Of a DNA stretch of 64,000 bases, positions 1-64,000 are shown piece after piece. Below the pieces are notes generated by a model, which did no database searches, was not told where the DNA came from, and saw nothing but the letters and a program-made list of their open reading frames with translations. A program made the position numbers and the translations under genes. How positions within the stretch are numbered: the first letter of the stretch is position 1; each line of letters begins with the position of its first letter. Where the stretch lies: the IMG/VR virus record IMGVR_UViG_3300017528_000567, positions 62,001-126,000 of that record; one strand, 5' to 3'.

Positions 1-536
1 CCCCCCGGAACCGCGAGGTGATCGATGTTGAAACCAAACTGATCCGAGATGTCTAGGCCGCTGGCGCCCTGCCGCACCAGCAAGAACATCTCTGTCACCG
101 TAACATCACCACTAACGAACAGCTCAACCACGTCCGACATGGACTCCGGGACAGAGCCCTGGAAGTAGATGCGTATCAGGTTGAGAAAAAAGTCCCGGAA
201 CTCTCGGTCACTGAAACCGAGGTCGGGTATCTTGCTGTTGACCAACACCAGGTAGCCGATCACCGACCACAGAAAGTCCGAGCGGGTCCGGTTGAAATCG
301 AAGTCGAACGAGACATCCTCCAAGCCGAGCTCGAGCCGAGCCAACTCGACGGCGACCGCTTTCAGGGCCTGCGTATAGTTTGGCCCCTGCACGGCTGACA
401 CATAGTTCGACGGCAGCAGGTTGAGCAATGTTGTGAAGATCGTCTGGGATCGCTGCATCAAGCGCAGCGAGTATTCCTTGCCCTTCTGCTCGATGGTGCT
501 GTTTAGGCGACCTGGGTCGTAGACAAATCTAGCCAT
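1..536 (-). CDS. Baseplate wedge protein (P2 gpI / T4 gp7-like), partial; runs off the window edge
   Basis: Hand translation from ATG at 536, which overlaps the TGA of the upstream gene (TGATG): MARFVYDPGRLNSTIEQKGKEYSLRLMQRSQTIFTTLLNLLPSNY..., open to position 1. Lies directly downstream of the baseplate J-like gene. Not in the supplied ORF track. Confidence 0.7.
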   Translation of the reverse strand, partial: MARFVYDPGRLNSTIEQKGKEYSLRLMQRSQTIFTTLLNLLPSNYVSAVQGPNYTQALKAVAVELARLELGLEDVSFDFDFNRTRSDFLWSVIGYLVLVNSKIPDLGFSDREFRDFFLNLIRIYFQGSVPESMSDVVELFVSGDVTVTEMFLLVRQGASGLDISDQFGFNIDHLAVPG

Positions 537-3500
537 CAGCCCTCCGTAAATTCTCGGTAGGTGACGGTTAGGACGCCTAGGTCGATGACCTCCATCGCAG
601 ACACCGAAATATCGTGAGATCCCTTGTCACCACGGATGATGTAGCTCACCGCGTATGCGTGATTCGTGGGGCTGTCAGGCGGGACCCCCGACCCGAGCAA
701 GGACACCACCACGTGATTGGCAGTCAGCCGCAGTCGCTCCGCTTCGTATTGGTTGGGCAGAAACCCCTGGCCAGCCAAAGTTGCATCATCCGAATACCCA
801 GCGATGATGGCGCCACCTGCCCCAATGATAAATGCCTGCCTCGCAGCCGTGCAGACGGAGGTCAAGTCAAGGGACATGAGCATCACAATGTCGTCCTGGA
901 ACACGCCCTTGTGCTCCGTGTCGAGCCCCCCACCATCAGTCGTCGGAAACTCAAGCGGATTGGTCAGGATGTACCCGAGGTTCCCGCCATTATCCAACGA
1001 GTCAACACGCCTGTAGGTCGACAGCACGTCTTCCCGCAGCTTCTGGCTTCCATCCGCGTAGGCCATCTTTGCCATGGGCAGAACGTTGAACTGCACTCCG
1101 CTGCTATTATCGATGGCCGAATCCACATTGGACTGCGCCACTCCTTGCCCGATGAGCTTCTTGTTCAGGTCAAGCGAGACGTTGTTCCGCAGGATGGGAT
1201 CCGTCGAATCCTTCGACGCACCACGGGCAAGCTGGACGGTCGTTTCGATATCGATGTCATTCAGGATCGCCTGCTTTGCGAGCACGTCCGCGGTCACATG
1301 CCGCTTGTTGTCGAGGATGATCTGCAGCTGCTGCAGCAGATCGTTGATCACGTAGGTGACCGTGAAGTTCTCGTCATGGAAGTAGTCGACCGACACCTCC
1401 TGGCCGCTCGCAATAGCTGACGCCGCCGTGCGAACGATTTTAGCCGGAGTAGTCGGGGTCCCCGCGACAATGTCAAAGTCCGGCGCCGCCGTTCCCGGAG
1501 GCTGATACTCGAAGGTGCGCTGCTCATTGAACACCCGGATCGTGGTCGTATTGGCCCCGATCGAATCCAGCGGCTCTTGCTCAAAACCGATCAAGACGTG
1601 GAGCTCATCGTTCACCGTGATCGACTCGCCACTCGGAACGTTCCCCGACGGCGTAATGGCTACGTAGTTCTTGGCGATCGTGCTTTCACCATCAAGCAAC
1701 GGATCATCTGTCTTGTAGAGCTTGTAGTGGACACCTTCCGTCAAGGATCCGCTCACCTCACCGACAACCGACACTACGCGTCGCACGGGCTGCAACGTCA
1801 TGTAGAGCTTGTTCTGCGCTTGGAAACGATAGTCCGCGATGACGTTGTCATCCAAGGTCGTGATGGGCTGCGGCACAGCGTTGTCGATCTGAAATGTATT
1901 GTAAGTCAGAATGGTCACGCCATTGAGGTCGTAGTCAGCGCCCAGCGTGACATTGCGCACCCCCAAGCCCTGGGGCGCGTTGTTCAAGATCTCGATCAGC
2001 GGCGTAGTGGGGGTGACGCGCGAATCGAGCACGCGGAAGATAAGGTTGATAGGATCAAGGACCTCGCATTGCGTGTTGAGAGCCACGTCGAATGTGAACG
2101 CGAAGCGGTCCTGGACCTGGCGCTCCTGCAAGCCCTGAACCCAAACATCCACCTTGCCGCCAATGTGCTTGTTTCGCACATCGTCATAATCGCGCATCAT
2201 GAGCGGGTCGCCGCTCTTGATGATCTTGTTGCGGATAACTCCGACTTTGGCAGCGGCCGTAGCCGCGTAACCGGTCGCGGTGCCAGTATCGACAGACGCA
2301 AACCCGAGCATCGCGCGGGCGGCCAAATCTGCGTTGGTCTCCCGGTCGTCACCAAATACCGTTGCCCCCTCGTTCACCGCCTTGAGGCCGCTCACACCGG
2401 TGATCGATTGAATCGACTTCGCAGGGACGTTCCCCGCTTTACCGGCCTGCTCGGCCACGATCGGCACACGGATCTCGTAACGCTTCTCGTTGAAGTTGTA
2501 GTACGAGTCAGCATTGGCAGCGACCATCGTGAAGGAACCGCCGATGCGATACCGCTGCGAGTTGATCCCCGCGCTGGCATCTGCGCTGGAGACAGCAAAC
2601 GAGCCCGCGGGAACCTGAATGTTCTTGGTCGGGCGAGTAGCGGTATACAGCGTGAGGGTGCCAACTGACTGTCGACCCGGAAGCCTCGCCTTGTTGACGT
2701 TGCCGGCCAGCTTGTCGAACTGCTGGTCTATCAGATTCTGTACCGCCTGATCATTGACCAAGCCAAGCGCTGCCTTGAGCGCCTGCTTGTACGCACTGCT
2801 AATAACCGGGTCCGACTCGCCACTGCCACTAACGTTATCCAGTGCGAGCAAGGTCAGGAAGCTTTGACTCCGACTCACGAAGTCCACGAGAAACCAGATG
2901 CGCTCGGCTTCAGAGGCGAACGGGTCGATGTCGACATCCCGGGTTACCGACCCCGGGATCAGCGAGATCTCCGCGTTGACTCGAAGGACCGCGTTCATGT
3001 AATCGACCACGATCTGAAGCTGCGTCCGTCCAGGCAAGTCTCGGATGGTCGTGTCGACGATCAGCGGGGACCCGAGCACCTCTTGCGAGTAAGGCGTCTC
3101 GATTTCCCTGCTGGTGACCGAATCGAAGTAGACCCCTGTCGTCACGTAGTATAGCGGACTCGTGCTCGGGACATTCACGAACTGATCAGTGTTGATGATC
3201 CCCGTCCCGCCGCTTCGATTGTGGCTGAACACCACGAACTCATGCATCTCGTAGTTCTGGAATGTGCCCGTGAATCTGAACTCACCGGCTAGGTTCATGT
3301 TATCGTGGAATGAGTCCAATCGAACGGCGAGCTCGGTGCCAAACACATCCTCCTCGGAGATCCGCAGCCTGATTCGATTGGCGGAGCTCACATCCCAGAC
3401 CGCAAGATCATCGAATGCTCGGATGTTGTCTTGCTGAAACTCACTCGGGGCGTTGACCGGCTTCTCGTTGATCCGATAGTAGCCGTTCTCGCCGGCAGGC

Positions 3501-3970
3501 GTCGATGACGCATAGAAGTTGAAGCCGAGGAAGGTAGCCACCTCTGGGAACTCCACCGGCTTAGCCACCAGGATGTCCACTCGGTCCCGATGGCGAAGCA
3601 CGCGAATGCCAGTGGGGATCTGCGTCCCGGTCGTGTCGGTCGCCACAACTCTCGTAACGACAACCGAGGAAGTGGCAGATACCCCGCCCACTAGGTCAAT
3701 GGCACGGAGCAAGACCGTGTTTACTCCGAACTCGAGAGGCAGCCCGGTCGGGTAAACAGTAAGATTCGGAACCGTGAAGGTGAGGAGCACGAAGCTGACC
3801 AGGTTCGGATCGGCGACGAACTGGCCGCCATTCACAGAGACCTGGATCGCGACCGTATCGATGGCCACAATGCCTTCGACGACAATCGCCTCCTCGTTAG
3901 TCGAGAACACTAGGTTTGTAGTAAACCCACCACTGCCGTCTCTCAGCGCGATTTGCGGGGCACTCGCCAT
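536..3970 (-). CDS. Baseplate J-like wedge protein (T4 gp6 / P2 gpJ family), enlarged to 1144 aa
   Basis: Central gpJ-like segment (AEQAGKAGNVPAKSI...GDDRETNADLAARA...GGKVDVWV) and C-terminal KKLIGQGVAQS; position in the baseplate cluster. Extra beta-rich N- and C-terminal domains. Confidence 0.85.
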   Translation of the reverse strand: MASAPQIALRDGSGGFTTNLVFSTNEEAIVVEGIVAIDTVAIQVSVNGGQFVADPNLVSFVLLTFTVPNLTVYPTGLPLEFGVNTVLLRAIDLVGGVSATSSVVVTRVVATDTTGTQIPTGIRVLRHRDRVDILVAKPVEFPEVATFLGFNFYASSTPAGENGYYRINEKPVNAPSEFQQDNIRAFDDLAVWDVSSANRIRLRISEEDVFGTELAVRLDSFHDNMNLAGEFRFTGTFQNYEMHEFVVFSHNRSGGTGIINTDQFVNVPSTSPLYYVTTGVYFDSVTSREIETPYSQEVLGSPLIVDTTIRDLPGRTQLQIVVDYMNAVLRVNAEISLIPGSVTRDVDIDPFASEAERIWFLVDFVSRSQSFLTLLALDNVSGSGESDPVISSAYKQALKAALGLVNDQAVQNLIDQQFDKLAGNVNKARLPGRQSVGTLTLYTATRPTKNIQVPAGSFAVSSADASAGINSQRYRIGGSFTMVAANADSYYNFNEKRYEIRVPIVAEQAGKAGNVPAKSIQSITGVSGLKAVNEGATVFGDDRETNADLAARAMLGFASVDTGTATGYAATAAAKVGVIRNKIIKSGDPLMMRDYDDVRNKHIGGKVDVWVQGLQERQVQDRFAFTFDVALNTQCEVLDPINLIFRVLDSRVTPTTPLIEILNNAPQGLGVRNVTLGADYDLNGVTILTYNTFQIDNAVPQPITTLDDNVIADYRFQAQNKLYMTLQPVRRVVSVVGEVSGSLTEGVHYKLYKTDDPLLDGESTIAKNYVAITPSGNVPSGESITVNDELHVLIGFEQEPLDSIGANTTTIRVFNEQRTFEYQPPGTAAPDFDIVAGTPTTPAKIVRTAASAIASGQEVSVDYFHDENFTVTYVINDLLQQLQIILDNKRHVTADVLAKQAILNDIDIETTVQLARGASKDSTDPILRNNVSLDLNKKLIGQGVAQSNVDSAIDNSSGVQFNVLPMAKMAYADGSQKLREDVLSTYRRVDSLDNGGNLGYILTNPLEFPTTDGGGLDTEHKGVFQDDIVMLMSLDLTSVCTAARQAFIIGAGGAIIAGYSDDATLAGQGFLPNQYEAERLRLTANHVVVSLLGSGVPPDSPTNHAYAVSYIIRGDKGSHDISVSAMEVIDLGVLTVTYREFTEG

Positions 3971-4021
3971 CAGCCGACCTTTCCTTTCCCCGTGGCATTC
4001 GAAAGTCTACGCATATTGGAT

Positions 4022-5137
4022 TTAGCCACTGAGGGCGAACCCCGAAAGAGACTGTCGAATCCGCCCCGGATCGGACGCTTGAGGTAGCCTCAAGCCTCGC
4101 GTAAGTTGTATGGGGTCTGATGACCGGTTCTGAACCACGCAGTTGACAAAGATCACGGTAGGATCCTGAGTGCTCTGCTCCAGGTTCACTGACAACAAGC
4201 GCAGCGGATACTCTCTATCCGTGACCTCCTGTTGGATCTTCTCCTCTTGCTGCGTCTTGATCTTCTGCCAGCGAGAGAACGCCTGTTGAATATCGGCGGC
4301 GATGAAATTCTGAGTGAAGCCGTCGGAGGCCAGCTTCTTGCCGATCGCATCGAGCAACCCTGTGCCGTACCAGGTGTGAAACTGGTTGCTACCCCGGATC
4401 GTATAGAAATCCTTTTGGAGTTCCTGAATGAGCAGTCCCTCGTCTCGGATCTCGATCAAGTTGCCGTTAATGTCGTAGCGCCAGTCGTGCTCGTAGCCCG
4501 TCCCCCCGCAACGGCGACATTCAGAGAGCACCGTCGAGTAAGAGATCTCCACGAAGTTTGAAGCGCTGCGTAGCGGCTCGTCGAACACGATCAGGCGCGT
4601 CGGGCGGTCTGGCAGCGAGCTCGGGTCTCCGACTAACGTCCAACCGGGCACGCTAGTCTGTCCACGGTACTCATGATTAACAGTGAACCCGAAGAGCGTC
4701 GCCGCGGTGCTGTCCGCGTAGAGAAAAATGCTCACGTCCGGCCCCGTGTCACGCGAAGCGAATGAGAGCCGGTCGTTGCTCTCCGTGAATACCACGCCGG
4801 TGAACCGCTGATTGAGCAAAGCCACCATCTGTGGGGCGCCCATCTTGTTCACGTTTGGAAGGACCACTGTCTGTGGCGCCTCCTGGTTGACGCTCAGGCG
4901 GAAAACATTGGTGGTCGACGTGACGGTAAACGGTCCGCGCCGCGTCCCCGAAGCCTTGCCCGGCAGATACACCCCGGGCGACGGGGCCTGTATGGTGTGA
5001 TTGAGCAACACCCTGACTGAGGCCACCGCTGAGATCGGACGGAGCGGACGAACCGTCATGCGATCTGACGCCAAGTACAAAGCCTCTTCCGAGACCTCAT
5101 GTGGACATTGTTGGTCTATATGACGGTCTGCCGACAT
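4022..5137 (-). CDS. Baseplate wedge / sheath initiator with C-terminal gp25-like domain
   Basis: C-terminal LIQELQKDFYTIRGSNQFHTWYGTGL...VIFVNCVVQNRS resembles the gp25/gpW fold; CRRCGGTG Zn motif; adjacent to the gpJ-like gene. Confidence 0.7.
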   Translation of the reverse strand: MSADRHIDQQCPHEVSEEALYLASDRMTVRPLRPISAVASVRVLLNHTIQAPSPGVYLPGKASGTRRGPFTVTSTTNVFRLSVNQEAPQTVVLPNVNKMGAPQMVALLNQRFTGVVFTESNDRLSFASRDTGPDVSIFLYADSTAATLFGFTVNHEYRGQTSVPGWTLVGDPSSLPDRPTRLIVFDEPLRSASNFVEISYSTVLSECRRCGGTGYEHDWRYDINGNLIEIRDEGLLIQELQKDFYTIRGSNQFHTWYGTGLLDAIGKKLASDGFTQNFIAADIQQAFSRWQKIKTQQEEKIQQEVTDREYPLRLLSVNLEQSTQDPTVIFVNCVVQNRSSDPIQLTRGLRLPQASDPGRIRQSLSGFALSG

Positions 5138-5154
5138 CTAAATCTTTCTCTGCT

Positions 5155-5889
5155 TCACTGAGTAGGTTTCACAAGACCATCAAGAGTCCTCTGGTATGCG
5201 ACCGCGGTAGCCCCCTTCGGCCCCGGCATAAAGGCCGCGACAGGAGCCTTCGCAAACTTGCCGTGGGGATCCGGACTGGCCGTGTCGTCGGTGATGGCCA
5301 TGTAATTTCGGTTTACGGCCAACGAATCGATGATGGCCATGTAGTAAGCCAGCGACCCCTCTTGCTCCGGGGCGCCCTTGAGCAGCTGGAGCTCGTTGAT
5401 CTCCGTCCCGAGCTGCTCGGAATAGTCGAGCGCGTGGCGGATCTTCCTCTCCAGGTAGTCGCGACGCCGCGCCAAGTCCGCAGAGACCCATCCCCGGAGA
5501 GCCTGGACAGTAACGGCCGACTCGGCATCGCCCAAGCCGTGGTCCCGAATGGCTTCCCCGTTGCTCAGGAGTTGCGCAGCGCGGCTCGCATCTCCAGCTA
5601 TTCGAAAAACTGGCTGCGAACCGGACCGGAACTGCAGGTCAAACTGAGCATTGCCCCCCAGAGCCTCGTAGGCGCCAAAAAGCTTCCCGACATAGGTTGT
5701 CGGTGGGTCGTTGTCGACCTGGAGCGGCAGACCGGCAGCATCAAAAGCAAATGCCAGGTCGCCAATCCGCGCCCGCTCTGCTTTCAGATGCTTTATGCGG
5801 GCATCGATGAGGTGAAACTGCTCCGAGACATAGGACCGGAAACTTTCAAATTGACTCCGGGTGAATGTCCCGCCCCACTCAAACGCCAT
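5155..5889 (-). CDS. Hypothetical protein, probably virion/baseplate (244 aa, helical)
   Basis: ATG with GGAGG RBS; co-oriented in the baseplate cluster; no family recognised. Confidence 0.75.
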   Translation of the reverse strand: MAFEWGGTFTRSQFESFRSYVSEQFHLIDARIKHLKAERARIGDLAFAFDAAGLPLQVDNDPPTTYVGKLFGAYEALGGNAQFDLQFRSGSQPVFRIAGDASRAAQLLSNGEAIRDHGLGDAESAVTVQALRGWVSADLARRRDYLERKIRHALDYSEQLGTEINELQLLKGAPEQEGSLAYYMAIIDSLAVNRNYMAITDDTASPDPHGKFAKAPVAAFMPGPKGATAVAYQRTLDGLVKPTQ

Positions 5890-5961
5890 AATGCCTCCAC
5901 CTTGCCCTTCACATCTAGACCCGCGGGCCTATAGGAGGCGGAGCATCGAACGATTAGGATC

Positions 5962-8148
5962 TTAGAAGATCAGATCTAGCGCCGTGACGTACGGCGTAAC
6001 GTCCGCTGCCACATACGCCATAGCAGCGCCTGCCGTGTAGCCCGTCGGCCCGCTCGGCGGCGGCGTGCCGCCAGCGTTGTCAATCAACGATATCCACTCA
6101 CCCACCCCACCGTCCGTGACTGGCACGTTGAGAATGTAGAAGCCAAGATTCAGACTTTCGACGAAGTCCAGGATCCCAGTCAGGTGCTTCAGGAACCTTT
6201 CGAGCGTGTCGATCTTTGCCACAATCAGGTCAATGAACGCGCGGAGCTCGGCCATCACCCCGGAGTAGGCGTCCGTCAAGGCCTGCATCTTGGCCAAGAG
6301 CTCGTAGATTATCTGGCCGGACCACGGCGCGATATCTCGCAGCAGGCTCAGCTGAACCCAATCCGGAGGGGCTCCGACGAGCGTGAAAGCCTTGCAGTGG
6401 TCCACCGCAACCACTACGTTCAAGCGAACCGTGGCATCCTCAAACACCTTGCTGTAGAGGACCCCAGCCGCCACAATATCTTGCCCAGCAGCTTGCGGGT
6501 CCTGCACCTTCGTGATCTCGAAAACCAGCTCGGCGAGGTTAGTAGCGTTGAGGCGGTCAATGTCAGGCTGACCCCTGGGAAAGGTGCCCTCCATGAGTGC
6601 CTTGAAGGACAAAGCCGCGTTGGCCTGGAGCATCGCGCTCCCCACAATATTCGCGAGCCTGGCCGCGTTCCGAACCACCCGAGAGTCATTCCAGGGGAAC
6701 TCGGGCACCAGACCCGTAGCCGGGCTCGGCTGAAACGCCGTTGTGACGGAGAGGGGGCTGCCGGCGTACTGGCCAACCAAGGGGATGGCCTCGAACGCAG
6801 TCAGTGGCCCCGCCAGATTCTGGAGCGAGCCCTTCCCGATCGAGGTGTCAGGCGTCGGGGGGACGGCCTCGCCGTTGTCATCAATCTCCTGCCCCGCCGG
6901 CAGCGGCATATGGAAGTTGAATGAAAATGCGGTCTGAAACAACCGCTTCAACGTTTCAATGACGTCGAACTTCTCCGGATAGGTCGGGATCATGATCGGT
7001 GCAATAGGGGATGCTCGGCCCATCACCGGCTTATCGTTCTCATCCTCAGCGGGCCACTCAAGGTATGGATTCCCATCAATCGCATTGAGCTTAGGCGGGT
7101 CAAACGTAAGAATCTGGGGTTCGCGCTGCACAGCCAAAGACCCACTGAACGCCCTGACCCGATAGTAGTATGTCTTGTTCGGTACGACGTCCGAATCAAT
7201 GTAGCGAAACGTTCCAAGCTGCCCGATCAGAAATGTTGAGGTTTCCTCAGCGGCATCAATCACGATGTAGTACTGGAACTTAAGGAACGGGTTGCCGTAC
7301 TGGTCCATGAGCCGGATGCGGCGTATGAGGTACTCCCCTGAACCGCGGGCGCGAAACTGTGTCACTTGGCTCATCATGACCGGGCCAGCGGCACTCCGGT
7401 CATTCAAATCCGCAATCGAGACCTCACCGACCGCGGGGTTGGTCACACTTTTCTCGATGAGGAACTTTGGCGGCACAAAGTTTACCGAGGCCCCCTCAAT
7501 GAGGTCCGAGAAACCGGGGTCCCCAGGCGTGCTGACCGGGGGCAACGACCACTCAACCGCAATTTGCGTCGGCTGCTGTTGGTAGACCTTGGTGATTGAC
7601 AGGATGCGGTCACCGTTGGCCCCGACCGGCAACACCTTGAAGTTGGCCGGCGCTTGGTATTCAGGAGTCACGAACTCCTTGCCAAAGAATTTCGCCAGCA
7701 CCTCGCAATACCGCATGAGGGACAACGGGTCCCCGGTATCCGCGACGATGAGCACGAACCCGCCCTTGGTCGTGCCAGCGACAGGCTGCGGGCGATTCGG
7801 ATCTCGCGCGTCGTAGAGCCCGGCCTTGAATCGGCTTATAAACGAGCGGTAACCGCCGCTGGCGTGCTTGAAGTTGGGGTCGGTCTGCGGATTGGGGAAG
7901 TCGAACCACCCGTACATCCCGGTCCGCTTCATGGTCTCAAACAGGTCTAACACAAGCTTCAAGACGGCCTCGACCAGCGCCTTGATTGGGTTGCCGAAGT
8001 CTACAAGAAATACTTTGACAGATTCGAGTATGGCCTTCACCACCTCCAGATAGACCACGAGCGCTTCCATCGCCGCTCTGGCCCCCTCCAAGAGGTCCTT
8101 GCCCGGGATCTCAATCGCCAACGACTCCCAATTTGGATTTGCAGCCAC
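5962..8148 (-). CDS. Putative baseplate-associated protein with Fn3-like segment (728 aa)
   Basis: Long ORF with GTG start; Fn3-like YIDSDVVPNKTYYYRVRAF; amphipathic helices at both ends. Confidence 0.75.
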   Translation of the reverse strand: MAANPNWESLAIEIPGKDLLEGARAAMEALVVYLEVVKAILESVKVFLVDFGNPIKALVEAVLKLVLDLFETMKRTGMYGWFDFPNPQTDPNFKHASGGYRSFISRFKAGLYDARDPNRPQPVAGTTKGGFVLIVADTGDPLSLMRYCEVLAKFFGKEFVTPEYQAPANFKVLPVGANGDRILSITKVYQQQPTQIAVEWSLPPVSTPGDPGFSDLIEGASVNFVPPKFLIEKSVTNPAVGEVSIADLNDRSAAGPVMMSQVTQFRARGSGEYLIRRIRLMDQYGNPFLKFQYYIVIDAAEETSTFLIGQLGTFRYIDSDVVPNKTYYYRVRAFSGSLAVQREPQILTFDPPKLNAIDGNPYLEWPAEDENDKPVMGRASPIAPIMIPTYPEKFDVIETLKRLFQTAFSFNFHMPLPAGQEIDDNGEAVPPTPDTSIGKGSLQNLAGPLTAFEAIPLVGQYAGSPLSVTTAFQPSPATGLVPEFPWNDSRVVRNAARLANIVGSAMLQANAALSFKALMEGTFPRGQPDIDRLNATNLAELVFEITKVQDPQAAGQDIVAAGVLYSKVFEDATVRLNVVVAVDHCKAFTLVGAPPDWVQLSLLRDIAPWSGQIIYELLAKMQALTDAYSGVMAELRAFIDLIVAKIDTLERFLKHLTGILDFVESLNLGFYILNVPVTDGGVGEWISLIDNAGGTPPPSGPTGYTAGAAMAYVAADVTPYVTALDLIF

Positions 8149-8155
8149 CCTTTAC

Positions 8156-8338
8156 CTATCCTTGCCCACCGTATTGGAGCTTCTCAAGCTTGCGCATCAG
8201 CCCCTTGATCTCGAGCTCAGTCGCCTTGATCCCCAGCAGGCAGATTTCTTTCACCCGCTCGTTGATAGCGAACTGACGCTTCTGCCACTTGGGCGGCTCC
8301 ACGTCGGGCGGCTCTTTCTTCCCTTGTTCATCACTCAT
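8156..8338 (-). CDS. Small hypothetical protein (60 aa, MSDEQGKKEPP...)
   Basis: ATG at 8338 overlaps the TGA of the 2029-aa gene (ATGA) and fills the gap exactly. Start revised from the track's 8467. Confidence 0.65.
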   Translation of the reverse strand: MSDEQGKKEPPDVEPPKWQKRQFAINERVKEICLLGIKATELEIKGLMRKLEKLQYGGQG

Positions 8339-11300
8339 GTGCCCTCCACTGCCAGTAGCTTGGTCAACTGCTTCAGTATCTCTGCTTGCGCCTTGATCCG
8401 GTTTTTGATCGCCGTGTCTTGCCGGACCAATAGCCCGTCTTCGAGATTGATCCGAGCGTCGACCCACACGTATCGCTTGTCGTAGAGCTGATCGACGTTG
8501 ACCAGAATGTCCTCGATCGCTGTTACGGCGGCGGGGATCTCAGCGAGCCGAGAGTTGACCCGAATCAACCGGGCGCTCAGAGTGGCATCTCGAAGGCTAG
8601 TCGCGTAAGAGTTGGTCGTATCCCCCGCTATCGCGATAGTCGCGACCAGCGTGTTGTAGAACGTTTGGGCCTCCGTGCGTCGGACCTCTATAGCCTTGTA
8701 CAGCGTGTAGATAGTCCGCGCCGACTCACCCGAGATCCCGAACGTAGAGACCAATCGATAAGTCACAGGCCCAGGCGAGGTGAACGGCTCCACAGTCTCC
8801 AGGTGGGTTTCATCCAGCACTTTCTTGATCTGGTAGACCTGCGCGTTGGCCCCGGACTCGATGTAGATCACGTGCTGAGTGGTGACCTTGGAGTGCTCGA
8901 AGGTAGCCGCGCCATCAGTCAACGTGTTCACCGCGACCGTGGCGGCGCGGGGGGATGGAAGCAGAAAATCAGTGAAGGCCATATCGAGGACCTCCAACAG
9001 AGCCGCCTTCTCGTTGACGTACAACGGAATTTCCGCGGCCACGGCGTCCGTCAACGTGGTCTTCATGTCCGTGAGATAGGGAGGTGTGTAGTAGTTTCCG
9101 TATGACGACAAAGAGGCGACCACGCGGTAGCTGGAAGCAGCCGCTGGAGCGACAATGACCGATGTGACCGGTTTATCCAGCTCTAACAGCTGACTATTGA
9201 GTATCGTCTTGACCTGTCTACGCAACCCCTGATTGAGACCCGAAGTAATCACGACAGTCTCGCCCACTTGGACGTTGGCTGTGAAATTCGCGGTGAGGTC
9301 AGAGAGGCGCGTGGTGGTCGGGAAATACCCCTGATTACTGGGGCCAGACTTCGCGGTAGCCGTGGCTATCTCAATGTTGACGAAGCCGACCTGGTACAGC
9401 CACGGGTTGACGCCGGAGATGTTGAGTCCCGTCCCGTCAACCGATATGATGCGCCGAAAAAGTCGAGCTTCGGGGTCGAGAGAATTCGCACCCGAGGTGA
9501 TTCGTACTATATCGAAGACCTGGATCGACGGCACGATTGCGCTAGTGGTGAACTCGATCCTTGTGCTGGAGTGAGAGCCGGCGAAGGTCTCGATCATGGT
9601 CACAAGGACCGGCGGTGAGATGCCATTGGATTCTGTCGTGAGGGACAGTATCCCGTTGATCATCGCGACCTCTGTATCGAGGTACCCCTTGAGCTCGCTG
9701 TTCTGGTCCGGGGTCTGAATCGGAAAGCTCAAATCACCGTCATCATCCTCGATGCCGCCATAGAGAGCAGGGATCCTAGCGGGCGCCGTTTCCTGGTTGG
9801 GGAACGAGACCAGCCCAGAGACCGCCTCACCGGACAGAAGCGGGCTGTTCCCAGCGGCTGAAGCCACATAGGTGATCTGACCCGTCTCGCCCGTGAAGGA
9901 ATAGTCCCTGTTGAGCACGTGGTTGACCAGCTTGTTGACGCCAGTCTGCGAGGTGTCTGCCGGGGATCGGTAGACAGTGCACCCCTTGATGACCGTCACC
10001 GTCAACGGCGTCGTGAAGGTCAACGAAGTGGCGGTAACGCCGCTCCCGGCGATCGTAAGCGGTGCCCCAACGAGCGTCCCATTCGGTTGTTGGATTAGGC
10101 ACAGCATGCCCGGGAGAAACTGAGGGTGCACGTAATCCGCGGACCCATTGGCGTTGTCGACCGCCAGGGTCGTTTCACCGGCGAACGCTTTCTTGGTCAC
10201 CACAGCCCACGCCAGCCGAGTGTGAAGGCCAGAAACGGTCGTGATGTTCTCAGCGCCCGTATCGAGGACCTCGGTTCCTGGGGCTAGCGTAACCAGAGGA
10301 TCGATGGCCGGCACCCCGAAGAAGTTCCGCTGCGTCGGGAAGAATCGGCTCAGATCGCCAGGCGTGTAGTACTTGCGAAAGGTGCCGATCGAAGTCACGG
10401 CAAACGGCGGATATGTCACCTCATATGGCGCGGGCGACACCTTGATCGCATCGTCGATCTGGTTCGTCACTGGCTCCGAAGGCGTCACAACGTGACCCGT
10501 CGTTCCGTCGAACAAAAACGAGCCGTCGTTGTTTCCTACGACAGAGCCATCGAGCCCTGTCTTGTACGCCTCCAGCAGCGTCACCATGTCGTTGTAAAAG
10601 AGCAGCGTGCCCCGGGCGATGACGTCCTGATTGAAGAGATGCCGTTCATCGAAGTACAGCGACTTGCGGCCTTGCTCCCACAGCTTCGGCTGAGACGAGT
10701 TGGACGTTTGCGGTCCCGAGCTCCCACTACTCGCCTGTGTGGCAATCTCGAGCGCGAACTCCGCGCGAAACTGCGTCATGGTCTCGACGCGGTAGTAAAA
10801 CGTATCGGGCGAGCTCAAGGAGTAGTCAGCCAGCAGGATCTGACCAAGCAAGCCGTTGGTCGCTGAGGGCGCGATTTGACACGTGTACGAGGCTTTCAGG
10901 TGTTGCGGCGGGTTGCCGCTCCCGGGGTCCACCGTAGTCAGGCCCGTGTAGATGATCCCGAACTCTTCACCAAGCCCGAGGGGTTCAGCGAAGACGATAT
11001 GACCCGACCCGTTGATTGTGTAGTCCACGGGAGAGTCGAGGACCTGACCGGGCTCTCCCGAGACGCGGCGATACACCACGTAAGGCTCAGTCAGCTTCGG
11101 CACGCGGCTCGTCTGCAGCTCGGTAACTAGCGCCTCGAACACCGGGCGCACGGAACGCAGCAGCAACTGAGGTCCGTAAACATACTGCCGGATCGTGTTG
11201 GCAGACAGCATGACCACGGTGCGGCCCGTGTTGGCCTCGTAGGCAGAGCCGGTCACCTGGAGGAAATCAGTGAAGGTCGCAGCATCATTCGTGAACAGCA

Positions 11301-14300
11301 CCACGGTGCCAGGGCGGTAAAGCAACGACTGGTCCCCGGCGAGCACAAACGTGTTGCTGCCGCGAGCAATGGCCTCGAAGATCTCCGCCCCCGATGCGAA
11401 GTAGCCAGGTACGAAAGTCGTCGCGCTGATCGGCGTTGGGCCAGACGACACAAAGATCCGAGGATCGGTGAACGGGCTCTGAAACACCTGATTGCCAGCG
11501 AGAACAACCGTGGTCTCCTGCTTCACGTCGTCATAGTTAGAATCACCGATCTGGTAGACCTGCTCATTCTCGATGCGCATCAAGTGCCCAGGCGGGAACG
11601 TTTCTTCGTGATCCCCGTGAACCACGAAACTGTTGTTCGGCTCGCCGTCTCCGTCTATCTCGTTGATCGTGACTACCGACGTCAGGATCGGAGGCTGCAA
11701 AACAGTGAACGTCTTCTCGCCGCCAACGGCCTTTGTCACGTAGTAGTCGATATAGACGCGCTCATCCGGTGCAATCGTTGGACCGTGCGGGAGTGCATCC
11801 GTGATCTGCTTGTCCACAAGAAACGTGATCTGAGAGCTTACAGGGTCAACCACGCATTGAACGCCCAGCGCCTGCGGGCGACCGCCGCGAAACACTGCAG
11901 GCGGCGGATTCATCGTCACAGGCAATCCCGCCTTGTTGAAGCTCAGGACGGAAGTCGGCTCCGGGTGCGGCTCGACGATCTCCTTGCGGATCAGAAACGT
12001 TGCGTACTCAGTGATGGGCGGCCCGGGGAGCGTTTGCGGAATCGTAGACGGGGTCGCAACCGTATAGGTGATCCGCGCTTCCTCCCGCTGCAGCATGCGA
12101 TCCCGGAAATGCACGAGTCCGAGCTCGGGCTGTAGCTCGTAGTCTTTGCCGGGGATCTGCTCGATCACCCAGTAGATCGATTTGCCAAGGTCAGCAGACG
12201 CGAAATTCGCTTCGCCGCTCTCCTCACTGAGCTCGACGGTGCCGGCTGGGAGCGAAGCAGGGTCGCTGAATGCAGCGTTGTCGGGCACCAGCACAACCGT
12301 CGCGAAGCCATCGCTCTGAGAGGCACCCAACCGATAGCCCGTGGTTTCCACGTAGGCGGGCGGCACGTTCAAACGCGGGACGTCATTCGAGGCGACCCCC
12401 AATGAGCGAATGCGCTCCACCTTGGTAGAAGGATCGAGCAGCACGGCAGGGGCAAAGTAGCGGTCAGCAAGGACTTCACGGCTATCGTAAATGGCGTACG
12501 TGACGCTCGGCATTGCCGGCGAAACCGCAAGGTCCAGCTCGAGCGAGGTCTCCGGAGTGATGGCTGGATTGGGCGGGTCGGCTGGAACTGGATCAGACAG
12601 CTTCGCGACCGTATACACTGACTCGTTTGCCAGCACCGCCAAGTATCCGGCCTGCACGCCATCCGTTTCAAAGTGCGCACTGGGATCCGTGAGCCGGGTG
12701 CCCGACACTGTGGCCGTCCCCTCGACAACCAACGTGTTCGTTGAAGTGAAGGACACAACGCCAGCCGTCGTATCCACAATCACGTCCTCGCCGATTGTCA
12801 GCTCGTTGTAGTTACCCGTGCCAGGCCCGGTCTCCAACTCGAACTTTAGATTGGTCGACAGCAGCAAAGGGTCCGGCAACACCACGTCCGACGTGAGGCT
12901 CTGGATTGGAACCAACAGGTTTTCTTTGCGCTCGGCAAAGAACAGCAACCCAGCATCGTAGTCGATGTAGAAGCCAAGACCGGAGTCAGGCGGCGGAGAC
13001 ACATTGAGATTGGGGAAGCCGTCCTCTGGGTCGCTGACATAAAACCCCTGCCCCTGTAGCACCTGCACTTTCAACGGGTAGCCTTCGATCGGCAGAGACG
13101 GTAGCGAGACCTGCGGAGACTGAATGATCGGATCAGCCCATGTCGCAGCCTTAACGGTGTAGATCGCCGTGACATCCTTCAGTGGCAGCGCCGCAGCGAG
13201 ATTCACAGGGTTCCGAAGGAACCGGACGGTCATACCGCGCTCGATGGGCAAATCGCCGAAGTAGAGGACCACATTCTGCGTGCCGAACTCGGTCTTGTCT
13301 GCCTCGGAAAACCGAAACTTCCCGTTCGTGGGATCGACCTGGACCTCACCCTTTTTGCCTGAATTGAAGTCCGCTTCGAGCCGATAGATGACGCTTGGAA
13401 AGCGATAGTACGGAGTCGCCCCAGGAAGCGAGAAGATCAGCGATGCGCCGAGTTGCGGCAGATTTGAAATGGTGCCAGGTAGGTTGACAGTTCCACGCGG
13501 CTGGGGCGGCAGCCCTTGCTCGGTCTTGAACAGCACCCCGTCGTAGTAGACGGGCACCCCCGCATGATTAGCGGCGTCGGTCGAGTTGAACAGAAGTCGG
13601 CCCGTGTCTAGCGCCCATTGAACCGTCCCGAGAGGTGGGGCCGTGAAGGCACCCTCATTCGGCTTTTCGACGGTAGTCAAATAGAGGCCGTACCCGAAAC
13701 GCAGCCGCGGGTACTGATTCGGGCCGGGCAAAGGGTTGAGCAACAAGACAGGGTCTGACGGCGCAATGGGTGCGGTGCCCAACTTCCCGGTCGAGTCCTT
13801 GAGCTCGTAGAACTGCTGCTGCTGAAACCGTACGCGCTGCCCCGCGTAGGTTGCCAAATCAGCGGCAGCCCAGTGGAGATTGCCCGTCTCCATCGAGAGT
13901 TGAACGGTGCCAGCGGGCGGGCTGGTGAAGTCCGCGTCATGTGCGACGGGTGCAACGATCTTCTTGACGCCACTCCCTGAAGAGCCAACCGAAAGGCGAT
14001 ACGGGGCGTCGGGCACCTCGTCTGCTTGCACCGGCGGTCGCACGCGTAGGCGCGTAGCGTCCATGTTCGCCTCAGCCGTGAGGATGCCAACCTCGACGGG
14101 TGCTGCCCCTCGTAGCGGCTTGAAGGCCCCTGCTTGCGCGTCGTACGTGAACCTCGCGACAATCTCGTTCTTCGTCCAGCCAAACCGAGCGGACTCAAGC
14201 AGACCGGGGTACGGGCCGGGCGGCAACGGCGGCTCTGCTTGAGGCGGCCCTTCCGAAGTCACCAACACCATGTAGTCAGCACGCGGCGCGGACTCGTCAG

Positions 14301-14424
14301 GCAGGTAGAACGCGTCGAACGCCCCAGGATTCGAGATGAGGTTATCCGGTGACTGCGTGAACGTGGCATTCGACTGCCCTACCCGCATCCCCTCGACAAC
14401 GTAGCCGCTGATCTCAAACGGCAT
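8335..14424 (-). CDS. Very large virion structural protein, baseplate or fibre-associated (2029 aa)
   Basis: Uninterrupted 6.1-kb ORF; beta-rich Pro/Gly/Thr composition with a helical C-terminus; lies between spike and wedge genes and is translationally coupled at both ends. Confidence 0.8.
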   Translation of the reverse strand: MPFEISGYVVEGMRVGQSNATFTQSPDNLISNPGAFDAFYLPDESAPRADYMVLVTSEGPPQAEPPLPPGPYPGLLESARFGWTKNEIVARFTYDAQAGAFKPLRGAAPVEVGILTAEANMDATRLRVRPPVQADEVPDAPYRLSVGSSGSGVKKIVAPVAHDADFTSPPAGTVQLSMETGNLHWAAADLATYAGQRVRFQQQQFYELKDSTGKLGTAPIAPSDPVLLLNPLPGPNQYPRLRFGYGLYLTTVEKPNEGAFTAPPLGTVQWALDTGRLLFNSTDAANHAGVPVYYDGVLFKTEQGLPPQPRGTVNLPGTISNLPQLGASLIFSLPGATPYYRFPSVIYRLEADFNSGKKGEVQVDPTNGKFRFSEADKTEFGTQNVVLYFGDLPIERGMTVRFLRNPVNLAAALPLKDVTAIYTVKAATWADPIIQSPQVSLPSLPIEGYPLKVQVLQGQGFYVSDPEDGFPNLNVSPPPDSGLGFYIDYDAGLLFFAERKENLLVPIQSLTSDVVLPDPLLLSTNLKFELETGPGTGNYNELTIGEDVIVDTTAGVVSFTSTNTLVVEGTATVSGTRLTDPSAHFETDGVQAGYLAVLANESVYTVAKLSDPVPADPPNPAITPETSLELDLAVSPAMPSVTYAIYDSREVLADRYFAPAVLLDPSTKVERIRSLGVASNDVPRLNVPPAYVETTGYRLGASQSDGFATVVLVPDNAAFSDPASLPAGTVELSEESGEANFASADLGKSIYWVIEQIPGKDYELQPELGLVHFRDRMLQREEARITYTVATPSTIPQTLPGPPITEYATFLIRKEIVEPHPEPTSVLSFNKAGLPVTMNPPPAVFRGGRPQALGVQCVVDPVSSQITFLVDKQITDALPHGPTIAPDERVYIDYYVTKAVGGEKTFTVLQPPILTSVVTINEIDGDGEPNNSFVVHGDHEETFPPGHLMRIENEQVYQIGDSNYDDVKQETTVVLAGNQVFQSPFTDPRIFVSSGPTPISATTFVPGYFASGAEIFEAIARGSNTFVLAGDQSLLYRPGTVVLFTNDAATFTDFLQVTGSAYEANTGRTVVMLSANTIRQYVYGPQLLLRSVRPVFEALVTELQTSRVPKLTEPYVVYRRVSGEPGQVLDSPVDYTINGSGHIVFAEPLGLGEEFGIIYTGLTTVDPGSGNPPQHLKASYTCQIAPSATNGLLGQILLADYSLSSPDTFYYRVETMTQFRAEFALEIATQASSGSSGPQTSNSSQPKLWEQGRKSLYFDERHLFNQDVIARGTLLFYNDMVTLLEAYKTGLDGSVVGNNDGSFLFDGTTGHVVTPSEPVTNQIDDAIKVSPAPYEVTYPPFAVTSIGTFRKYYTPGDLSRFFPTQRNFFGVPAIDPLVTLAPGTEVLDTGAENITTVSGLHTRLAWAVVTKKAFAGETTLAVDNANGSADYVHPQFLPGMLCLIQQPNGTLVGAPLTIAGSGVTATSLTFTTPLTVTVIKGCTVYRSPADTSQTGVNKLVNHVLNRDYSFTGETGQITYVASAAGNSPLLSGEAVSGLVSFPNQETAPARIPALYGGIEDDDGDLSFPIQTPDQNSELKGYLDTEVAMINGILSLTTESNGISPPVLVTMIETFAGSHSSTRIEFTTSAIVPSIQVFDIVRITSGANSLDPEARLFRRIISVDGTGLNISGVNPWLYQVGFVNIEIATATAKSGPSNQGYFPTTTRLSDLTANFTANVQVGETVVITSGLNQGLRRQVKTILNSQLLELDKPVTSVIVAPAAASSYRVVASLSSYGNYYTPPYLTDMKTTLTDAVAAEIPLYVNEKAALLEVLDMAFTDFLLPSPRAATVAVNTLTDGAATFEHSKVTTQHVIYIESGANAQVYQIKKVLDETHLETVEPFTSPGPVTYRLVSTFGISGESARTIYTLYKAIEVRRTEAQTFYNTLVATIAIAGDTTNSYATSLRDATLSARLIRVNSRLAEIPAAVTAIEDILVNVDQLYDKRYVWVDARINLEDGLLVRQDTAIKNRIKAQAEILKQLTKLLAVEGT

Positions 14425-15005
14425 CAGAGCACCGTCCCAAGCCCGACGCCGGTACTACCCATGGGCGAAGCGCCGCCCACAATCGGGATCCCAGGTTGGA
14501 TGAATGAAGCAAATGTCATGTCTAGGCCTGTACCGATGGCTCGAGCCATCCTCGTCGGACCGTCCCCGCTCATCCCCGCAGCAGAGAAGCCCGAGATGAT
14601 CGCTGGCACCGCAGTGGGTCCAACGATCCTTGCTACACCTGTGCCCACGCCCACAGACGGGTGATTGGTCTGCAAAAGTGCCAAAGCCGTCCAGCCCATG
14701 GTGAGCCCCGTGGCGAGGCCCAAAATGAATTTGGGTGCCATCATCCCGAGCAGCCCAGAAGACGCCAACCCAGTGGTCAACGAGCTCGACAACAACGGGC
14801 TCGGCACGATCAGAGGAATGAGCCCCGTACCGACCCCCAAAGTGCCCACATCCACCGTCATCACCTTCGATTGGACGGTCAGGAACTGGCACACGCCAAT
14901 CGCGACCCCGAGCGCGAACATCGGGACCCCAGAGCCGATATTCCCCGTGGCGGCCAGATTGGGCGCAATGAACCCAGAGGCTAGCGCTGGAGGGTTGAGC
15001 GCCAT
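14424..15005 (-). CDS. Gly/Ala-rich 193-aa protein with three internal repeats; candidate spike-tip protein
   Basis: ATG at 15005 overlaps the spike gene stop (TGATG). Three ~63-aa repeats end in GVGTG, GVGTG and GVGLG. Confidence 0.7.
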   Translation of the reverse strand: MALNPPALASGFIAPNLAATGNIGSGVPMFALGVAIGVCQFLTVQSKVMTVDVGTLGVGTGLIPLIVPSPLLSSSLTTGLASSGLLGMMAPKFILGLATGLTMGWTALALLQTNHPSVGVGTGVARIVGPTAVPAIISGFSAAGMSGDGPTRMARAIGTGLDMTFASFIQPGIPIVGGASPMGSTGVGLGTVL

Positions 15006-17161
15006 CAGAGCAGCGACCTGAAGGTAGAGGCGCCTTGGAGGGCTAGGCCGGTTATCCAATCCAGGCTCGGGGTGCCAGGGGGCATCATCGGGCTACCTCG
15101 GCAAACACCGAGAGAGGCGGAAGGTCCGCCAACCATGACTTGGGCAGTCGTGAGTGTGATCGAGGTCGGGGCCGTCAAGGTCATGGTGGTCCCCGCCGAA
15201 AGGGACACAGCCAGACCGGCAGTCAGCGAGAAAGCTCCCGCAGCTGCAGAGAGGGTCATGGCGCCAGTGGCAGTTGAGATCGAAATCGCGCCCGTCCCCA
15301 CGGTCAACGTGTACGAGCCCGCAGGCACTAGCGTAGTCATCGAGCCGCCAAGGACGTTGGTCGACCAGTCACCGACCAGCGCCGTCTCAGTCATCCCGCC
15401 GGCAAGGATCGTGGAGGTCTTGCCTCCCGAGACGATCGTCTCCAGCACTTGCTGTGCGTACTGATATTGGCTTTTGCCCGAGCTCAAAACATCGATGCCC
15501 CCCGAGTTTTGCCCGTAGCCGGAGTGCGCGTTGATGCTCAACCGATCGGCCAGCATCGAATAGCCGCCGCTCACAGCGGTGACCTTCGCCCCGTCGACAT
15601 TTTCAATGCTGTCCGACGAGGTCCACGATTGTCGAGCTCCCTGCAGTTGCTCCGAGTACGCCACGTTGTTGTTATCCGGGACCCCCTGAGCCTCCAGCAC
15701 ATACGAAGAGTGCGTGCGGAACTGCAAACCGGCACCCGAGGCACTACCGCGGAAGTCGAAAATAGCCCCGCCCTCCAGGGTCAGATGCAGCGCAATGTTG
15801 TCGGGGGTGCAGGCCCCGATTCGAGCCTTGACAGCGCCTTCGAAGTTGAGCTCTGCCGACACGTTCTTCGTGCCAGTGAAATACTTCTCGACTTTTGACC
15901 CCGGCACATTCAGGAACAGCTTGCCCTGCTTGGACACTGCCATCGCGAACGCGCTGATCGTGTCAGTCGTGCCCGCAGGGTTGGAAGGCGGGCTGATCCG
16001 TAGCAGATAGGCCCCCGCCGTTGTGTAGGACTCCGTGTCATCGAACGGCGAGCGCGCGATCGGCTCAGTTGTAAAGTTTGCTGCGCCCGTGGCCAAGAAG
16101 TCATCGAACAGCTTCGGCCTAAGAAGTTGCCCGTACTGCTGCATCCCTGTGTCACTAGAGAGGTCGTTGCCGACCAGGGTGCCAAGCACCCGCTCGATGT
16201 AGATGGGGCGCCTATCCATCTGAAAGCCGTCGATCTCTTCGCGGACCTCCTGCGTAAGATCGGTCGTATGAGTCATCTCAAGACGATCCTCCGTGTACGG
16301 TTCGGCGCCCGCGCCCTCACTCGGGTCCTCGAAATTGACGGCTGGAAACGTGGCCGGGTAGTGAACCTGGCGCCCGTTCGCAAGAGTCACCGATGGAAAC
16401 TCTTCCTCGTTGTTGAACGTATCGTAGAGCGTCCCCTCGCTCACCGTGTAGCGCCTCACGATGTCCCCGCCGTAATACTTTTGATCAGCCGTTTTCAGTG
16501 TGCTGCCGTCCGCGAGAATATCTGGCGGCAGATAGAACCCCGAGCGGCGGGCCGGACCGGACATGCGAAGCACGCCGGCCTCGCTCTCCACCCTATGCAG
16601 CGCCTGAGCAACAAGCGAGCGCTCCGCATCCCGCAACTCAATGAAGTCACCCGCACGGTTCATCATCCGTACGTCTGACGTAAGGGTGAACTCCGATCCC
16701 GCTGCTGACATCCCGCCGACGTCCCCGGGCTTCAGCTTCAACCTTTTGAAGCGGATCTGCGGCCCTACGACTTTTCGGTAATCGGACGCTTCATCGGCGC
16801 TTACCCCAGCAGGGTCCGAAGGAGCGACGGGGTCAAAGCGTAAGCCGCTCGTTTTGCCGTTAGGGATGAACCCTAGGATCACCGCCTCGTGCAGCTGCTT
16901 GTGCTTGCGCCGATAGCCGATAATCACGAATGAGTTGACCTCTGGGATACCGCCCCAAAAGCTGCGCGGGCCGTACATGGCTTGCGTGAGGTCGATCTCG
17001 AACTGCTCTCCGCCACCCGTCAACACTTTGAGGTCGCACTTCAACTCTACTTCATCAACGCGGGTAACAATCGCCAGCTTGATGCCGTACGGCGCACCCG
17101 TGTCTACAAACTCTGCGCCTGCGACGTACCCGGATGGGTTCTTTGGAAATAGGTCAGACAT
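15005..17161 (-). CDS. Central baseplate spike (gp5 / gpV / VgrG-C-like)
   Basis: N-terminal OB-fold-like segment (AIVTRVDEVELKCDL...GGIPEVNSFVII) and C-terminal short-period beta-helix repeats (YTLTVGTGAISISTATGAMTLSAAAGAFSLTAG); follows the hub gene. Confidence 0.8.
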   Translation of the reverse strand: MSDLFPKNPSGYVAGAEFVDTGAPYGIKLAIVTRVDEVELKCDLKVLTGGGEQFEIDLTQAMYGPRSFWGGIPEVNSFVIIGYRRKHKQLHEAVILGFIPNGKTSGLRFDPVAPSDPAGVSADEASDYRKVVGPQIRFKRLKLKPGDVGGMSAAGSEFTLTSDVRMMNRAGDFIELRDAERSLVAQALHRVESEAGVLRMSGPARRSGFYLPPDILADGSTLKTADQKYYGGDIVRRYTVSEGTLYDTFNNEEEFPSVTLANGRQVHYPATFPAVNFEDPSEGAGAEPYTEDRLEMTHTTDLTQEVREEIDGFQMDRRPIYIERVLGTLVGNDLSSDTGMQQYGQLLRPKLFDDFLATGAANFTTEPIARSPFDDTESYTTAGAYLLRISPPSNPAGTTDTISAFAMAVSKQGKLFLNVPGSKVEKYFTGTKNVSAELNFEGAVKARIGACTPDNIALHLTLEGGAIFDFRGSASGAGLQFRTHSSYVLEAQGVPDNNNVAYSEQLQGARQSWTSSDSIENVDGAKVTAVSGGYSMLADRLSINAHSGYGQNSGGIDVLSSGKSQYQYAQQVLETIVSGGKTSTILAGGMTETALVGDWSTNVLGGSMTTLVPAGSYTLTVGTGAISISTATGAMTLSAAAGAFSLTAGLAVSLSAGTTMTLTAPTSITLTTAQVMVGGPSASLGVCRGSPMMPPGTPSLDWITGLALQGASTFRSLL

Positions 17162-17162
17162 G

Positions 17163-20100
17163 TCACAAGGTCGCTAGCTTGGTTTGGTTATCGAGGAGCT
17201 GCTTTTGCGTCTTCGCAATCTCTTGGCTGAGAGTGTCGATCTGCTTCTGTAAATCCACGCCAATCACAGTCGCCTTCGTATCACGCTGCTTGATAAGCTG
17301 GTCACGTGTCGCAGTCAGTCGGGCGATGCTGGCCTTGTCCTGACTAATCTGCGTCGACAGGTTCCGCTTTGCAGAGTCCCCCCGAAGGTCCTTGCTGAAG
17401 TCACTCCACGCCTTACTGAGATTGTTCACGTTGCTTTCGGCGGATCCGACGGCGGCATTTGCATCGCCGAGCATGAATCGATTGGGCGCAGAGAACGGCG
17501 GCGCCAACTCTGACGGCGGACTCGTACTTGCCGCGTTCGGGCTAACATGCCGTTTGGGGGTCGGCCTGGGCACCAGGTCCGCCGCATCCTGCATCGGCAG
17601 CTTGTCGCCACGAATGGCGCTCTCGAACAGCTGGTGTGCATCATCCAGGGTCGAGTACAGCTTCAGCAAGAAGTCCTCCACCTTGTTTACCACCTCACTG
17701 TTAGTCTTCGTAAAAATCGAGTTCGAGCTCCCAGAATACTGCGCTCGCTGTTCTTCTAACTTGAACTGCGCCTGCGTCTTCTTGGTTTGCAACTCACTCC
17801 AAAGAGTCCAGGCTTCATTGAGCATCTGAGTGACGGCTTCGTCGACCCGACTCTCACTCTGCTGTTGTTCGAGTTCCTTGATGCGTGCATCCACCTTTGC
17901 CAGCTCAGCCTCAAGCTGCACGACCTCCCTTGCGAGCGCCGCCGTGGCCCCGGTCTGTATCGGTCCACCGCGATCAACCAGGGGAGAATTCGCTGGTAGC
18001 GTCGACGAATCTTCCGCAGCGTCGCCCGTGAGTACTTTCACCTGATAGTCAAGGGACATGAATGCCAGGTCAGCCCGCCCCGTGAGACACACACAATCCC
18101 CATCCTGTTGTCGGCCCGCAGCATCTTGCACGGCCATCTCTGCCAAGGTCAGAGCACGTGATAGCTGAGTCGCTTCAACAGATGGCTCGATCCCCCGCTG
18201 CTCTTGAGAGCCCAAAGTCGCGGTTCCCACCCCTTCATCGTCGACCCCGACAAACTCCGGAGCCTTCGTGTTGGGGCTCGACTCTGAGCCCACCATAACC
18301 GCAGCGGTTTGCCCCTCTTCGGGCGTCATCGTGGCCAGGGTAGCGGCGGGATCTGCGTAGCCCGTCGCGATGCTCGTGAGCCCCTGCGATTGAACTGTCA
18401 GCATGCCACTCAGATCGGCGGCTACAGCGAGTTGTACGCCAACCGTCGCCTTGTCCTGGCTGTTGACGATGAGTCGCCCATCTCGCAAGGACACGCCGCG
18501 GCCGTACTGGAAGTGACCGATCAACTCGAACCCACGCTCATCACTCACCGGGCGGATCATAGACATCGGATTCGCCGCAGCCTTGTCTACGGTTGCCGGA
18601 TCGGGCGCCGGGGTCACATGCAGATTCTCTGTGTGCACCATCAAAAGCTGTTTGATCACTTTGCCCGCGTCATGGGCATAGACATAGACACCAGCCGAGT
18701 TGAGCCCGTACTGATACGTATTCGAGAGGTGCTTGCCCTGCAGAACGGCGTTGCGATTGACGGTAAACCGATCGGTTAGCTTGAAATCGTAGACCTCCTG
18801 ACGCTGCCTCGTAATCTCCCGCAACTGCTTGGAGACCTGGGGGTTTGCCAACTGCGCATCCCTCTGGCCGGCATACTTGTGAATATCGGAGGTCGCAAAC
18901 GGCCGTGTGTACGCGAGCACGATATTCGGATAGCCCACGATTCTGCCGGTCTTTGGGTGCCGTAAAATCAGCGGCTCGGCTGGGTTCTCTGCCCCGGACT
19001 TGCCCTCAAAAAGAGCTTGATTCGCCGGCATCTCAAGAGCGTTACCCATCTTGAGCTCGAACACCCCCTTCTCAGACAACTGCTTCGAGGTAAATCGAGC
19101 GGCTTTAGGGGCGCCGTCCTTGCTCGGAGCAGGCGGGTCCACGGGGCTAGTCAGCGTCAAGTCAGCTATGCCCCTAGGCGGGACAAACTTTGACCTTCTA
19201 CTGGTCAGCTGCAGCGACGTAGTGCACCGTCCGCCAAACGCGAAGCTGTGGCTAATTCCAGTGACGTACCAAAGCTGGTCCTTCGGGGCGAGGTAGATAG
19301 GGAACCCCAAGCGGAGCTCGGGGCGCATCGGGATCGTGACGCTACCCCGGTGCCTCTTAGAGTTGATCCGATCCAGCATGTCCAGCCCGTGGAAAAACAT
19401 CTGGGTCGGGTCGGACATGAACTCAGAGTTGTACGGATGAGTTCGCCACCCGTACTTGCGCAACAGGTGAAAATCAGTCACTGACGTGAACGGCGTTGCC
19501 TCATGGGGGATCCCCGGGTCTTGCGTACCGCCGTAGTTACCCTGCATCGTAATCTGAGTGACCACCTCGGACTCAGAGTCGGAGAAATCCCAATCAATGA
19601 TGTCGATGTCCTGAATCCAGGAAGTGGGCTTGTTGCCAAGGACGTCGAGGTTGTAGAAGGGCGGCTTGAAAACGATGTCGCCGGTCACATCCATGTAGAA
19701 CTCAAACCCGATCGCGTCTTTGGCGTCGTTGGCGATCTCCAGTTTCGTCCGGTACTCGGACTGCCAGATGCCCACTCCGATGTTCTGATATACAATTTTG
19801 TACGCAGCGACCTTGTCGCTCGCTGGGTCATAGGACATTTGTCCTGCATCCGGCCCACCGTTAGCGTTACGGACAGCAGTCGACGCCATCGAGCCGGTAA
19901 CGGTGGGTGTCGGCTGCTTCGAGTACTCTTGCCAAAGCGTATCACCACGAACGGCGACCCCAGCCGCCCCGTACAGCACAAGGTTGTTACGCATCTTCGC
20001 AAAGCGCTTCTCCCAGTACAGCGTGATGTCTGTCATGGTGGAGTTGAAGACGTCCTTCTGCGTGCCCTCACGGAGCAGAGCGTTCATCGATCCGGTGGCG

Positions 20101-20675
20101 TTCACGATGTCGCCGAAAGACTGACTCGCAAGCGTGAAAATCATGTCGTAGGGGTTCACTTGCGTAAACACGTTGCCGGTAACGCCCCTCCCCTGTTGCC
20201 CTGAAGGCGCAGCAAAAGCCGCGTTGATGTTGAGCTTGCACAGCTCCCACCACTTCAGAATATCGGCACAGTGGAGGCTGACAGTGTGCTCGCCGCTTGA
20301 GTAACTTTCGGAAACCTCAGTCACGAGCCCCCAGAAGATGGGGTAGTACTGTGGTAAGCCCTCGACCAAGTAGTACCCCTTGGCGTAGATCTCGACCTCC
20401 ATCATCGGCGTGATGATCGGGTTGCCGTCAAAATAGAAGTCGTCGATCGAGTGCCGCGGAATGGACATCGAAACGTTGGCGCTCCCCGGGCAACTATCGA
20501 CGCTCAGATCTGTCTGAATCGCTGTGATGTACTTGTTGAGGTCGAAGCGTTTGGCGCATTGCGGACAGCCCACAACGTCGCCCTCGCCGTTGATGTAGAC
20601 GATGGCATCCGGAGCCGTCGCCACGGTGGGCCGTGCGTTCGGCTGAAATGTCCCTTGAAATGGTCCGCGTGCCAT
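17163..20675 (-). CDS. Baseplate hub protein (gp27 / gpD-like) with long C-terminal extension
   Basis: IFWGLVTEVSESYSSGEHTVSLHCAD, FEFYMDVTGDIVFKPPFY and GSVTIPMRPELRLGFPIY...YVTGISHSF are typical hub segments; C-terminal coiled coils. Confidence 0.8.
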   Translation of the reverse strand: MARGPFQGTFQPNARPTVATAPDAIVYINGEGDVVGCPQCAKRFDLNKYITAIQTDLSVDSCPGSANVSMSIPRHSIDDFYFDGNPIITPMMEVEIYAKGYYLVEGLPQYYPIFWGLVTEVSESYSSGEHTVSLHCADILKWWELCKLNINAAFAAPSGQQGRGVTGNVFTQVNPYDMIFTLASQSFGDIVNATGSMNALLREGTQKDVFNSTMTDITLYWEKRFAKMRNNLVLYGAAGVAVRGDTLWQEYSKQPTPTVTGSMASTAVRNANGGPDAGQMSYDPASDKVAAYKIVYQNIGVGIWQSEYRTKLEIANDAKDAIGFEFYMDVTGDIVFKPPFYNLDVLGNKPTSWIQDIDIIDWDFSDSESEVVTQITMQGNYGGTQDPGIPHEATPFTSVTDFHLLRKYGWRTHPYNSEFMSDPTQMFFHGLDMLDRINSKRHRGSVTIPMRPELRLGFPIYLAPKDQLWYVTGISHSFAFGGRCTTSLQLTSRRSKFVPPRGIADLTLTSPVDPPAPSKDGAPKAARFTSKQLSEKGVFELKMGNALEMPANQALFEGKSGAENPAEPLILRHPKTGRIVGYPNIVLAYTRPFATSDIHKYAGQRDAQLANPQVSKQLREITRQRQEVYDFKLTDRFTVNRNAVLQGKHLSNTYQYGLNSAGVYVYAHDAGKVIKQLLMVHTENLHVTPAPDPATVDKAAANPMSMIRPVSDERGFELIGHFQYGRGVSLRDGRLIVNSQDKATVGVQLAVAADLSGMLTVQSQGLTSIATGYADPAATLATMTPEEGQTAAVMVGSESSPNTKAPEFVGVDDEGVGTATLGSQEQRGIEPSVEATQLSRALTLAEMAVQDAAGRQQDGDCVCLTGRADLAFMSLDYQVKVLTGDAAEDSSTLPANSPLVDRGGPIQTGATAALAREVVQLEAELAKVDARIKELEQQQSESRVDEAVTQMLNEAWTLWSELQTKKTQAQFKLEEQRAQYSGSSNSIFTKTNSEVVNKVEDFLLKLYSTLDDAHQLFESAIRGDKLPMQDAADLVPRPTPKRHVSPNAASTSPPSELAPPFSAPNRFMLGDANAAVGSAESNVNNLSKAWSDFSKDLRGDSAKRNLSTQISQDKASIARLTATRDQLIKQRDTKATVIGVDLQKQIDTLSQEIAKTQKQLLDNQTKLATL

Positions 20676-20684
20676 ATTGTCCGC

Positions 20685-22397
20685 CTAGACGACTGCCGTC
20701 GCACCTTCCGGCAAGGCCCCAGGAGTCCGGCGCTCCGTTGCACCTTCCGGTAACGGCACGTTTGGGTTTGGTTGAGGGTAATCACCACCGGAGAAAGGTG
20801 AGCCGGGAGCTCCAACCGGTTCCGACGGCGGAAGGTTCAAGCCGTATGAGAACGTGTATTGAGGGTCGTCCAAATGGTCGAGCAAGTACCAAGCACGAAC
20901 GGTGAACGAGAAAGTGTACTCAAGTGTGAACGGTGCCCCATCGGATTCTGACAGGTTGAGATTGTCGAAAGAGCCGATGTACAGGATCTCGTCATAGTAC
21001 AGATACACCGAGCCAACCACCGACAGATTCTTGGCTCCCGAAGTCGTAGCCACCAGCGGGTCATCGAACCAGACACCGCCGTTATTCTTGTAGATCAGGA
21101 ACAGCGACAACAGGTTCTGATAGCTAGTCGAGAACTGACGCGCGGTCCGACTCAGACCCATGGCGGCGTGATTGCTGGCGTCCATCGAATAGTACGCCGC
21201 GATCTTGCCCGAGCCCTCGATCTTGTCCTGGTTCTCGCCCCAATGCTCGATGATCGGGCCGTTGCGGCCCCAGTTCCCACTTGAAATGACTTTCTCCGCC
21301 GACACCCGGAAAGACTGTGGGTTCACTAAGAGGCGCAACGGCGGGGTCCTAGCCATCTGTTCCAACTGGTCACGCATCCGCTTGATCGAGCTCTCCTGAG
21401 CCGCCGCAAACGCCTTGCCTAGATTGGTCTGATTGAGGTCCCGGTCAGCCACCTGAGCGATCGTCTTAGTTGCCTTATCTTTGTTGGCGGCCCCTTCCGA
21501 CTTCCACTTGGTTGCTGGCAAAGCTGTGTCGGCGAGCGGGATCGGTAGACCGGCTTGGACTTCAGGGCGAGCGCCCGTCCTAGCCTGTGCCTTGGTAATT
21601 CCCGGGTGATATTCAAAGTGCCCGTAGTCCGCGATCTTCGAGAACGTCCCACCCCAGATCAAGCCGATGCTCTGACCAAGAGCCCCGACAACTCGCCAGT
21701 GTTCTATCCCTTTCGGCCACGTCGGGTCACCCGCCCGCGGATCCGGCCCTGGCGATATCATCGCAACATCAAAGGCAAGGCCGAAGTTGTGCCAAGATTC
21801 TCCACCCTTCGTCCCTGTTACGATGTTGCCGGGAGCCGTACGGCCCTGGGCATACAACCCATCCTGGTACTCAATGCTGCGAAAGCCTTGAACGACAACA
21901 AGATTGATGCCTTGTTGCGCCGCTAGTTCGATGAGCTTTTGAATCAGCGGCTGAATGCTTGGATGCAGCTCATTCGTAAGGGCCGCACTCTTCGCAAACA
22001 CCCCGCGAGCAGGTGTGAAAACAGAGGTGTCCGGGCCAGTCGACACGAAGGCCGGATCATTCACAGCGTTGCCCTGGACCTCCTCGACCTGAGCAGCTGC
22101 TATCACCTCCGCGCTGTCTGTCACCGGTCCATACGAGGCCGACTGCAGAGAAGCCGATCGGTCCAGGACTCTCGCAGTAACGAATGATGGTGGCGGGAGA
22201 ATGCCTACAGCGAAGATCTTTGTCTTTCGCGGGGATAGAGGGGTAACGCTGGTGAGCGGAATGAACTTGCCGTCCATAGGCTCAGTCTCTGTCTCGAGAG
22301 CCTGATAGAACGACAGCATTTGGTAGACGGACGGCTGGTATAGGTCCGCCTGTCGCTCAATTTGCCGGTATACTGGCTCGTCTTTGTTAAAAGCCAT
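20685..22397 (-). CDS. Tube-initiator-like baseplate protein carrying an M15 (L-Ala-D-Glu-type) peptidase domain
   Basis: FRSIEYQDGLYAQGR...ESWHNFGLAFD...WGG...DYGHFEY is the M15 Zn-peptidase signature. The C-terminal LLVNPQS...EHWGE domain is paralogous to 22387..23070. Start moved to ATG 22397 (GGAG RBS). Confidence 0.8.
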   Translation of the reverse strand: MAFNKDEPVYRQIERQADLYQPSVYQMLSFYQALETETEPMDGKFIPLTSVTPLSPRKTKIFAVGILPPPSFVTARVLDRSASLQSASYGPVTDSAEVIAAAQVEEVQGNAVNDPAFVSTGPDTSVFTPARGVFAKSAALTNELHPSIQPLIQKLIELAAQQGINLVVVQGFRSIEYQDGLYAQGRTAPGNIVTGTKGGESWHNFGLAFDVAMISPGPDPRAGDPTWPKGIEHWRVVGALGQSIGLIWGGTFSKIADYGHFEYHPGITKAQARTGARPEVQAGLPIPLADTALPATKWKSEGAANKDKATKTIAQVADRDLNQTNLGKAFAAAQESSIKRMRDQLEQMARTPPLRLLVNPQSFRVSAEKVISSGNWGRNGPIIEHWGENQDKIEGSGKIAAYYSMDASNHAAMGLSRTARQFSTSYQNLLSLFLIYKNNGGVWFDDPLVATTSGAKNLSVVGSVYLYYDEILYIGSFDNLNLSESDGAPFTLEYTFSFTVRAWYLLDHLDDPQYTFSYGLNLPPSEPVGAPGSPFSGGDYPQPNPNVPLPEGATERRTPGALPEGATAVV

Positions 22398-23070
22398 CAG
22401 TAGCTCCCGGGTCCCGGCCCACCGTTCTGTGAGGATCGGCTGGCACAGGCCCACGTCCAGCAACCCCGCGAGCCGCTGGATTGACGCCAAGCCCCGGCAC
22501 CTTCAACAGCTCCTCCTCGACTTTGAACTGCCACGAGATCTTGAACGTAAACGGTTGGTCATCCGTCTCGCTCGTCTCGAAACTGGTGAAGTGCCCAAGG
22601 TAGGTGCCACGGTCAAACATCAGCATGACCTGACCTTGGAGAACGATGTTCCCGTAGGGGTCGAATACACTGCCGTTGCACCTATACAGATCGTGCAAGT
22701 CCCGGTAGCGATCCCACGCGATCGTCTTGTGCCGCAACACCGAGGACAGCCCCGTGTAGAGGTTCATGAAGGCACCGGTGGATCCGTCACCCGAGATATC
22801 AGTGAGGTCATCACCCCAGTGCTGTTCAACGAAGCCGCCCCGCGTCTGCATACGTTCGACCTTCTTTAGGTGATTCTCGGAATAGGAATCCGGGTTCACA
22901 TGCATCACCAGAGCGTGCGGCAGTAGAGCTTTTCGGTTATTGAAAGGACTCGTGAGCTGAAACGCCATCGGGATAAACGAGCGGCGACTATCCAGCCCGT
23001 GTCGATACGCTGGCGCTCCTGGCGCCGCTAGCTTGGTGAAATCCGGGTTTGCTGATGGAATGTGCGGCAT
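22387..23070 (-). CDS. Tail tube initiator / baseplate tube-like protein (gp48 / gp54 / Afp5-like)
   Basis: MHVNPDS...VEQHWGDD...FKISWQFKVE; directly after the tape measure; GAGG RBS. Confidence 0.7.
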   Translation of the reverse strand: MPHIPSANPDFTKLAAPGAPAYRHGLDSRRSFIPMAFQLTSPFNNRKALLPHALVMHVNPDSYSENHLKKVERMQTRGGFVEQHWGDDLTDISGDGSTGAFMNLYTGLSSVLRHKTIAWDRYRDLHDLYRCNGSVFDPYGNIVLQGQVMLMFDRGTYLGHFTSFETSETDDQPFTFKISWQFKVEEELLKVPGLGVNPAARGVAGRGPVPADPHRTVGRDPGATDGF

Positions 23071-23077
23071 CTAGACC

Positions 23078-26000
23078 TCACCGCAGACGCTTGTTCCGGT
23101 CGTGAGCCGCGGCCCCCTCGACAACACGGGCTTCAATGAACCGCTTAAGATCGCCCTTGAGCTCGAGCTCCACTTTCACACCGCCACCACCGCCCCCACG
23201 AGATCCAGCAGGAACGATTGTCTCGCCGCGCCCAACAGACGCCCAGCCTTCTCCAGCCGCGGCTGACGGAAAGCCATTGATCTGGGCCATCCCGTTCCTA
23301 ATCCCCATCACGGTCCCGCCCATCGCGTGTGGCGCCGCCGCGTCCGAGACTAGACTATTGAGCGCGGTCTCAGGCGTCTTACCACCGGTCATCGATTGCG
23401 CGATTGCCGCAGGAGAAACACCGCTGCCAATCGCACCTGCGACAGTGGAGCGGTTCAAACCGGAGTACATGTAATATTCAAACAACGCCTTGGCTGTACC
23501 CTCGTAGACAGAGTCCGCCATCGAGTCCTTGAGAGGCCCCGCAACCGTGGCCGCGGATAGCTTGATGCCATCGCCTGTAACCGCACGTTGCAGTTCCTTC
23601 ACGCTATCGGTCGTAGCTTGCTGACTGGTTTCCGATGCTGCGGCCTCAGTTGCCGCTACCGGCGGCTTAGCCGTCTCTGTTCCCTTAGCCTCTGGCGTCC
23701 CCGGTGCTGGAGCCGCTGACTTCTTAACAGGGACCGCCTTGTCGAGCGCCGCCTGCATCTTGATCAGGTGCTCGGTAAGACGGTCGACACCGCTATTCTG
23801 AGCTTCATACTTCATCGTCTTCTCATCGAATTTGTCGAAGGAAAGGACCGGCTCTAGTTCCTTGAGGCGCTTTCGAATTTCGTCCAGCTTCTTAGGGTCT
23901 CTCTCATTACTCAGCTGCTCCTTGAGGCCCTTAGACTCAGCAACCGCCGCATTGACCCTATCAATCAAACCCTTGCCCACTTTTTCAACCATCTTGGCGC
24001 CCATCTCAGCAGGCGTCCCGCCACCCATCAGGGCATCTTCCAACCCCGGGATATTGGCGGTCGAGGCCGCTACCTTAGCGTAAGCAAGATGCGACTTTTC
24101 GCCCATGGAGAACTTGGCAAACCAGTTCATGATCGCGCCCCAGATATCGTGCAAGATGTTCCAGATCTTCATCAACCATACATCGGTGACCTGCTGGATC
24201 TCGTCCATGATGCTAGTCTGTATTCTCTTAGTCGCCTGCTCGTGCGTCTCCACCTTATTGGCGTTCAGCATCTGCTCTTGCGTAGTCTGATCAAGACTCC
24301 TCATGTAGGCGTCGAAGCCGCCCTGTCCACGGAGCATCGCCGTAAGCTGCTTGACTACCTCTTCATGGTTCCCTTTGATGTTCATGCGCTCAACTTGCGC
24401 TTTTTGTTCTTCATTCAGGTTCCCTTGCTCAGCCGCTTTGATCAGTGCCTCCTGACCGATCATGGCGCCCTGTATCAGCTTTTTATAGCCCTGGATCTCC
24501 TTGTCGGAAGCGACACCCATGGACTCGATGTTGGCAAGCGCTAACCCTTGGAGATTTTCGAGACCCGTGTGGTTCTGCTTCTGCGAAATTGCCTGAAGCG
24601 TCGCGATCTTGGCTAGCGGGCCGAGTGCTCCCATCACCGATGCCTGGTCAAGCGCATCTTTGGACCCCAGCCTGGCCTGAAGATTCATCTGGTCTTCGAT
24701 CGCGCTGTTGAGCTTACCATTCAGCTTTTTATCGTTCTTGAGCTGCCACTGCGCGAGCTCCCGCGGGTCATTCTTCTTCATGATCTCAACAAGCGACGCG
24801 ATCTCGTTTTCAGTTGCCTCGCCGGGTCCGAGGGTTTCCCGGATGTTGTTTTTGATCGCCTCGAGCTTATCCCCCATATCCTTGTTCGCGATCTCGGTGC
24901 CCTCCGGGCCAGCCAACATCTGGAACTTTAGATTGTCGGTTATGCTGCCTTCGAACTTCTGGTTCAGCGTCTGCAAGAATTGGTTCATCTTGCGCGGATC
25001 CATCGTCTTACCCAGCACACCCATGATCTTTGTGACCTCAGCCAAGCGCAGCGTGAACAGTGACAAGTCAGACGAGAATGAGCGGACAATCCCGAAGAAC
25101 TTATTGGACTCCATCCCCGCCGCGTTCGCCCCGGCCCGAATACTCTCGAACCCAGCAGTAACCTCGTTGGCACTCATGCCGATATCGCCCATGAGCTGTC
25201 CCTGTAGCTGTCCGAGCTCGCCCAGTGAGACGCCAAACTGCCGCGAGTAGGCCACGGCCATCTTTATTGACTTCGCGTGCGCATCAGCATTCTCCTCGGC
25301 GGTGCCCATCTTTTTTCCTAGTGCATCGAGAGCCACCCCCTCCTTCGTGACGGCAGTCTGGAATCCGATAGCCGCATCCTTACTGATGTTCATGCTACTC
25401 ATGGCTTCCATGACCCCCTCTTGAGCACCGCGAAGGCTCTCCTCCATGTCTTTAGCGGCGTCCTCGGATCTCCCCATATTGCGAGCGAAATAGCCCGCGG
25501 TTCCGCTGCTAGCCAAGATCGCTTTGTTGTACTCTTTGACAGCCGCTTCAGCGTCGAGAATTATCTTGACGAAGCTCATCATGAACGAGCCGGCAACAGA
25601 CAAAATGGGACCGAGTGAGGTGAAGATGCTGGTTATCCCCCCGAGTACCTTCATGAGCTCGCCACCCCCCTTGGCGGCGCCCCCCATGATTTTGCTCCCC
25701 AGCCCCTTCTTCCCCATCATGTGGGAGCCCTTTTCACTGAGCGTCTTGCCTAGGCTCCCTGTCTTTAGGGCGGCTGTATGAAGGCCTATGAACGCCTTCG
25801 CCGCGCCCTTCATCATCCTTGGCGCGTCCTTACTTAGAAGGTCGTGCAACGGCTCGGCGTAATGTTCCCCCGCCTCCTCAGCGCCAGCGTTGATTGCTTT
25901 CCAATCGAACCCTGGGGTTTCCTCAAGCTCTTTGAGCTTCCCTCCTGTCTCGTGACGCTGCTTCTGCAGGTCCGAAACCTGTGTGGCGTCCTTCATCTTT

Positions 26001-26344
26001 TTTACGTTTGCCATCGCGTCCTTGCGCTCTTGGCTGCCACGCGGGGCCTTCTTTGCCTTTTCTACCTCCTCTCGATACTGATCCTTTCTTTGGTTCAGTG
26101 CCTTGTCCAAGGCCGACATCTGATCCTTGAGTTCTTTGATCCCTTTGTTTTTTGTCTTGAACCCGGTCACCGTCTTCATAAGACGACCGAAGCCCTTGTC
26201 GGACTTCTGAACCGTGGTCTGGATCTTCTTCATATTGCCCGTGATGCTGGCCTGAAGCTGCTTTATCCCGAGCATTGCCGGGCGCACGTCAGTTGTCAGG
26301 GTAAGAGTGAGCAACTCCTGGGTGCTGTTCATCTGACTGGCCAC
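23078..26344 (-). CDS. Tape measure protein (1088 aa)
   Basis: Long helical Ala/Gly/Lys/Glu-rich ORF after the chaperones; C-terminal HAMGGTV...VGRGETIVP motif seen at tape-measure C-termini. Confidence 0.85.
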   Translation of the reverse strand: MASQMNSTQELLTLTLTTDVRPAMLGIKQLQASITGNMKKIQTTVQKSDKGFGRLMKTVTGFKTKNKGIKELKDQMSALDKALNQRKDQYREEVEKAKKAPRGSQERKDAMANVKKMKDATQVSDLQKQRHETGGKLKELEETPGFDWKAINAGAEEAGEHYAEPLHDLLSKDAPRMMKGAAKAFIGLHTAALKTGSLGKTLSEKGSHMMGKKGLGSKIMGGAAKGGGELMKVLGGITSIFTSLGPILSVAGSFMMSFVKIILDAEAAVKEYNKAILASSGTAGYFARNMGRSEDAAKDMEESLRGAQEGVMEAMSSMNISKDAAIGFQTAVTKEGVALDALGKKMGTAEENADAHAKSIKMAVAYSRQFGVSLGELGQLQGQLMGDIGMSANEVTAGFESIRAGANAAGMESNKFFGIVRSFSSDLSLFTLRLAEVTKIMGVLGKTMDPRKMNQFLQTLNQKFEGSITDNLKFQMLAGPEGTEIANKDMGDKLEAIKNNIRETLGPGEATENEIASLVEIMKKNDPRELAQWQLKNDKKLNGKLNSAIEDQMNLQARLGSKDALDQASVMGALGPLAKIATLQAISQKQNHTGLENLQGLALANIESMGVASDKEIQGYKKLIQGAMIGQEALIKAAEQGNLNEEQKAQVERMNIKGNHEEVVKQLTAMLRGQGGFDAYMRSLDQTTQEQMLNANKVETHEQATKRIQTSIMDEIQQVTDVWLMKIWNILHDIWGAIMNWFAKFSMGEKSHLAYAKVAASTANIPGLEDALMGGGTPAEMGAKMVEKVGKGLIDRVNAAVAESKGLKEQLSNERDPKKLDEIRKRLKELEPVLSFDKFDEKTMKYEAQNSGVDRLTEHLIKMQAALDKAVPVKKSAAPAPGTPEAKGTETAKPPVAATEAAASETSQQATTDSVKELQRAVTGDGIKLSAATVAGPLKDSMADSVYEGTAKALFEYYMYSGLNRSTVAGAIGSGVSPAAIAQSMTGGKTPETALNSLVSDAAAPHAMGGTVMGIRNGMAQINGFPSAAAGEGWASVGRGETIVPAGSRGGGGGGVKVELELKGDLKRFIEARVVEGAAAHDRNKRLR

Positions 26345-26347
26345 GGC

Positions 26348-27619
26348 TTATTTCCTACGGAATGGGGTAGTCGGTGGGCGCGGCTGACTAATCGGCACGG
26401 CTCCGGATGTGTCTCTATCCGTAGTCGCTATTTCAGAGGAAACTTCGTTCCCCCACCAGCGGTCCACGAAGTTGACCGTCTTCTCATCGGCCCTCGGGTC
26501 GACCTGCATGCGCGCGACCTCTTGCGCCATCAGCTGCTTACGGCGCCGCACCCTCTCCTCAACCTCCGCCTGAGTGAGCGCCCCACCATCAAGTGAACCC
26601 ACGCCCAAAACGCCGCGCTCTGGATAAAGCGCCATGTTATCAAGTGCAGCTTGCTCGAGTTGCTGGCGTCGCTGGAGGTGCCCGGATCGAATCCTAGCCT
26701 CGTGGTCCTCAACCACACGATCGTGCCAGTCCTTCTCACCTCGGATATCGTGTTCTAGCTGAGTGGTCAGCTCTTCGACGGTCCGGGCGACTGCCATCAC
26801 GACCCCAGGCCCCTTCACGATGCCATCCTCAACATCCTCGCCGAGCACCCACTGCCGAAGGACCTTGTCCTTACGGGTCATCCGATCCTCGCGCTCTTGG
26901 CGACGTCTGGCCGAGTCCTGATTGTAGACCTTCTGAATGCCTTTCCCGGCGAAGCAGGAACCGACAAACTTGGAGTACTCCCATTCGCGCTCGTACGTCT
27001 CATTGCGATCTTCAATATGGTTGATCGCTTGCCATACTTGCTGCGCAATATTTAGACCGAGCCGTTGAGTGCCGTCGATCCCGGTTACTGCAACCGACGT
27101 CAAGTCCAATCCCTTGAGCTGCATCCAACGGTACCGAGACATCACCTCCATCGCATATGCTTCAGTCAGATGGATAGCGACAGAAGCTCGTCGGTTGATC
27201 TCACTGAGATAGCGAACCATCCGTGCGATCGCATCGGTCGGAAGGCCGTTGAACAGCTCTGTGAGCTTAGTTATCCAGCGCTCGCGTTCCGGTAGGATGT
27301 TGACCCCACTTACGATGAAAACCCCGTAAGCTAAGAACGTCCCCCAAAACTCCGAGGGCACAACATCGTCGGAGCCCCCATAAAACCTCAACAGAGCGAA
27401 CTCGTGATGGTTCATGCTCTTGAATACAAACGAAACCCCGTTGATCTGCGCCGGCAGCGTGAGAAACCCGCGGAACAGTATCGGCTCCACATCTTTGTAG
27501 ATCTCCGGGTTGACCTCTGGCTCAGCAGGGGCGGTGATGGTGATGTCATCATCGGCCCCATCGAACTCGGCCTTCAGCCTCGACTGCTCCTTGCTGTAGC
27601 GTTCGGCCGCGTCCGCCAT
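26348..27619 (-). CDS. Tail assembly chaperone-like protein 2
   Basis: Directly upstream of the tape measure; INGVSFVFKSMNHHEF resembles IGGCDLVLRSLRSEDY of the neighbouring gene. Confidence 0.6.
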   Translation of the reverse strand: MADAAERYSKEQSRLKAEFDGADDDITITAPAEPEVNPEIYKDVEPILFRGFLTLPAQINGVSFVFKSMNHHEFALLRFYGGSDDVVPSEFWGTFLAYGVFIVSGVNILPERERWITKLTELFNGLPTDAIARMVRYLSEINRRASVAIHLTEAYAMEVMSRYRWMQLKGLDLTSVAVTGIDGTQRLGLNIAQQVWQAINHIEDRNETYEREWEYSKFVGSCFAGKGIQKVYNQDSARRRQEREDRMTRKDKVLRQWVLGEDVEDGIVKGPGVVMAVARTVEELTTQLEHDIRGEKDWHDRVVEDHEARIRSGHLQRRQQLEQAALDNMALYPERGVLGVGSLDGGALTQAEVEERVRRRKQLMAQEVARMQVDPRADEKTVNFVDRWWGNEVSSEIATTDRDTSGAVPISQPRPPTTPFRRK

Positions 27620-27622
27620 CGA

Positions 27623-28708
27623 TTACCCTCTCTGCGTGGGTCGAAACCGCGGATTGAGCCCAGCCATGGGCGGATTGTCGAGAATCGTGCTTGCTGCTTG
27701 AACGTCGATCGGGAGGCGCTTGATCTCTATGACTTCATGCGGGTCCCCGCCCTGCAAAGAGACGGCTGTGCTGACGTCAGGTAGGGCTGCGTCGGGCGGC
27801 ACCTCTAGCGCAGCGATGCTCGCCGACCGTGACGGGGGCCGCTTCATGTCGGCCTCCTGCTCTGACTTCACAACAGGAACCTCCAAGACCTTGCGAGATT
27901 CGATGGCCTTCTGGAGCGTGGCATGCGGGTCCACTGGTCGAGCTGGACGGGCCACGGCGGGGAGCACTGGAGGCGGCACCTCAAGCGCCGCAGCGGGCAC
28001 CGTGTCGAGCGCCACGGCTGGCACTGCAACGGGAGCTGCAACTTCAACCTTCGCCTCCGCCGCTTTGGCCTCCTGCGCTTTGGCTTCTTGCTCGCGTGCC
28101 AGTTGGTCTGTGCGGGCCGCAGCTCGTTTGAGCTCTTCGGCCGTCGACTTCCGCGTCAGCCCTTGCTCATCTAGGATCTTATCCACAAGGGTCGCTGGCA
28201 GGTCTTTTTCCGTGGCGCGAAACTCTAGGACCAGGCGGCGGTACTTCTCCTCATCTGTCTCATCTTTCGTAACAAAACTGATACCTTCCTTAGCCTGTCG
28301 CTCCGCAGCCTCAAGAACGTCGCCGAGTTTTCGAAACGCGACGTCCACCACCTCCTTGCCCCAACTCTCAAGCATGTGATCGCTGAGGTACCGATGCAGC
28401 TCAAGTGTGACGGGCCGCATCGCGCCAGTGGCTGGGTCGGGCTCCTCAACAGTCACGAATCGTGAGCCACGAAGATCGACGCCATTGAGCTCGACAATCG
28501 CCCGCGCGATATGCCCCTTCTGGTAGCGATGGATATACTCTACCTCGGGGAGACCATCGCAGTCTTGGAGCACCGCGGTATAGTCCTCAGAGCGTAGGCT
28601 GCGCAGAACTAAGTCGCAGCCGCCGATCGTGCACGCCTCCTCAACGAGGCCAACATTCTTGGCCTTCGCGAGTGCCGCGTTGAGTTTCTTGGTATCTATT
28701 GTGCCCAC
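27623..28708 (-). CDS. Tail assembly chaperone-like protein 1
   Basis: Between tube and tape measure; conserved-looking N-terminal half and low-complexity Ala/Pro/Val C-terminal half; GTG start with GAGG RBS. Confidence 0.6.
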   Translation of the reverse strand: MGTIDTKKLNAALAKAKNVGLVEEACTIGGCDLVLRSLRSEDYTAVLQDCDGLPEVEYIHRYQKGHIARAIVELNGVDLRGSRFVTVEEPDPATGAMRPVTLELHRYLSDHMLESWGKEVVDVAFRKLGDVLEAAERQAKEGISFVTKDETDEEKYRRLVLEFRATEKDLPATLVDKILDEQGLTRKSTAEELKRAAARTDQLAREQEAKAQEAKAAEAKVEVAAPVAVPAVALDTVPAAALEVPPPVLPAVARPARPVDPHATLQKAIESRKVLEVPVVKSEQEADMKRPPSRSASIAALEVPPDAALPDVSTAVSLQGGDPHEVIEIKRLPIDVQAASTILDNPPMAGLNPRFRPTQRG

Positions 28709-28709
28709 A

Positions 28710-28733
28710 TCATCCTCATCTAGTTGAGGATGA
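28710..28733 (-). promoter_or_regulatory. 9-bp hairpin occluding the RBS of the chaperone gene
   Basis: TCATCCTCA-TCTAGT-TGAGGATGA is a perfect inverted repeat. On the mRNA the 3' arm contains GAGGA, just upstream of GTG 28708. Confidence 0.55.
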
Positions 28734-28865
28734 CAGCGAGAGAGAGCTCGGGACGTGGTCTACATCTGGGTCTAGTGACTAAGCCGCCGCCGGATACACA
28801 TCTTGGTCGGATTTGTTTCGATCCACATCTAGTCTAACCGCTGTCACCCTAGTTCATGCCACCCC

Positions 28866-29579
28866 TTAGAGCGGGACGACCGTATTGGAGTTGCTTGCAA
28901 AGCGAAGGCTGAAGCCCTTACCTGGGCCGCCGTTGGCGGAGGTCGGAGCAAGCCCCGTATCGATATACTCACCGTACTGCGAGACACCGTCGATAATGTC
29001 CGTGACCGTCACCGAGCTAGTTTCAGACACAATAGCCGTGTCACTCGTGAAGGAAGCCGAGTACTGATTGAACCAGCACCCCTCGAAGAACGTCAAAAGC
29101 GCACGCGGAGTCACGATAGGATTATCCGCGGTAGTTGGTCCTGTCGTGACCGTCGCCTCGACCGAGATCCCGTTAGGGTCTTGGAGGACCGAGAGCTCCG
29201 AGATCACGAGCTCCTGCTTGATATCGAAGGGCCAGCGGTGATGCCGTAGTGAGCGCACCAGGCCGTCGATACCGCCCTTGTACCCAAGAATCTGAAACAG
29301 ATTGGTCGTATACAGCAGGGTCTTGTTCAGCGAGACGGTCATGGGCTCCGTGACGCTTGGCACGAGCTCGGCGATCTGGTCACCAAAACCAACACCACGG
29401 ATCGGGTCGATCGTCCGTGACTCGTCAAAGGTAAACTCTGAGATCACGCCTAGCTGCTGGAACCCTTGGGCGCCCGTCGCATAGCCGTAAATCTTGTTCT
29501 TCTGGCTGACAGCCGCCCGAGTGTTCGGCGCTGTCCCCATCCGATAGAGATAGTTTGCGGTAGATACATTAGATGCCAT
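28866..29579 (-). CDS. Tail tube protein
   Basis: 237 aa, beta-rich (QLGVISEFTFDESRTIDPIRGVGFGDQIAELVPSVTEPMTVSLNKTLLY...FFEGCWFNQYSASF); upstream of chaperones and tape measure. Confidence 0.8.
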   Translation of the reverse strand: MASNVSTANYLYRMGTAPNTRAAVSQKNKIYGYATGAQGFQQLGVISEFTFDESRTIDPIRGVGFGDQIAELVPSVTEPMTVSLNKTLLYTTNLFQILGYKGGIDGLVRSLRHHRWPFDIKQELVISELSVLQDPNGISVEATVTTGPTTADNPIVTPRALLTFFEGCWFNQYSASFTSDTAIVSETSSVTVTDIIDGVSQYGEYIDTGLAPTSANGGPGKGFSLRFASNSNTVVPL

Positions 29580-29582
29580 GGT

Positions 29583-30143
29583 TTACCTCTGTGGAAAGAG
29601 CCCCTGAATCGCACTGGCTTGAGCGGAGAGCTCGGCCAGATCTTCGCCAACCCAGCCCTGGGCCAGGTCGACGTTCTCGGTAATCTCAGCCACACGGGAG
29701 GCAATCTTGAAAAGGTCTGCCTTGGCACGGACTGAATCGAAACGTTTGCCCTGAGCGACTAGTCGATCGATGATTGAATCGGTCTTGGCCACCTTGTGCA
29801 CGATGCCCTCTGCGAGCTCGACGTGCGCAATCAAGTTATCGTAAGAAGCGGTCTTCATTTCAGCCTCCGGGGAACTATGATCCCACTCAAACATAAATGG
29901 GTTAGTAGATGAGTACCGCGCACGCCTGAAAGGAAGCAGATCCCACATCCGGTCTAGGTCCACTGAGAGCATCGTCTTGCCGTTGGCAAGGAACTCATCA
30001 AGGGCTACCCGTGCAGAGCGACCAGAGTTAGCTACCCCGGCGATGAGGCGTAGGACCGAGACAGGTCCCAGCATGAACTTCTGCCCATCCGGAACCTGTA
30101 CGTAGTCCACGAGACCGTCGGTCCCGACGGTCACCATCGCCAT
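29583..30143 (-). CDS. Hypothetical protein
   Basis: Co-oriented ORF; start probably MAMVTVG at 30143; contains KTASYDNL. Confidence 0.7.
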   Translation of the reverse strand: MAMVTVGTDGLVDYVQVPDGQKFMLGPVSVLRLIAGVANSGRSARVALDEFLANGKTMLSVDLDRMWDLLPFRRARYSSTNPFMFEWDHSSPEAEMKTASYDNLIAHVELAEGIVHKVAKTDSIIDRLVAQGKRFDSVRAKADLFKIASRVAEITENVDLAQGWVGEDLAELSAQASAIQGLFPQR

Positions 30144-30197
30144 GCGTCTGTCTTGGAGCGGCATCCACAATAGAGACCGCACTAAAAGAAACTTGGG

Positions 30198-31067
30198 TTA
30201 GGCCCCGCGCAAGTCGTAGCTTGCGTGCAGAGTGTACTCCTCGAACTCTGCTGCGTAGCGGGATGAACCGGCCTTGAGCGCATCGATGAGCATGCTCGCC
30301 TGACTTTTCGATAGGCCGCGGACCTCTGATGGCTTCGTGGGCGGCGTATCCATGCCCGTGACCTTGGCGGCGCCTGTCGCCTCCCACTTATCCTGCGTCA
30401 TGCCGCGCATCAGGATGCGCAAGAAGTTCATCTGCGGGTCAGTGATCCCGCCCTGCATCCGAGCGGGGTCGTACTGACGAGTCGGCGCAACTGGCGGCGG
30501 TGGAGGCGGAGTGGGAGTACGCGGCCCTTCATCACCCTCACCATCTTCATCGATGGCGCGCTCGCGTTCTTCTTCCAGACGCTCTTGCTCGAGCTTTTCC
30601 TCACGCCGTTGCTCTTGCTTTTCCTCTTGCTCTTGCTCACGCATCGCCCACTCGAGGCTCTTGCCCGGCCTACGTTTAGGTGACGTGGCCCATTGTTCCC
30701 AGGACTCGGGCTTCTCATGGTACGTCTCCATGCACTCCTCGATCCGGTCCTTCAGGGAGTCTCGCCAGTTCTGGGTGCGCTTTGCGATCGCGAACTTGCC
30801 ACCCTCAAGAGCGTTGCCGTCCTTTAGACTGATCAATCCAACCCGGATCGCATCCGAGCCACGCTCAGCCCCGATGCCAGACCTCGCGCGAATGGAGGTC
30901 AAAACCTTGATCCCCACGTAGTGACCCAAGCCCAAGATGAAAACGACTTCGCCCCCGTCTACGGCCTGTTTGGGCCGCATAGCGCGGAAGCTTCTCTTGA
31001 GGAACTTCTCCACTTCCTCAAGAGTGATCTCTGTAAATTGCGCGGCCATCGCCGTTCTTAGCATCAC
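30198..31067 (-). CDS. Hypothetical protein with Glu/Gln/Arg coiled coil and Pro-rich linker
   Basis: 289 aa; start overlaps the helicase stop (ATGA/TGATG); ends ASYDLRGA. Confidence 0.8.
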   Translation of the reverse strand: MMLRTAMAAQFTEITLEEVEKFLKRSFRAMRPKQAVDGGEVVFILGLGHYVGIKVLTSIRARSGIGAERGSDAIRVGLISLKDGNALEGGKFAIAKRTQNWRDSLKDRIEECMETYHEKPESWEQWATSPKRRPGKSLEWAMREQEQEEKQEQRREEKLEQERLEEERERAIDEDGEGDEGPRTPTPPPPPPVAPTRQYDPARMQGGITDPQMNFLRILMRGMTQDKWEATGAAKVTGMDTPPTKPSEVRGLSKSQASMLIDALKAGSSRYAAEFEEYTLHASYDLRGA

Positions 31068-34000
31068 GGTGCCCTCCAGTCATATCCCGCGTCATCCGGC
31101 TCGGACTCTTGCGAAGCAGTGTGTACGTTGTAATAGGCGAGGACCGATCTTGCAGGTGCATCATCGTCGACCAATAGCGGGTCAACGAGGCCAGCGGGCG
31201 CTGCCTTGCCAGGCACGTTCTGGCCGACCATCAACCCAGCTTCCTGGACGAAAATCGGCAGTCCCGCGGCCTCCTTACCATACGCGTTGATGCTCGGACT
31301 CACGACCGTCAAATTTTCCGCTGCGCGAGTCATCCCCACATAGGCCAGTTGCCGCTCTGTAAGAAAGTCTGCGCGCTCATTCTTAGCCCGCTTCTCCAGC
31401 TGGGCGTCAGTCAACGCTTCCTCTTCCTTGGGCGGTAATTTCCGAGGGCCGCGGGGGAACACGCCTTCCGCCATAATCACCGTAGCGTTTTTCCACTGAG
31501 CTCCTTTGACCGAGTGGATTGTTGACAGGACAACACAGGGCGGGTCTTGCCGCTTATCGGGCTCCAGAGCCTTCTGTTTCTGTCTCCATGCGCCTAGGTC
31601 GATACGAAGGTCTTGGGCCTTGGCCTCCAAGTCATCCAAGCGCGCCTTGAACTTCAAAGGGTCAGTCGGGTCTGCCTCAGCTGTCGGTTCGCCTTGAGCT
31701 ATCTGATACAGAAACGCAACGTTGCCGATGGGCTTCTGCTCGTTCACGTCCTCATCGGGGTCGTCTTCCTCCTCATCTTGATTTGAGGAGACTTGTGGCA
31801 TCAGCACATCGATCAGACTCGGCTTCTCGCCCGTGTTCAGATCAGCAGCGCCCTTGATGGTCAGAATCTCATCAATCAGATGCTTGGTGGTGTACTTCAC
31901 CGGCTTACCAGTCGCGCGCTCCGTGATTGAGCCCTTCTTGACGGTCTCGCGCAGTCCCTTGAGAGTCTCACCCAACTCCGTAAGTGCGGCGATCTTCGAT
32001 TCCTCCGCCCATCGCGGGACCTCTGCAGCGTCAATGAAGTCGTATATCCCCTCACGGTCAAACAGGTCGATGGGGTTGACTTGGTTGCTCGACACACCCA
32101 GGCGGTGCGCCCGCTTATTGACTACCTGCTGGACTACCTGTTGAGCACGCCCCGCAGGCAGGTACATACGCTGTGGCTTATCGAGAATCGTAGCCAAAGA
32201 CTGCTGCATCTTGCCGAAATCAACGCCGGACGTCAGGTCCATGTAGCCCATCACAGCAGCGGTTTCTGGCGACTTCAGAAAGCTGGTCCCAGCCTTTCGA
32301 CCGTACGGAATGCCCTCAATGATGCACGCCGTCTCGTAGTCGTTGAGCTCAACGCGATTGCGGCTTAGGACGGCGAAATCCTTGAGCTGGGCACCGGCTT
32401 GGAGCTGTTGCTTGATATCCCCGATCACCGAGACAGCCCCGGCGGCGTTACTCTCGGGCGTCATCAACACCACTGAAGCCTTTCCACGGGGCTTCTTCGG
32501 GTCGGGCCGGCTGCTCATCGGGATCCCACGGGGGTGGTTCTTCATGAGCGTGTTAGCCGTCTCAATGATCTCGGGTAGTGAGCGATAGTTGGTCCCGATC
32601 ATGCGGGTCTTGAAGCAGTCGTTTTCGTGAAACTGAGTGAACAGGTCGGGACGAGCTCCAACGAAGCGATTGATCGATTGAATCTCGTCGCCAACCATCC
32701 AAAGCGACTTCTTCTTGTCGTCGCACTCGACGTGCTCACTCATGTAGCCGATGATCTCATGCTGAACCTCGTTGAGATCCTGGGCTTCATCCACGCAAAC
32801 GTGATCGTACATGCCTTGCAGGGTCTTGCGCGCCGCTGGGTTGCGCTTGAGCAAGTCGCGAGCCATCACGATCATGTCAGAGAAGTCACCGAGACGATCG
32901 CTGCCGCCGTTTCGAAACTCGCCAAGAAAGCCATTCCACTGCTTTTGCGCATCGGGATTCGTGGCCACGCAATCCGGTTTCCACCCCTTGGTGATGCCCT
33001 TGAACCCCTGAGTCCAGGCGTACCAGGTGGCCATCGCTTTCTCCTTGGGATCAAGAGCTTCAGCCAACGCCTGCTCGGGCGTGACGTTGTTCATGATCCA
33101 CCCTTGGACTACGACGCCGGGGGAGCGAGGCGGATCCGTGTCGAAGCAGGTCTTCCACAGCTTCGCCATGGTGATATTCATAATGGTCGAGGTGAGCTTG
33201 CGACCGGTGTTCTTCCCCGGCTTCGGCTTACCTACCTTGGAGCCAATCATATTGGGGCCAAGCGCGGCCTTTTCCTCCGAGCTGCCGTACTGCATCACCA
33301 GCCCTCGGAAGATCTTGTGCATCGTTCCGATGGTCATCTGCTCGGCGGCGTCCTTGCCAACCTTGAGAGCAATCTTTTCCTCGATGCCGGTAGCCGCTTC
33401 CTTGTTGAAGGTCACAGCGAGGATGCGAGACGGCTGCACCCCAAGGTCTTGTACGAGGTGCGCCATACGGCCAATCAGCGTGGTCGTCTTGCCCGACCCT
33501 GCACCCGCGGCGACCAGCACGCGGCCACCGGTCATGGCGGCACGGAGCTGCTCCGGGTCATCCGCGATTGGCCCGCGCAACGCAGAGGGCACGTTTGTCG
33601 GAAGGTCCGGGTCACTCATCGCAGCCGCGACAGCTGCAGTGGCGATACCAATGACCTCAGACCGCGAGGGCGGCTCGTCGGGCTCACCCGATACCGCCAT
33701 GGCGCGCTGTGCCGCCGCAGTCGCCGTTGTCTCAACCCGCAGCAGTTTCTCGGTGTGGGCTGCTTCTGCGGTAGCCGCCTCCTCTGAAGCTGGCGGCGCG
33801 ACTTTTTCTCGAATCTTCTCGGTCACGAGCTCGCTGTTTGCAGCTGCAGATCCGCTGCTGGCTGCCTGAACCGGATTCTGAAACGTACCGGCGCCCGACG
33901 CGTCTTTAGCGTCGTCAATCCACTTGCGCATGCGAGCGTCACGTAGGGGAATAACCGCAAGCTTGTCGAGGGCAACGCCCGCATCCTCGAGACCAGCAGC

Positions 34001-34414
34001 GGCCATCGCCTCCTTCACTTCTTTGCGGGCCTTGTTCGTTTGGAACACGGCTTTCATCGTCGAGGCACCGCCAAGCGACAAAGCCGCACGAATTTCCTCG
34101 CAGCGCCGCCCTAAACCGACCTGCGTAGGCAGACGGCGAAACGCGCGCCCCACCATCGCCTTATGCGATGGTTTCTCGAGATTGCTGTCCAAATAGGCGC
34201 GAACCGCATCTGCGTTCCGACGGTCGGCTATTTTGACAAGCCGTACACCTGCACGAGTGAGGTCATCCTCAGCTCGTTCCCCGTGGTGCTCCTCCACGTA
34301 CCGTACATAAGTGTCCAGTGCGAACAGGAACACGACATACTCGGCTACCTGTAACTCGCCGATTTCATCTTCGGCTTGTGGTTGAAGTGTTGAGGGGTCT
34401 ACAGGAGGGGCCAT
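31064..34414 (-). CDS. uvrD: UvrD/Rep/PcrA-family SF1A DNA helicase with ~280-aa N-terminal extension
   Basis: Motifs AGAGSGKT, AVTFNKEAA, GTMHK, VDEAQD, VGDEIQSI, NYRS, STIHSVKGAQW and ERQLAYVGMTRA are all present. Confidence 0.95.
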   Translation of the reverse strand: MAPPVDPSTLQPQAEDEIGELQVAEYVVFLFALDTYVRYVEEHHGERAEDDLTRAGVRLVKIADRRNADAVRAYLDSNLEKPSHKAMVGRAFRRLPTQVGLGRRCEEIRAALSLGGASTMKAVFQTNKARKEVKEAMAAAGLEDAGVALDKLAVIPLRDARMRKWIDDAKDASGAGTFQNPVQAASSGSAAANSELVTEKIREKVAPPASEEAATAEAAHTEKLLRVETTATAAAQRAMAVSGEPDEPPSRSEVIGIATAAVAAAMSDPDLPTNVPSALRGPIADDPEQLRAAMTGGRVLVAAGAGSGKTTTLIGRMAHLVQDLGVQPSRILAVTFNKEAATGIEEKIALKVGKDAAEQMTIGTMHKIFRGLVMQYGSSEEKAALGPNMIGSKVGKPKPGKNTGRKLTSTIMNITMAKLWKTCFDTDPPRSPGVVVQGWIMNNVTPEQALAEALDPKEKAMATWYAWTQGFKGITKGWKPDCVATNPDAQKQWNGFLGEFRNGGSDRLGDFSDMIVMARDLLKRNPAARKTLQGMYDHVCVDEAQDLNEVQHEIIGYMSEHVECDDKKKSLWMVGDEIQSINRFVGARPDLFTQFHENDCFKTRMIGTNYRSLPEIIETANTLMKNHPRGIPMSSRPDPKKPRGKASVVLMTPESNAAGAVSVIGDIKQQLQAGAQLKDFAVLSRNRVELNDYETACIIEGIPYGRKAGTSFLKSPETAAVMGYMDLTSGVDFGKMQQSLATILDKPQRMYLPAGRAQQVVQQVVNKRAHRLGVSSNQVNPIDLFDREGIYDFIDAAEVPRWAEESKIAALTELGETLKGLRETVKKGSITERATGKPVKYTTKHLIDEILTIKGAADLNTGEKPSLIDVLMPQVSSNQDEEEDDPDEDVNEQKPIGNVAFLYQIAQGEPTAEADPTDPLKFKARLDDLEAKAQDLRIDLGAWRQKQKALEPDKRQDPPCVVLSTIHSVKGAQWKNATVIMAEGVFPRGPRKLPPKEEEALTDAQLEKRAKNERADFLTERQLAYVGMTRAAENLTVVSPSINAYGKEAAGLPIFVQEAGLMVGQNVPGKAAPAGLVDPLLVDDDAPARSVLAYYNVHTASQESEPDDAGYDWRAP

Positions 34415-34426
34415 TCTAGGTTCCGT

Positions 34427-34999
34427 TCAGCAGCGTGGAGGTGGATAACAATCAGCCCCTGGAAACCCGGACGGCGGCTGCGGGCACAAGGAGGGTTGGT
34501 CGGGTTGGGTGTTGCCGGGCATCGGCGCGTTCGGGAAAACCCGAATCAGGCGAGCTCTCCAGTCTGGACACAACGCATGGTCCGGGGGCAACGTGCGCCC
34601 ATCTGCCAAGCAGACCCGGTATGAAAGGCAGGTCCAGACGTTCAAAGGGATCGGGATGCTCTTGTCTTCCCAACCCATGACCGTCTCAACAGTCACGCCG
34701 TAGAGCGTGGCCATCTCCTGTTGAGACATCCGCAGCGACTCCCGGATGAAAACAACCGATTCGGCTCGGATCAGCCCCATCTGGATGAGCGTGCTCGCAG
34801 CTCTAAGATTAGAGACCCGATGAACTTCATCGGAGAAGGACGGCCCCCACTCTCGTAGGATGCCAGGCATCGCAGCCGTGAAGATGAGACCAGTAGCGCC
34901 GACCGGCATCAAAAGATCGAACAACCCCATCTTACCCACTTGCTCGGGGTAGTCGTTCTCAAGAACAACAATCGGGTAGTTCGCTAGATCGTCCGCCAC
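34427..34999 (-). CDS. XRE/MqsA-like helix-turn-helix protein
   Basis: FIRESLRMSQQEMATLYGVTVETVMGWE matches the HTH_3 pattern; GAGG RBS before GTG; Cys/Pro-rich tail. Confidence 0.75.
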   Translation of the reverse strand: MADDLANYPIVVLENDYPEQVGKMGLFDLLMPVGATGLIFTAAMPGILREWGPSFSDEVHRVSNLRAASTLIQMGLIRAESVVFIRESLRMSQQEMATLYGVTVETVMGWEDKSIPIPLNVWTCLSYRVCLADGRTLPPDHALCPDWRARLIRVFPNAPMPGNTQPDQPSLCPQPPSGFPGADCYPPPRC

Positions 35000-35077
35000 T
35001 AGGTCGCCTCAACAGCAGAGCCCGCACACCCAGGCGAGAAAACAAGAAAATCACCGAGCAGAGGTGTAGAGGGACCC

Positions 35078-35929
35078 GTGGAGCTCAACGTAAAGATCGA
35101 AACAGCTCTCTCTGGTCTAGTCAGCGACGCAGTGAGCTTCGAAACGGGGCTCACCAGGGACCAACTAGAGGACCCCACAGTTGTCGCGTACGAGCACCAC
35201 GGAGACAGCTTCAGCACCGACGATAAGGGGGCGTTGCCTTGCTTCTTTGAAGACCTCTTGCTCGGGCGGGCGATGCCCGCCACCTTCGCCACGCGCAGAG
35301 TCCAAGACATCGATACGCTGATGGCCATCGCCCTGTTTCTACACCGGGACCTAGCCATCAACGCCAACACGCCAAGCTTCGTGTATTTGGTCGACTTCGT
35401 GCACCGCCGTGGGCTCCCAGCCCTCGCGCACATCGACGTACCGCTGGCTCGATTTCTATCCGCTGTGCGTACCCACTTCCCGGACAAGGGCCTTTCACAA
35501 CGCGAGCTGAGTCAGCGGGTGCCCGCTGCGATTGGCTGGATTCGAGAGTACATCCACAATGGGATCGTCCCTGTTTTGGGGCAACCGGCCAATGGTGAGA
35601 TCAGGATCCTGGACCAGGGAACACGCGGATTCGCCGTTGCCGAGACGTCCGGCTCTCTCTGGGATGGGTGGGTGGAGCTCTATCGACTAGGCTTTCTGCG
35701 CGGCGTGCTGGTCGCCAGCGATGGCGAACGAAAGCGTGCCCTTGTGGCCAGGAAAAGCCATCACGTGCAGTTCAATCTCGAGACCGCCGCCCGCCTACTC
35801 AACCAGATGGAGCTCGCCATGGGAGAGCCCGCCGAATGGCGCGCATCATCAGACCGGCTCTGGCTAGAATCGCCCGCAGGAACTTTGATACTTTTGAAGG
35901 ATATCCTCGCGGTGTTAACCCGAGTGTAG
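35078..35929 (+). CDS. Hypothetical protein, possibly a permuted DHH-like phosphoesterase; the only plus-strand gene
   Basis: 283 aa with globular composition; GAGGG RBS before GTG; AYEHHG and VQDIDT motifs. Confidence 0.7.
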   Translation: MELNVKIETALSGLVSDAVSFETGLTRDQLEDPTVVAYEHHGDSFSTDDKGALPCFFEDLLLGRAMPATFATRRVQDIDTLMAIALFLHRDLAINANTPSFVYLVDFVHRRGLPALAHIDVPLARFLSAVRTHFPDKGLSQRELSQRVPAAIGWIREYIHNGIVPVLGQPANGEIRILDQGTRGFAVAETSGSLWDGWVELYRLGFLRGVLVASDGERKRALVARKSHHVQFNLETAARLLNQMELAMGEPAEWRASSDRLWLESPAGTLILLKDILAVLTRV

Positions 35930-36260
35930 CCTCGACGCGGCGGAGCAGCGCCACATGGTCGAGGCTCAACTCGCAATCATGAATGGTCGACGTCTCAATG
36001 GCGCGCCGGACCTCACGAGCCGCCAAGGGGGCGATGGCAAGGTCACGACTCTTGAAATAGGCTTGGGCGTAGGGGCCGTCCATCCAGACAGAGCAAAGGG
36101 TATGAAGGAGCTCCAGGTCATCGGCAAAAGTGAGGTCTTCATCACGTCCTTCCAAAGCCTTCTTAACCCTCCGGGTTAAGACTTTCCGCAAAGACTTCAA
36201 AAGCCGCCTGAAGACACCATCTCGAAGGAGGTGTTTACTCATGTCGGGCTTCCCGGCCAT
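35799..36260 (-). CDS. Hypothetical protein (153 aa)
   Basis: Fills the gap after the sheath gene, but its 3' end overlaps the plus-strand gene by 131 nt and the GGAGG is far from the ATG. Confidence 0.4.
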   Translation of the reverse strand: MAGKPDMSKHLLRDGVFRRLLKSLRKVLTRRVKKALEGRDEDLTFADDLELLHTLCSVWMDGPYAQAYFKSRDLAIAPLAAREVRRAIETSTIHDCELSLDHVALLRRVEATLGLTPRGYPSKVSKFLRAILARAGLMMRAIRRALPWRAPSG

Positions 36261-36303
36261 TAGTTACACCGACTGCCTCCCGTGAGGGTCCCGGTTAAGT
36301 GAC

Positions 36304-36336
36304 TCGGGGCCACCCCGCGTCTTGGGGTGGCCCCGA
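36304..36336 (-). terminator. 13-bp GC-rich hairpin 22 nt after the sheath gene (terminator or mRNA-stabilising stem)
   Basis: TCGGGGCCACCCC-GCGTCTT-GGGGTGGCCCCGA is a perfect inverted repeat; no U-tract follows. Confidence 0.65.
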
Positions 36337-36358
36337 ACTGCGTCACAATGGCTCGGCC

Positions 36359-39300
36359 TTAGGCCAAGCGCGCACGAAGATTGAAGGTCAACACGATGTA
36401 CAGGAGCGGGAAAATTGGCGAGTAGTACATCTCGAAGCGCAGAATCGTCGGGTCATCTGGGTCGATAGACGCCGTCATTCCTGTGAAGGCACCGACAATC
36501 TCGGCTTCGACCAGCGACCGGAACAAACCGGTCATGGACACCACCACCTCGTTGGTACGAGCTGCCAGGAACTTGGAGCCCACGAAGCTATCCAGGATTG
36601 AGCGACTCTGCTGCTGCACAAAGTCGGCGATTTGGATAACCGTCGGTAGACGCGTCAAGACCGAGGTCATGTTGGTGGTCAAGCCGTGGCGGATCCGGAT
36701 GATTGGATCGAGATCCTCCAGGATCGTCACACCGGCAACCGCTGTCTGGTTGGCCTCGACCGGGTCCAAGACACGCGGGATACGCGTGAAGCCTTGGATA
36801 CGGCGATGCGTGTATGGGGTCGCCACGTCGACCGCTGGGCTCACGATGGCACCAGAAACGGCTGCTGCGTAGAAGCTACCGTCCACGATGCTGTCAAACG
36901 ACGCGCCGAGCTCATCCGTCAAAGTGATGACCGCCGAGTCCGGGTAGAACGCCACGATACGGCTGGAGTTCAGTGCCCGCGCGATTGATTGAACGCTAGT
37001 GGGCGACGTGCCGGACGCGAATCCGATGAAGCCTTGACGCTCGCTCTGGTTGCGCGGATTGCTCTGAATTTCGCAGTGCGACGTGAGGTGCGTATAGACG
37101 CTCGTGCTCGTAGCCAACGGGATCACGATCCCGGGCCGGATGTTTCCGGGCAACGGACTCGCGAGCTCATCAATGGCGGCGTTGAACGCAGCATCTGAAG
37201 CCTGGTTGGTGTTCGGAACCTTGAGAACCTGCTTGATGATGATGAGTACGGCGCCGTTCAAGATCGCCAGATAAGCAGCCAAGGTCACGCGATTCTCTGC
37301 AGAGGTGCGACCGAATGCAGCTTCGATGGTCTTGAGCTGCTGGTAAATCTTGGCTGAGTAGTCCTGCTTGAGATAGCGGTAGGAGATGAAATAGAAGTCG
37401 CCAACCGCTGGCTCAACCCCGCTCGGGTTGTAGGTCACCAGGCTTGCGGTATCGTTCACCCCAACGCCAACCGTATTGGTCACCAGGAGCTCGAGACCGC
37501 CGATTGAGTAGCGCGGAATGGATGGGCTGACATGCCAGGTCGGGGTCACTTCGAGCGTGAACTGTCCGCCCGTCGTGTAAGCGCCAGTAGAGGCCGGAAG
37601 CACCGTGAAGCGCAGGCCCGTGTTGGCATCCGTGTAGGTTTGCCCCGGAATGCCGACGCCCTCCGATCCGCCCGCCGACGCCGAACTGCTGACCGTGTAG
37701 TTCCCCTGGATGTCCTCTCCAATGTCTCCATCGGTGCCAGGTACGATGCCGGTGCCCGTGGTCGGATTGAACGCTGAGTTGGTGGTCGCGTTGAATCCGA
37801 TGCTCGATAGCACACCCGTCGTGAGCGACTCGATCGTGATGTGGTCCCCGCCGCCGATAGACTCGACGTAGGCAACAGCATCTCCCGAGAAGCCGGTCGG
37901 CCCCATCAGCACATTCACGAGTTCCTGAGCCTCGACCAAGCTCTGGCTCGCCGAATCGTTCTGGATGAATCCAAGCACCGCATTTGCAGAACCGGCGTTG
38001 ATCACCAGCGAAGAACCGGGATCGTTGGTCGTGCTCGTGAGACGGACCTTGTTCAGATTCGACCCGGTGCCAACCGAGGCCGCGGTAGCGACCACCCCAT
38101 TGATGTCTGCAACCACCTGCGTTGCCGTCCGGGCAGCACCCGCGGTCAAGGTCACGTTGTAATCGACGCCGTTCAAACGGAAGTTGAACTTGTCATTCAG
38201 GGCAGCCGTAATGTTGAACGGCCCGATCAGCGAACCCAGCAAAGTTGCGGGCTTGTTGATCGCTCCCGATGTACCACTCACGGAGTCGAAAGCTGTGAAG
38301 CCCAGTACGGATTCGACAGTGCCTTGGTCAATCGTAACGTTCGAGCTCGTATCAAACCCGCCTGGCAATGCAGCAGGAGTAACAGTGCTCTTGATGATGA
38401 AGAATACGTCTCCTGTGGCGCCAATCTGTTCGAAGGTGGCGGTAGCAAGAGTACCGGGAGAGGTGGCAGCAGCTAGACCCGTGGTGATGAAACCAGCGAT
38501 GGCAGCGGGCGTCTGCGCTCCAGCCGGGATCGAGATGTCCGGAACGGCAACGCCGTTGATCTTGAGCTTCAGTACGTTTCCTGGAGAGGCCGGAATCGTG
38601 ATGGCGGTCCCACCAAGAGCGGTCAGAGGCACACGCGCACCGACCATAACAGCGGGTGACGCTGTGTTCAGGTTTGCAGTGACAGGATTACCGTCGACTT
38701 CAGTCTCCCAAGTGGCCGAGAACGGGCTGTAGAACGAATACGGGGCCGCGCCCTTGTTCGTGAAAGCTGCGTTCGTCGCGGGCGCCTCACCGAACGTGAC
38801 GGTCACCACCTCGGAAATCGGCGTACCATCTCCCGTGTGAAACGCGTCGGGGATCAGCTCGACACCGCGAGGCCACTGCACAATCTGAGAAAACCCTGTC
38901 TTGGTTCCGAAGCGGACCTCGAACAGATTCTTGTTCTGCGTGCTCGAGAATACCGTGTACTGGCCAGCACCAACTGCCCCAGGTACGACGTTCGTAAAGA
39001 TATACGTGTCGTCTACCAGACGGCTGTAATAGAAGGTCGCATACGCATGATAGTCAGGAGGCTGTGAGGCCTTGAGTTTGATGCGACGGGTCGTGCCGTC
39101 GACCTCAAGAACCTCGACGGCCGGGCGATTCAGCGCGTCTCGCAACGTGCGGCCCGTGTAAACCTTCACGAGGTCGGGGCGATTCGTCACCAGATCTTGC
39201 CGGCTGTTGGCAACGGAGTTGAACGTGCTCAGACCCAGCGCGGTGCTGCGCCCATTACCCGTGGTCGGAACCTCAGGCAGCAAATAGTCCGTCGGAGATA

Positions 39301-40663
39301 GCGTAGCCGGGATCGTGCTCGTGTCCACGACACGTGCGCAGTTCCCCAAGAACATCACATCATCGATCAGCGTCCCGATGATCTGCCCGCCAGAGCCCGT
39401 CGAACCATCGAACGGGGTAGCGCCAGGAGTCGTTGTCGCCGCCGTAACCTGGAAGCTCGAACCCCAGTTGATCACACTCACATCCGTAGATGGATTGCTG
39501 ACCACGAAGTCCGTGCCCTGAATGAAATCGTTTCGGCCCGGGGAAATGCCACAACGCAGGACCGTTGTAACTAGACTGTTTGGCAGATAGTCAAATGTGT
39601 CCTGCCAGGTGTTAGCCCAGTATTGAATGGTGACCGTTGAACCCGGCGCTGGAGCGAAAGGCAACGTCACAATGCCGTTGGTACCGTCCACAGCCTCAGC
39701 AACTACCTGGACCCCGTCGACCTTTGCGACCACCTTGGACGTATCCGTGGTGGTCGTGCCGCCGCCCGAACCATCCACGATGGGCCGCTGAAACACGCGA
39801 AAATCGCGATTGCGGTTCGATGATGCCCCCGCGCTCCAACCCAGCGGACCGTTCGCGGTGCCGTCCCCGATCGTGATGCCGAACGGATTGGTCAGCTGCA
39901 GATGGTCACGGCCCTGATTGTCCGTGAACACAGAAGCCGAGAGGTTAGGCACGAGCGCCGCATTCACCGAGGAGGCGATCGAAGACGCCGCCAAGGTGCC
40001 ACCCGGCAAAACTACCGTAGCTGTGATGCCGTTGGCGGTAACGATGAACTGATCGTTGACCCCGGTGACGATGCTGAACAGATAGGTGTCCGGCGGAGCT
40101 GGCAGTGGCTGCAACGTGCCGTAACCCGGAGACACCAACGTGGCGTTCTCCGTAGAGACCTGCTCAGACACGTCATCCGTGAACGCCGTATCGCCGCGGT
40201 GGAAATAGTAGGTGACTCGAACCTGGTCATTCGGCTGAGTCGGAAGCTGGATGGTCACCAACCCCTTTTGGCCGTTCAAGCTGCCAAGCGACACCAAGGT
40301 GCCGTTCACGGAAACCGAGACCGCTCGCACGTCGTTCGTGACGCGACCAAACCCCTGACCATCCACGATGGGATAGTTGCGGACTCGGAACGTCGCCAAA
40401 GTCCCGTCCTGAACCCCCAACTGCAGGTTGTTCGGATTCGTCGAGTCAACGACCCAGCTCTCAGAGACGTCTTCATTGACGATCTGCTGGTCTACGGTCG
40501 CTGACGATCCGCGAACGAGCTCAAAATCATTTTGCTCCAGCTCTTCCTGGCCGACCCCAATCAACGCTGGGATTCTAAGACCCGCAACCAAGTTGGACGC
40601 ATTGGTTTCAGTGAGAGTGCGGGTGTAAACCCCCGGAGGCGCGTAGCTGAGGAAGGGACCCAT
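36359..40663 (-). CDS. Contractile tail sheath protein, unusually large (1434 aa)
   Basis: N-terminal YAPPGVYTRT; C-terminal sheath core (EANQTAVAGVT...IRHGLTT...IADFVQQ...FEMYYSPIFPLLYIVLTF); AGGAG RBS. Confidence 0.92.
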   Translation of the reverse strand: MGPFLSYAPPGVYTRTLTETNASNLVAGLRIPALIGVGQEELEQNDFELVRGSSATVDQQIVNEDVSESWVVDSTNPNNLQLGVQDGTLATFRVRNYPIVDGQGFGRVTNDVRAVSVSVNGTLVSLGSLNGQKGLVTIQLPTQPNDQVRVTYYFHRGDTAFTDDVSEQVSTENATLVSPGYGTLQPLPAPPDTYLFSIVTGVNDQFIVTANGITATVVLPGGTLAASSIASSVNAALVPNLSASVFTDNQGRDHLQLTNPFGITIGDGTANGPLGWSAGASSNRNRDFRVFQRPIVDGSGGGTTTTDTSKVVAKVDGVQVVAEAVDGTNGIVTLPFAPAPGSTVTIQYWANTWQDTFDYLPNSLVTTVLRCGISPGRNDFIQGTDFVVSNPSTDVSVINWGSSFQVTAATTTPGATPFDGSTGSGGQIIGTLIDDVMFLGNCARVVDTSTIPATLSPTDYLLPEVPTTGNGRSTALGLSTFNSVANSRQDLVTNRPDLVKVYTGRTLRDALNRPAVEVLEVDGTTRRIKLKASQPPDYHAYATFYYSRLVDDTYIFTNVVPGAVGAGQYTVFSSTQNKNLFEVRFGTKTGFSQIVQWPRGVELIPDAFHTGDGTPISEVVTVTFGEAPATNAAFTNKGAAPYSFYSPFSATWETEVDGNPVTANLNTASPAVMVGARVPLTALGGTAITIPASPGNVLKLKINGVAVPDISIPAGAQTPAAIAGFITTGLAAATSPGTLATATFEQIGATGDVFFIIKSTVTPAALPGGFDTSSNVTIDQGTVESVLGFTAFDSVSGTSGAINKPATLLGSLIGPFNITAALNDKFNFRLNGVDYNVTLTAGAARTATQVVADINGVVATAASVGTGSNLNKVRLTSTTNDPGSSLVINAGSANAVLGFIQNDSASQSLVEAQELVNVLMGPTGFSGDAVAYVESIGGGDHITIESLTTGVLSSIGFNATTNSAFNPTTGTGIVPGTDGDIGEDIQGNYTVSSSASAGGSEGVGIPGQTYTDANTGLRFTVLPASTGAYTTGGQFTLEVTPTWHVSPSIPRYSIGGLELLVTNTVGVGVNDTASLVTYNPSGVEPAVGDFYFISYRYLKQDYSAKIYQQLKTIEAAFGRTSAENRVTLAAYLAILNGAVLIIIKQVLKVPNTNQASDAAFNAAIDELASPLPGNIRPGIVIPLATSTSVYTHLTSHCEIQSNPRNQSERQGFIGFASGTSPTSVQSIARALNSSRIVAFYPDSAVITLTDELGASFDSIVDGSFYAAAVSGAIVSPAVDVATPYTHRRIQGFTRIPRVLDPVEANQTAVAGVTILEDLDPIIRIRHGLTTNMTSVLTRLPTVIQIADFVQQQSRSILDSFVGSKFLAARTNEVVVSMTGLFRSLVEAEIVGAFTGMTASIDPDDPTILRFEMYYSPIFPLLYIVLTFNLRARLA

Positions 40664-40756
40664 TGGCGGTTTATCTCCTAGTGAAGGACGTCACATCTAG
40701 ATCTGGGTGTGCGACGAGGCACAAAAGCAGTAGCTCTTTGGGTGCTGATCTTCATA

Positions 40757-40770
40757 GATCCCTAGGGATC
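40757..40770. promoter_or_regulatory. Perfect 14-bp palindrome upstream of the sheath gene
   Basis: GATCCCTAGGGATC in the 180-nt intergenic gap. Confidence 0.4.
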
Positions 40771-40843
40771 AACTACATCTCCACGCGATGGGAGCAATCT
40801 GATAGGACTAGACAACAAAAGAACTATTACCCCACTGGGTGGG

Positions 40844-41266
40844 TCAGCTGCGCCGCTCTCCCCGTATCCTCTTGAAGGCTTCACGGGCCAGCACTTTGCG
40901 AGCTGCTCTACCTTGATCTGACATAGGTTCATAATCGACGTAGTCCTGGCCTGTACGTCGAATCAGAGCGTGGGTCTCTCCTTGTGCCCGTGCCTGCTTT
41001 TTCACAGTCTCACGGGCCTGAATGTGCTCCCACCGTTCGCTGGCGTTTCGGCCAATGGCCTTGTCTGCCGACGGGTAATCGTGGTCGTGCACCCCGGAGT
41101 TAGCCGGCGCCCCCGAGCCCTGAGCAAACGCGAAATCGAACCCGCTGGGCACGAGCGGAGCCGAAGCCCGGCAGTTGGGGCAAGGATAAGAGACGTAGTT
41201 CTCCACCCGAAGGTTTCTCTCAAAGCGCAACACACAGGCAGAGCACTCAAAAGCATACCGCGGCAT
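40844..41266 (-). CDS. FmdB-family zinc-ribbon protein
   Basis: MPRYAFECSACVLRFE...YPCPNC matches the FmdB-type MPxYxYxCxxC...CPxC pattern. Confidence 0.8.
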   Translation of the reverse strand: MPRYAFECSACVLRFERNLRVENYVSYPCPNCRASAPLVPSGFDFAFAQGSGAPANSGVHDHDYPSADKAIGRNASERWEHIQARETVKKQARAQGETHALIRRTGQDYVDYEPMSDQGRAARKVLAREAFKRIRGERRS

Positions 41267-41274
41267 TGTCCATC

Positions 41275-42432
41275 CTATTTAATACGTTCGAAATCGTGGT
41301 TACGGCCGATGATCGCCGGCATAGTCGAGAACACCAGGCTGTTGTGTACGTCCCCGATAATCGTGGTACGGCTCTCCACACCCGGGACAGCTCGATTCGA
41401 CTCAGAGGTGACAACGGTAATTGTCAGAGGCAGCGGCTCGTGAACCTCCCAAGGGGTCTGGAGCTGAAGACTCAGGGAGGCCGTGTAGAAAAACTCATCC
41501 CCGGTCTCATCCGCCACTTCTTCAGCTTCACCGCCGATCGACACATCCACCACTTCGATCCCCTCTGCGGACAGGATCGGTCTTTTTTGGTAGAGCAAAT
41601 ACATCATCGTGAGGTCCGCGAGCTCCTCCATTTGATGGGGGTCGCGGGCGATCACATCCATCTCAAACGTCAGATCGAATCTGCCGCCGTAGGCATTGGC
41701 GGTCGGGGTCCGATCGTCATAGACAACCACGGCGACCTTGTCGCCGGTCTTCCCCCTCTTACCGAACGCCAGGACCGCCCCCGGCAGCGTCCGAAAGTCC
41801 GAGTGGTTCCATTGATAGGGAACCGGCCCGATAGACTGGACGGGGTATCGGTAGTCAGCCGTGATCACGGCACCGGGAGGGAACCGATCAAGGAATACGA
41901 GGCCCCCGGTCGCGTAATCCACCGTGTAGTGCTTGTTCTCTACCAGTCGATAGTTGCGATTCTGCCACAGGCGTAGCGTGCCCTGCAGCGGCAACTGTTG
42001 CAGCTGGCCCACCGTTTCGATACCAGATAAAAATCGGATGACCGGCTCATCGTTCACGGTGAGCAGCGGGTCAACCATGAACTTGCCGACAGACTGCGCA
42101 TCCTCCGGGGCTTGGAGGATCTCGATGTAGTAGATGCCTGGAGGCAAAGGCATTCGGCCCCCGTACGCATCTAGATGGGCGGCATCCTCGACAACCCACT
42201 CAATCGGAAAGCTCGGCGCTCCCACATAGGCAAGCATCACGTAGCTGTTCAAGGTCCCGATGAACTGATCCGCTGCGAGCGAGACCTTGTTGGCAGAGGC
42301 CCCTTTGACCACTATGCCGAACTGCGGCCTCTCGGAAAAGGCGTACTTATTCTCGATGCTCGAAACGATCTTGTTGTAGACCGGATGCTGGGCAAACGAA
42401 TCCTTCAGCTCAAGAATGAGCCGCCGCTTCAT
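41275..42432 (-). CDS. Tail terminator / completion protein (T4 gp15-like position)
   Basis: Upstream of the sheath gene; C-terminal GGRFDLTFEMDVIARD...ELADL...YTASLSLQLQTPW resembles the terminator fold. The true start may be upstream (ATC 42456). Confidence 0.65.
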   Translation of the reverse strand: MKRRLILELKDSFAQHPVYNKIVSSIENKYAFSERPQFGIVVKGASANKVSLAADQFIGTLNSYVMLAYVGAPSFPIEWVVEDAAHLDAYGGRMPLPPGIYYIEILQAPEDAQSVGKFMVDPLLTVNDEPVIRFLSGIETVGQLQQLPLQGTLRLWQNRNYRLVENKHYTVDYATGGLVFLDRFPPGAVITADYRYPVQSIGPVPYQWNHSDFRTLPGAVLAFGKRGKTGDKVAVVVYDDRTPTANAYGGRFDLTFEMDVIARDPHQMEELADLTMMYLLYQKRPILSAEGIEVVDVSIGGEAEEVADETGDEFFYTASLSLQLQTPWEVHEPLPLTITVVTSESNRAVPGVESRTTIIGDVHNSLVFSTMPAIIGRNHDFERIK

Positions 42433-42465
42433 CGCGTTGAGGAGGTTGTAGTAGATGGCAGCCCC

Positions 42466-43488
42466 CTACCCAGAGTGCTCCTCGGTCGCCAGCACAAGGA
42501 GCCCTTCAGCAACAGCGGTCATCGGATCTTTGGCCGGGCGGACCTCGCTGATCTGAATCGGAAAGCCCCGCTTCTTGATCGCCTCGAATTCGTCCATGAA
42601 GACTTCCATGAAGCCCCCGGCGCGCGTCGTGCCCCCACTCACAATGAAAGGGATCGGCTCGGGCAGATTGATCCCCGCCTGATTCTTCCGGAACTGGACG
42701 GCGATGTTCTCGAGCACGTACTTGATGAGCGACCGAATGTAGAGCGCGACCGCTTCTTCCTCGCGGGATTGCGGCTTGACGAGCTCAACGCCCTTTTCCT
42801 TGATCGCGCACATACGAGCGGCCGTGTTGCCCACCGCCTTTGCAGCGTGCGAGTCGACCCAGTCACCCCCGCGAGCAACGGAGAAATCCATGCCCTTGAT
42901 GGTCTGATATGCCAGCGCGATGTTGCCCATACCAGAGCCAAAGCTCACGGATAGACCAGAGAAGTTCTCCGCGGCGCATTGCGAGTAGATGATCGCCATG
43001 GCCTCGTTCATGGGGTGCGGCGTGTACCCGAGCTCCCCGAGGATCTTCCGAAAGACCTCTTGGTGGTAGATGATGTCCTGGGCGGTATCATCCACAGGGG
43101 ACGCCGGCACACTGTAGTAACAGTGCTCGCCCTTCACGATGGGCTCACCGATGACGTTTGAGATCAACAGGCTGAGGATCTGCTGGGCGTCCAACTCTCC
43201 CGCCGCGATCACACCCCTGCTTAGCGGGCGCCGTACCTCGCGATTGAACAGGTTAGCCATGGTCAACGCGGAGTCGCCAAGTACGACCAGGGTGCCTTGG
43301 CGCTCTACGTAGTCGACCTTAGAAAGGCGAAGCGTCTTCTTCGCCTCTAGATCCAAGTCAAGGAAGGCGTCACGAATTCGTCTCAACTCCAGGCTGTCCC
43401 CGTCCGCCAACTGGCGGGCTGAGACGATATTCATAGTGCCTAAGTCGAGCCCACACGCGGGCTTGTATTTTGACATCTCAATCTCCAT
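42466..43488 (-). CDS. Actin-family ATPase, volactin/MamK-like
   Basis: Phosphate-1 GLDLGTMN, connect-1 NEAMA, phosphate-2 SFGSG, ARGGDWVD, adenosine VSGGT and connect-2 TAVAEG. The likely start is ATG 43476 (GGAG RBS). Confidence 0.88.
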   Translation of the reverse strand: MEIEMSKYKPACGLDLGTMNIVSARQLADGDSLELRRIRDAFLDLDLEAKKTLRLSKVDYVERQGTLVVLGDSALTMANLFNREVRRPLSRGVIAAGELDAQQILSLLISNVIGEPIVKGEHCYYSVPASPVDDTAQDIIYHQEVFRKILGELGYTPHPMNEAMAIIYSQCAAENFSGLSVSFGSGMGNIALAYQTIKGMDFSVARGGDWVDSHAAKAVGNTAARMCAIKEKGVELVKPQSREEEAVALYIRSLIKYVLENIAVQFRKNQAGINLPEPIPFIVSGGTTRAGGFMEVFMDEFEAIKKRGFPIQISEVRPAKDPMTAVAEGLLVLATEEHSG

Positions 43489-43514
43489 CCATAGGCCCGA
43501 TTATTGGGCGCGGT

Positions 43515-44159
43515 CTAACGACTGTCGTAACTGTAGGTTTCCGGGCCTCCCCTACGCTGCTGCAGCAGGTAGACGAACTCTTCATGCTTATCTGCTACAC
43601 CTTGCAGCAGGTTGTCCGTTCCTGAGCTCAGAGCGCCCCTATCCTCTAGCCGGCTCCTTGCCGTCTCCAGGCAATCGACCACGCATCGCTCCACCTCAAG
43701 ACTCTGTCCAACCATCTCTAAGGGAGTCGGGGGCGCAGGCGACCGGCACCAGTGCCGCACCAAAACGGGGATCATATCGGCCTGAAGTTTGGGGCACACC
43801 GCGGCATCGCCCCCCGTACCGACCGCCCTCTCTGCGATTTGATCGATGAAGCCTACCGATTCGTTGTAGAGCCGCTCGAACAAGAGATGGTCGCCGTACT
43901 GAGCCGTCCCATAGGTTTGCCAGTGGTGACTTTGGTGAACCAACGCGGCGGCTCTCAACACCGCGACCAAGACGCCGAGCTCCGAGGCCAGAGTTCCTTC
44001 GGGCATCTCGAGCAACAGGGACTCTAGTACCCCATCACCCATCGACGCGATCTTGGGCTTGGATTCCGGCAAATAGGGCGCGCCGTTGTCGGACGGCTCA
44101 AAAGCCAGCGGATCAACCCAGAGAGCATGTATGGAGTCTTGTCCCATGGGGGTCACCAC
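43515..44159 (-). CDS. Dps / ferritin-like protein
   Basis: HQSHHWQTYG...YGDHLLFERLY...IDQIAER and NLLQGVADKHEEFVYLL are Dps-like four-helix-bundle signatures. Confidence 0.82.
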   Translation of the reverse strand: MVTPMGQDSIHALWVDPLAFEPSDNGAPYLPESKPKIASMGDGVLESLLLEMPEGTLASELGVLVAVLRAAALVHQSHHWQTYGTAQYGDHLLFERLYNESVGFIDQIAERAVGTGGDAAVCPKLQADMIPVLVRHWCRSPAPPTPLEMVGQSLEVERCVVDCLETARSRLEDRGALSSGTDNLLQGVADKHEEFVYLLQQRRGGPETYSYDSR

Positions 44160-44458
44160 GCATCGTCATCATCCCACCCCGGCCCGCGAGCATTCTTTTC
44201 CTTGCGCTCCTCCTTCATCTCCTTGCCAACTTGAGCTGGCGTAAAGCGCTCAGGTCGCGCGGAAAAAGACTTCCCAGAGAACGGCGACTTAACGGTTGTC
44301 CTCTTGGTCTCTAGATAGAAAACATTGCCGTCTGCGTCCTGGTACTTCCAAAGAAGTGCCGCACCACTTGGCTGAACGGAGTCGATTCCTGCTCTACGAG
44401 AGACTCTGGCGGCCAGAGCTCTGGCCTCCGCTGATACACTGGCTTGACGTGGATGCAT
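44153..44458 (-). CDS. Hypothetical protein (101 aa)
   Basis: Co-oriented; overlaps the Dps-like gene start; purine-rich RBS upstream. Confidence 0.7.
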   Translation of the reverse strand: MHPRQASVSAEARALAARVSRRAGIDSVQPSGAALLWKYQDADGNVFYLETKRTTVKSPFSGKSFSARPERFTPAQVGKEMKEERKEKNARGPGWDDDDAW

Positions 44459-44509
44459 GGATGGATTGTTCCTCTTCCTCTATTCAGGGGTTTTGCAAGA
44501 AAGGTTTAA

Positions 44510-45151
44510 TCAAGGGCTCCGTTCTTTCTTGCGCAGCTGGCGCAAAAGATCGGCGGCCTCGGTGACCGCGTCCGATGTGGACTCCTCACCCTGAATATTG
44601 ATGCGAGCGTCAAGGTCCTTGGACCGAATCTCTGCAGGGAGAAACGTCGGAGCGGAGCCGTCTACAACCTCTTCCACGGGCTTCGCTGCTGGGGCACCTG
44701 CCACAGGTGGAGCTACTCCAACAGCTGGCGATGCCGCCACGCCTGACTGGATTGCCTTCAAGATCTCGTCGAGTTTGGCGGAATGGGCGTGCGCGCTACC
44801 GTCGAGCTGCCGCTTCAACGCCTCATTCTCGGTCTGTAGACGTGCGGCGAGGGCTTCCAGCTGCGCCGTGTACTTCTCCAGGCGAGCCTTATCCGGGTCT
44901 TGCGGAGCGCCCGCCGTCCCGCTCGGGTATGGTGCCGATGGGACCTGGCATAGGAAGCCTTGCGAGATCGCGCGCCAGAGATCTTTAGATATCAAGGCCT
45001 GATCCTCCGGGATGACCACCAACGTCCGAAACGCTACGTCCCTGCCGATGTCCTCGATCACGTGATTGCCGGCAACCATCCCAATCACGCGCACGTCGCC
45101 TCTCATCTTTTTCATCCATCGATTCCTCAGCCATTTACATAGGCGGCGCAT
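44510..45151 (-). CDS. Hypothetical coiled-coil protein
   Basis: Start is ATG 45151 (coupled to the upstream TGA) or ATG 45115 (GAGGA RBS); the track start at 45298 overlaps the upstream gene. Confidence 0.7.
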   Translation of the reverse strand: MRRLCKWLRNRWMKKMRGDVRVIGMVAGNHVIEDIGRDVAFRTLVVIPEDQALISKDLWRAISQGFLCQVPSAPYPSGTAGAPQDPDKARLEKYTAQLEALAARLQTENEALKRQLDGSAHAHSAKLDEILKAIQSGVAASPAVGVAPPVAGAPAAKPVEEVVDGSAPTFLPAEIRSKDLDARINIQGEESTSDAVTEAADLLRQLRKKERSP

Positions 45152-45152
45152 A

Positions 45153-45689
45153 TCACTTCTTCTTCGCGGCTTTGCGCAGTTGCTTCGCGACTTCCTGCTT
45201 GAACTTGTCGCGAAGAAACGCCCGAGCTTCCTGCTTAGCGCGTTGTAAAAAGTCCGAGGGCTGCCGTCCTGGGTGCAACCAGCCCCGTTTTCGCCCAACG
45301 TTTGGACCTGTCATCGGCCCCTGTGACCAAGTCAAAGACCGAGCATGAGCGCTCCGGAAGATCAGCTTGCCGGTCTCTGTGATGATCGGAATTGGGCGCT
45401 TGGCCTTCTTGAGCCAAGTCATCTGCCGGCGCTTCTGGCCCAGCACGAGGGCCTCAAACCCCGGATGGTCGGTTGTCACCACCAGAGAGGCGGGTCGCAT
45501 CTCAACCTTAATGGATTTGGCCAGGGACTTCTTGGCTCTAGCCGAGTACGTGGTCTGCGCGAGCTTTTTCCTGATACGGGTCATGAGCTCCGTGCGAGCC
45601 TTCCGCAGGGCTGGCTCCATGTCGCCGACGGATGAGAGCCCGCCTCCGAACAGAGGATTCATCATCACGCGTGCTGCGATGAACGCCAT
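45153..45689 (-). CDS. Neck / tail-completion protein (HK97 gp10-like)
   Basis: Basic 178-aa protein with ...WLHPG...FLQRA ending typical of gp10-like neck proteins; sits in the neck cluster. Confidence 0.55.
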   Translation of the reverse strand: MAFIAARVMMNPLFGGGLSSVGDMEPALRKARTELMTRIRKKLAQTTYSARAKKSLAKSIKVEMRPASLVVTTDHPGFEALVLGQKRRQMTWLKKAKRPIPIITETGKLIFRSAHARSLTWSQGPMTGPNVGRKRGWLHPGRQPSDFLQRAKQEARAFLRDKFKQEVAKQLRKAAKKK

Positions 45690-47050
45690 TAGTACTCGAT
45701 GTTCTCCCAGACCTTAGTCCGGCCTCTAAGCTCCCGCTCATCCGGGATATTGGGCTTCTCCGTGATGCTGGTGTCGGCCTCGCGCTCGGGTCCCGACGGT
45801 GCAAACTGCACAGCCGCGAACTTCACCGGATTGCCCACCGGCACGCGATAGCGGATATCCTGCTCATCTAGATGGCCGATGTTGAAGTGCTGCTGAAGCA
45901 CCATGCCGCGATTCGAAGGAAAGCGAACCGCGCCAATCGAATACCGCTCGCCGTTGAGCTTCACCACGAAATCGCGCTGAGACAGAATAGGAGCCGGGCC
46001 AGTCCACACCTCATACGTGTGCTCGACCGAGCGTCCGGTCTCCTTCTGAGTGATGCGGCGGTCAGCATCGTCGGGTGCGATCAGGGCATCATAAGGCCCC
46101 TCGTACCCGCCAAGAAAACCAGTCCCGTAGCACTTGGGACAGTCGTTGATCGGCTGCTTGTGGTAGTCATCCGGCACGCACGAGCAAGGCACCCCGACGT
46201 GTTTGCGAAGGAAAATCTTCACGCGCTCGCCACCCTGCTCTAGGATGAACCGGTTGCGACGCACCGACTCACGCCAGATGTAATCGAGCTTCTCGATCTC
46301 CATCGAGTTCGTAGCCGTTGCAAACTCGATCGGAGTCTCGATCAAGTTCTCACATTGCACTTGGCTCAAGTCACAGCCCACGCGGACCCCGACGCTCGTG
46401 ACTCGATAGAAGACCCGTTGCGCGAGGTCCGTGCGCAGGAGCTCGCGATTACGTCGATACGTACAGGTGACGATGCTGTTCGGGCCGGGGACCAGGGACG
46501 GGTCCCACTGTTGCCGCGTCACGTCCGCGTAGATGTACGGGTCAATCTCAACTTCACCAGAGAACCCGTGCACCTTCAATGGCCGGACGGTGACCCCGTC
46601 GATCTTGACCCATACGTCATCTGGCAGATCCGCGGTAATCGCCTGCGAACCCTCCCGTACGATCGGGCTATGCAACGTCTTGAAAACCCAACGTGGCGCG
46701 GCTGGCCCAGCCGCCGATTCTTCTTCGCCTTTGAGAACGAAACGCCCCGTAACGTCCTCGTCTACGATGAGCTCATTGTCGGTCTGGTCGCGCCAATAGT
46801 TAGCGCAGATGAGCAACTCGGAGATGCGCTCGAAGGGGCCGTACTCAGAATCAAACGAACGGTACAGATTGACCCCGAGCAGCTGATACAGGCTGTTCAA
46901 GGGGAGCGTCGCCGGGGAGTCCCATCTGAGATCGAACACCCCGGGGCGATACCCGCTGGTCAGAAACAAGTTGAGCGGAGGCAGCGGCCAAGGAGTCTTG
47001 GTGTACTCCAGCTCGGTCGTGTTCCAATCGCGATTTGATGCATACGGCAC
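45689..47050 (-). CDS. Head-closure / neck protein with Zn finger
   Basis: GGERVKIFLRK...CSC...DCPKCYGTGFLGGY followed by a head-closure-like WTGPAPILSQRDFVV...RYSI segment; Fn3-like N-terminus. Confidence 0.65.
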   Translation of the reverse strand: MPYASNRDWNTTELEYTKTPWPLPPLNLFLTSGYRPGVFDLRWDSPATLPLNSLYQLLGVNLYRSFDSEYGPFERISELLICANYWRDQTDNELIVDEDVTGRFVLKGEEESAAGPAAPRWVFKTLHSPIVREGSQAITADLPDDVWVKIDGVTVRPLKVHGFSGEVEIDPYIYADVTRQQWDPSLVPGPNSIVTCTYRRNRELLRTDLAQRVFYRVTSVGVRVGCDLSQVQCENLIETPIEFATATNSMEIEKLDYIWRESVRRNRFILEQGGERVKIFLRKHVGVPCSCVPDDYHKQPINDCPKCYGTGFLGGYEGPYDALIAPDDADRRITQKETGRSVEHTYEVWTGPAPILSQRDFVVKLNGERYSIGAVRFPSNRGMVLQQHFNIGHLDEQDIRYRVPVGNPVKFAAVQFAPSGPEREADTSITEKPNIPDERELRGRTKVWENIEY

Positions 47051-47087
47051 GGGCTACCCCTCTAGAGAGAGGGCACAAGAGAAAAGA

Positions 47088-47390
47088 CTAGGGAGCCGCG
47101 GGCTCCTCCGAGGCGGCTTCTGCCTTCCGGTCCAAAAGCTTGATCTCACCTGTCTTGTCATTGATGGAGACGGGGGTGCCCGGCTGAAGCCCCCGCTCGA
47201 TCAGCACCTGCTCGAACAAGCGTTGCTTCTGCTGGTCCACCTGATGAGCAGCCGCCAGAACTCGGACCCGCTCCTGCTCGAGTTCGAGTAGGCGCAGCCC
47301 GAGCTCGTAGCGGGCTCCATCAAGCTCAGAGAATTTGGCGAGAACATCCGCCTGTACCGGGTCACTTAGGGTCAGGGCCGACTTGGGCAT
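47088..47390 (-). CDS. Small coiled-coil hypothetical protein (100 aa)
   Basis: ATG 47390 preceded by GGGGG after the upstream TAG. Confidence 0.7.
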   Translation of the reverse strand: MPKSALTLSDPVQADVLAKFSELDGARYELGLRLLELEQERVRVLAAAHQVDQQKQRLFEQVLIERGLQPGTPVSINDKTGEIKLLDRKAEAASEEPAAP

Positions 47391-47397
47391 GCCCCCG

Positions 47398-48273
47398 CTA
47401 CACCAGAAGTTTCCAGACAGCGTCACGCCACCAGCTGGCAACCCGCTTCAGCCAAGTCTGCGGGGTTCCAGGCGGCGGCTCAGGCGGCGGCTCAGGCGGC
47501 GGCGCTGGCGGTCTCGCCTCCTCCACAAGGGCGCGCATCCTTTGCGGGTCGCCGGTCGCCCGATGGTACCGGCTCGCCAGGTGTCCGTTCATGCCAGGGC
47601 GGTTCTGGCCCTCCCACATTTTGTTGGAGGCGTTGTGCCCAATGCTCGGGTGCCAAAGGTGCAAGACTTCGGCGTTCAGCGTCTTGTGCTTGCCGAACAA
47701 TGTATCGACAGCCCGCACAAAGGCCACATCCTCCCCGCCCCAACCCTCGAACCTCGGATCCATGCCGCCGACGCTCTCGAAAGCCTCGCGAGGCATGATT
47801 TGCACCATGGCCCCAAAATGGTGACCATACGTCGCCGTGGTCATCGACTCCACGTCCTCTGCAGCCGGCGGTGAGGGCAGCCGGACCGGCCACTTCGGGT
47901 CTGAGTTCAGGATGAGCTCAGTACTCGCCTCCACGAGGCGGTACAGACGGCGGTACGGGATGAACCAGCGGTTTTGCCCACGCCGAGCCGACTCTTCAAT
48001 GGCTCGTGCAGCCCGAAGAATCGTGTCGCCCCTGAGATAGGCATCGGAGTCCAGCAGCACAAAGATGCGGCCATGCGCCTTCTTCGCCGCATCATTGAGA
48101 GCTTCGGTCTTAGAGAAAGACGGGTTCGTAGAGGTGCCGATCACGACCTCTGCGTCCGGCAACTCGTACTGCCAGTAGGTTCGCAGCCAACTCCACAGCC
48201 GCGTCCGGTGCGGCGATGACGCACTTGCCCGGAACGGTACCAACAATGAGATTTGCGGTCTAGGATAGGTCAT
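47398..48273 (-). CDS. Glycosyltransferase (GT-A fold, GT2/GT7-like)
   Basis: LLVPF, FSKTEALNDA, LLDSD (DxD) and GGMDPRFEGWGGED. Confidence 0.88.
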   Translation of the reverse strand: MTYPRPQISLLVPFRASASSPHRTRLWSWLRTYWQYELPDAEVVIGTSTNPSFSKTEALNDAAKKAHGRIFVLLDSDAYLRGDTILRAARAIEESARRGQNRWFIPYRRLYRLVEASTELILNSDPKWPVRLPSPPAAEDVESMTTATYGHHFGAMVQIMPREAFESVGGMDPRFEGWGGEDVAFVRAVDTLFGKHKTLNAEVLHLWHPSIGHNASNKMWEGQNRPGMNGHLASRYHRATGDPQRMRALVEEARPPAPPPEPPPEPPPGTPQTWLKRVASWWRDAVWKLLV

Positions 48274-49022
48274 TTGGACAACCCCGCCAGTTTGCGCCCG
48301 TACTCCTCGAACACGTCGAAAAGTTCGTGCTGACGATCTTGAACCTTGTAGCGATGTGCCTCCTGAGTCACCCCAATCTGAAAGGGGACGCCAACGGCGG
48401 CACAGTGATCGCGGAACTTGAAGTCTCCGCCCTCCTTGGCAAATCTCTCGGTCATCTCAATTCGCCGCGGGATACCAAAGGCATCCGCCACGATGATCCC
48501 ATGGAGCGATGAGGAAACGATTTTCCGGCACTCACCGATCTTGCGTATCACCTCAAGCGGGTCCTCCGTTGGGCGAATAATCACGGGATTGTAACGCAGG
48601 AACTCAGGCCTTTGCTCCAAGGTCGTGTCCGACCAGTGCGGAACTATCCCAAGCGCGTGCTTCTTCTCCTGCCGCGGCACGAGCTCGTCCGCAAGAAGCC
48701 CCGCGTCACCAAGGACAAACTCCTTTTTCACACCCTTTACGCACTGCGCTGTCAGCGGCCCGCGTAGCGCCAATACCTGCGCTCGCGATAGATCAATGCT
48801 GCTGCCCTCCTTCAACTTACCCGAGCCAATGATCGTTCCGGCCCAGCCCGGAGGTAGATGCTCTAGGACAGAACCGACGCACACAAAGTTTGCTTCGCTG
48901 ACTGGAGCCCACGCCACCTCCAGATCGGCAAAGTGTGACAACAGCAAAGGTGTCAAAAGATCGCCGAAATTAGGTCTTCCACGCCACCAATAGCCAGTAG
49001 GAGCTACGCGAGAAGAAAGCAT
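48270..49022 (-). CDS. Polysaccharide pyruvyl transferase family protein
   Basis: NFGDLL, VGSVL, ALRGPLT, GDAGLL, VPHWSD and SSSLHGIIVADAFGIP. Confidence 0.88.
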   Translation of the reverse strand: MLSSRVAPTGYWWRGRPNFGDLLTPLLLSHFADLEVAWAPVSEANFVCVGSVLEHLPPGWAGTIIGSGKLKEGSSIDLSRAQVLALRGPLTAQCVKGVKKEFVLGDAGLLADELVPRQEKKHALGIVPHWSDTTLEQRPEFLRYNPVIIRPTEDPLEVIRKIGECRKIVSSSLHGIIVADAFGIPRRIEMTERFAKEGGDFKFRDHCAAVGVPFQIGVTQEAHRYKVQDRQHELFDVFEEYGRKLAGLSK

Positions 49023-49070
49023 AAAGCAAATTCTCCGGTGAAGGCCTACCAGTGTAATTTCATAAGGAGT

Positions 49071-49868
49071 CTATAACAGTTCGGCCTCCGAAAACGCCTG
49101 GTAAACCGCTGTCAAGATCAGCTTACGGCTGCGGGCGTTGAGATCCTTCTCGATCGCCGACCACGTAAAAGACAGCCGCAACGACGTGTCGACTAACTGG
49201 CGCCCGCTCATGTGCTCCTTGAGCTTGTGTGCCATTCGCACTGTCTCATCGACCACCTGTTGCATGAACGCTCTGACCTCTTTCGGGTCGTTTACATAAC
49301 TTTTCTGGTCCTTGACCTTGTGGTCCTCGTCATGCTCGTACTGACGCGGTGCGCGAAACGCCGCCTCCGCGGCGTGGGTCACCTCGTGAATCAAGATGCT
49401 GTACAGACCATACGGAAGGCATGTCTCGTGAGTACACTCGCCCAACGGCTGAAAGTACTCTGTGACAAAGTTGGTGAGGTCTCGATCCGGCCCGTTAGTA
49501 CCCAGGTACTCGTTCGGAGAAATGGCGCCATTCAGCCAAAGTACGACCTGCACGACGGCAGAGCCATTTTCGAAGCGCCGTCGCCCGGCCTCTCCGCCTA
49601 GCACCGGAAACTTCTTGGCGCTGGAAGCAGCTGCAATCACGATGACATCGATCCGGAGCTGCTCCTGCCCGTCGACCGAATCCGCGTAGAAATTCGTTTC
49701 GGCCAGCCCGGTTCGAGCACTGCTGCCGATCGGCTGGTCCGGATGCGGGTGACGCTTCAGCCAGCGCTTTATCTGCGGGACCAAGTCCTTTTCGACGGCA
49801 TACCTGATCGTTGCCTTGTCTATGCGAATCGGTCGCGCCGCCATCCTGCGGTCGTAACTGTACCCCAC
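49071..49868 (-). CDS. Zincin-like HExxH protein
   Basis: ILIHEVTHAAE with downstream YVNDPKEVRAF; AGGAGG RBS; N-terminus MGYSYDRR. Confidence 0.65.
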   Translation of the reverse strand: MGYSYDRRMAARPIRIDKATIRYAVEKDLVPQIKRWLKRHPHPDQPIGSSARTGLAETNFYADSVDGQEQLRIDVIVIAAASSAKKFPVLGGEAGRRRFENGSAVVQVVLWLNGAISPNEYLGTNGPDRDLTNFVTEYFQPLGECTHETCLPYGLYSILIHEVTHAAEAAFRAPRQYEHDEDHKVKDQKSYVNDPKEVRAFMQQVVDETVRMAHKLKEHMSGRQLVDTSLRLSFTWSAIEKDLNARSRKLILTAVYQAFSEAELL

Positions 49869-49903
49869 CTTGGCCTCCTAGCCTAGCCATCCGCCGAGCA
49901 CGA

Positions 49904-50530
49904 CTAGAACCCGATGAACTTCTGCGGGCTCAAGACACCGCGGCCCACGTAGGGGCCAAACGCGCTTCGCAGGCCCATGCCGAACCGGGGCTGCTGCAGA
50001 CCCTTGATGATGTTCACGGTTGCCTTCGTGTTCTCTAACTGTTTGTCGAACTGGTCAGACAGCGACTGGAACGCGCCTTCGTACTTGCTCGACTTCTCGA
50101 GGTCAAGAGAGACCCCGCCGATCGAGTAGGAGTTATGAGCGAGCACCCCGTTGGACAGAACGAAGTTCTGCGGACCGGGCACCGACAGATCGTAGGTGTG
50201 GTCCACCGGGGGCAGCACCAGAATGCTCTCCACACGCTCCAAGCCCACAACGCCGTCTCGCACCACAACCAGGCTAGAGCCGACCACAAGGGCGTCGACC
50301 CGCACCGGAACTAGCGCGCCCTCTCTAAGCCCGAACAAGCTGTGATCGCCTGTCACGGATACGGAAGCGGAGCCCACGCTTACCCGGTAGATCGGCTTGT
50401 TTGGCGTCGAGTGGCGCAGCACCGCTGTTACGACTGCCTCCACCGCCGACTGGCCCTCCACCGAGCGGACCTTGAGAGTGCCAGCTGTGTACGCCGCCTT
50501 GATTTTGTCCCTACGATGCCTGTCTATCAC
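49904..50530 (-). CDS. Split-intein C half (133 aa) fused to the C-extein (75 aa) of a head-tail adaptor-like protein
   Basis: GTG 50530 preceded by GGGAGG; block B VTGDH, block F YDLSV...NF, terminal LAHN followed by Ser (SYSIGG). Confidence 0.88.
   Translation of the reverse strand: MIDRHRRDKIKAAYTAGTLKVRSVEGQSAVEAVVTAVLRHSTPNKPIYRVSVGSASVSVTGDHSLFGLREGALVPVRVDALVVGSSLVVVRDGVVGLERVESILVLPPVDHTYDLSVPGPQNFVLSNGVLAHNSYSIGGVSLDLEKSSKYEGAFQSLSDQFDKQLENTKATVNIIKGLQQPRFGMGLRSAFGPYVGRGVLSPQKFIGF
50132..50530 (-). mobile_element. IntC fragment of a naturally split intein
   Basis: HINT motifs TGDH, YDLSVPGPQNFVLSNGVLAHN, and +1 Ser. Confidence 0.9.
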
Positions 50531-51476
50531 ACACCCTCCCGAAAGCCTTGACGACACGCTTAACGCACTTGGCTGGGTCTGCCTTTAGGTCGCACTCCTT
50601 GATGCGGATCACGCACCATCCCAGCCTCTTTAGGTACGTGGTCTTCCGACGATCTAAGGCGCGGTTTGCATCACACCCGGGAAAGCCGCAGCTGTCACAC
50701 CCGTGCCAGTAACAGCCGTCCATTTCCACGGCGACAAGCTCATCAGGCAGAGCCTCGTCGACCCGATAATACCCGACTTCGTACTCGCGCTTCACGGGCA
50801 GCCCGGCGTCAACGAGCAACTTCTCCAGCTCCTGATGCGGTCGCGTGAAGGTTTGCGTGATGCTCTTTCGCGCCTTAGCCGCTAGCTCCTGAGACAGCTC
50901 AGAATTCTCCCGATGCCACCTCGTGACCTTCTTTCGCATCGAGCCATCCGCCCAGCGCTCTTTAGACTCTCGCGACAGCCGCCGCCTGACAGCCGGCTGC
51001 TGGTTCAGCTTCCTCAAATGCTCACTCGCCTGCGCTCTATAGCCGGATTCCATCATGCGCTTTGAAGCTGCAGATATCTGTGCCTTAGTCACTTCGCCTT
51101 CCGCGGTCGCGAACCTCGCTGTGAGCACCTTAGACTGATACTGTTTCTCAGCCTCTGTCTTAGCCCGACGATCAGACACCACTGTGCAGGCAAGCGCGTC
51201 AGCGCCGTGCTTCGCGGCATACTCCTCGAAAGACATGTTCGCGCATGCCCGCACGTGCTTCGGCATAATAGCCCCCGCCCAAGCGCCGCACTCTCGGCAC
51301 ACCACATAGTCTCTACCCTCAACGAGCCGAGAGGTACTGGCCTCAAGAATACCCTTGCCATTAGAGACAAGGGTCCCGTTCAACACCAGCGTCTCGACAT
51401 GACGGTAATTCATGCCGTACTTCAAGATCACGTAGCGAAACGAGACGTAACCCTCAGGAAGTGCCCAGGATGCCAT
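50511..51476 (-). CDS. Free-standing Vsr/DUF559-like homing endonuclease
   Basis: C-terminal EYEVGYYRVDEAL...VEMDGCYWHGC...LGWCVIRIKE; N-terminal CRECG...H Zn finger and basic helical repeats; overlaps both intein-half genes. Confidence 0.85.
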   Translation of the reverse strand: MASWALPEGYVSFRYVILKYGMNYRHVETLVLNGTLVSNGKGILEASTSRLVEGRDYVVCRECGAWAGAIMPKHVRACANMSFEEYAAKHGADALACTVVSDRRAKTEAEKQYQSKVLTARFATAEGEVTKAQISAASKRMMESGYRAQASEHLRKLNQQPAVRRRLSRESKERWADGSMRKKVTRWHRENSELSQELAAKARKSITQTFTRPHQELEKLLVDAGLPVKREYEVGYYRVDEALPDELVAVEMDGCYWHGCDSCGFPGCDANRALDRRKTTYLKRLGWCVIRIKECDLKADPAKCVKRVVKAFGRVCDRQAS

Positions 51477-52239
51477 ACAACTCCTCTAGGGTAAGTTGAA
51501 TCTCCTCACCCTCGACCAGAACGGTGACCTGGGTATCGCCCACAAGCGAAAATTCGTCCGCGATCCAATTCAATCGCAACGCCTGGATAGCGAACATCAT
51601 AGCCCCAGTTAGGAGCAGTGTACGCCACTCCGGACGAAACATCACCATCTGGTCAACCGTCTGGAACGGCGTGCGCGGAGGTGCCGACGAGACCAAGTCA
51701 AGCGAACGCGCCAAGTACTCCTGCAACTCCACGTCTTCCCAGATGTAACCGAACACCCTGCTGAACTGCTGCACAGTTTCTTCGTGTGAAGGTGGCCGAA
51801 AATGGTAGTTGCGATCTGGATTGTTATCCCTTAACAGGATTCTCAGGCGTCCCATCAGGTCGTACTCGATCGCCGTCGCGTTGATTGCACCCCCAGTGAT
51901 CATGCTCGCGCTGCTAGTAGACAGCCCCGCCTTGTCGGTGACCGAGAACTCCTGCACCACCTGTTGCTGCGCACCGCCGATGATCTCACGGAACGTCCAG
52001 CGGACCCGGTACTCGCCCAGATTGGCGTCAAGCGGAACGATGATGCTCGCGAAGTACTCCCCAACCGACGGGTTGGCCGGAATGCGCAAAGGGATACCAA
52101 CAAGCACCTCCTGACCCGTCGTGAAGTCGTACAGGGCGTACGAAATCTCCGCGGCGTTCACCGGCGTGTTGGCGGCATTGACCAGATAGATGTTTAGATC
52201 ATTCCGGCCAAGCTGCTGTCCCCTATAGAAGTTAGTCAT
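51454..52239 (-). CDS. Head-tail adaptor-like protein N-extein (230 aa) fused to the split-intein N half (31 aa)
   Basis: ...NWIADEF|SLVGDTQV..., block A-like with Ser1; N-terminal Ig-like domain and a helical connector-like domain; neck cluster position. Confidence 0.8.
   Translation of the reverse strand: MTNFYRGQQLGRNDLNIYLVNAANTPVNAAEISYALYDFTTGQEVLVGIPLRIPANPSVGEYFASIIVPLDANLGEYRVRWTFREIIGGAQQQVVQEFSVTDKAGLSTSSASMITGGAINATAIEYDLMGRLRILLRDNNPDRNYHFRPPSHEETVQQFSRVFGYIWEDVELQEYLARSLDLVSSAPPRTPFQTVDQMVMFRPEWRTLLLTGAMMFAIQALRLNWIADEFSLVGDTQVTVLVEGEEIQLTLEELYGILGTS
51457..51549 (-). mobile_element. IntN fragment (31 aa) of a naturally split intein
   Basis: SLVGDTQVTVLVEGEEIQLTLEELYGILGTS then TGA; resembles the intein block A consensus (C/S)LxGDTxV. 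Confidence 0.8.
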
Positions 52240-52262
52240 GCGTCACCTAGCCCCCTGACGGT

Positions 52263-52664
52263 TCAGTCCTCTGACTTGGGCGCGGGCGGCGGCTCAGACT
52301 TCGTCTCCTGCTTCTTGTTGTGCTTGGCCCTAGACTGCAGGTCCTTCATCAACGCGTCCTCGTGCTCCTTGTCTTCCTTCTTCGCGGGCTTGGCAGGCTC
52401 CTTTGGCTTCCCCTCCTGCTTTTTGTTGTGCTTGGCTCTAGACTTCAGGTCCTTCATCAACTTGTCTTCGTCGCTCGCGTCGTCGGGTTTAGCGACAGAA
52501 TGGGATCTGGCGTCTGCATTGGGGTGCTTCTGCAGATACTTGTTGAGAGCGTCATTGCTCGGGAAGGTCTTAGCGAAACGATGCGCGACCGTCTCCGCTA
52601 GCGAAGCCTCCCTCAGCGCGAGCTCGAACGCCTGCAGGGCCGATTTTCTCGTGACGTGTCTCAT
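52263..52664 (-). CDS. Charged low-complexity protein with an internal repeat
   Basis: 133 aa; two copies of ED(K/A)LMKDL(K/Q)SRAKHNKKQE. Confidence 0.75.
   Translation of the reverse strand: MRHVTRKSALQAFELALREASLAETVAHRFAKTFPSNDALNKYLQKHPNADARSHSVAKPDDASDEDKLMKDLKSRAKHNKKQEGKPKEPAKPAKKEDKEHEDALMKDLQSRAKHNKKQETKSEPPPAPKSED
52305..52461 (-). repeat. Two 49-nt direct repeats, 108 nt apart, within the CDS
   Basis: 52305-52353 and 52413-52461 are near-identical. Confidence 0.85.
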
Positions 52665-52667
52665 GCC

Positions 52668-53483
52668 TTAATCCCATCCATACTTACAGGTTCTAGGTAG
52701 CGTGTCGCCGGGCACAGGGCACAACACCGAGTCGAACACGTAGAAGTAGCAATCCTTCTCTATGGGGCTAGCACCAAAGGATATTTGATAGTTCCATCGA
52801 ATCACCCACAACCCCGGCTGACCGCACTCCCCCGCCGTTCCGGTTGCGTAGTAGCAACCGAGGCTGCTGTTGCCCGGCTTGCGTCCGGACGGCCCCACTT
52901 GCTTAGGCTGGCACCCCTGCTGGATCTGATACAACGTGTAGCTGATGCACACCGGCCCCACGGGATTGCCGCCCTTGCCGGTCACGCAAATCGTGAGGTC
53001 CCCCATTCCGAACTGATGGCCCCACCGGAAGCTCTGTTTGACCAGGGGCGTCTGACAAATCGAGTACGGGACACAGATCACTTCCATGAACCCCGTGACA
53101 ACCGCGAGCCCATAGACTGGCTCCGGTTCCGAAAGAACCGCCGAGCTCGAGCCGATGACGTAGCCGCCGAGGACGATGCCCCTGGAGATGACAGCGCTCG
53201 CGTCACCTGAGCCTGTCGCGATTCCCTCGACCCCTGGGATTGGCAGCTCGACCACGGTCGCAGAGCCGCGAGTGAGCCCGGACAGATTGAAGACCCCCAC
53301 CGGGGACGCAGCGAGGCTTCCGACACCCTCGAACGTGTGAGAGACCACAGGGTCAATCTGCGCCGTCCCACCTAGCGCGCCTTGGCCGCCAGTCACACCA
53401 GCAAAGCCAAACGTCACCGCCAGCGAACCCGACGGCTCCCCCGTTCCAACCACGGTCCCGACTACGTCAATGATGAGGTCCAT
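52668..53483 (-). CDS. Putative virion decoration protein: Gly/Ala repeats plus a Cys-rich Ig-like domain
   Basis: The C-terminal half aligns by eye with the N-terminal domain of the adaptor gene 51454..52239. Confidence 0.7.
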   Translation of the reverse strand: MDLIIDVVGTVVGTGEPSGSLAVTFGFAGVTGGQGALGGTAQIDPVVSHTFEGVGSLAASPVGVFNLSGLTRGSATVVELPIPGVEGIATGSGDASAVISRGIVLGGYVIGSSSAVLSEPEPVYGLAVVTGFMEVICVPYSICQTPLVKQSFRWGHQFGMGDLTICVTGKGGNPVGPVCISYTLYQIQQGCQPKQVGPSGRKPGNSSLGCYYATGTAGECGQPGLWVIRWNYQISFGASPIEKDCYFYVFDSVLCPVPGDTLPRTCKYGWD

Positions 53484-53569
53484 CGCCTAATCCACGCTTT
53501 AAACAAAATCATCCCGGGAAACCACGCCCCCGAGATGACCCAACGCGTCAACTACGCGGTGATGTGCTG

Positions 53570-53839
53570 CTACTCGGGGGACTTTTCGTCATCATCAAAC
53601 TCAGGAAGTACACTTAGGGATGTGAGTGCCAGGCCGAAAACCACATAGTACAACAGGTCATTCACTGGGTCGGTCTGGAAGTACAACCACACAGCATGCG
53701 GTACGATAGCAACGGCCGCGGGAAGCAGTATCGCGACTAGCTTCGGAACGTGGCTCCACACAGGCCGAGCGACGTGCAGGAACCGACTCAGCAACAGCAA
53801 GATCGACACCACTATCGCTACGACTTCAACGGCTAACAT
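53570..53839 (-). CDS. Small membrane protein with three predicted TM helices
   Basis: ATG 53839 with AAGGAG RBS; three hydrophobic stretches and an acidic C-tail. Confidence 0.65.
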   Translation of the reverse strand: MLAVEVVAIVVSILLLLSRFLHVARPVWSHVPKLVAILLPAAVAIVPHAVWLYFQTDPVNDLLYYVVFGLALTSLSVLPEFDDDEKSPE

Positions 53840-53887
53840 ATCTATCTCTCCTTCATCTATTTTCAACGGGCAAACGCAAGCGGCGCT

Positions 53888-54283
53888 CTACCCTTCGATG
53901 CAAATCAGCTGCCCGGCTGGCATACGGACCTGATCCGACACATCCACCAACTTCGGCGCACTCAAGTTGCCGATGTACAGGATGTTGCCACCCGAGCTCG
54001 CGTCTATGAAGGCAAACGCGACAATCGAACCCCAAAGCGCTTGAGCTACGGGGAACAACACCTCAACGGCACTTACAACTTGGCCATTCACCGGCTCCGT
54101 GAACGTTACGAGCTGGCGAAAATAGCCGCCGCCCGCAACCTCGGTGCCAGCGCTGTCAACACCAGGGGCTACCGTGTAGAGCGCCACATAAACTGCCGGT
54201 GGCGGCACGAACGGGATGCCACGAAGCGCCGCGTTCAAGAAATTATTGTCAAGATAGATCGACTTAGGCATAGCTAGCAGCAA
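53888..54283 (-). CDS. Gp80-like phage fibre/structural protein, paralogue 2
   Basis: YLDNNFLNAALRG...VYVALYT...TEVAGGGYFRQLVTF...WGSI...DASSGGNIL. Confidence 0.8.
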   Translation of the reverse strand: MLLAMPKSIYLDNNFLNAALRGIPFVPPPAVYVALYTVAPGVDSAGTEVAGGGYFRQLVTFTEPVNGQVVSAVEVLFPVAQALWGSIVAFAFIDASSGGNILYIGNLSAPKLVDVSDQVRMPAGQLICIEG

Positions 54284-54687
54284 CCCCCACTTCCAGGAGG
54301 CTTGATAAATGAAGCAGAGAGACCGGACTCCATCGCAGGTGCGGATTGCACTACGTCGAAATCTTGAGCGGAGATCTGCTGGCCGGCTGGGTACGTGAGT
54401 AGGTTGCGCCAGTATCCGAGGGCATCTGGCCGAAAGCGAACGCTATAGAAGCCAGGATGCCCCGTGATCTCGTTGAAATAGATGCGGCCCGCCGTCACCT
54501 GAGCATCGGTGACCGCTGTCCCCGAGACCAACGGCCACGGCTGGATCGTGTTGTTGAAAAAGACCTGCGAGACTAACACCCCAGGAACGAGCCCCTGCAC
54601 GCGCGTAAACCCGTCAGGCGCGAAGAAGTCGACCTGGTCCAGTACGACCTGATTGGCCTGAACGATTCTGCCGCGTGTAGTTGCCAT
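54274..54687 (-). CDS. Hypothetical beta-rich protein (137 aa), probably virion
   Basis: Coupled starts and stops; ends GSGGCC. Confidence 0.75.
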   Translation of the reverse strand: MATTRGRIVQANQVVLDQVDFFAPDGFTRVQGLVPGVLVSQVFFNNTIQPWPLVSGTAVTDAQVTAGRIYFNEITGHPGFYSVRFRPDALGYWRNLLTYPAGQQISAQDFDVVQSAPAMESGLSASFIKPPGSGGCC

Positions 54688-54854
54688 CAGGCTCCTTGCT
54701 TGCGTGGCTCCGGCCTAGGCTCGGGCGTCGGGCGACGAACCGGGGCATTGGCAGACGAGCCGCGCATTACAGCCGCAACACTAACTTGTCGGACAATCGC
54801 GGCCTGTGTTTCGGCGGACCCGGTGATATGAGTCTCGACATTGATGAGCGGCAT
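54687..54854 (-). CDS. Small 55-aa protein (MPLINVETHITGSAETQAA...)
   Basis: Hand-found; TAATG overlap at the start and TGATG overlap at the end fill the gap exactly. Below the ORF-track cutoff. Confidence 0.65.
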   Translation of the reverse strand: MPLINVETHITGSAETQAAIVRQVSVAAVMRGSSANAPVRRPTPEPRPEPRKQGA

Positions 54855-55441
54855 TAGCGTTCCTCTCTGCGTCTGTTTCGATTTGCTGCAGGCGTCACTG
54901 AATAGGACGGTGGCGGGGGAGCCGGAGGCACGATCCTGAGCGTAGGAATCGTGGGCGGCGGAGCCGTCGACGGGACCTGATGGCCACGGCTAAGGTTGGG
55001 CACCGTCACTTTAGTGGGGTCGACGATGAGCGCTGAGTTGGTGGCGATGGCCACAATAGCGTTCATGTCGGACTCTGAAGTCGCGGCGAACAGCGCAGCG
55101 CCCGCTATGGAAGCCGTAATCGGAACCAAGCGTCTGGCATTCGCAGGCACGGCGGATTCGCCGAGCAAAGCTGCCACGGCAGCATACTTCGCCGATGAAC
55201 TTGAAGAAGCACCAGCAAGGCCAGGCATAGAAACACCTGCCGGAACGATGCGTACGGCATTAGAGGCCAGGTCGGAGTTACCTACCAGAGCCGATGGCGC
55301 CGCAGCAGACTTGCGGATGACAGTGGCAATCCATCCAGATCCGCCGAGCAGAAAGGAGGTCTCATCGAATAGGAACCCCCCAACTGCTGACCATGTCGAG
55401 TCACCATCTATAGCGACCGTGCCCTCTATAGTAGCCATCAT
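54854..55441 (-). CDS. Ala/Ser-rich repeat protein (fibre or decoration candidate)
   Basis: Periodic A-x-x-x-G-x-S-x-x-x-A segments; start ATG 55441 with GGGGG RBS; follows a Gp80-like gene. Confidence 0.7.
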   Translation of the reverse strand: MMATIEGTVAIDGDSTWSAVGGFLFDETSFLLGGSGWIATVIRKSAAAPSALVGNSDLASNAVRIVPAGVSMPGLAGASSSSSAKYAAVAALLGESAVPANARRLVPITASIAGAALFAATSESDMNAIVAIATNSALIVDPTKVTVPNLSRGHQVPSTAPPPTIPTLRIVPPAPPPPSYSVTPAANRNRRREER

Positions 55442-55523
55442 CACCCCCGAAAAGAGTCGAACTCTGATGCACCTATGACCAGTTAGGCCCACAGATAACT
55501 CGGGACCTGCGGGTCACCGAGAA

Positions 55524-55916
55524 TCAGCTCTCTGTAACGGTGATCGCGCCTACAGCAAAGTTCAGCTGATCTCCAACGTCGACAAGCTTCTCAGTTCCGA
55601 GATCGCCGAAGTAGAGTTGATTGCCACTAGTGAGCGCATCGCAAATCGCGACCGCCTCAACCGTGCCCCATGAAGCGGTAGCAACAGGGAAAGTCACAGC
55701 AGCAGTGTTAGCTGTGGAACCTGCCGCCGCAGGTGAGAACGTAACGGCTACGCGAACATAGGCTCCGCCCGTTACCTCAGTGCCACCGCCACCGGTACTA
55801 GCGTCCGGCGCCGTAGTGAAAAGCGCAATGTAGCGCGCCGAAGGAGAAGTATAGGCGGCGCCCGTCAAAACAGCATTGAGCAGCGCATTAGAGAGAGTTT
55901 GCTTTTTGGCAGCCAT
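55524..55916 (-). CDS. Gp80-like phage fibre/structural protein, paralogue 1
   Basis: LSNALLNAV...YIALFTTAP...GGGTEVTGGAYVRVAVTF...TFPVATASWGTV...DALTSGNQL. Confidence 0.85.
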   Translation of the reverse strand: MAAKKQTLSNALLNAVLTGAAYTSPSARYIALFTTAPDASTGGGGTEVTGGAYVRVAVTFSPAAAGSTANTAAVTFPVATASWGTVEAVAICDALTSGNQLYFGDLGTEKLVDVGDQLNFAVGAITVTES

Positions 55917-56038
55917 GTTCTACCCCGTTTGGTTTAGAGGACCATCTGGTCTGGCCCTGTCTCGACCAAATCGAGGCAACAGACCAATACGACTAGACGA
56001 TCGTATCTAAGGATTAACGGGACACTCGCGGCCAACAC

Positions 56039-56284
56039 CTACTGCATGTGAACGACGGACTTGAGGGAACGGATCGAATACGCGTATGGCTGCGCGGCCA
56101 CCTTGCCGGTGTTGTTGATCCACGCCTGCTTCAGTTCGTCCATGTTTCCGAGGGACGTGTCGAACACGAAGTAGGTCCTGTTGCCTTCCCTGTCGGTCCG
56201 AATCATCTCAACCCCGGCTGTCTGAAGGTAAGCCGCATAGTAGAGGTCTGGAGTGCGAAACTCGCCGGGTCTTGAATTCTTCAC
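56039..56284 (-). CDS. Small DUF5659-like protein
   Basis: FRTPDLYYAAYL...G...REGNRTYFVF, recalled as the DUF5659 pattern. Confidence 0.65.
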   Translation of the reverse strand: MKNSRPGEFRTPDLYYAAYLQTAGVEMIRTDREGNRTYFVFDTSLGNMDELKQAWINNTGKVAAQPYAYSIRSLKSVVHMQ

Positions 56285-56361
56285 TTCTGAGTCTCCATCT
56301 GAGCGCCGCTTGGGGCGCTAGTTAGCGTAAGTCGACACATTCAATTCTTGGTGTTCATGTG

Positions 56362-56384
56362 GCCCGGGTCACGAGGACCCGGGC
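56362..56384 (-). terminator. 9-bp GC hairpin in an intergenic gap
   Basis: GCCCGGGTC-ACGAG-GACCCGGGC, 58 nt after the stop of 56443..57564; no U-tract. Confidence 0.5.
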
Positions 56385-56442
56385 AAAGCGTAAGAAAAGC
56401 AAGTCACATCTGGCCGAGCTCAATGGAGCCGGCAGAGCTTGA

Positions 56443-57564
56443 TCACGTCACAACAAACAGTTCAGGCTTGCCCTTGTTCGGGTCAGCAGCCTTGACGTTG
56501 ACCAGGCTCGTGTACTGGAGTTGAACCTTAGAGCCCGCGACACCGAGACCATTGAGCAAGGGAGCCGGGATCACAATCGTTGTGGGGGAGATCACACCCA
56601 CTGCGGCTCCCGCAATCGGCGTCTGAATCTTCTTCTGGTGAATCTGAACCGAGCGAGATCCGTCCGCCGAGTAGACCCGTACCACTGTGGCCTGGTACTC
56701 GGGGTCGCCGAGATTGGTCCCAGTGATGGTGAGATTACCCGCACCAGCAACGGCGGCTGTGATCACCGTCAGCGGCGCCACAAAAGGAGTTATGCCATCC
56801 TCTTTTACGACCACAATCGCAGGCCCAGTGGTCAGCGCCGGCACACGACTCGGGTCTGGGTTGTACGTCGGACTGAGGTAGCCCGAGATCATGCCGACCT
56901 GGAAGCTCTTGAAGAACGCGTCAGTCTCGACAAAGTGTGGCGCAATCGAGCCAATCAAGGCATCGCGTTGAGCCTCCGTGCCCCCAGAACCAATCGTGGT
57001 GAGAAGTTTGGCTGGCGACACATTCAAAGGACCCGCAGGTAGCGGGAACAACGCCGTGATGATAGCCGCCGCGTCAGGCATCGTGAACGTGCCCGCCGCA
57101 AGACCGCCCGGTGTGTTGAACGTCCCGCCACCAATTTGAATGTAACTGCCAGCGCCTCCAACCTTGCTCTGCACAACGAGGAAGCCGCCGCTATTCAAGA
57201 AAGCGCTGGCTAGCCCAGATGGCGCGAGGGCTCCGTCAACAGCCTTAGCGAGAGCAACACCGCTGGCATAGACACCCGGAGGTATCGTCACGTCGGTAAA
57301 TGCAGGAGCGGTAGATAGCACTTTGAAACTCAGCACATCGTTACTGGCCGCCGTGATGGTGACGGTAGCTGTGATGGCAGTGGTGCCAGCGATGCCCGCT
57401 GGAAACGAGGCCAAAGGAACACCAACCGTGGCGGGTGTGGGGCGACTGAAACGCCGTTCCTGCCCACGTGGCTCCGTTGGGGGGTTGTAACGACTGACAG
57501 GCTCCAGGTCCATGATCGCTATTGGACCCTGCATGTCTCCACGAATAACTCCAATATACGCCAT
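56443..57564 (-). CDS. Putative virion decoration protein with an IPT/TIG-like C-terminal domain
   Basis: Ala/Gly/Thr/Val-rich; NLTITGTNL...TTIVIP; also carries the sheath-type insertion module. Confidence 0.75.
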   Translation of the reverse strand: MAYIGVIRGDMQGPIAIMDLEPVSRYNPPTEPRGQERRFSRPTPATVGVPLASFPAGIAGTTAITATVTITAASNDVLSFKVLSTAPAFTDVTIPPGVYASGVALAKAVDGALAPSGLASAFLNSGGFLVVQSKVGGAGSYIQIGGGTFNTPGGLAAGTFTMPDAAAIITALFPLPAGPLNVSPAKLLTTIGSGGTEAQRDALIGSIAPHFVETDAFFKSFQVGMISGYLSPTYNPDPSRVPALTTGPAIVVVKEDGITPFVAPLTVITAAVAGAGNLTITGTNLGDPEYQATVVRVYSADGSRSVQIHQKKIQTPIAGAAVGVISPTTIVIPAPLLNGLGVAGSKVQLQYTSLVNVKAADPNKGKPELFVVT

Positions 57565-57567
57565 GAC

Positions 57568-57960
57568 CTAAACTCCTGTTGTAATCCCGCCGGTTGCGGG
57601 TTCAGAGAACTTCCCACGTTGTTGATCGATTCTGAGCATTCTCAGCACCGCGCCGTAGTCCGCGTAGAATGCAGCCACGGACTTGATGAACTTGAGGTGG
57701 TCCGCTTGCCAAGCAAACGAAGCTTGTCGGACCCAGAGACGCATGCGGCGCAGATACTTGATGTACTTCGGTGCGAACTCGAGCATCTGGAGCTCGTGTT
57801 CTGCGAGCTCCAGATTGAGATACCGCGCCTCGATGTCCTTGAGCAGGACCTGCACTTGGTGCAAAAAGAGCAGTCTACGCGGCTGCCAGACTTGATGAAT
57901 CGACTGGAATTCGTGGTTCGGCTCCTGCTCCAAGATCCATGAGAGGTTTGGATACGGCAT
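57568..57960 (-). CDS. Hypothetical helical protein (130 aa)
   Basis: Co-oriented ORF with GGAGAG upstream; fills the gap. Confidence 0.65.
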   Translation of the reverse strand: MPYPNLSWILEQEPNHEFQSIHQVWQPRRLLFLHQVQVLLKDIEARYLNLELAEHELQMLEFAPKYIKYLRRMRLWVRQASFAWQADHLKFIKSVAAFYADYGAVLRMLRIDQQRGKFSEPATGGITTGV

Positions 57961-58029
57961 CTGAACTCAGTGCTCTCCAAGGCTCGATTCGCTGTTGTAT
58001 CGCTTCCCACGCAATGCTTGCCTCTGAGA

Positions 58030-58884
58030 TCAGGTGATCGCTACAGGACCCGCGGACCCACCGCTTGTCGTGACCTTTGCGGATGACGCTGTCACCACGA
58101 CACCTGGGATAAGAGCTGCCGGAATCGAGATCGCGGACGGCCCGATTGTACCACCACCCCCAGTAATCTGGGTGTTGGTCAAACTGATCGCGCCTGTGCC
58201 GGTGATCGCTACAGTGAGTGGAATCGCGAAGTTGGTGCCCGTTAGAGCAAGCGATGTTGTAAGGACGGCAGTCGTCAACGTAGGCGGTGCTGCCAGGGTA
58301 AGAACGTTGCTGGATTTAGCGTTGGCAATCACCTTCACAGACGACGTGCCTGCTGCAACACCAGCCAGAAGGGGGGGCGTATTGATAACGATAGAGGTTG
58401 CCGCAACGCTACCGCCAGCCGTAATCTGTGCCTGTGTCAGTGTTATCGCGCCAGTTCCAGTGATCACGACCGTCGTAGTATCCGGGGCCTGCGACGTAAG
58501 AGTGAGGCCCGTCAGAGTAAGAGTTCCGGCGACAAGGCTTGCACCAGACAGCGTTGGCGTCTGGACCTGCGAGGCTAGCACCGAAGTCACCGTGACTAGT
58601 CCCGCCGCCTTCAACTTGCTGATCTTGCCTTTACCTGCAGACAGCACGACCCGCGGGGTCTGATTGAGATCGATGTAGCCCGGAACCGTTGGGTTGCCGG
58701 TGCTGGCTTGCGTCCGTGGTACGTAGCAAGGCTGCTTGGGCTTGTTTGCATAGCCGTCGCGAGGGTACGCGTCCGGGTTACCCAGAGAGCCGATGCGATG
58801 GACCTCTTTGTTGGGGAGGCCATCGTCGATGTCATCGATCAGGATGGCACCAGCCACGGATTGATTGTGCTGAATTCGGTACAT
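58030..58884 (-). CDS. Putative virion decoration protein with two IPT/TIG-like repeats
   Basis: Two ~88-aa Thr/Ala/Gly repeats (..ITGTGAI(T/S)LT..QIT.GG..); AGGAGAG RBS. Confidence 0.75.
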   Translation of the reverse strand: MYRIQHNQSVAGAILIDDIDDGLPNKEVHRIGSLGNPDAYPRDGYANKPKQPCYVPRTQASTGNPTVPGYIDLNQTPRVVLSAGKGKISKLKAAGLVTVTSVLASQVQTPTLSGASLVAGTLTLTGLTLTSQAPDTTTVVITGTGAITLTQAQITAGGSVAATSIVINTPPLLAGVAAGTSSVKVIANAKSSNVLTLAAPPTLTTAVLTTSLALTGTNFAIPLTVAITGTGAISLTNTQITGGGGTIGPSAISIPAALIPGVVVTASSAKVTTSGGSAGPVAIT

Positions 58885-58964
58885 TAGGGTGCTCTCTCCT
58901 AGGCGAGTACGAGAAAATGTCTCGTGAGAGATAGGCGATAAAAGGAAGTGCGGGGTTTGGCGCC

Positions 58965-59849
58965 CTACTTATCTGTGCAAGTTGGCGGTGCCCCGCGACC
59001 CAAAGCGCAGGCATCCTCATACCCGAGCTCGATCAGCTCACGCACGGCACCCGGCTCAAACGTCAACCCATCCCCCGCGATGGTGCCCAAGTCAATCTTG
59101 GGTTTTAGAACGCGGAGGGTGACCTTCCGATAGTCCGCATGCGCATTCCGTAGGTCACAGATCTTCAGGTCGTCGCGCATGACCTCGTTGATCAAAAGGT
59201 TGACGGCCCGCAACGCCAAGTCAGGCAGCGCCGATTTCCCCGCGCACTTGAACGGGGCTGGCAACCGGGGGTCGGTGCACAGGATCACGTCAATCTCGGT
59301 TGCTCCGGCCCGGACAGCCTCACCCAGTGGGGTAACCGACCGTAGCGCCCCGTCCGCCCAGAGCTCGCCCTCGACTTTGACGGGCAGGAACATCCCGGGG
59401 AACGCCGACGACGCCAGCACCCAAGACAAGATGTCCATCTCGGTCTCATCCACGGTGCGGCTCTCACCGGAGTCCCAAGAAACCGCCAAGATGCGGAGCA
59501 TCCTACCCGAGCTCCGGATCTTCTCCACGTCCAACGAGCTGCGGACCCACTTATGCAGCGGCTCCGAGTTATAGACAGAGGGCTTCCACAAGGCTGATGC
59601 CATGCCAAACGGCCACCAAGACTTGCGAACCTTCGAGGTGTCCACGTCCAGCCAGAACCGATTCAAGTCTCCCCATGCCACCTTCGGAGACCCCTTTGGT
59701 GCTTGACACAGGACGGCCGCATTCAGAGCGCCGACAGAGATACCGGCGATCAGGTCGTAATCGACCCCGTCCTCTGCCATCCACTTCTTTAGTACCCCGA
59801 CCTCGTAGGCCCCCTTTGACCCGCCGCCACTAAGAACCAAAGCTCTCAT
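58965..59849 (-). CDS. Patatin-like phospholipase
   Basis: GGGSKG oxyanion loop, GISVG nucleophile elbow, ASSAFP and DGA catalytic Asp motif. Confidence 0.92.
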   Translation of the reverse strand: MRALVLSGGGSKGAYEVGVLKKWMAEDGVDYDLIAGISVGALNAAVLCQAPKGSPKVAWGDLNRFWLDVDTSKVRKSWWPFGMASALWKPSVYNSEPLHKWVRSSLDVEKIRSSGRMLRILAVSWDSGESRTVDETEMDILSWVLASSAFPGMFLPVKVEGELWADGALRSVTPLGEAVRAGATEIDVILCTDPRLPAPFKCAGKSALPDLALRAVNLLINEVMRDDLKICDLRNAHADYRKVTLRVLKPKIDLGTIAGDGLTFEPGAVRELIELGYEDACALGRGAPPTCTDK

Positions 59850-59876
59850 GCAGACGGAAACCCATAAGTGGCTTCA

Positions 59877-60761
59877 TTAGCAAGGCCAAACCCCGCTCAT
59901 ACCGCTCTGCGCTCTGGTGGCACCGTTGTCGCCGTACCAGGTGGTTGTCCCGTTGGCTGCAGAAATCTCTAACCAGGCGAGAAAGTGGCGCCCGATAGGC
60001 ACTAAGAGTGAACACACTGCACTGTGCTCATGAACGATGCTACCGTTGTCGGCGACACCACCGTTGACGCTACCTGTGAGCGTCGCAGTCGTTGAGTCAA
60101 AGCCAAAGCCGACACCACGCTCACGAGGAAGAATTGCATCAGAGTTACCAGATGCAATCAACAACCGGCCAGCGAGAACGCACTCCTGCAGTCCTGCCAC
60201 AACATCAAGTTGATAGTTAGCCGACCCCTGGGCCTGGCGGAACGTCTGAGTGGTATATGTCCAGGAGTCGACGTTAGTTTCAACGTTCCAAGCTGCAATC
60301 ACGCGATTAGAGGCATTCCAAAGGTCTAATCGAGCTGGAGCATTGATCCCTTGCGTAACCCAAGAATATGAAGTGGCAGTTCTCGGGCGACACGTACCGA
60401 CGTACCGGTGTGTAATGGCACCAGAACGAGACCACACCCCATCTTGAAGTACCAATGGAGTGGCACGTGCTGTTGCATTGGTCCAATTGAGCGTCTCAAG
60501 CGTAAGGACGCCGTTGAGATTGAAAACGAAGAGATCAAAGGGCAGATCCGCCGTCCTGCCAGTCACAGCCAACGATACCTGCCCACTGTAAAAGACATCC
60601 CAAGTCGCGCCATTATATAAGGCGATTCGATTTCCGTTGAACGGAGTCAGGTAAATCGTGTTCAGACCGACGTTGTCTGTCGTCATGATGGGACTTCCCG
60701 TGACGCCGGTCAGTCGAAAGCTGTTGATGTCCGGCTGATTGTTGGGCTCATATAATGGCAT
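59877..60761 (-). CDS. Putative fibre-associated structural protein (294 aa)
   Basis: Beta-rich; GGAGG RBS; follows the large fibre gene. Confidence 0.7.
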   Translation of the reverse strand: MPLYEPNNQPDINSFRLTGVTGSPIMTTDNVGLNTIYLTPFNGNRIALYNGATWDVFYSGQVSLAVTGRTADLPFDLFVFNLNGVLTLETLNWTNATARATPLVLQDGVWSRSGAITHRYVGTCRPRTATSYSWVTQGINAPARLDLWNASNRVIAAWNVETNVDSWTYTTQTFRQAQGSANYQLDVVAGLQECVLAGRLLIASGNSDAILPRERGVGFGFDSTTATLTGSVNGGVADNGSIVHEHSAVCSLLVPIGRHFLAWLEISAANGTTTWYGDNGATRAQSGMSGVWPC

Positions 60762-60771
60762 CTAGACCTCC

Positions 60772-63700
60772 CTAGGTGAGTTCCGTCATACGAGCGCTTC
60801 CAGTGGCGGACGCCCAGATTCCGTCTATCGTACCCGTATACTGGAAAGGGACCTCGTAGTAAGCGTAGGCGACCATCCTAGTGGTGAAGCTCGTGACACT
60901 CGCTGTTGAGCCGAGCTTCAAATACAAGACTGACGCCGAGTCGTTGAAGACGGTCGCCCCTTTCCGAGCTGCGTTCGCAGCCAGGAGCACGACAGTGGAG
61001 GCGCTGCTAGCCACATTCGTTTGATTCGAAGTAGGGGACGAGGCTGGGGCTGACGCAACCTGCAGGCGGCCGGCCGTATCGACCGTTGCCTTGCGCCACG
61101 CAAACGTGCCGTCACTGATCTGCATGCCGCTATGAGAGGTCTCACTCACAGCGACGCCAATCAGATTGAAGGTCGGAGCACTAGCAGGTGGCGTCGTGTG
61201 ATTGATGCTATGAAGGCGAACTGGCAACGCCTGTTGGCCGATGATGGGAAAGTTGGCACCCGAGACAGGAACCTCAAGGGTGTCGATGTACCAGTAGATC
61301 AGATCCGCTCGAACATATATGGCGTAGCGGTGCTGCAGACCGTCGACTGGCCGCACAATTGGCAACGAGGTTGTTTTTGATCCGCCGGCATAAACCACGG
61401 CGTTCAACGCGCCGGTAAGGTCTTGCTCATAGCCCACCCCATCCTGGATCGGAGTAGCCGCAGTCCAACCACCAGGAGCCGTAGCCAAGCCCCAAAATCT
61501 GTGGTTATTGGTCAGCGCCGTAGCCTCAAGCTGCACCGACCCTCCGAAGATCTGGTAGCTGAGCCCGACGGGTCGAAATAGAGCCTGAGAGGTTAGAGCC
61601 GCGCCATTCGAGGCCGTCGTACCAGTAGTCATCGCGAGAGCGCCGTTACCCTGTGTCATGGTGGCGCCGCCAACCAATGTCTGAATCCATCGGTTTGTGG
61701 TATCTACAACGGTGCCATCGAACGGCTCCGTAAATATCTCGGAGCCTTCAGTGCTAACCTTCAGCGTTCCGTAAGCAGTGACTTGCCCGGTTATCCCTAG
61801 AGCGAGCGCGCCCGGGGAAGTCAGGACACTATATCCAGCTCCCGCAGTCGTGTACCGAGCCAAAACGGCTCCCGGACGGGCCGAGCCCCGGAGCGTGATA
61901 TTTGCGGTTCCAGACGTATAGGCCGAGACACGGATTCGTGTGTGCCCGGCGCCGCCCACGCCAACGACAACACGAGCAGTCGCTGTGTTAGCAGCGGCAA
62001 ACGCAACGGAGTTAGCTTTAAGTGCTGTTGACGGATCATCTAGGAAAGTGGTGACCCAGGTGGTTCCCCCGTCGAATGAAACCTCCGGCAGTATCGTTCC
62101 AATCAAGGTACCAGCGGCCAGCTGAAAACCTACAGACCCGATGCCACTGGTCGCGATTTGAACTGCTGCATTCAGCGCACCTAGAGCTCCCGTTGCCGTT
62201 ACATCTGGAGTGACAGTAGCGCTTGTGCTATTGGGCGAGACGGCCACTACCAACGCGGTGTCAGTCGCAAGTGCCGGGCTGCTGGCAGGCTTCACGGTGC
62301 CAAAATTGGTGCCGTCCGTGATTCGGGCATTTGTATTTATTCGCCCGTTGACGTCGCCCGAAACACTCTGAATGTTGGTGCCATCATCGACCATTGAAAG
62401 GGTGCCAGTAGCGGTCCCCCGAGCGGCGCCGTCAGCGTACTGAGACCCACCCCCAAACGTTGTGACTTGGTTGCCGGCGGCGTCGTAGATCGCGACATCC
62501 AAGGGCTGGTGGTTCGCCCCCGAGGCGGTGCTCGTGAGATCTGCCGCCGCCGTGCTGCCCTTCGCGCCACCCCTGATGATGGCCTTGGCTGTACCGCCTG
62601 TGAGGGTTGCATCCAAAGCCAGGCCGTTGGTGGTCCCGATGTTCGACGTTACTGTGCCGCTGACCGGAAGCGCGCTCTGGTCACTCGCCAAGACAACCGG
62701 AGTAGAGGCCGCCGAAGTCTTTTGCCCGAGCGTGTTGATCCGACCCGTGAACGTTGCATCGGCTAGGCGGGTCGCAAGCGTCGCCTCGGTAGCAGCTCCT
62801 GCGGGCAACGGAAGAGAGCCAGCACTGACCGAGACCGTATTGTTGGGTGAGACCGCGACAACAAGGGCTGTATCCGTGGCGACGGCAGCTGCACTCGCGG
62901 GCTTGACGGTGCCAAAGTTAGTGCCATCCGTCACGCGTGCGTTCGTATTGAGACGGCCCGTAGTGTCACCAGAGACGCTCTGGATGTTGGTCCCGTCATC
63001 CACCATCAGGAGATTGCCGGTAGCCGTACCCCTGGCTACCCCATCAGCATACTGAGTGCCACCACCGCCAAACGACGTGACCTGATTGCCCGCTGCATCA
63101 TAGATGGCAACGTCCAACGCCTGATGGTTAGCGCCGGACGCACTGCTCGTGACATCTGCCGCCGTTGTGCTGCCCTTAGCACCACCTCGTGCAATGGCCT
63201 TCGCCGTGCCGCCCGTGAGGGTTGCATTCAAGGCAAGAGTACCTGCGGTGCCGATGTTCGCGGTCACCGTGCCGCTGACTGGGACCGCAGTTTGATCGGA
63301 TGCCAGAACCACAGGGGTCGAGCTCGCCGAAGTCTTCTGACCCAACGTGTTGACACGGGACGTGAACGTCGAATCCGCTAAGCGTGTTGCGAGCGTGACT
63401 TCCGTGGCTGCGCCGGTAGGCAAAGGAAGCGAAGTCGCGCTGATTGGCAGTGTGCTATTCGGAGAGATCGCGACCACGAGTGCCGGATCCGTGACCACGG
63501 CTGCTGTGCTCGCAGCCTTGACCGCAGCGACATTCGTGCCGTCGGTAATCTTGGTCTGTTGACTGCCACTTGTCTGATTGGTCTTGATAACCGACAAGTT
63601 GTCGTCGTCTGCGGCGATCGCTACCCTGAGAGTCGCAGTTGATGAATTGCCCTTGTCAACGTCGGTGTTCCGCCCGGCAACCTTAGCCAGGTCGATCTTC

Positions 63701-64000
63701 GAGGTCGACACAACACTGCTGATCTCGCTGTTGACATCACTGCCATGGACCTGGCCGCCGATCGCCCACAACGAATCCACCACCACTCCAGCAAGGGTGG
63801 AGTTCACGTTAGTAAACTCAAGGCCGACCGCGTAGTATGTGATCGCCGACAGGTCCCATCCGTTACCTACGCTGGCATTGGAAGTACCAAGCGGTGCGCG
63901 AAAGCTCTGCCAGACGCCTCCAACGGCACTACTATTCGCGACAGAAACACTCCACGAGTTATAGTTACTGTCATCGGTACCCAACCGGATGACTACGTTG
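60772..64000 (-). CDS. Large fibre-like virion protein, 5'-partial (over 1075 aa)
   Basis: The frame is open through the window edge (…NVVIRLGTDD…), so the track start at 63984 is not the true start. Ala/Thr/Gly/Ser-rich with long tandem repeats. Confidence 0.8.
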   Translation of the reverse strand, partial: NVVIRLGTDDSNYNSWSVSVANSSAVGGVWQSFRAPLGTSNASVGNGWDLSAITYYAVGLEFTNVNSTLAGVVVDSLWAIGGQVHGSDVNSEISSVVSTSKIDLAKVAGRNTDVDKGNSSTATLRVAIAADDDNLSVIKTNQTSGSQQTKITDGTNVAAVKAASTAAVVTDPALVVAISPNSTLPISATSLPLPTGAATEVTLATRLADSTFTSRVNTLGQKTSASSTPVVLASDQTAVPVSGTVTANIGTAGTLALNATLTGGTAKAIARGGAKGSTTAADVTSSASGANHQALDVAIYDAAGNQVTSFGGGGTQYADGVARGTATGNLLMVDDGTNIQSVSGDTTGRLNTNARVTDGTNFGTVKPASAAAVATDTALVVAVSPNNTVSVSAGSLPLPAGAATEATLATRLADATFTGRINTLGQKTSAASTPVVLASDQSALPVSGTVTSNIGTTNGLALDATLTGGTAKAIIRGGAKGSTAAADLTSTASGANHQPLDVAIYDAAGNQVTTFGGGSQYADGAARGTATGTLSMVDDGTNIQSVSGDVNGRINTNARITDGTNFGTVKPASSPALATDTALVVAVSPNSTSATVTPDVTATGALGALNAAVQIATSGIGSVGFQLAAGTLIGTILPEVSFDGGTTWVTTFLDDPSTALKANSVAFAAANTATARVVVGVGGAGHTRIRVSAYTSGTANITLRGSARPGAVLARYTTAGAGYSVLTSPGALALGITGQVTAYGTLKVSTEGSEIFTEPFDGTVVDTTNRWIQTLVGGATMTQGNGALAMTTGTTASNGAALTSQALFRPVGLSYQIFGGSVQLEATALTNNHRFWGLATAPGGWTAATPIQDGVGYEQDLTGALNAVVYAGGSKTTSLPIVRPVDGLQHRYAIYVRADLIYWYIDTLEVPVSGANFPIIGQQALPVRLHSINHTTPPASAPTFNLIGVAVSETSHSGMQISDGTFAWRKATVDTAGRLQVASAPASSPTSNQTNVASSASTVVLLAANAARKGATVFNDSASVLYLKLGSTASVTSFTTRMVAYAYYEVPFQYTGTIDGIWASATGSARMTELT
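62226..63549 (-). repeat. About 2.2 tandem copies of a 204-205-aa unit (612-615 nt)
   Basis: The TDGTN anchor recurs at 63546, 62931 and 62319; LPLP.GAATE.TLATRLAD and GGAKGST.AAD recur in each full unit. Confidence 0.9.

What the first reader, a model, noticed from the sequence alone, without database searches (positions are those of the whole stretch)
14424..15005. Pseudo-three-fold, non-PAAR spike-tip candidate
Seen: the 193-aa protein coupled to the spike gene splits into three ~63-aa repeats, each a helix pair (L.A.G..G...(F/M)..(G/A)+..G+) plus a strand ending GVGTG, GVGTG or GVGLG. Known: monomeric PAAR/gp5.4 tips use internal pseudo-3-fold symmetry to cap trimeric spikes. Inference: a hydrophobic tip of a different fold, possibly membrane-penetrating.
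Basis: partly seen in the sequence, partly recalled or inferred. Interest (0 to 1): 0.6.

Follow-up and report, generated by a model that had tools for sequence, protein, structure and literature searches.

The report
Triple-repeat, non-PAAR partner of phage spike
A small, very hydrophobic protein encoded right after the tail-spike gene of a huge phage is built from three copies of a unit that other phages encode once beside their spike; it is probably a new kind of cap for the needle that punctures the host cell, but binding to the spike was not tested.

Summary
Window 14424-15005 (-) encodes a 193-aa protein. Its ATG overlaps the stop of the 718-aa central-spike gene, and its stop overlaps the start of a 2029-aa gene. 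It has three homologous ~63-aa repeats (profile-profile E 2.5e-8, 2.7e-7, 9e-4), each helix-loop-helix-beta-hairpin ending in GxGxG. AlphaFold2 gives pLDDT 90.5.

It is not PAAR. It has no Pfam hit and no convincing match to a solved structure. No PAAR gene was found in this record or in five related huge-phage records, while T4 and phiKZ controls were found. The spike lacks the HxH apex motif. The family has 334 clusters at 50% identity and lies downstream of the spike gene in 55 of 55 related contigs.

New here: distant members match phrog_5576, a 65-position profile equal to one repeat. Single-repeat genes of 59-65 aa lie beside gpV-like spike genes in Campylobacterales prophages. Covariation places equivalent residues of all three repeats together, as on a 3-fold axis.

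Best reading (0.5): a pseudo-3-fold cap or axial partner of the trimeric spike, triplicated from a homotrimeric ancestor. Binding and tip position are untested, because the complex predictor was unavailable. Membrane penetration is speculation.

The parts
14424..15005 (-). Gene for the 193-aa triple-repeat protein (P0001); the stop codon is 14424-14426
   Evidence: 86 homologues of 149-193 aa, most of them 186-193 aa. 334 clusters at 50% identity. AF2 pLDDT 90.5.
14823..15005 (-). Repeat 1 (residues 1-61): helix 5-19, helix 27-45, hairpin 47-64, ending GVGTG
14637..14822 (-). Repeat 2 (residues 62-123): helix 69-82, helix 90-108, hairpin 110-128, ending GVGTG
14427..14636 (-). Repeat 3 (residues 124-193): helix 133-142, helix 148-167, hairpin 170-192, with GVGLG
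15005..17161 (-). Central spike gene (718 aa): N-terminal OB fold, C-terminal beta-helix, then a conserved ~45-aa C-terminal module (...GGPxAxLGVxRGxPMMPPGxPSLDWITGLPLxGSAxFRS) without HxH. Its stop overlaps the ATG of the triple-repeat gene.
8335..14424 (-). 2029-aa gene whose ATG overlaps the stop of the triple-repeat gene. It has no family match. It is conserved in position in distant relatives (2011, 2004 and 2203 aa).
17163..20675 (-). 1170-aa gene upstream of the spike gene, conserved in synteny (1244 or 1174 aa in L001/L002). Its role was not determined; it may be a hub or baseplate-core protein.
20685..22490 (-). 601-aa protein with an M15 peptidase domain (VanY / Peptidase_M15_4), probably the tail-associated cell-wall lysin
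536..3970 (-). Baseplate J-like wedge protein (1144 aa). It shows that the neighbourhood is a contractile-tail baseplate module.
4022..5137 (-). 371-aa protein with a weak baseplate-wedge match (phrog_120, E 4e-4)

Best explanation
The 193-aa protein is a virion component. It sits as one copy on the 3-fold axis of the trimeric central spike, most likely capping the spike's C-terminal (membrane-attacking) end. There it would take the place held by PAAR/gp5.4 in T4 and phiKZ, or by the fused HxH-iron apex in P2 and Mu.

The proposed anatomy is as follows. Each of the three repeats (helix, loop, helix, Gly-rich beta-hairpin) would meet one of the three spike chains. The three apolar GxGxG hairpins pack around the pseudo-3-fold axis. 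The six helices lie outside them. The protein arose by triplication of a ~60-aa subunit (phrog_5576). Mu/P2-like prophages still encode that subunit as a single gene next to their gpV-like spike, where it would act as a homotrimer.

Shown: the repeats; the fold class; conserved gene coupling to the spike; absence of PAAR and HxH; homology to the single-repeat family and that family's position beside spikes; covariation between equivalent positions of the three repeats.

Inferred: physical binding to the spike, the distal-tip position, presence in the virion, and any role of the unusually hydrophobic surface in membrane contact.
For: (1) Gene coupling. Single-base stop/start overlaps join the gene to the spike gene and to the next gene. 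All 55 IMG/VR loci carrying a family member have a spike homologue upstream on the same strand. In 47 the two genes abut; in the other 8 an ORF is inserted, the spike is split or there is a gap. Gene order is conserved in a 39%-identical relative on a 393-kb contig.

(2) The tip slot is free. PF05488 finds T4 gp5.4 (E 1.8e-10) and phiKZ gp163.1 (E 7e-7). It finds nothing at E<=1 in this record or in five related records, four of them 100% complete. None of 44 spike homologues has HxH in the last 150 residues, and the window spike has none anywhere. PMC12407873 states that spikes without a C-terminal HxH are proposed to carry a separate tip. It also documents a non-PAAR tip in RB43, encoded at the same locus.

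(3) Symmetry match. There are three homologous repeats. In mean-field DCA, 11 of the top 20 couplings link equivalent positions of different repeats, against 2.9 expected (p 3e-5). The D52-H115-I175 triad ranks 8, 10 and 20 of 17,578 pairs.

(4) A single-repeat version exists. 7 of 45 distant members hit phrog_5576 (65 positions, best E 2.2e-13), on R1, R2 or R3. ORFs of 59-65 aa matching it lie directly after gpV-like spike genes and before the gp25/W gene, with 4-nt overlaps (L068, L069, L074), or directly before the spike gene (L067). hhalign of these ORFs against the repeat profiles gave E 7.5e-6, 8e-4 and 3.6e-6. Those genomes also have no PAAR hit. P2 and Mu, whose spikes carry HxH, have no such gene between V and W.

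(5) A globular fold rather than a membrane fold. AF2 gave pLDDT 90.5. Polar residues across the family follow an i, i+3, i+7, i+11 stripe on the second helix of each repeat. The hairpins are never polar.
Against: - There is no direct test of binding.
- I had no model coordinates, so 3-D symmetry is inferred from repeats and covariation. Repeat proteins can show covariation at the repeat offset for reasons other than contact.
- The spike has its own conserved ~45-residue C-terminal module after the beta-helix. This could itself be an apex. The small prophage spikes carry Cys or His where P2 has HxH.
- Adjacency downstream of a trimeric fibre or spike gene is also typical of assembly chaperones.
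- No virion proteomics exist, and there is no cultured representative.
- The similarity between the C-terminal modules of the huge-phage spikes and the small prophage spikes is weak (hhalign E 0.003).
Confidence: 0.5

Rival explanations
1. Spike assembly chaperone. The protein, or a trimer of the single-repeat form, templates trimerisation and folding of the spike's C-terminal beta-helix and is then released, so it is not in the virion.
For: Chaperones of trimeric fibres are typically encoded directly downstream of the gene they serve (P2 G after H, seen; established knowledge for lambda Tfa and T4 gp38). Tight translational coupling and 3-fold symmetry suit a trimerisation template as well as a cap. 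The protein diverges faster than the spike: mean identity about 33%, against 50% or more for spike hits.
Against: A GRAVY of 0.89 with only 8 charged residues is unusual for a free cytoplasmic chaperone. Nothing else in these genomes fills the tip role. Length and architecture are conserved across 334 clusters, as is usual for structural parts.
Confidence: 0.18
2. Another axial or central baseplate component. Examples are a plug inside the hub or tube lumen, or a spacer between hub and spike. It would bind the spike complex, but not at the distal tip.
For: The symmetry and coupling evidence says only 'on a 3-fold axis, with the spike'. phiKZ shows that central baseplate regions hold extra small proteins such as a pin and a spacer (PMC13250141). 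The spike's own conserved C-terminal module might already form the apex.
Against: In the characterised systems read here (T4 5/5.4; phiKZ 164/163.1; RB43 204/205), the gene next to the spike gene encodes the tip. Apart from the tip, the hub and spike themselves, the central components listed for phiKZ (tube initiator, spacer, pin) are hexameric rings.
Confidence: 0.15
3. Membrane-active protein. One possibility is an integral membrane protein made in the infected cell, such as a holin or a superinfection-exclusion factor. The other is an ejected protein that refolds into the host membrane to form or seed the DNA channel.
For: GRAVY is 0.89. Two 19-residue windows exceed the Kyte-Doolittle 1.6 threshold (26-44 and 93-111). 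GxxxG-like small-residue motifs are present. The best structural neighbours, though weak, are membrane transporters (Z 5.5).
Against: The homologous helix of repeat 3 is polar (mean KD -0.07). Distant members are polar throughout (up to 34 charged residues, GRAVY -0.21). Polar substitutions follow an amphipathic stripe. AF2 predicts a compact alpha/beta domain with hairpins. The gene lies inside the baseplate operon, not in a lysis cassette. A cap that later inserts into membrane is compatible with the best explanation and is not excluded.
Confidence: 0.12
4. Not a real gene: a chance ORF or a compositional artefact in a GC-rich region.
For: Many spurious ORFs overlap real genes in this 58-62% GC window.
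Against: Hundreds of homologues of conserved length exist, with invariant Gly positions, down to 23% identity. The AF2 model is confident.
Confidence: 0.01

Closest known systems
PAAR-repeat spike tips (T4 gp5.4, phiKZ gp163.1, T6SS PAAR; Pfam PF05488)
   Same: A small protein encoded next to the central spike gene. It is a monomer with internal pseudo-3-fold repeats matched to a trimeric beta-helix. The gene is present where the spike lacks its own HxH apex.
   Different: There is no sequence match to PF05488. The predicted fold is (alpha-alpha-beta-beta)x3 rather than an all-beta cone. It is about twice the size of gp5.4. It has no conserved Zn-type Cys/His cluster. It is far more hydrophobic. 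Binding to the spike is unproven.
Fused apex domain of P2 gpV, Mu gp45 and phi92 gp138 (HxH-iron apex)
   Same: A true homotrimeric cap on the same axis. The single-repeat phrog_5576 proteins would likewise act as three identical copies.
   Different: The apex is part of the spike chain and binds iron through HxH. Here the spike has no HxH, and the candidate cap is a separate gene.
RB43 orf205w, the proposed non-PAAR tip of a T4-like phage (PMC12407873)
   Same: A precedent for a non-PAAR protein, encoded directly after gene 5, occupying the spike tip when gp5.4 is absent.
   Different: It is 690 aa and shows no detectable similarity to this family (hhalign E 0.25). It has no triple repeat.
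phrog_5576 (function unknown): ~60-aa proteins next to gpV-like spikes in Campylobacterales Mu/P2-like prophages
   Same: Homologous to one repeat of this protein. It has the same helix-loop-helix-hairpin layout and the same position beside the spike gene.
   Different: It has a single repeat, so it would need three chains per spike. It is polar and charged rather than hydrophobic. P0001 itself does not reach the phrog_5576 profile at E<=0.01; the link runs through distant family members and profile-profile comparison.
T-even gp38 adhesin on the gp37 fibre tip
   Same: A glycine-rich monomer that caps a trimeric beta-structured fibre and is encoded directly downstream of it. PMC12407873 names it as somewhat similar to the spike-tip interface.
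   Different: It belongs to a different organelle (the long tail fibre) and a different fold. No fold-search list here included it.

Membership tests
PAAR-repeat proteins (PF05488) | Sequence match to the PAAR_motif profile | tested here: not met
   P0001 has no Pfam hit at E<=0.1. No PF05488 match at E<=1 anywhere in the 255-kb record or in five related records. The same search found T4 gp5.4 and phiKZ gp163.1.
PAAR-repeat proteins (PF05488) | All-beta conical fold | tested here: not met
   The AF2 model has six helices and three hairpins. No PAAR chain appears in the Foldseek PDB list or the VIA-align wide list.
PAAR-repeat proteins (PF05488) | Monomer with internal pseudo-3-fold repeats | tested here: met
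   Three homologous repeats. Covariation between equivalent positions. This is a shared design principle, not evidence of homology.
Spike tip proteins of contractile injection systems (functional class) | Gene adjacent to the central spike gene | tested here: met
   Overlapping stop/start. 55 of 55 related loci. T4 and phiKZ show the same arrangement.
Spike tip proteins of contractile injection systems (functional class) | The spike lacks its own HxH apex, and no other tip gene is present | tested here: met
   None of 44 spike homologues has HxH in the last 150 residues, and the window spike has none anywhere. No PAAR gene was found.
Spike tip proteins of contractile injection systems (functional class) | [quoted passage not shown] | not testable with these tools
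There is no cultured phage and no proteomics.
phrog_5576 (single-repeat, spike-adjacent small proteins) | Match to the 65-position profile | tested here: inconclusive
   P0001 itself has no hit at E<=0.01. 7 of 45 family members hit, best E 2.2e-13, each on a single repeat. hhalign of single-repeat ORFs against the R1, R2 and R3 profiles gave E 7.5e-6, 8e-4 and 3.6e-6.
phrog_5576 (single-repeat, spike-adjacent small proteins) | Position next to a gpV-type spike gene | tested here: met
   L068, L069 and L074: spike, then the small gene, then gp25/W. L067: the small gene, then spike.
Holins and other small integral membrane proteins | Transmembrane helices conserved across the family, and a lysis-cassette context | tested here: not met
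   Two windows pass KD 1.6 in P0001, but the homologous third helix scores -0.07. Distant members are polar. The context is the baseplate operon. No dedicated TM predictor was available.
P2 gpV / Mu gp45-type self-capped spikes (asked of the upstream spike) | C-terminal HxH iron-binding motif | tested here: not met
   P2 gpV has HTHKH and Mu gp45 has HIH near the C-terminus. The window spike and the four small prophage spikes have none.

The most novel reading that the evidence does not exclude
Contractile tails would have a third, so far undescribed way to finish the central spike, besides the PAAR cone and the fused HxH-iron apex. This would be a helix-helix-hairpin module supplied either as three ~60-aa chains (phrog_5576, in Mu/P2-like prophages) or as one triplicated 190-aa chain (a large clade of 250-660-kb phages). 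The family would then record a homotrimer-to-pseudotrimer gene triplication. In the huge phages its nearly uncharged surface might make the cap lipid-seeking rather than merely sharp.
Probability: 0.4. Interest if true: 0.75.

Novelty: new variant of a known kind. Interest (0 to 1): 0.62.

Why it matters
Spike tips decide whether a contractile tail can breach a given cell envelope. T4 gp5.4 is needed for fitness and for infecting hosts with truncated LPS (PMC12407873). Tips are also the point where engineered injection systems are loaded and retargeted.

If this reading is right, an unannotated family becomes the tip or axial partner of the spike in a whole clade of uncultured huge phages, and its single-repeat form plays the same part in small prophages. 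The family has no Pfam entry, its PHROG has no assigned function, and no solved structure resembles it.

It would also be a clear example of symmetry matching through gene triplication. The idea is directly testable by co-expressing the protein with the spike's beta-helix fragment, the approach that solved gp5-gp5.4.

Tried and rejected
There is no verdict either way.
- The AF2 model of the full spike monomer was poor (pLDDT 51), as expected for an intertwined trimer. Only the OB domain and part of the beta-helix gave usable structural matches.
- Search for a natural spike-tip fusion. The ~800-aa spike variants (P0186) carry an internal insertion, not the repeat domain. The 295-aa P0278 has an N-terminal extension unrelated to the spike, probably a mis-called start.
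- RB43 orf205w, whose first 220 residues are a helix/strand mix, shows no similarity.
- Cultured phages: tblastn with P0001 found nothing. The spike found only one uncultured 485-kb record. P0344 and P0358 found only two Helicobacter prophage records.
- Word search with the 64-aa single-repeat protein returned only the query itself. The search for related loci with the single-repeat alignment failed because no stretch was conserved enough. The spread of the single-repeat form outside Campylobacterales is therefore unknown.
- PDB profile searches with the family alignments found nothing meaningful. Foldseek against PDB gave none at E<=0.001. VIA-align wide gave a best Z of 5.5, to Na+/H+ antiporters, which is within noise for helical models.
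- The C-terminal modules of the huge-phage spikes and the small prophage spikes align at the very C-terminus (ITGLP..GS), but only at hhalign E 0.003 and probability 10%. I treat this as a hint only.
- No model coordinates were available in the Python box, so 3-D symmetry, burial and surface hydrophobicity could not be measured directly.
Full report
**What is there**

Window 14424-15005 (minus strand) encodes a 193-aa protein, P0001. Its ATG shares a base with the TGA of the upstream 718-aa gene (15005-17161). Its TGA shares a base with the ATG of a 2029-aa gene (8335-14424). All three genes are therefore translationally coupled.

The window is positions 62001-126000 of a 255-kb IMG/VR virus record that CheckV rates 54% complete. 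The neighbourhood is a contractile-tail baseplate module. It includes a Baseplate_J protein at 536-3970, a weak wedge match at 4022-5137, an M15-peptidase protein at 20685-22490, and a weak tube-initiator match at 22387-23070.

**The upstream gene is a central spike**

The evidence is individually weak but consistent.
- Sub-threshold sequence hits go to DUF2345, a beta-helical trimerisation domain, phrog_694 (hub/tail lysozyme C-terminus) and PDB Gp5 chains.
- In the otherwise poor monomer model (pLDDT 51), residues 19-104 form an OB fold. It matches P2 gpV, the R2 pyocin spike, and the AFP, PVC, Pa193 and A-1(L) baseplate spikes at Z 6.0-6.7.
- Residues 499-603 superpose on the T4 gp5 beta-helix (Z 5.8, rmsd 2.0 A over 93 residues).
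- The spike family is large, with more than 381 hits on contigs up to 660 kb.
- The family ends in a strongly conserved ~45-residue module after the beta-helix. None of 44 members has an HxH motif in its last 150 residues, and the window spike has none anywhere.

- The protein is 17% Gly, has only 8 charged residues, and has GRAVY 0.89.
- The three segments 1-61, 62-123 and 124-193 are homologous. The single sequence gives R1-R2 z 9.5 against shuffles, with weaker values for R3.
- On slices of the 44-member family alignment, hhalign gives E 2.5e-8 (R1-R2), 2.7e-7 (R2-R3) and 9e-4 (R1-R3).
- Across 130 representatives at 23-61% identity, the same motif appears three times: [L/F]xxxGxxGxxxPxLAx[G/A]xAxG, then GxGxG.
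- AlphaFold2 with the family alignment gives pLDDT 90.5 and pTM 0.82, with helix-helix-strand-strand repeated three times.

**What it is not**

- There is no Pfam, PHROG or NCBIfam hit for P0001.
- The PDB sequence-profile searches found nothing.
- Foldseek against PDB found nothing at E<=0.001.
- VIA-align against 48,161 chains gave a best Z of 5.5, to antiporters, which is within noise.
- It is not PAAR by sequence or by fold.
- Structural neighbours exist only among unannotated viral proteins. One BFVD entry matches at E 8e-4. Three ESM Atlas viral clusters match at TM 0.82, 0.53 and 0.52.

**The family**

- The word search found 86 homologues of 149-193 aa, most of them 186-193 aa. All are metagenomic, on contigs up to 530 kb.
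- The exhaustive profile search found 334 clusters at 50% identity with E<=1e-3. Apart from evident fragments they are stand-alone, full-length proteins of 181-202 aa.
- In 55 of 55 IMG/VR loci a spike homologue lies upstream on the same strand. In 47 the two genes abut. In the other 8 an ORF is inserted, the spike is split or there is a gap. The inserts look like an endonuclease-VII/HNH-type homing endonuclease or a Dam-type methylase.
- Gene order over ten genes is kept in a 39%-identical relative on a 393-kb contig.

**Is the tip position free?**

- The PF05488 search detects T4 gp5.4 (E 1.8e-10) and phiKZ gp163.1 (E 7e-7).
- It finds nothing at E<=1 in this record or in five related records of 393-529 kb, four of them rated 100% complete.
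- According to PMC12407873, spikes without a C-terminal HxH are proposed to carry a separate tip.
- The same paper shows that RB43, which lacks gp5.4, carries a different, larger tip probably encoded by the gene right after gene 5. That protein is unrelated to this one. It is still a precedent for non-PAAR tips encoded at this locus.
- In phiKZ the tip gene also directly follows the spike gene.

**A single-repeat relative**

- Seven of 45 distant family members match phrog_5576 (best E 2.2e-13). This is a profile of only 65 positions with no assigned function. The matches fall on repeat 1, 2 or 3 in different proteins. phrog_5576 therefore corresponds to one repeat.
- A 64-aa protein of a Helicobacter prophage matches it and lies 9 nt upstream of a 'baseplate assembly protein' gene (phrog_9992).
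- Searching 301 Campylobacterales genomes found 8 with matches, most of them in open frames of 63-89 aa.
- In L068, L069 and L074 the order is gpV-like spike, then the 59-62-aa gene, then gp25/W, then J, with 4-nt overlaps. In L067 the small gene directly precedes the spike gene.
- Pfam confirms Phage_base_V plus Gp5_C for the L074 spike and GPW_gp25 for the gene after the small one.
- An alignment of these small proteins matches the repeat profiles at E 7.5e-6, 8e-4 and 3.6e-6.
- The small prophage spikes also lack HxH, and their genomes have no PAAR hit.
- P2 gpV and Mu gp45 carry HxH and have W directly after V.
- The small prophage spikes and the huge-phage spikes end in a similar motif (...ITGLP..GS...), but the alignment is weak (E 0.003).

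**Evidence for a closed 3-fold arrangement**

I had no model coordinates, so I ran mean-field DCA on 211 family members (effective number 184).
- Eleven of the top 20 couplings, and 20 of the top 50, link equivalent positions of different repeats. The expected numbers are 2.9 and 7.3 (p 3e-5 and 1e-5). Most of these pairs lie in the strands.
- The three pairs of the D52-H115-I175 triad rank 8, 10 and 20 of 17,578. This is what residues around a pseudo-3-fold axis would show.
- The caveat is that repeats can co-vary at the repeat offset without being in contact.

**Membrane protein or globular domain?**

- Two 19-residue windows pass the Kyte-Doolittle threshold. They are the second helices of repeats 1 and 2. 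The homologous helix of repeat 3 scores -0.07.
- Distant members are polar, with up to 34 charged residues and GRAVY down to -0.21.
- Polar substitutions follow an i, i+3, i+7, i+11 stripe on each second helix. The hairpins are never polar.
- This fits a globular domain with a buried hairpin core and one exposed helical face. In the window's subfamily that face is largely apolar in repeats 1 and 2.
- The family median GRAVY of 0.8 is still unusual for a soluble protein. It suggests that the surface is covered by partners or meets lipid.

**Interpretation**

- The best-supported reading (about 0.5) is a single-copy, pseudo-3-fold partner of the trimeric spike. It most likely caps the C-terminal end and derives by triplication from a homotrimeric ~60-aa ancestor.
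- Rivals are a spike-trimerisation chaperone (0.18), another axial baseplate component (0.15) and a membrane-active protein (0.12). A cap that later inserts into membrane overlaps with the best reading.
- The decisive test, a multimer prediction or co-purification with the spike C-terminus, could not be run.

**Verdict**

'Non-PAAR, pseudo-3-fold, spike-coupled' stands and is strengthened. 'Tip' is likely but unproven. 'Membrane-penetrating' is conjecture.
- Novelty: a new variant of a known kind, namely a spike tip or partner of a new fold and family.

Noticed in passing
window 42466-43488 (-): A 340-aa protein with a full-length, strong match to Pfam PF25216 'Volactin' (E 3.2e-72, 244 bits). 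This is an actin-fold protein encoded by the huge phage.
   Followed up: no
window 8335-14424 (-): The 2029-aa protein translationally coupled to the triple-repeat gene has no Pfam or NCBIfam match, and PHROGs was not searched for it. It is conserved in size and position in distant relatives (2011, 2004 and 2203 aa in L001-L003).
   Followed up: partly
L006:3510-4010, L015:3456-3947, L036:3633-4001, L028:~3244-3985; L022:2824-3591: In some relatives an extra ORF lies between the spike and triple-repeat genes. It is 122-166 aa in L006, L015/L016 and L036, and carries an endonuclease-VII/HNH-like motif (CPIT...SLDRIDP..GY..GN.AVISH), so it is probably a homing endonuclease. L028 shows the same motif but no single clean ORF. 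In L022 the insert is a 255-aa ORF that looks like a Dam-type methyltransferase. These are judged by eye, because no family search was left.
   Followed up: partly
L003:7506-8708 and 8717-9934; L007:1846-3051 and 3048-4001: In two relatives the spike is encoded as two consecutive ORFs (400 + 405 aa in L003). The second ORF in L003 carries the conserved C-terminal module. This could be a split gene, a frameshift or an assembly error.
   Followed up: no
window 20685-22490 (-) and 22387-23070 (-): A 601-aa protein carries an M15 peptidase domain (VanY / Peptidase_M15_4) inside the tail module and is probably the tail lysin. As listed from the first start codon, it overlaps the end of the 227-aa tube-initiator-like gene by about 100 nt, so its true start is probably further downstream.
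   Followed up: no
window 31064-34414 (-); 47398-48273 (-); 50511-51476 (-): A 1116-aa UvrD-type helicase with a ~290-residue N-terminal extension, a galactosyltransferase-like protein (phrog_1721), and an HNH/homing-endonuclease-like protein.
   Followed up: no
L074:860-1492, L069:956-1498, L067:1702-2181, L068:1683-1994: The small gpV-like spikes beside the single-repeat genes carry Cys, or Cys and His, where P2 and Mu have HxH (for example ECFCAITGLPHPDGS). This may be a different metal site or a docking motif.
   Followed up: partly
The genome search control set: phrog_5576 also matched the Caulobacter vibrioides control genome at E<=0.01. The place was not shown.
   Followed up: no
G000 (whole record): IMG/VR classes this 255-kb record, and a related 529-kb record, as 'provirus'. 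Three related records have direct terminal repeats. The host is unknown.
   Followed up: no

What the first reader, a model, noticed from the sequence alone, without database searches (positions are those of the whole stretch)
30198..49868. Shared terminal YDxR peptide in four unrelated proteins
Seen: the helicase ends AGYDWRAP*, the 289-aa protein ends ASYDLRGA*, the Dps-like protein ends YSYDSR*, and the HExxH protein begins MGYSYDRR. The 29583 protein has internal KTASYDN. The motif sits on unstructured termini outside the conserved domains. Inference: a common sorting signal, such as capsid-targeting/ejection or protease recognition, analogous in role to the T4 internal-protein capsid-targeting sequence. 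It would mark a set of enzymes packaged or co-localised together.
Basis: partly seen in the sequence, partly recalled or inferred. Interest (0 to 1): 0.68.

Follow-up and report, generated by a model that had tools for sequence, protein, structure and literature searches.

The report
Shared terminal peptide tag, huge phages
A clade of uncultured huge phages puts the same short peptide (Tyr-Asp-x-Arg, often Tyr-Ser-Tyr-Asp-x-Arg) at the extreme start or end of a dozen unrelated proteins per genome, which looks like a common address tag, but what reads the tag is not yet known.

Summary
All four window proteins carry YDxR within 0-4 residues of a terminus. The 255-kb phage contig holding the window has 8 more carriers, mostly starting M-T-Y-D-F-R. 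YD.R ranks first of 7,459 gapped patterns by terminal count. Over six related genomes, 39 of 99 occurrences are terminal against 9.5% expected (P=2e-15); scrambled controls show nothing.

Carriers are mutually unrelated apart from one paralogous pair. Motif codons vary synonymously. Orthologue tails keep the motif while the flanking residues diverge. The tail of the 289-aa protein is predicted disordered.

The genomes are huge phages with a phage-G-like capsid protein. A 485-kb outgroup phage lacks the motif.

The reader of the tag is unresolved:
Some carriers sit inside the head-gene module, and several carry metallopeptidase or helicase domains.
- Recognition by a clade-specific Cdc48-like double-ring AAA+ unfoldase (about 0.28). 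It is present in all nine tag-bearing genomes checked and absent from the outgroup.
- Phage ClpX is disfavoured. One apparently complete tag-bearing genome lacks it.

One relative carries a second tag, L-W-D/E-H-L, at the end of about 45 mostly unrelated small proteins.

The parts
30198..31067 (-). 289-aa protein of unknown function, C-terminal tag carrier. Its start overlaps the helicase stop.
   Evidence: There are 24 homologues. The closer ones end in YDLR, YDSR, YDWR, YDQR or YDFR. The tail 270-289 has pLDDT<50. No fold match was found.
30207..30218 (-). Codons for Y-D-L-R, two residues before the stop
31064..34414 (-). UvrD-family helicase (1116 aa), C-terminal tag carrier and the most widely conserved one
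   Evidence: Pfam. Orthologue tails end YDRRAP, YDRRNV and YDRRAL, with the variant SYAR.
31073..31084 (-). Codons for Y-D-W-R, two residues before the stop
43515..44159 (-). Ferritin/Dps-like protein (214 aa), C-terminal tag carrier
   Evidence: Tails in 26 related loci keep [SG]-Y-D-x-R or Y-S-Y-[AG]-R. The outgroup orthologue ends without a tail.
43518..43529 (-). Codons for Y-D-S-R, directly before the stop
49071..49868 (-). HExxH metallopeptidase-like protein (265 aa), N-terminal tag carrier. Its paralogue at genome 196171-196932 starts M-W-R-Y-D-Y-R.
   Evidence: 35% identity, E=5e-45. One search gives weak Atlas leads to LPD23 and SprT-like.
49845..49856 (-). Codons for Y-D-R-R, residues 5-8 counted from the GTG start

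Best explanation
Shown: YDxR, with extended consensus [YF]-[ST]-Y-D-x-R-x(0-2)-A, is a peptide-level short linear motif. It lies in disordered extensions 0-6 residues from either terminus of about a dozen unrelated proteins per genome. It occurs across a clade of huge phages and is gained and lost on individual proteins over time. Inferred: it is a common address tag read by one shared receptor. My commitment, at low confidence: the tag loads these proteins into the assembling head by binding a scaffold or inner-capsid component, so that they travel with the DNA and are ejected into the next host. On this reading the phage delivers separate tagged enzymes (helicase, DNA-coating Dps-like protein, SprT-like and HExxH metallopeptidases, J-domain protein, many ORFans). 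P1 does this with its Dar proteins, T4 with its internal proteins, and other elements with single giant polyvalent proteins. No binding, packaging or cleavage step has been demonstrated.
For: A real, selected tag: (enrichment and controls); and (carriers unrelated; synonymous codon variation; orthologue tails keep the motif while flanks diverge; disordered tail). Clade-wide occurrence. Head loading in particular rests on four points. (1) The capsid protein was identified at genome 142814-143695 (PDB 6wkk, phage G gp27, E=3e-61), with portal and maturation protease nearby. (2) Two G000 carriers lie directly downstream of the capsid gene. Two G019 carriers lie between the protease gene and the next head gene. 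One carrier each lies about 1 kb and 4 kb from the capsid gene in two further genomes. (3) Carrier domains (SprT-like, HExxH with a weak LPD23 lead, helicase) are those of co-injected anti-defence proteins (established knowledge of P1 Dar and polyvalent proteins). [quoted passage not shown]
Against: The outgroup phage LR745208.1 has the same head module, with an 85% identical capsid protein, but no tag. Carriers are not significantly enriched in structural regions: about 6 of roughly 80 lie in head modules, about twice the expectation. No conserved protease site follows the N-terminal tags. The T4 signal is N-terminal only. Carriers such as a J-domain protein and a winged-helix protein are unusual virion cargo. 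No virion data exist for this clade.
Confidence: 0.3

Rival explanations
1. The tag is a recognition signal for a phage-encoded AAA+ unfoldase. The main candidate is the clade-specific Cdc48-like double-ring ATPase (genome 31678-33237), which has no N-terminal adaptor domain. It would engage tagged termini and unfold the proteins, for timed turnover or remodelling.
For: Near-terminal placement at either end, with variable offset, is typical of substrates threaded from a terminus (established knowledge of ClpX signal classes). The ATPase is present in all nine tag-bearing genomes checked and absent from the tag-less outgroup. Its model aligns over its full length with p97/Cdc48 D1-D2 (Foldseek E=1e-18; PDB sequence hits). 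The carriers (a Dps-like protein, a repair-type helicase, proteases, small regulators) resemble typical AAA+ protease substrates. E. coli Dps is a known ClpXP substrate (established knowledge).
Against: 33 other core genes share the same distribution, so the correlation rests on one outgroup. No partner peptidase was found: there is no ClpP in four of five genomes, and the neighbouring 399-aa gene is uninformative. G017 has both unfoldases but only one carrier. The docking test could not be run.
Confidence: 0.28
2. The tag is a degron or tether for the phage-encoded ClpX, working with host ClpP.
For: The clade encodes a bona fide ClpX (PDB ClpX E=1e-101) with the zinc-binding domain, the GYVG pore loop and a retained [LMV]-G-F ClpP-docking loop. 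Its RKH specificity loop is rebuilt. ClpX is absent from the tag-less outgroup.
Against: G031 (301.5 kb, with matching ends, so probably complete) has at least 5 N-terminal carriers but no ClpX or AAA_2 domain in three searches. G017 has ClpX at 62% identity but only the helicase carrier.
Confidence: 0.07
3. The tag docks proteins onto some other hub, phage or host: for example a DNA-bound platform, a replication factory or condensate, a chaperone, or a modifying enzyme that acts on the Tyr or Arg.
For: 34 clade-specific core genes are mostly without any family assignment. Several carriers act on DNA. The motif is polar and aromatic (Tyr, Arg), which fits groove or strand-addition binding.
Against: The sliding clamp is unlikely because the polymerase and ligase do not carry the tag. 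The actin-like protein is unlikely because the tag-less outgroup has it at 55% identity. No candidate stands out.
Confidence: 0.3
4. There is no common function. The pattern comes from chance, shared ancestry of the carriers, or a DNA/RNA-level signal at gene boundaries.
For: Gene starts were called crudely. One carrier pair is paralogous.
Against: Pooled P=2e-15, with scrambled controls flat. Carriers are unrelated in two genomes. Codons vary at synonymous sites and Arg uses both CGN and AGG. The same peptide occurs at both N- and C-termini.
Confidence: 0.03

Closest known systems
T4 capsid-targeting sequence of the internal proteins
   Same: A short shared leader on otherwise unrelated, fast-evolving small phage proteins. 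A head maturation protease is encoded.
   Different: Here the tag also sits at C-termini and on large enzymes. No cleavage site is evident after it. There is no sequence resemblance. Packaging has not been shown.
Encapsulin cargo-loading peptides
   Same: A short peptide in a disordered terminal extension, usually C-terminal and sometimes N-terminal, on cargo that includes ferritin/Dps-like proteins. The shell is HK97-fold. Some cargo genes lie beside the shell gene.
   Different: Encapsulin peptides are hydrophobic Gly-Ser-Leu-type motifs, whereas this one is Tyr-Asp-x-Arg. The shell here is a DNA-filled phage capsid. Most carriers are not adjacent to the capsid gene.
ClpX and other AAA+ protease recognition signals (degrons)
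   Same: Short motifs at either terminus of unrelated proteins. Dps and DNA-repair proteins are classic substrates. The phages encode ClpX and a Cdc48-like unfoldase.
   Different: The motif matches no described ClpX class. One tag-bearing genome lacks ClpX. No peptidase partner is encoded in most genomes.
P1 Dar proteins and polyvalent proteins of phages and conjugative elements
   Same: Helicase and SprT-like/HExxH metallopeptidase domains delivered with the DNA to counter host defence.
   Different: Those are giant fusions or rely on specific packaging partners. Here the domains are separate proteins sharing a peptide tag, and delivery is not shown.

Membership tests
T4-type capsid-targeting sequence | Shared N-terminal leader on unrelated proteins | tested here: inconclusive
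   Most carriers are N-terminal (9 of 13 in G000, 11 of 13 in G019). The helicase, Dps-like and 289-aa proteins carry the tag at the C-terminus.
T4-type capsid-targeting sequence | Leader followed by a prohead-protease site and removed on maturation | tested here: inconclusive
   A maturation protease gene is present. By eye, no conserved cleavage motif follows the tag, only a frequent Ala 1-3 residues after the Arg.
T4-type capsid-targeting sequence | Carriers present in mature heads | not testable with these tools
   The clade is uncultured. Only indirect phage G particle data are available.
Encapsulin cargo-loading peptide | Short peptide in a disordered terminal extension of the cargo | tested here: met
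   pLDDT<50 for residues 270-289 of the 289-aa protein. The tails lie outside the Pfam domains.
Encapsulin cargo-loading peptide | Hydrophobic Gly-Ser-Leu-type consensus | tested here: not met
   The consensus here is [YF]-[ST]-Y-D-x-R. The encapsulin consensus is taken from established knowledge.
Encapsulin cargo-loading peptide | Cargo gene adjacent to the shell gene | tested here: inconclusive
   Met for a few carriers in four genomes, but not for most.
ClpX recognition signal | ClpX present wherever the tag is used | tested here: not met
   G031 has carriers but no ClpX.
ClpX recognition signal | ClpX-dependent binding or degradation | not testable with these tools
Tag for the Cdc48-like AAA+ unfoldase | Unfoldase co-occurs with the tag and is absent where the tag is absent | tested here: met
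   There is only one outgroup, and 33 other genes share the pattern.
Sliding-clamp binding motif | The replicative polymerase and ligase carry the motif | tested here: not met
   The polymerase (genome 34520-37474) and ligase (182013-183935) are not among the carriers.

The most novel reading that the evidence does not exclude
These huge phages run a virus-encoded protein-addressing code with at least two terminal tags: YDxR at either end, and L-W-D/E-H-L at the C-terminus of about 45 proteins in one relative. The code would route dozens of unrelated accessory proteins to dedicated phage machines, either the two phage unfoldases or the capsid interior. That would be a sorting or proteostasis layer not described for any virus of bacteria.
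Probability: 0.3. Interest if true: 0.85.

Novelty: new variant of a known kind. Interest (0 to 1): 0.7.

Why it matters
A portable 6-8-residue tag that marks a phage's own cargo or substrates would immediately define a functional class among hundreds of ORFans in huge phages. At least 292 related contigs exist in IMG/VR. It would also give a handle for finding the receptor. If the tag loads heads, it offers a natural route to package chosen proteins into very large capsids. If it is an unfoldase tag, it would show that phages bring their own substrate-selection system along with their own ClpX or Cdc48-like machines.

Tried and rejected
- DNA-level motif: rejected. Synonymous codon variation and use of both CGN and AGG Arg codons argue against it.
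- Paralogy: rejected. Only the two HExxH proteins are related, and the 12 G019 carriers share no similarity.
- Shared promoter or missing ribosome-binding site upstream of N-terminal carriers: nothing specific was found.
- Gene presence against carrier richness: this picked genome 17617-19176, but its sequence shows DHH and GGGH motifs of a DHH-type phosphoesterase (motifs read by eye with no family scan). I treat the match as coincidence.
- Actin-like protein as the hub: the tag-less outgroup has it.
- An ORF starting M-I-Y-D-Y-R beside the outgroup capsid gene: spurious, because it overlaps a 1229-aa gene.
- Fold search of the 289-aa model: no significant match.
- Atlas look-ups of the HExxH protein and of the gene next to the unfoldase: uninformative or weak.
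- Literature searches for the motif: nothing found.
Full report
**What is there.** The window is part of a 255,478-bp virus contig, estimated 54% complete. It encodes a terminase, DNA polymerase, clamp loader, UvsX-like recombinase, NAD ligase, baseplate wedge, portal and head maturation protease. Its capsid protein matches phage G gp27 (PDB 6wkk, E=3e-61). It is therefore a huge phage. Its relatives in IMG/VR are 300-530 kb, and the actin-like gene next to the Dps-like gene finds 292 related contigs.

The four proteins are mutually unrelated.

**It is not chance.** A crude whole-contig ORF call found further carriers outside the window. Six proteins start M-[TQ]-Y-D-[FY]-R. One starts M-W-R-Y-D-Y-R and is a paralogue of the window HExxH protein. 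One starts M-P-H-A-Y-D-H-R.

- YD.R ranks first of 7,459 gapped patterns by number of terminal occurrences, although it occurs only 20 times in all.
- 11 of those 20 lie in terminal windows that hold 8% of positions (P=9e-8).
- Pooled over six related genomes, 39 of 99 are terminal (P=2e-15). Scrambled or substituted versions (R.DY, DY.R, YE.R, FD.R, YD.K and others) stay at 4-13%.

**It is a peptide signal.**

- The motif codons vary at synonymous positions, and Arg is encoded by both CGN and AGG.
- Of the 26 Dps-like loci found in related contigs, the 22 with an informative C-terminal tail (36-81% identical) mostly end in Y-S-Y-D-S-R, G-Y-D-F-R, S-Y-D-R-R plus 1-5 residues, or Y-N-Y-D-R-R. 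The linker before the motif is not conserved. A shorter variant, Y-S-Y-[AG]-R, occurs in one subgroup.
- The helicase orthologues end in YDRR plus two residues in three further genomes, and in SYAR in a fourth.
- The 289-aa family keeps YDxR in its closer members and loses it in others.
- The AlphaFold model of that protein has a confident body and a tail (270-289) with pLDDT below 50.

**The tag moves between proteins.**

- G019 (398 kb, terminal repeats): 11 N-terminal and 2 C-terminal carriers, mostly M-(x)-Y-S-Y-D-[HR]-R. The 12 examined share no similarity with each other.
- G003: about 10 carriers. G005 and G001: fewer.
- G017 (411 kb, complete): only the helicase tail.
- More distant clade members show many in-frame M-x(0-4)-Y-D-x-R starts.
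- Orthologues of a carrier in one genome often lack the tag in another.

Annotated carriers include a SprT-like peptidase, two HExxH proteins, a J-domain protein with the HPD motif, a zinc-ribbon protein, a JAB-like protein and a winged-helix protein. Most carriers are ORFans.

The offset from the terminus is 0-6 residues at either end. An Ala often follows the Arg within 1-3 residues at both ends. The working consensus is [YF]-[ST]-Y-D-x-R-x(0-2)-A.

**Outgroup.** The 485-kb uncultured phage LR745208.1 shares 81 genes with the contig, including the actin-like protein (55% identity) and the capsid protein (85%). It has no terminal enrichment: 1 of 11 occurrences. Its Dps-like protein stops right after the last helix, and its HExxH orthologue has no motif.

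**Who reads the tag?**

*ClpX.* The clade encodes a bona fide ClpX with the zinc domain, the GYVG loop and a ClpP-docking [LMV]-G-F loop, but a rebuilt RKH loop. Four of five genomes checked have no ClpP. ClpX is absent from the outgroup. However, G031 (301.5 kb) has the last 60 bases of the contig repeated at position 67. That indicates a terminal repeat of about 127 bp, and IMG/VR classes the record as having direct terminal repeats, so it is probably complete. G031 has at least five carriers and no ClpX. G017 has ClpX but only one carrier.

*Cdc48-like ATPase.* A second unfoldase is present in every tag-bearing genome checked and absent from the outgroup. Its model aligns end to end with the D1-D2 rings of p97/Cdc48 and has no N-terminal adaptor domain. 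It is a plausible pore-type reader of termini. Against this, 33 other core genes share the same distribution, and 20 of the 40 candidates from the earlier five-genome comparison were scanned and gave no significant family assignment.

*Head loading.* This has circumstantial support. Two carriers lie directly downstream of the capsid gene in this genome. Two lie between the protease gene and the next head gene in G019. One each lies within about 1 and 4 kb of the capsid gene in two further genomes. That is only about twice the chance expectation. [quoted passage not shown]

**Verdict.** I put about 0.95 on a real selected signal and about 0.8 on a single shared reader. For the use of the tag I put head loading with co-ejection at 0.30, the Cdc48-like unfoldase at 0.28, ClpX at 0.07, and another hub or modifying enzyme at 0.30. 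I found no description of this motif in the literature held here. Phage-encoded ClpX itself is known from Lak phages, Atu_ph07 and phage G.

**Limits.** Gene calls are longest-ORF, greedy calls. N-terminal assignments assume the ATG, or a GTG with a ribosome-binding site, just upstream of the motif. The contig is a fragment. There is only one outgroup.

Noticed in passing
Relative G019 (IMGVR_UViG_3300017991_000048), mostly 22-82 kb; loci L121-L124: About 45 ORFs of 55-408 aa end in (T/N/D)-L-W-[DE]-H-[LVI] plus 1-6 mostly acidic residues. Only 17 of 990 pairs are related once the tail is removed. This is a second, larger terminal tag. Traces occur in G003 (2) and G017 (1), both of which have ClpX. 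The ClpX-less G031 has only one weak match (A-L-W-Y-H). The window's contig has one doubtful match (T-L-W-S-H-L ending a 70-aa ORF).
   Followed up: partly
Genome 25714-26970 (-), outside the window; L002:7714-8970: Phage-encoded ClpX with zinc domain, GYVG loop and ClpP-docking loop, but a non-conserved RKH loop and no phage ClpP. In two relatives (G027, G030) the ClpX match is split by about 1 kb inside one 777-781-aa frame, which may be an intein.
   Followed up: partly
Genome 31678-33237 (-), outside the window; L002:13678-15237: Cdc48/p97-like protein with a degenerate D1 and an active D2 and no N-domain. It is conserved in more than 150 metagenomic proteins. One homologue carries an intein domain.
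   Followed up: partly
window 42466-43488 (-): Actin-like protein of the Volactin family (Pfam E=3e-72), next to the Dps-like gene. It is conserved at 57-100% identity in the best 80 of 292 matching IMG/VR contigs, and at 55% in the outgroup.
   Followed up: partly
Genome 142814-143695 (-), outside the window: The capsid protein is 85-96% identical across genomes whose other core proteins are 30-70% identical, which is unusually strong conservation.
   Followed up: no
Genome 248500-255287 (-), outside the window: Five tandem paralogues (380-540 aa) share a C-terminal W-L-P-W-D-G-[AT]-T region. This is ordinary paralogy, not a tag.
   Followed up: partly
window 35078-35929 (+): A lone plus-strand ORF (283 aa) inside the minus-strand block is conserved at 36-60% identity in all ingroup genomes. 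It is probably a real gene overlapping the 162-aa minus-strand ORF at 34999-35487.
   Followed up: partly
window 30198-31067 (-), residues 268-275: All 22 aligned members of the 289-aa family keep an invariant R-x-A (mostly R-Y-A) followed by an acidic stretch just before the tag position. The C-terminal helical domain weakly resembles the Red-beta C-terminal domain that binds the SSB tail (Foldseek probability 0.8, E about 0.8).
   Followed up: partly
Relative G003, 24494-26523: The HExxH homologue, here without the tag, lies immediately downstream of clpX.
   Followed up: no

Follow-up and report, generated by a model that had tools for sequence, protein, structure and literature searches.

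Can a phage gene that lies in two separate pieces still give rise to a single virion protein? This question was raised by a locus in the window, the whole stretch of 64,000 nucleotides of viral DNA analyzed here. The original prediction read the locus as a fractured gene for a head-tail adaptor of about 305 residues, whose two parts carry the halves of an atypically split Ser1 intein and are separated by a free-standing endonuclease gene. According to the ORF listing, the split locus consisted of three overlapping open reading frames on the minus strand, one in each frame:

51454..52239, minus strand: gene A, 261 aa, a 230-aa N-extein followed by the 31-aa N-terminal intein half (IntN); its C-terminus reads ..NWIADEF and then SLVGDT..GILGTS before the stop
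50511..51476, minus strand: gene B, the free-standing endonuclease gene, 321 aa
49904..50557, minus strand: gene C, 217 aa as the longest ORF, the C-terminal intein half (IntC) followed by the C-extein

The ORF starts at 52239, 51476, and 50557 or 50530 gave remainders of 0, 2, and 1 modulo 3. Genes A and B overlapped by 23 nt, while genes B and C overlapped by 20 nt if gene C starts at 50530 or by 47 nt if it starts at 50557. The GTG at 50530 had a GGGAGG 4 nt upstream, and the longer start at 50557 was without a Shine-Dalgarno sequence. Since the N-termini of the aligned IntC homologues also coincided exactly with position 50530, this start is the probable one. Gene B began with an ATG with GGAG ahead of it, and all three ORFs were intact, each with its own Shine-Dalgarno sequence and start codon. 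Neither an internal sigma-70-type promoter nor a terminator was found at the split locus, and there was no second copy of the endonuclease or the intein elsewhere within the 64-kb window. The ORF listing and the start analysis bore out the predicted layout of genes A, B, and C in three frames, including the IntN of 31 residues and the GGGAGG-GTG start.

The boundaries of the interruption were located using the uninterrupted homologue P0002 (305 aa) and the otherwise colinear locus L003:

51550..52239, minus strand: N-extein, gene A residues 1-230, ending in ..NWIADEF; colinear with P0002 residues 1-230, and the blastn match to L003 stops at 51550
49904..50131, minus strand: C-extein, 75 aa from Ser+1, SYSIGGVSLDLEK.., with the stop codon at 49904..49906; corresponds to P0002 residues 231-305, and the blastn match resumes at 50129
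50132..51549, minus strand: mobile insert composed of IntN, the endonuclease gene, and IntC; length 1418 nt (not divisible by three); missing from L003

The two exteins tiled P0002 exactly and without a gap, with 300 of 305 residues identical (227/230 in the N-extein and 73/75 in the C-extein), and this gapless alignment excluded a chance match by far. At the DNA level, window positions 52343..51550 matched L003 positions 5897..6690 and positions 50129..49881 matched L003 positions 6693..6942, both with 87% identity in blastn, and L003 lacked exactly the 1418-nt insert; the Ser+1 codon is at 50129..50131. Since the DNA had diverged to 87% while the extein protein was still about 98% identical to the empty orthologue, nearly all the differences are synonymous, which indicates purifying selection on both halves. 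The base composition of the insert was the same as that of the genome, giving no sign of a recent foreign origin.

The state of the splice site was scored in the 120 closest homologues, in 95 of which it was uninterrupted. Around 20 others were N-halves with a terminal Ser1 IntN of 31-43 aa, and one, P0077, carried a cis mini-intein at the same site. The uninterrupted homologues called for by the original prediction were therefore at hand, some of them (P0053, P0054, and P0067) with a contiguous DEF-S-YSIGG. In the 95 uninterrupted alleles the +1 position was occupied by Asp (61), Asn (18), Ser (12), Gly (2), Thr (1), or Glu (1), whereas the IntC-bearing sequences had Ser there without exception (26 of 26). 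The mature product would hence hold a minority residue at position 231, with Ser in place of the Asp or Asn found in most intein-less relatives. Among annotated phage genomes, tblastn found only Tunturi_5 gp319, LR745208, and the unannotated phage G gp165; Tunturi_5 gp319 aligned through residues 1-230 with the N-extein and through residues 232-283 with the C-extein. The first homologue search covered proteins of up to about 460 aa, and the word-based IntC search returned only relatives with at most 51% identity, missing closer ones such as that in L009. Distant representatives (n = 150) were sorted using HMMs of the extein and intein parts, because sorting by regular expressions left 91 of the 150 unassigned.

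The insert carried both parts of an intein at its ends:

51457..51549, minus strand: IntN, 31 codons from Ser1, SLVGDT..GILGTS, with the stop codon at 51454..51456; placed by alignment to the cis mini-intein of P0077
50132..50530, minus strand: IntC, 133 codons from the GTG start to the terminal His-Asn; placed by Pfam Intein_splicing and alignment A3

Judged by its sequence, this is a class 1 intein of 164 aa with Ser1 and Ser+1, situated between Phe230 and residue 231. The nucleophiles would be Ser231 of gene A, following ..DEF, and the Ser+1 following ..VLAHN in gene C. Gene C matched Pfam Intein_splicing at 8.4e-11, above the cut-off, and IntC contained the motifs NX (..AVLRH..), block B (TGDH), block F (YDLSVPGPQNF), and block G (VLAHN before the Ser). 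IntN aligned with the first 30 or so residues of the P0077 cis mini-intein and with 19 other Ser1 IntN tails, and Ser1 was present in all of the approximately 20 tails. In alignment A3, restricted to the cis homologue and IntC halves (25 homologues, 26 sequences), the NX His and the terminal His-Asn-Ser were invariant, and the block B Thr and Asp-His and block F were invariant or nearly so; the residue before the NX His was Arg, Lys, or Gln. An alignment of full-length proteins together with N-halves and C-halves (A2) was discarded, since MAFFT had set the IntC pieces under the N-extein. Solved inteins in the PDB were reached by sequence through the cis homologue. Neither IntN nor IntC from the start at 50530 contained a cysteine; the start at 50557 would add a 9-residue leader with one Cys, and the IntC of most relatives had 1-3. 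The charge counts of the original prediction were confirmed, with six acidic and no basic residues in IntN (net charge −6) and seven Lys/Arg among the first 23 residues of IntC from 50530. The proposed charge complementarity between the halves was strong in the sub-lineage of the window, but it did not extend to the intein family as a whole.

The position of the split was read from the AlphaFold2 model of P0077, whose intein is about 46% identical to that of the window. This model had strands at residues 228-232 and 238-242, a helix at 243-248, and a low-confidence loop at 249-253, which in the alignment corresponds to the end of IntN and the start of IntC. IntN accordingly comprises strands β1 and β2 and helix α1 in the model, and the modeled split lies directly after helix α1, at the atypical "S2" site as defined in PMC13014065. 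The sizes of the two parts, a short IntN of 31 aa and a long IntC of 133 aa with NX and blocks B, F, and G, were those of an atypical split (IntN of about 15-37 aa). The pLDDT of the model was 85-98 over the IntC-equivalent part and only about 50-71 over the IntN-equivalent part due to lacking alignment depth there. In Foldseek the P0077 model matched more than 45 solved inteins, with E-values down to 1e-9 and target TM-scores of 0.7-0.82, including the fused cysteine-less Aes123 PolB1 (9hth) and the VidaL intein. The expected single HINT horseshoe was thus obtained from the IntN and IntC regions of the cis homologue, and for the window pair this fold is predicted through P0077.

The gene between the halves had been described as encoding a Vsr-like endonuclease, and both Pfam and the conserved motifs upheld this description. 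The C-terminal half of gene B matched Pfam MTES_1575 (3.6e-11, 43.4 bits against a cut-off of 38.2) and DUF559 (1.4e-4, 22.1 against 20.6), while the match to Vsr (5.9e-4, 20.1) was under the cut-off of 27. Gene B also matched PHROG endonuclease families, and a weak alignment with E. coli Vsr 1cw0 (E 0.39) spanned the catalytic motifs. The nuclease domain was of the Vsr-like or EDxHD type (..VDEALP..VEMDGCYWHGC..DRRKTTYLKRLGW..), preceded in the N-terminal part by a Ros/MucR-like segment resembling a zinc finger. Orthologues with 45-53% identity occupied the equivalent place in L006, L008, and L009, and the nuclease motifs were conserved in four orthologues. Based on this domain and the conserved Glu, Asp, His, and Asp, gene B is a predicted Vsr-like/EDxHD homing endonuclease.

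The arrangement was not confined to the window. The three-ORF layout with an orthologous endonuclease recurred in three independent samples (L006, L008, and L009), and relatives that kept it had extein identities of 60-93%. In L006, L008, L009, L011, L012, L013, and LR745208, too, IntN ended in a stop codon, the endonuclease had an ORF to itself, and IntC had its own start; the ORF overlaps and relative frames varied among these loci. In L012 and L013 the host gene was in three pieces, with two split inteins at the joints. Site a was split by a TnsA-like endonuclease and site b by a Vsr-like endonuclease, and each of the two sites was seen empty, with a cis mini-intein, or split.

The locus would also look like this if the intein were dead, with the two halves held together non-covalently by intein-derived fragments or working apart. 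Such a case is on record for NrdA of Aeromonas phage Aeh1, a fractured phage enzyme split by an endonuclease gene, for which PMC3045599 documents non-covalent assembly through domains derived from the mobile element; splicing at the window locus is itself predicted from sequence. Nevertheless, Ser1, the NX His, the block B Thr and His, the block F Asp, the His-Asn, and Ser+1 were all kept, and they were invariant over 26 diverged IntC and about 20 IntN sequences. The +1 residue, variable in the empty alleles, was always Ser where an intein was present, a pattern that would be difficult to account for if splicing were not selected, and a dead intein is consequently improbable. A decaying pseudogene, killed by the endonuclease insertion in a phage that manages without the protein or has another copy, is conceivable in that selfish insertions can inactivate genes and that the hunt for a second copy covered the 64-kb window. 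It is highly improbable in view of exteins whose protein still agrees to about 98% with that of an intact orthologue at 87% DNA identity, three intact ORFs with ribosome-binding sites, and a layout that persists in relatives at 60-93% extein identity.

Two indel errors could produce overlapping ORFs in different frames from what is really one long ORF, a cis-intein with an in-frame endonuclease domain, and the first search for homologues took in proteins only up to a length of about 460 aa. This possibility of an assembly or sequencing artefact, which the original prediction had named as a way of being wrong, was dismissed by the independent assemblies: the same three-part arrangement appeared in different samples and pipelines with differing overlaps and frames. 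Moreover, each ORF had a start codon and a Shine-Dalgarno sequence of its own, and the endonuclease followed helix α1, whereas an endonuclease domain would canonically sit between blocks B and F, so that an artefact retains a nearly negligible probability. It is just as hard to credit that the endonuclease gene resides in a self-splicing intron whose removal from the RNA restores a contiguous cis-intein gene. Vsr-like endonucleases are also known in group I introns (PMC2677866, PMC3239194), and phage structural genes rich in introns have been described (PMC7886860), but an Rfam search of 49500..52600 returned no group I, group II, or other family at E ≤ 1, and the endonuclease ORF overlapped both flanking ORFs, leaving no non-coding room for a ribozyme core.

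The locus is therefore very probably a fractured gene, in which a virion protein of about 305 aa is interrupted by a Ser1/Ser+1 intein with a Vsr-like endonuclease gene inside it, and the product would be made by trans-splicing. The view that this protein can be obtained only through an atypically split Ser1 intein held up against the computational tests proposed in the original prediction, the fold test by way of the cis homologue P0077, with splicing as a prediction. With its anatomy, its exact insertion point, the homology to empty, cis, and split alleles, the catalytic conservation, and the HINT fold of a cis homologue established here, the locus is a real and well-supported case of an already known kind; from these we infer splicing and homing at the locus and a neck role of the protein. 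In the proposed mechanism, a free-standing Vsr-like endonuclease gene would have inserted itself into the intein-coding DNA where the loop behind the first helix is encoded, supplying the upstream piece with a stop codon and the downstream piece with a ribosome-binding site and start codon. The three overlapping ORFs would be co-transcribed, and the acidic 31-aa IntN tail would dock on the 133-aa IntC with its basic N-terminus to complete the HINT fold. Splicing would then follow the oxyester route, with an N-O shift at Ser1, transesterification to Ser+1, cyclization of the terminal Asn, and an O-N shift, and would leave a mature protein of 305 aa that has Ser as residue 231. Finally, the endonuclease presumably cuts intein-less alleles of co-infecting relatives, by which the 1.4-kb insert would spread through homing.

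The host protein, which is conserved and comes from a huge phage, probably serves in the virion as a head-tail connector or as part of the neck. Pfam and PHROG scans of both gene halves and the neighboring genes gave almost no names; no Pfam family matched the host protein, and neither half of the window gene matched PHROG 17327 (head-tail connector). Full-length orthologues matched this family in 42 of 54 cases (best E 6e-6), and P0002 did so at 8.8e-4 over residues 170-275, across the splice junction. A profile search of PDB sequences with the host protein gave no hits. The AlphaFold2 model of P0002 was of low quality (pLDDT 61), and with it Foldseek found no solved adaptor or neck fold in the PDB at E ≤ 1e-3, the PDB matches being generic β-sandwiches over residues 1-101 only; matches in BFVD were to unnamed phage proteins only. 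Given the quality of the model, this negative fold result carries limited weight. The N-extein corresponded to the N-terminal β-sandwich domain of this connector-like protein and the beginning of its helical domain. The designation "head-tail adaptor" is suggested by the weak-to-moderate PHROG match of full-length orthologues, the Phold-derived annotation of Tunturi_5 gp319, and gene order, but the fold search recovered no solved adaptor.

Fractured genes, Vsr-like endonucleases, atypical splits, and a natural cysteine-less atypical split intein, PolB16 OarG, are already described in PMC2677866, PMC13014065, and PMC10189870. Like the fractured genes of Dassa et al. (2009; PMC2677866), the window locus has same-strand halves broken at split-intein halves, a free-standing Vsr-like endonuclease ORF between them, and a phage origin. 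In both, the 3′ end of the endonuclease gene overlaps the start of the downstream piece, and the window overlap of 20 or 47 nt falls within the reported 6-69 bp. The terminase locus in the same account also has an unusual break point, its IntC holding all N-terminal motifs but N1. Compared with the cases in that account, the fractured gene encodes a connector-like protein of the virion instead of an enzyme of DNA metabolism or packaging, the intein is Ser1/Ser+1, and close relatives have the same site either empty or occupied by a cis mini-intein. The endonuclease shares with I-Bth0305I and other EDxHD homing endonucleases (PMC3239194, PMC2677866) the C-terminal Glu..Asp-Gly..Trp-His..Asp pattern that aligns to the Vsr motifs, a likely DNA-binding N-terminal region, and a free-standing position within a phage gene; the likeness of gene B is at the Pfam and motif level, and its activity is predicted.

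Among split inteins, AceL TerL and GOS TerL resemble that of the window in the short IntN (25-37 aa against 31 aa), the split past the first α-helix, and an origin in phage genes from metagenomes, in the account in PMC13014065; however, they are cysteine-dependent and located in the large terminase, and the Ser-based window intein is likened to them by split features only. PolB16 OarG (PMC10189870) is also a natural atypical split with Ser1, Ser+1, and an NX His after Arg/Lys, as in the ..LRH.. of the window, but it is split after β2 (the S1 site), has an IntN of 15 aa and two non-essential Cys, and lies in a PolB DNA polymerase, whereas the window intein has an S2 split and an IntN of 31 aa and is free of Cys when read from the probable start. 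The ..AVLRH.. together with Ser1 and Ser+1 agrees with the NX-motif pattern of Pasch et al. (2023), namely Ser1, Ser/Thr at +1, and a His after Arg/Lys upstream of block B. Aes123 PolB1 and its CL and CLm forms are likewise Ser-based class 1 inteins, and fused Aes123 (9hth) was among the fold matches of P0077; natural Aes123 lies in PolB and has the canonical split, and its short-IntN versions are engineered (PMC13014065, PMC11923092). Papers from 2025-2026 give natural cysteine-less split inteins as very few and only PolB16 OarG among them as atypically split, with slow splicing. The combination that the original prediction called unusual is thus rarer than common but precedented, since PMC13014065 and PMC10189870 describe both atypical splits whose IntN measures 15-37 aa and one natural Ser1/Ser+1 case, PolB16 OarG.

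A broader reading, which we put forward tentatively at just short of an even chance, is that the window element is a working, naturally cysteine-free Ser1/Ser+1 S2-split intein. If so, it would be the first of its kind from any host other than a PolB polymerase, and no structural protein of a virion would have been known to contain one before. The element would represent one state of a single intein lineage occupying at least two, perhaps three, sites of the host gene, and the pieces in L012 and L013 would be joined by two orthogonal trans-splicing reactions. In the literature searched, no description was found of a protein in three pieces joined in this manner; if the reading holds, these genes are the natural counterpart of engineered tandem trans-splicing.

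For protein engineering, the family is a source of natural Ser1/Ser+1 variants by the dozen, with IntN tails between 31 and 43 aa long, and it includes cis relatives that can serve as structural templates and three-piece genes that give presumably orthogonal pairs. With respect to the gene-breaking model of 2009, the empty site, the cis mini-intein, and the endonuclease-invaded mini-intein occur side by side in one gene family. These stages are found at a non-canonical position and with two endonuclease families, which makes the origin of atypical split sites testable both comparatively and experimentally. For phage biology, the finding suggests that a conserved protein of the virion may have to be ligated after its translation.

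Every gene of this stretch lies on the minus strand, and the ORF listing placed the three genes of the locus at the following positions:

51454..52239, minus strand, gene A (N-extein and IntN), 261 aa
50511..51476, minus strand, gene B (Vsr-like endonuclease), 321 aa
49904..50557, minus strand, gene C (IntC and C-extein), 217 aa as the longest ORF

The three ORFs overlap and occupy three frames, with an overlap of 23 nt between A and B, and of 20 or 47 nt between B and C, depending on the start chosen for gene C. After ..NWIADEF, gene A continues for 31 residues (SLVGDT..GILGTS) to its stop codon. Gene C matched Pfam Intein_splicing (8.4e-11) and carries the motifs TGDH, YDLSVPGPQNF and VLAHN, followed by SYSIGG... 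The predicted GGGAGG-GTG start of gene C was borne out by a GTG at 50530 with GGGAGG 4 nt upstream, with which the N-termini of homologous IntC proteins coincide exactly; no ribosome-binding site precedes the alternative GTG farther upstream, at 50557. Read from 50530, IntC comprises 133 aa and, like IntN, contains no Cys. The original observation of a fractured gene with a split intein and an endonuclease between its halves was confirmed. No sigma-70-type promoter or terminator was found inside the locus, which, together with the overlaps, suggests that genes A, B and C would share one transcript with coupled translation.

The homologue search with gene A as the query returned 1271 homologues. 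The closest outside the window, P0002, is an uninterrupted protein of 305 aa, to which both exteins aligned ungapped: the 230-aa N-extein with 227 identical positions (residues 1-230) and the 75-aa C-extein with 73 (residues 231-305). The DNA alignment to its locus L003 covered window 52343..51550 and resumed over 50129..49881, so that the insert corresponds to window 51549..50132, 1418 nt, which is not a multiple of three. DNA identity in the flanks is only 87%, against ~98% in the protein; purifying selection therefore acts on both extein halves, and the gene is not a dead one. The uninterrupted homologue gp319 of the cultured jumbo phage Tunturi_5 (283 aa) aligned to gene A residues 1-230 and gene C residues 144-195, flanking its residue 231. 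Directly downstream lies a gene (window 49071..49868, minus strand) for a 265-aa protein that contains an HExxH motif (..LIHEVTHAAE..). Its L003 orthologue (L003:6922-8121) has 399 aa, and the 5′ end of that L003 gene includes ~373 nt for which the window has no counterpart.

A frameshift or shared sequencing error could also yield three ORFs. An N-half, a Vsr-like ORF and an IntC half were found in the same order in L006 (IntC ORF of 208 aa), L008, L009 and L011-L013, which come from independent samples and assemblers, and the orthologous endonucleases at this insertion site (site b, after residue 230) are only 45-53% identical. The frames and overlaps differ from locus to locus, which argues against a conserved frameshift or shared error. 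Alternatively, the endonuclease could reside in a self-splicing intron. The Rfam search of 49500..52600 found no intron and no other RNA family, and gene B overlaps both neighbors, leaving no space for a ribozyme. The locus was accordingly read as neither an artefact nor an intron.

The state of site b was scored in the best 120 of the 1271 homologues. Ninety-five were uninterrupted, with Asp (61), Asn (18), Ser (12), Gly (2), Thr (1) or Glu (1) at position +1. The contiguous string DEF-S-YSIGG was found exactly in P0053, P0054 and P0067, so intein-less homologues of the anticipated kind do exist. About 20 of the 120 were N-halves with a Ser1 IntN end of 31-43 aa, and one, P0077 (455 aa), carries a contiguous 159-aa mini-intein at site b without an endonuclease. 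The window's IntN and IntC cover this cis intein end to end, with the break between ..ELFEVVQGDG and KTRKDIRKAF... In an alignment of P0077 with 25 IntC halves (A3), the +1 Ser, the terminal His-Asn, block F and the block B Asp-His were invariant, as was a His ~20 residues upstream of block B. The latter is the NX-motif His; Pasch et al. (PMC10189870) found splicing to depend critically on this residue, which is specific to Ser1 inteins. The window reads ..LRH.., with the expected preceding Arg. Position +1 is free to vary in empty alleles and is Ser in all intein-bearing ones, and nothing else in the sequence argues as strongly that the intein is kept active. In the N-half P0076 (310 aa), IntN continues without a stop into ~45 extra Cys/Gly/Ser-rich residues; the protein may come from a copy of the fractured locus that has decayed or been rearranged.

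For structure modeling, P0077 with alignment A3 stood in for the window's two fragments. The IntC-equivalent part was modeled at pLDDT 85-98, and the IntN-equivalent part (strands 228-232 and 238-242, helix 243-248) at a moderate pLDDT of about 50-71. A low-confidence loop (249-253), corresponding to the end of IntN and the start of IntC, precedes helix 254-265. Foldseek against the PDB matched the model to >45 solved inteins (E down to 1e-9, target TM-score 0.7-0.82, 160-190 columns), including the fused cysteine-less Aes123 PolB1 intein (9hth) and the VidaL intein (6vgv), and sequence searches tied P0077 to the PhoRadA, TFIIB, PolC, DnaE and gp41-1 inteins. Since the S2 atypical site lies after the first alpha-helix (PMC13014065) and the modeled boundary falls in the loop after helix 243-248, the model places the window's split at S2.

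The rarity originally claimed for this combination was overstated. Fractured genes with Vsr-like endonucleases, including a terminase locus whose break leaves IntN with motif N1 only, were published in 2009 (PMC2677866), among atypically split inteins, IntNs of 15-37 aa are known (AceL TerL, GOS TerL, VidaL), and PolB16 OarG is a published natural Ser1/Ser+1 atypical split (PMC10189870). According to a 2026 paper (PMC13014065), PolB16 is the sole known natural cysteine-less atypically split intein and is split at S1, and the S2 cases known so far depend on cysteine. In the literature examined, every natural cysteine-less split intein mentioned belongs to a PolB-type polymerase. In contrast to PolB16, the window intein is apparently split at S2 in a connector-like protein, and unlike S2 cases of the AceL TerL/GOS TerL type it is Ser1/Ser+1 and, read from the 50530 start, Cys-free. 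It is a new allele, with a new host protein and insertion site, combining Ser1/Ser+1, an S2 split and the lack of Cys. The proposed charge complementarity held in the window's sub-lineage (IntN -6, IntC N-terminus about +5, or about +4 in L009) and not across the family, where every IntN tail is acidic (-2 to -9) but most IntCs are near neutral over their first 25 residues.

The C-terminal half of gene B matched MTES_1575 (3.6e-11) and DUF559 above the curated Pfam cut-offs and Vsr below the cut-off, and gene B also matched PHROG endonuclease families. Its nuclease-domain pattern (..VDEALP..VEMDGCYWHGC..DRRKTTYLKRLGW..) is conserved in four orthologues and aligns weakly with the catalytic motifs of E. 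coli Vsr. The endonuclease type of Dassa et al. was later represented by I-Bth0305I (PMC2677866, PMC3239194). As at 15 loci described by these authors (PMC2677866), the 3′ end of gene B overlaps the IntC start. The endonuclease would act as the mobility engine of the fractured connector-like gene. In phages with 93%-identical exteins, inteins and endonucleases are only ~53% identical, which indicates that the insert evolves much faster than the host gene or is exchanged between phages. A word-indexed protein search with the IntC region (49907..50557) gave no match of >51% identity and missed both the window's own protein and the L009 IntC, which is 53% identical.

The original prediction assigned the host gene to the virion neck. 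The extein halves of genes A and C alone matched no Pfam or PHROG family, but 42 of 54 full-length uninterrupted orthologues matched PHROG 17327 "head-tail connector protein" (best E 6e-6). The P0002 match (8.8e-4) spans residues 170-275 across the splice junction, which explains the silence of the halves. Tunturi_5 gp319 bears the same name, head-tail connector protein, in its GenBank record, its authors having annotated with Phold. The gene order is compatible with a connector role:

53891..54283, minus strand, PHROG 240 head protein
55527..55916, minus strand, PHROG 240 head protein
539..3970, minus strand, Baseplate_J protein, further along the strand

This order is interrupted, however, by glycosyltransferases and a UvrD helicase. 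The P0002 model was weak (pLDDT 61): its N-terminal beta-sandwich was confident, its middle helical, and its Gly-rich tail disordered yet highly conserved. It matched no adaptor among solved structures. Consequently, the connector/neck identity is considered likely, not established. The two PHROG 240 proteins are paralogous, and a patatin-like phospholipase gene (58968..59849, minus strand; Pfam 1.5e-31) lies among unnamed genes just 5′ of them on the coding strand. In Bacillus phage G (L010, JN638751.1), the two parts of the host protein appear to be encoded separately: tblastn matched gp165 (179 aa) to the C-terminal half of Tunturi_5 gp319, and gp160 matched the N-terminal beta-sandwich by fold, with no sign of an intein. 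P0222 (4922 aa) contains 25 separate stretches matching gene A residues 68-131; elsewhere, therefore, the N-terminal beta-sandwich is also used in tandem copies.

Among 1.84 billion cluster representatives searched, 253 clusters belonged to the host protein family, and the best 150 of these were classified with HMMs of extein and intein parts. The classification revealed another insertion site, site a, which follows ..LRD(N/Q) and holds a homologous Cys1 intein, 30-35% identical to that of site b (E about 1e-15). The break lies at the same point of the structure, but a TnsA-like endonuclease causes it. All combinations were seen: cis at a and split at b (P0004/L009), split at a and cis at b, cis at both, and split at a with b empty (LR745208). 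The last, a 485-kb uncultured phage (L002, LR745208.1 352000-360000), has its homologous gene fractured at site a into these ORFs:

4582..5079, minus strand, ORF of the L002 fractured locus
3508..4551, minus strand, ORF of the L002 fractured locus
2705..3598, minus strand, ORF of the L002 fractured locus

Its Cys1 intein begins with CLGGEE.. after ..LRDQ and ends in ..GHN before CPDRDYHF, the endonuclease is TnsA-like rather than Vsr-like, and site b is empty (..EEFDYSIGG). The locus is flanked by additional endonuclease-like ORFs, one of 374 aa upstream and, downstream, one of 477 aa that carries DUF7487 and a Ros/MucR-like finger. The representative proteins P0240 and P0249 read ..NPDRNY followed by SVDGKE..LEELWEII.., a Ser1 IntN-like tail, up to the protein end; this tail may mark a third site of insertion, located six residues after site a.

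In 11 clusters (50% identity), a middle piece joins IntC(a), extein residues 138-230 and Ser1 IntN(b). The full five-ORF array of three gene pieces and two endonuclease genes was verified at two loci:

L012:3573-7415, three-piece locus
L013:3633-7333, three-piece locus

The order in both is N piece with Cys1 IntN, TnsA-like gene, middle piece, Vsr-like gene, and IntC with C-extein. No description of a natural three-piece arrangement with two split inteins was found in the literature searched, the coverage of which was incomplete.

Exact extein tiling, independent loci and invariant catalytic residues support the reading of the window's locus as a trans-spliced fractured gene, and its anatomy is very probably that of a functional split intein. 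The products of the fractured connector-like gene would be joined by trans-splicing, with splicing and homing both predicted, and in the L012 and L013 phages, the three-piece protein would need two trans-splicing reactions.
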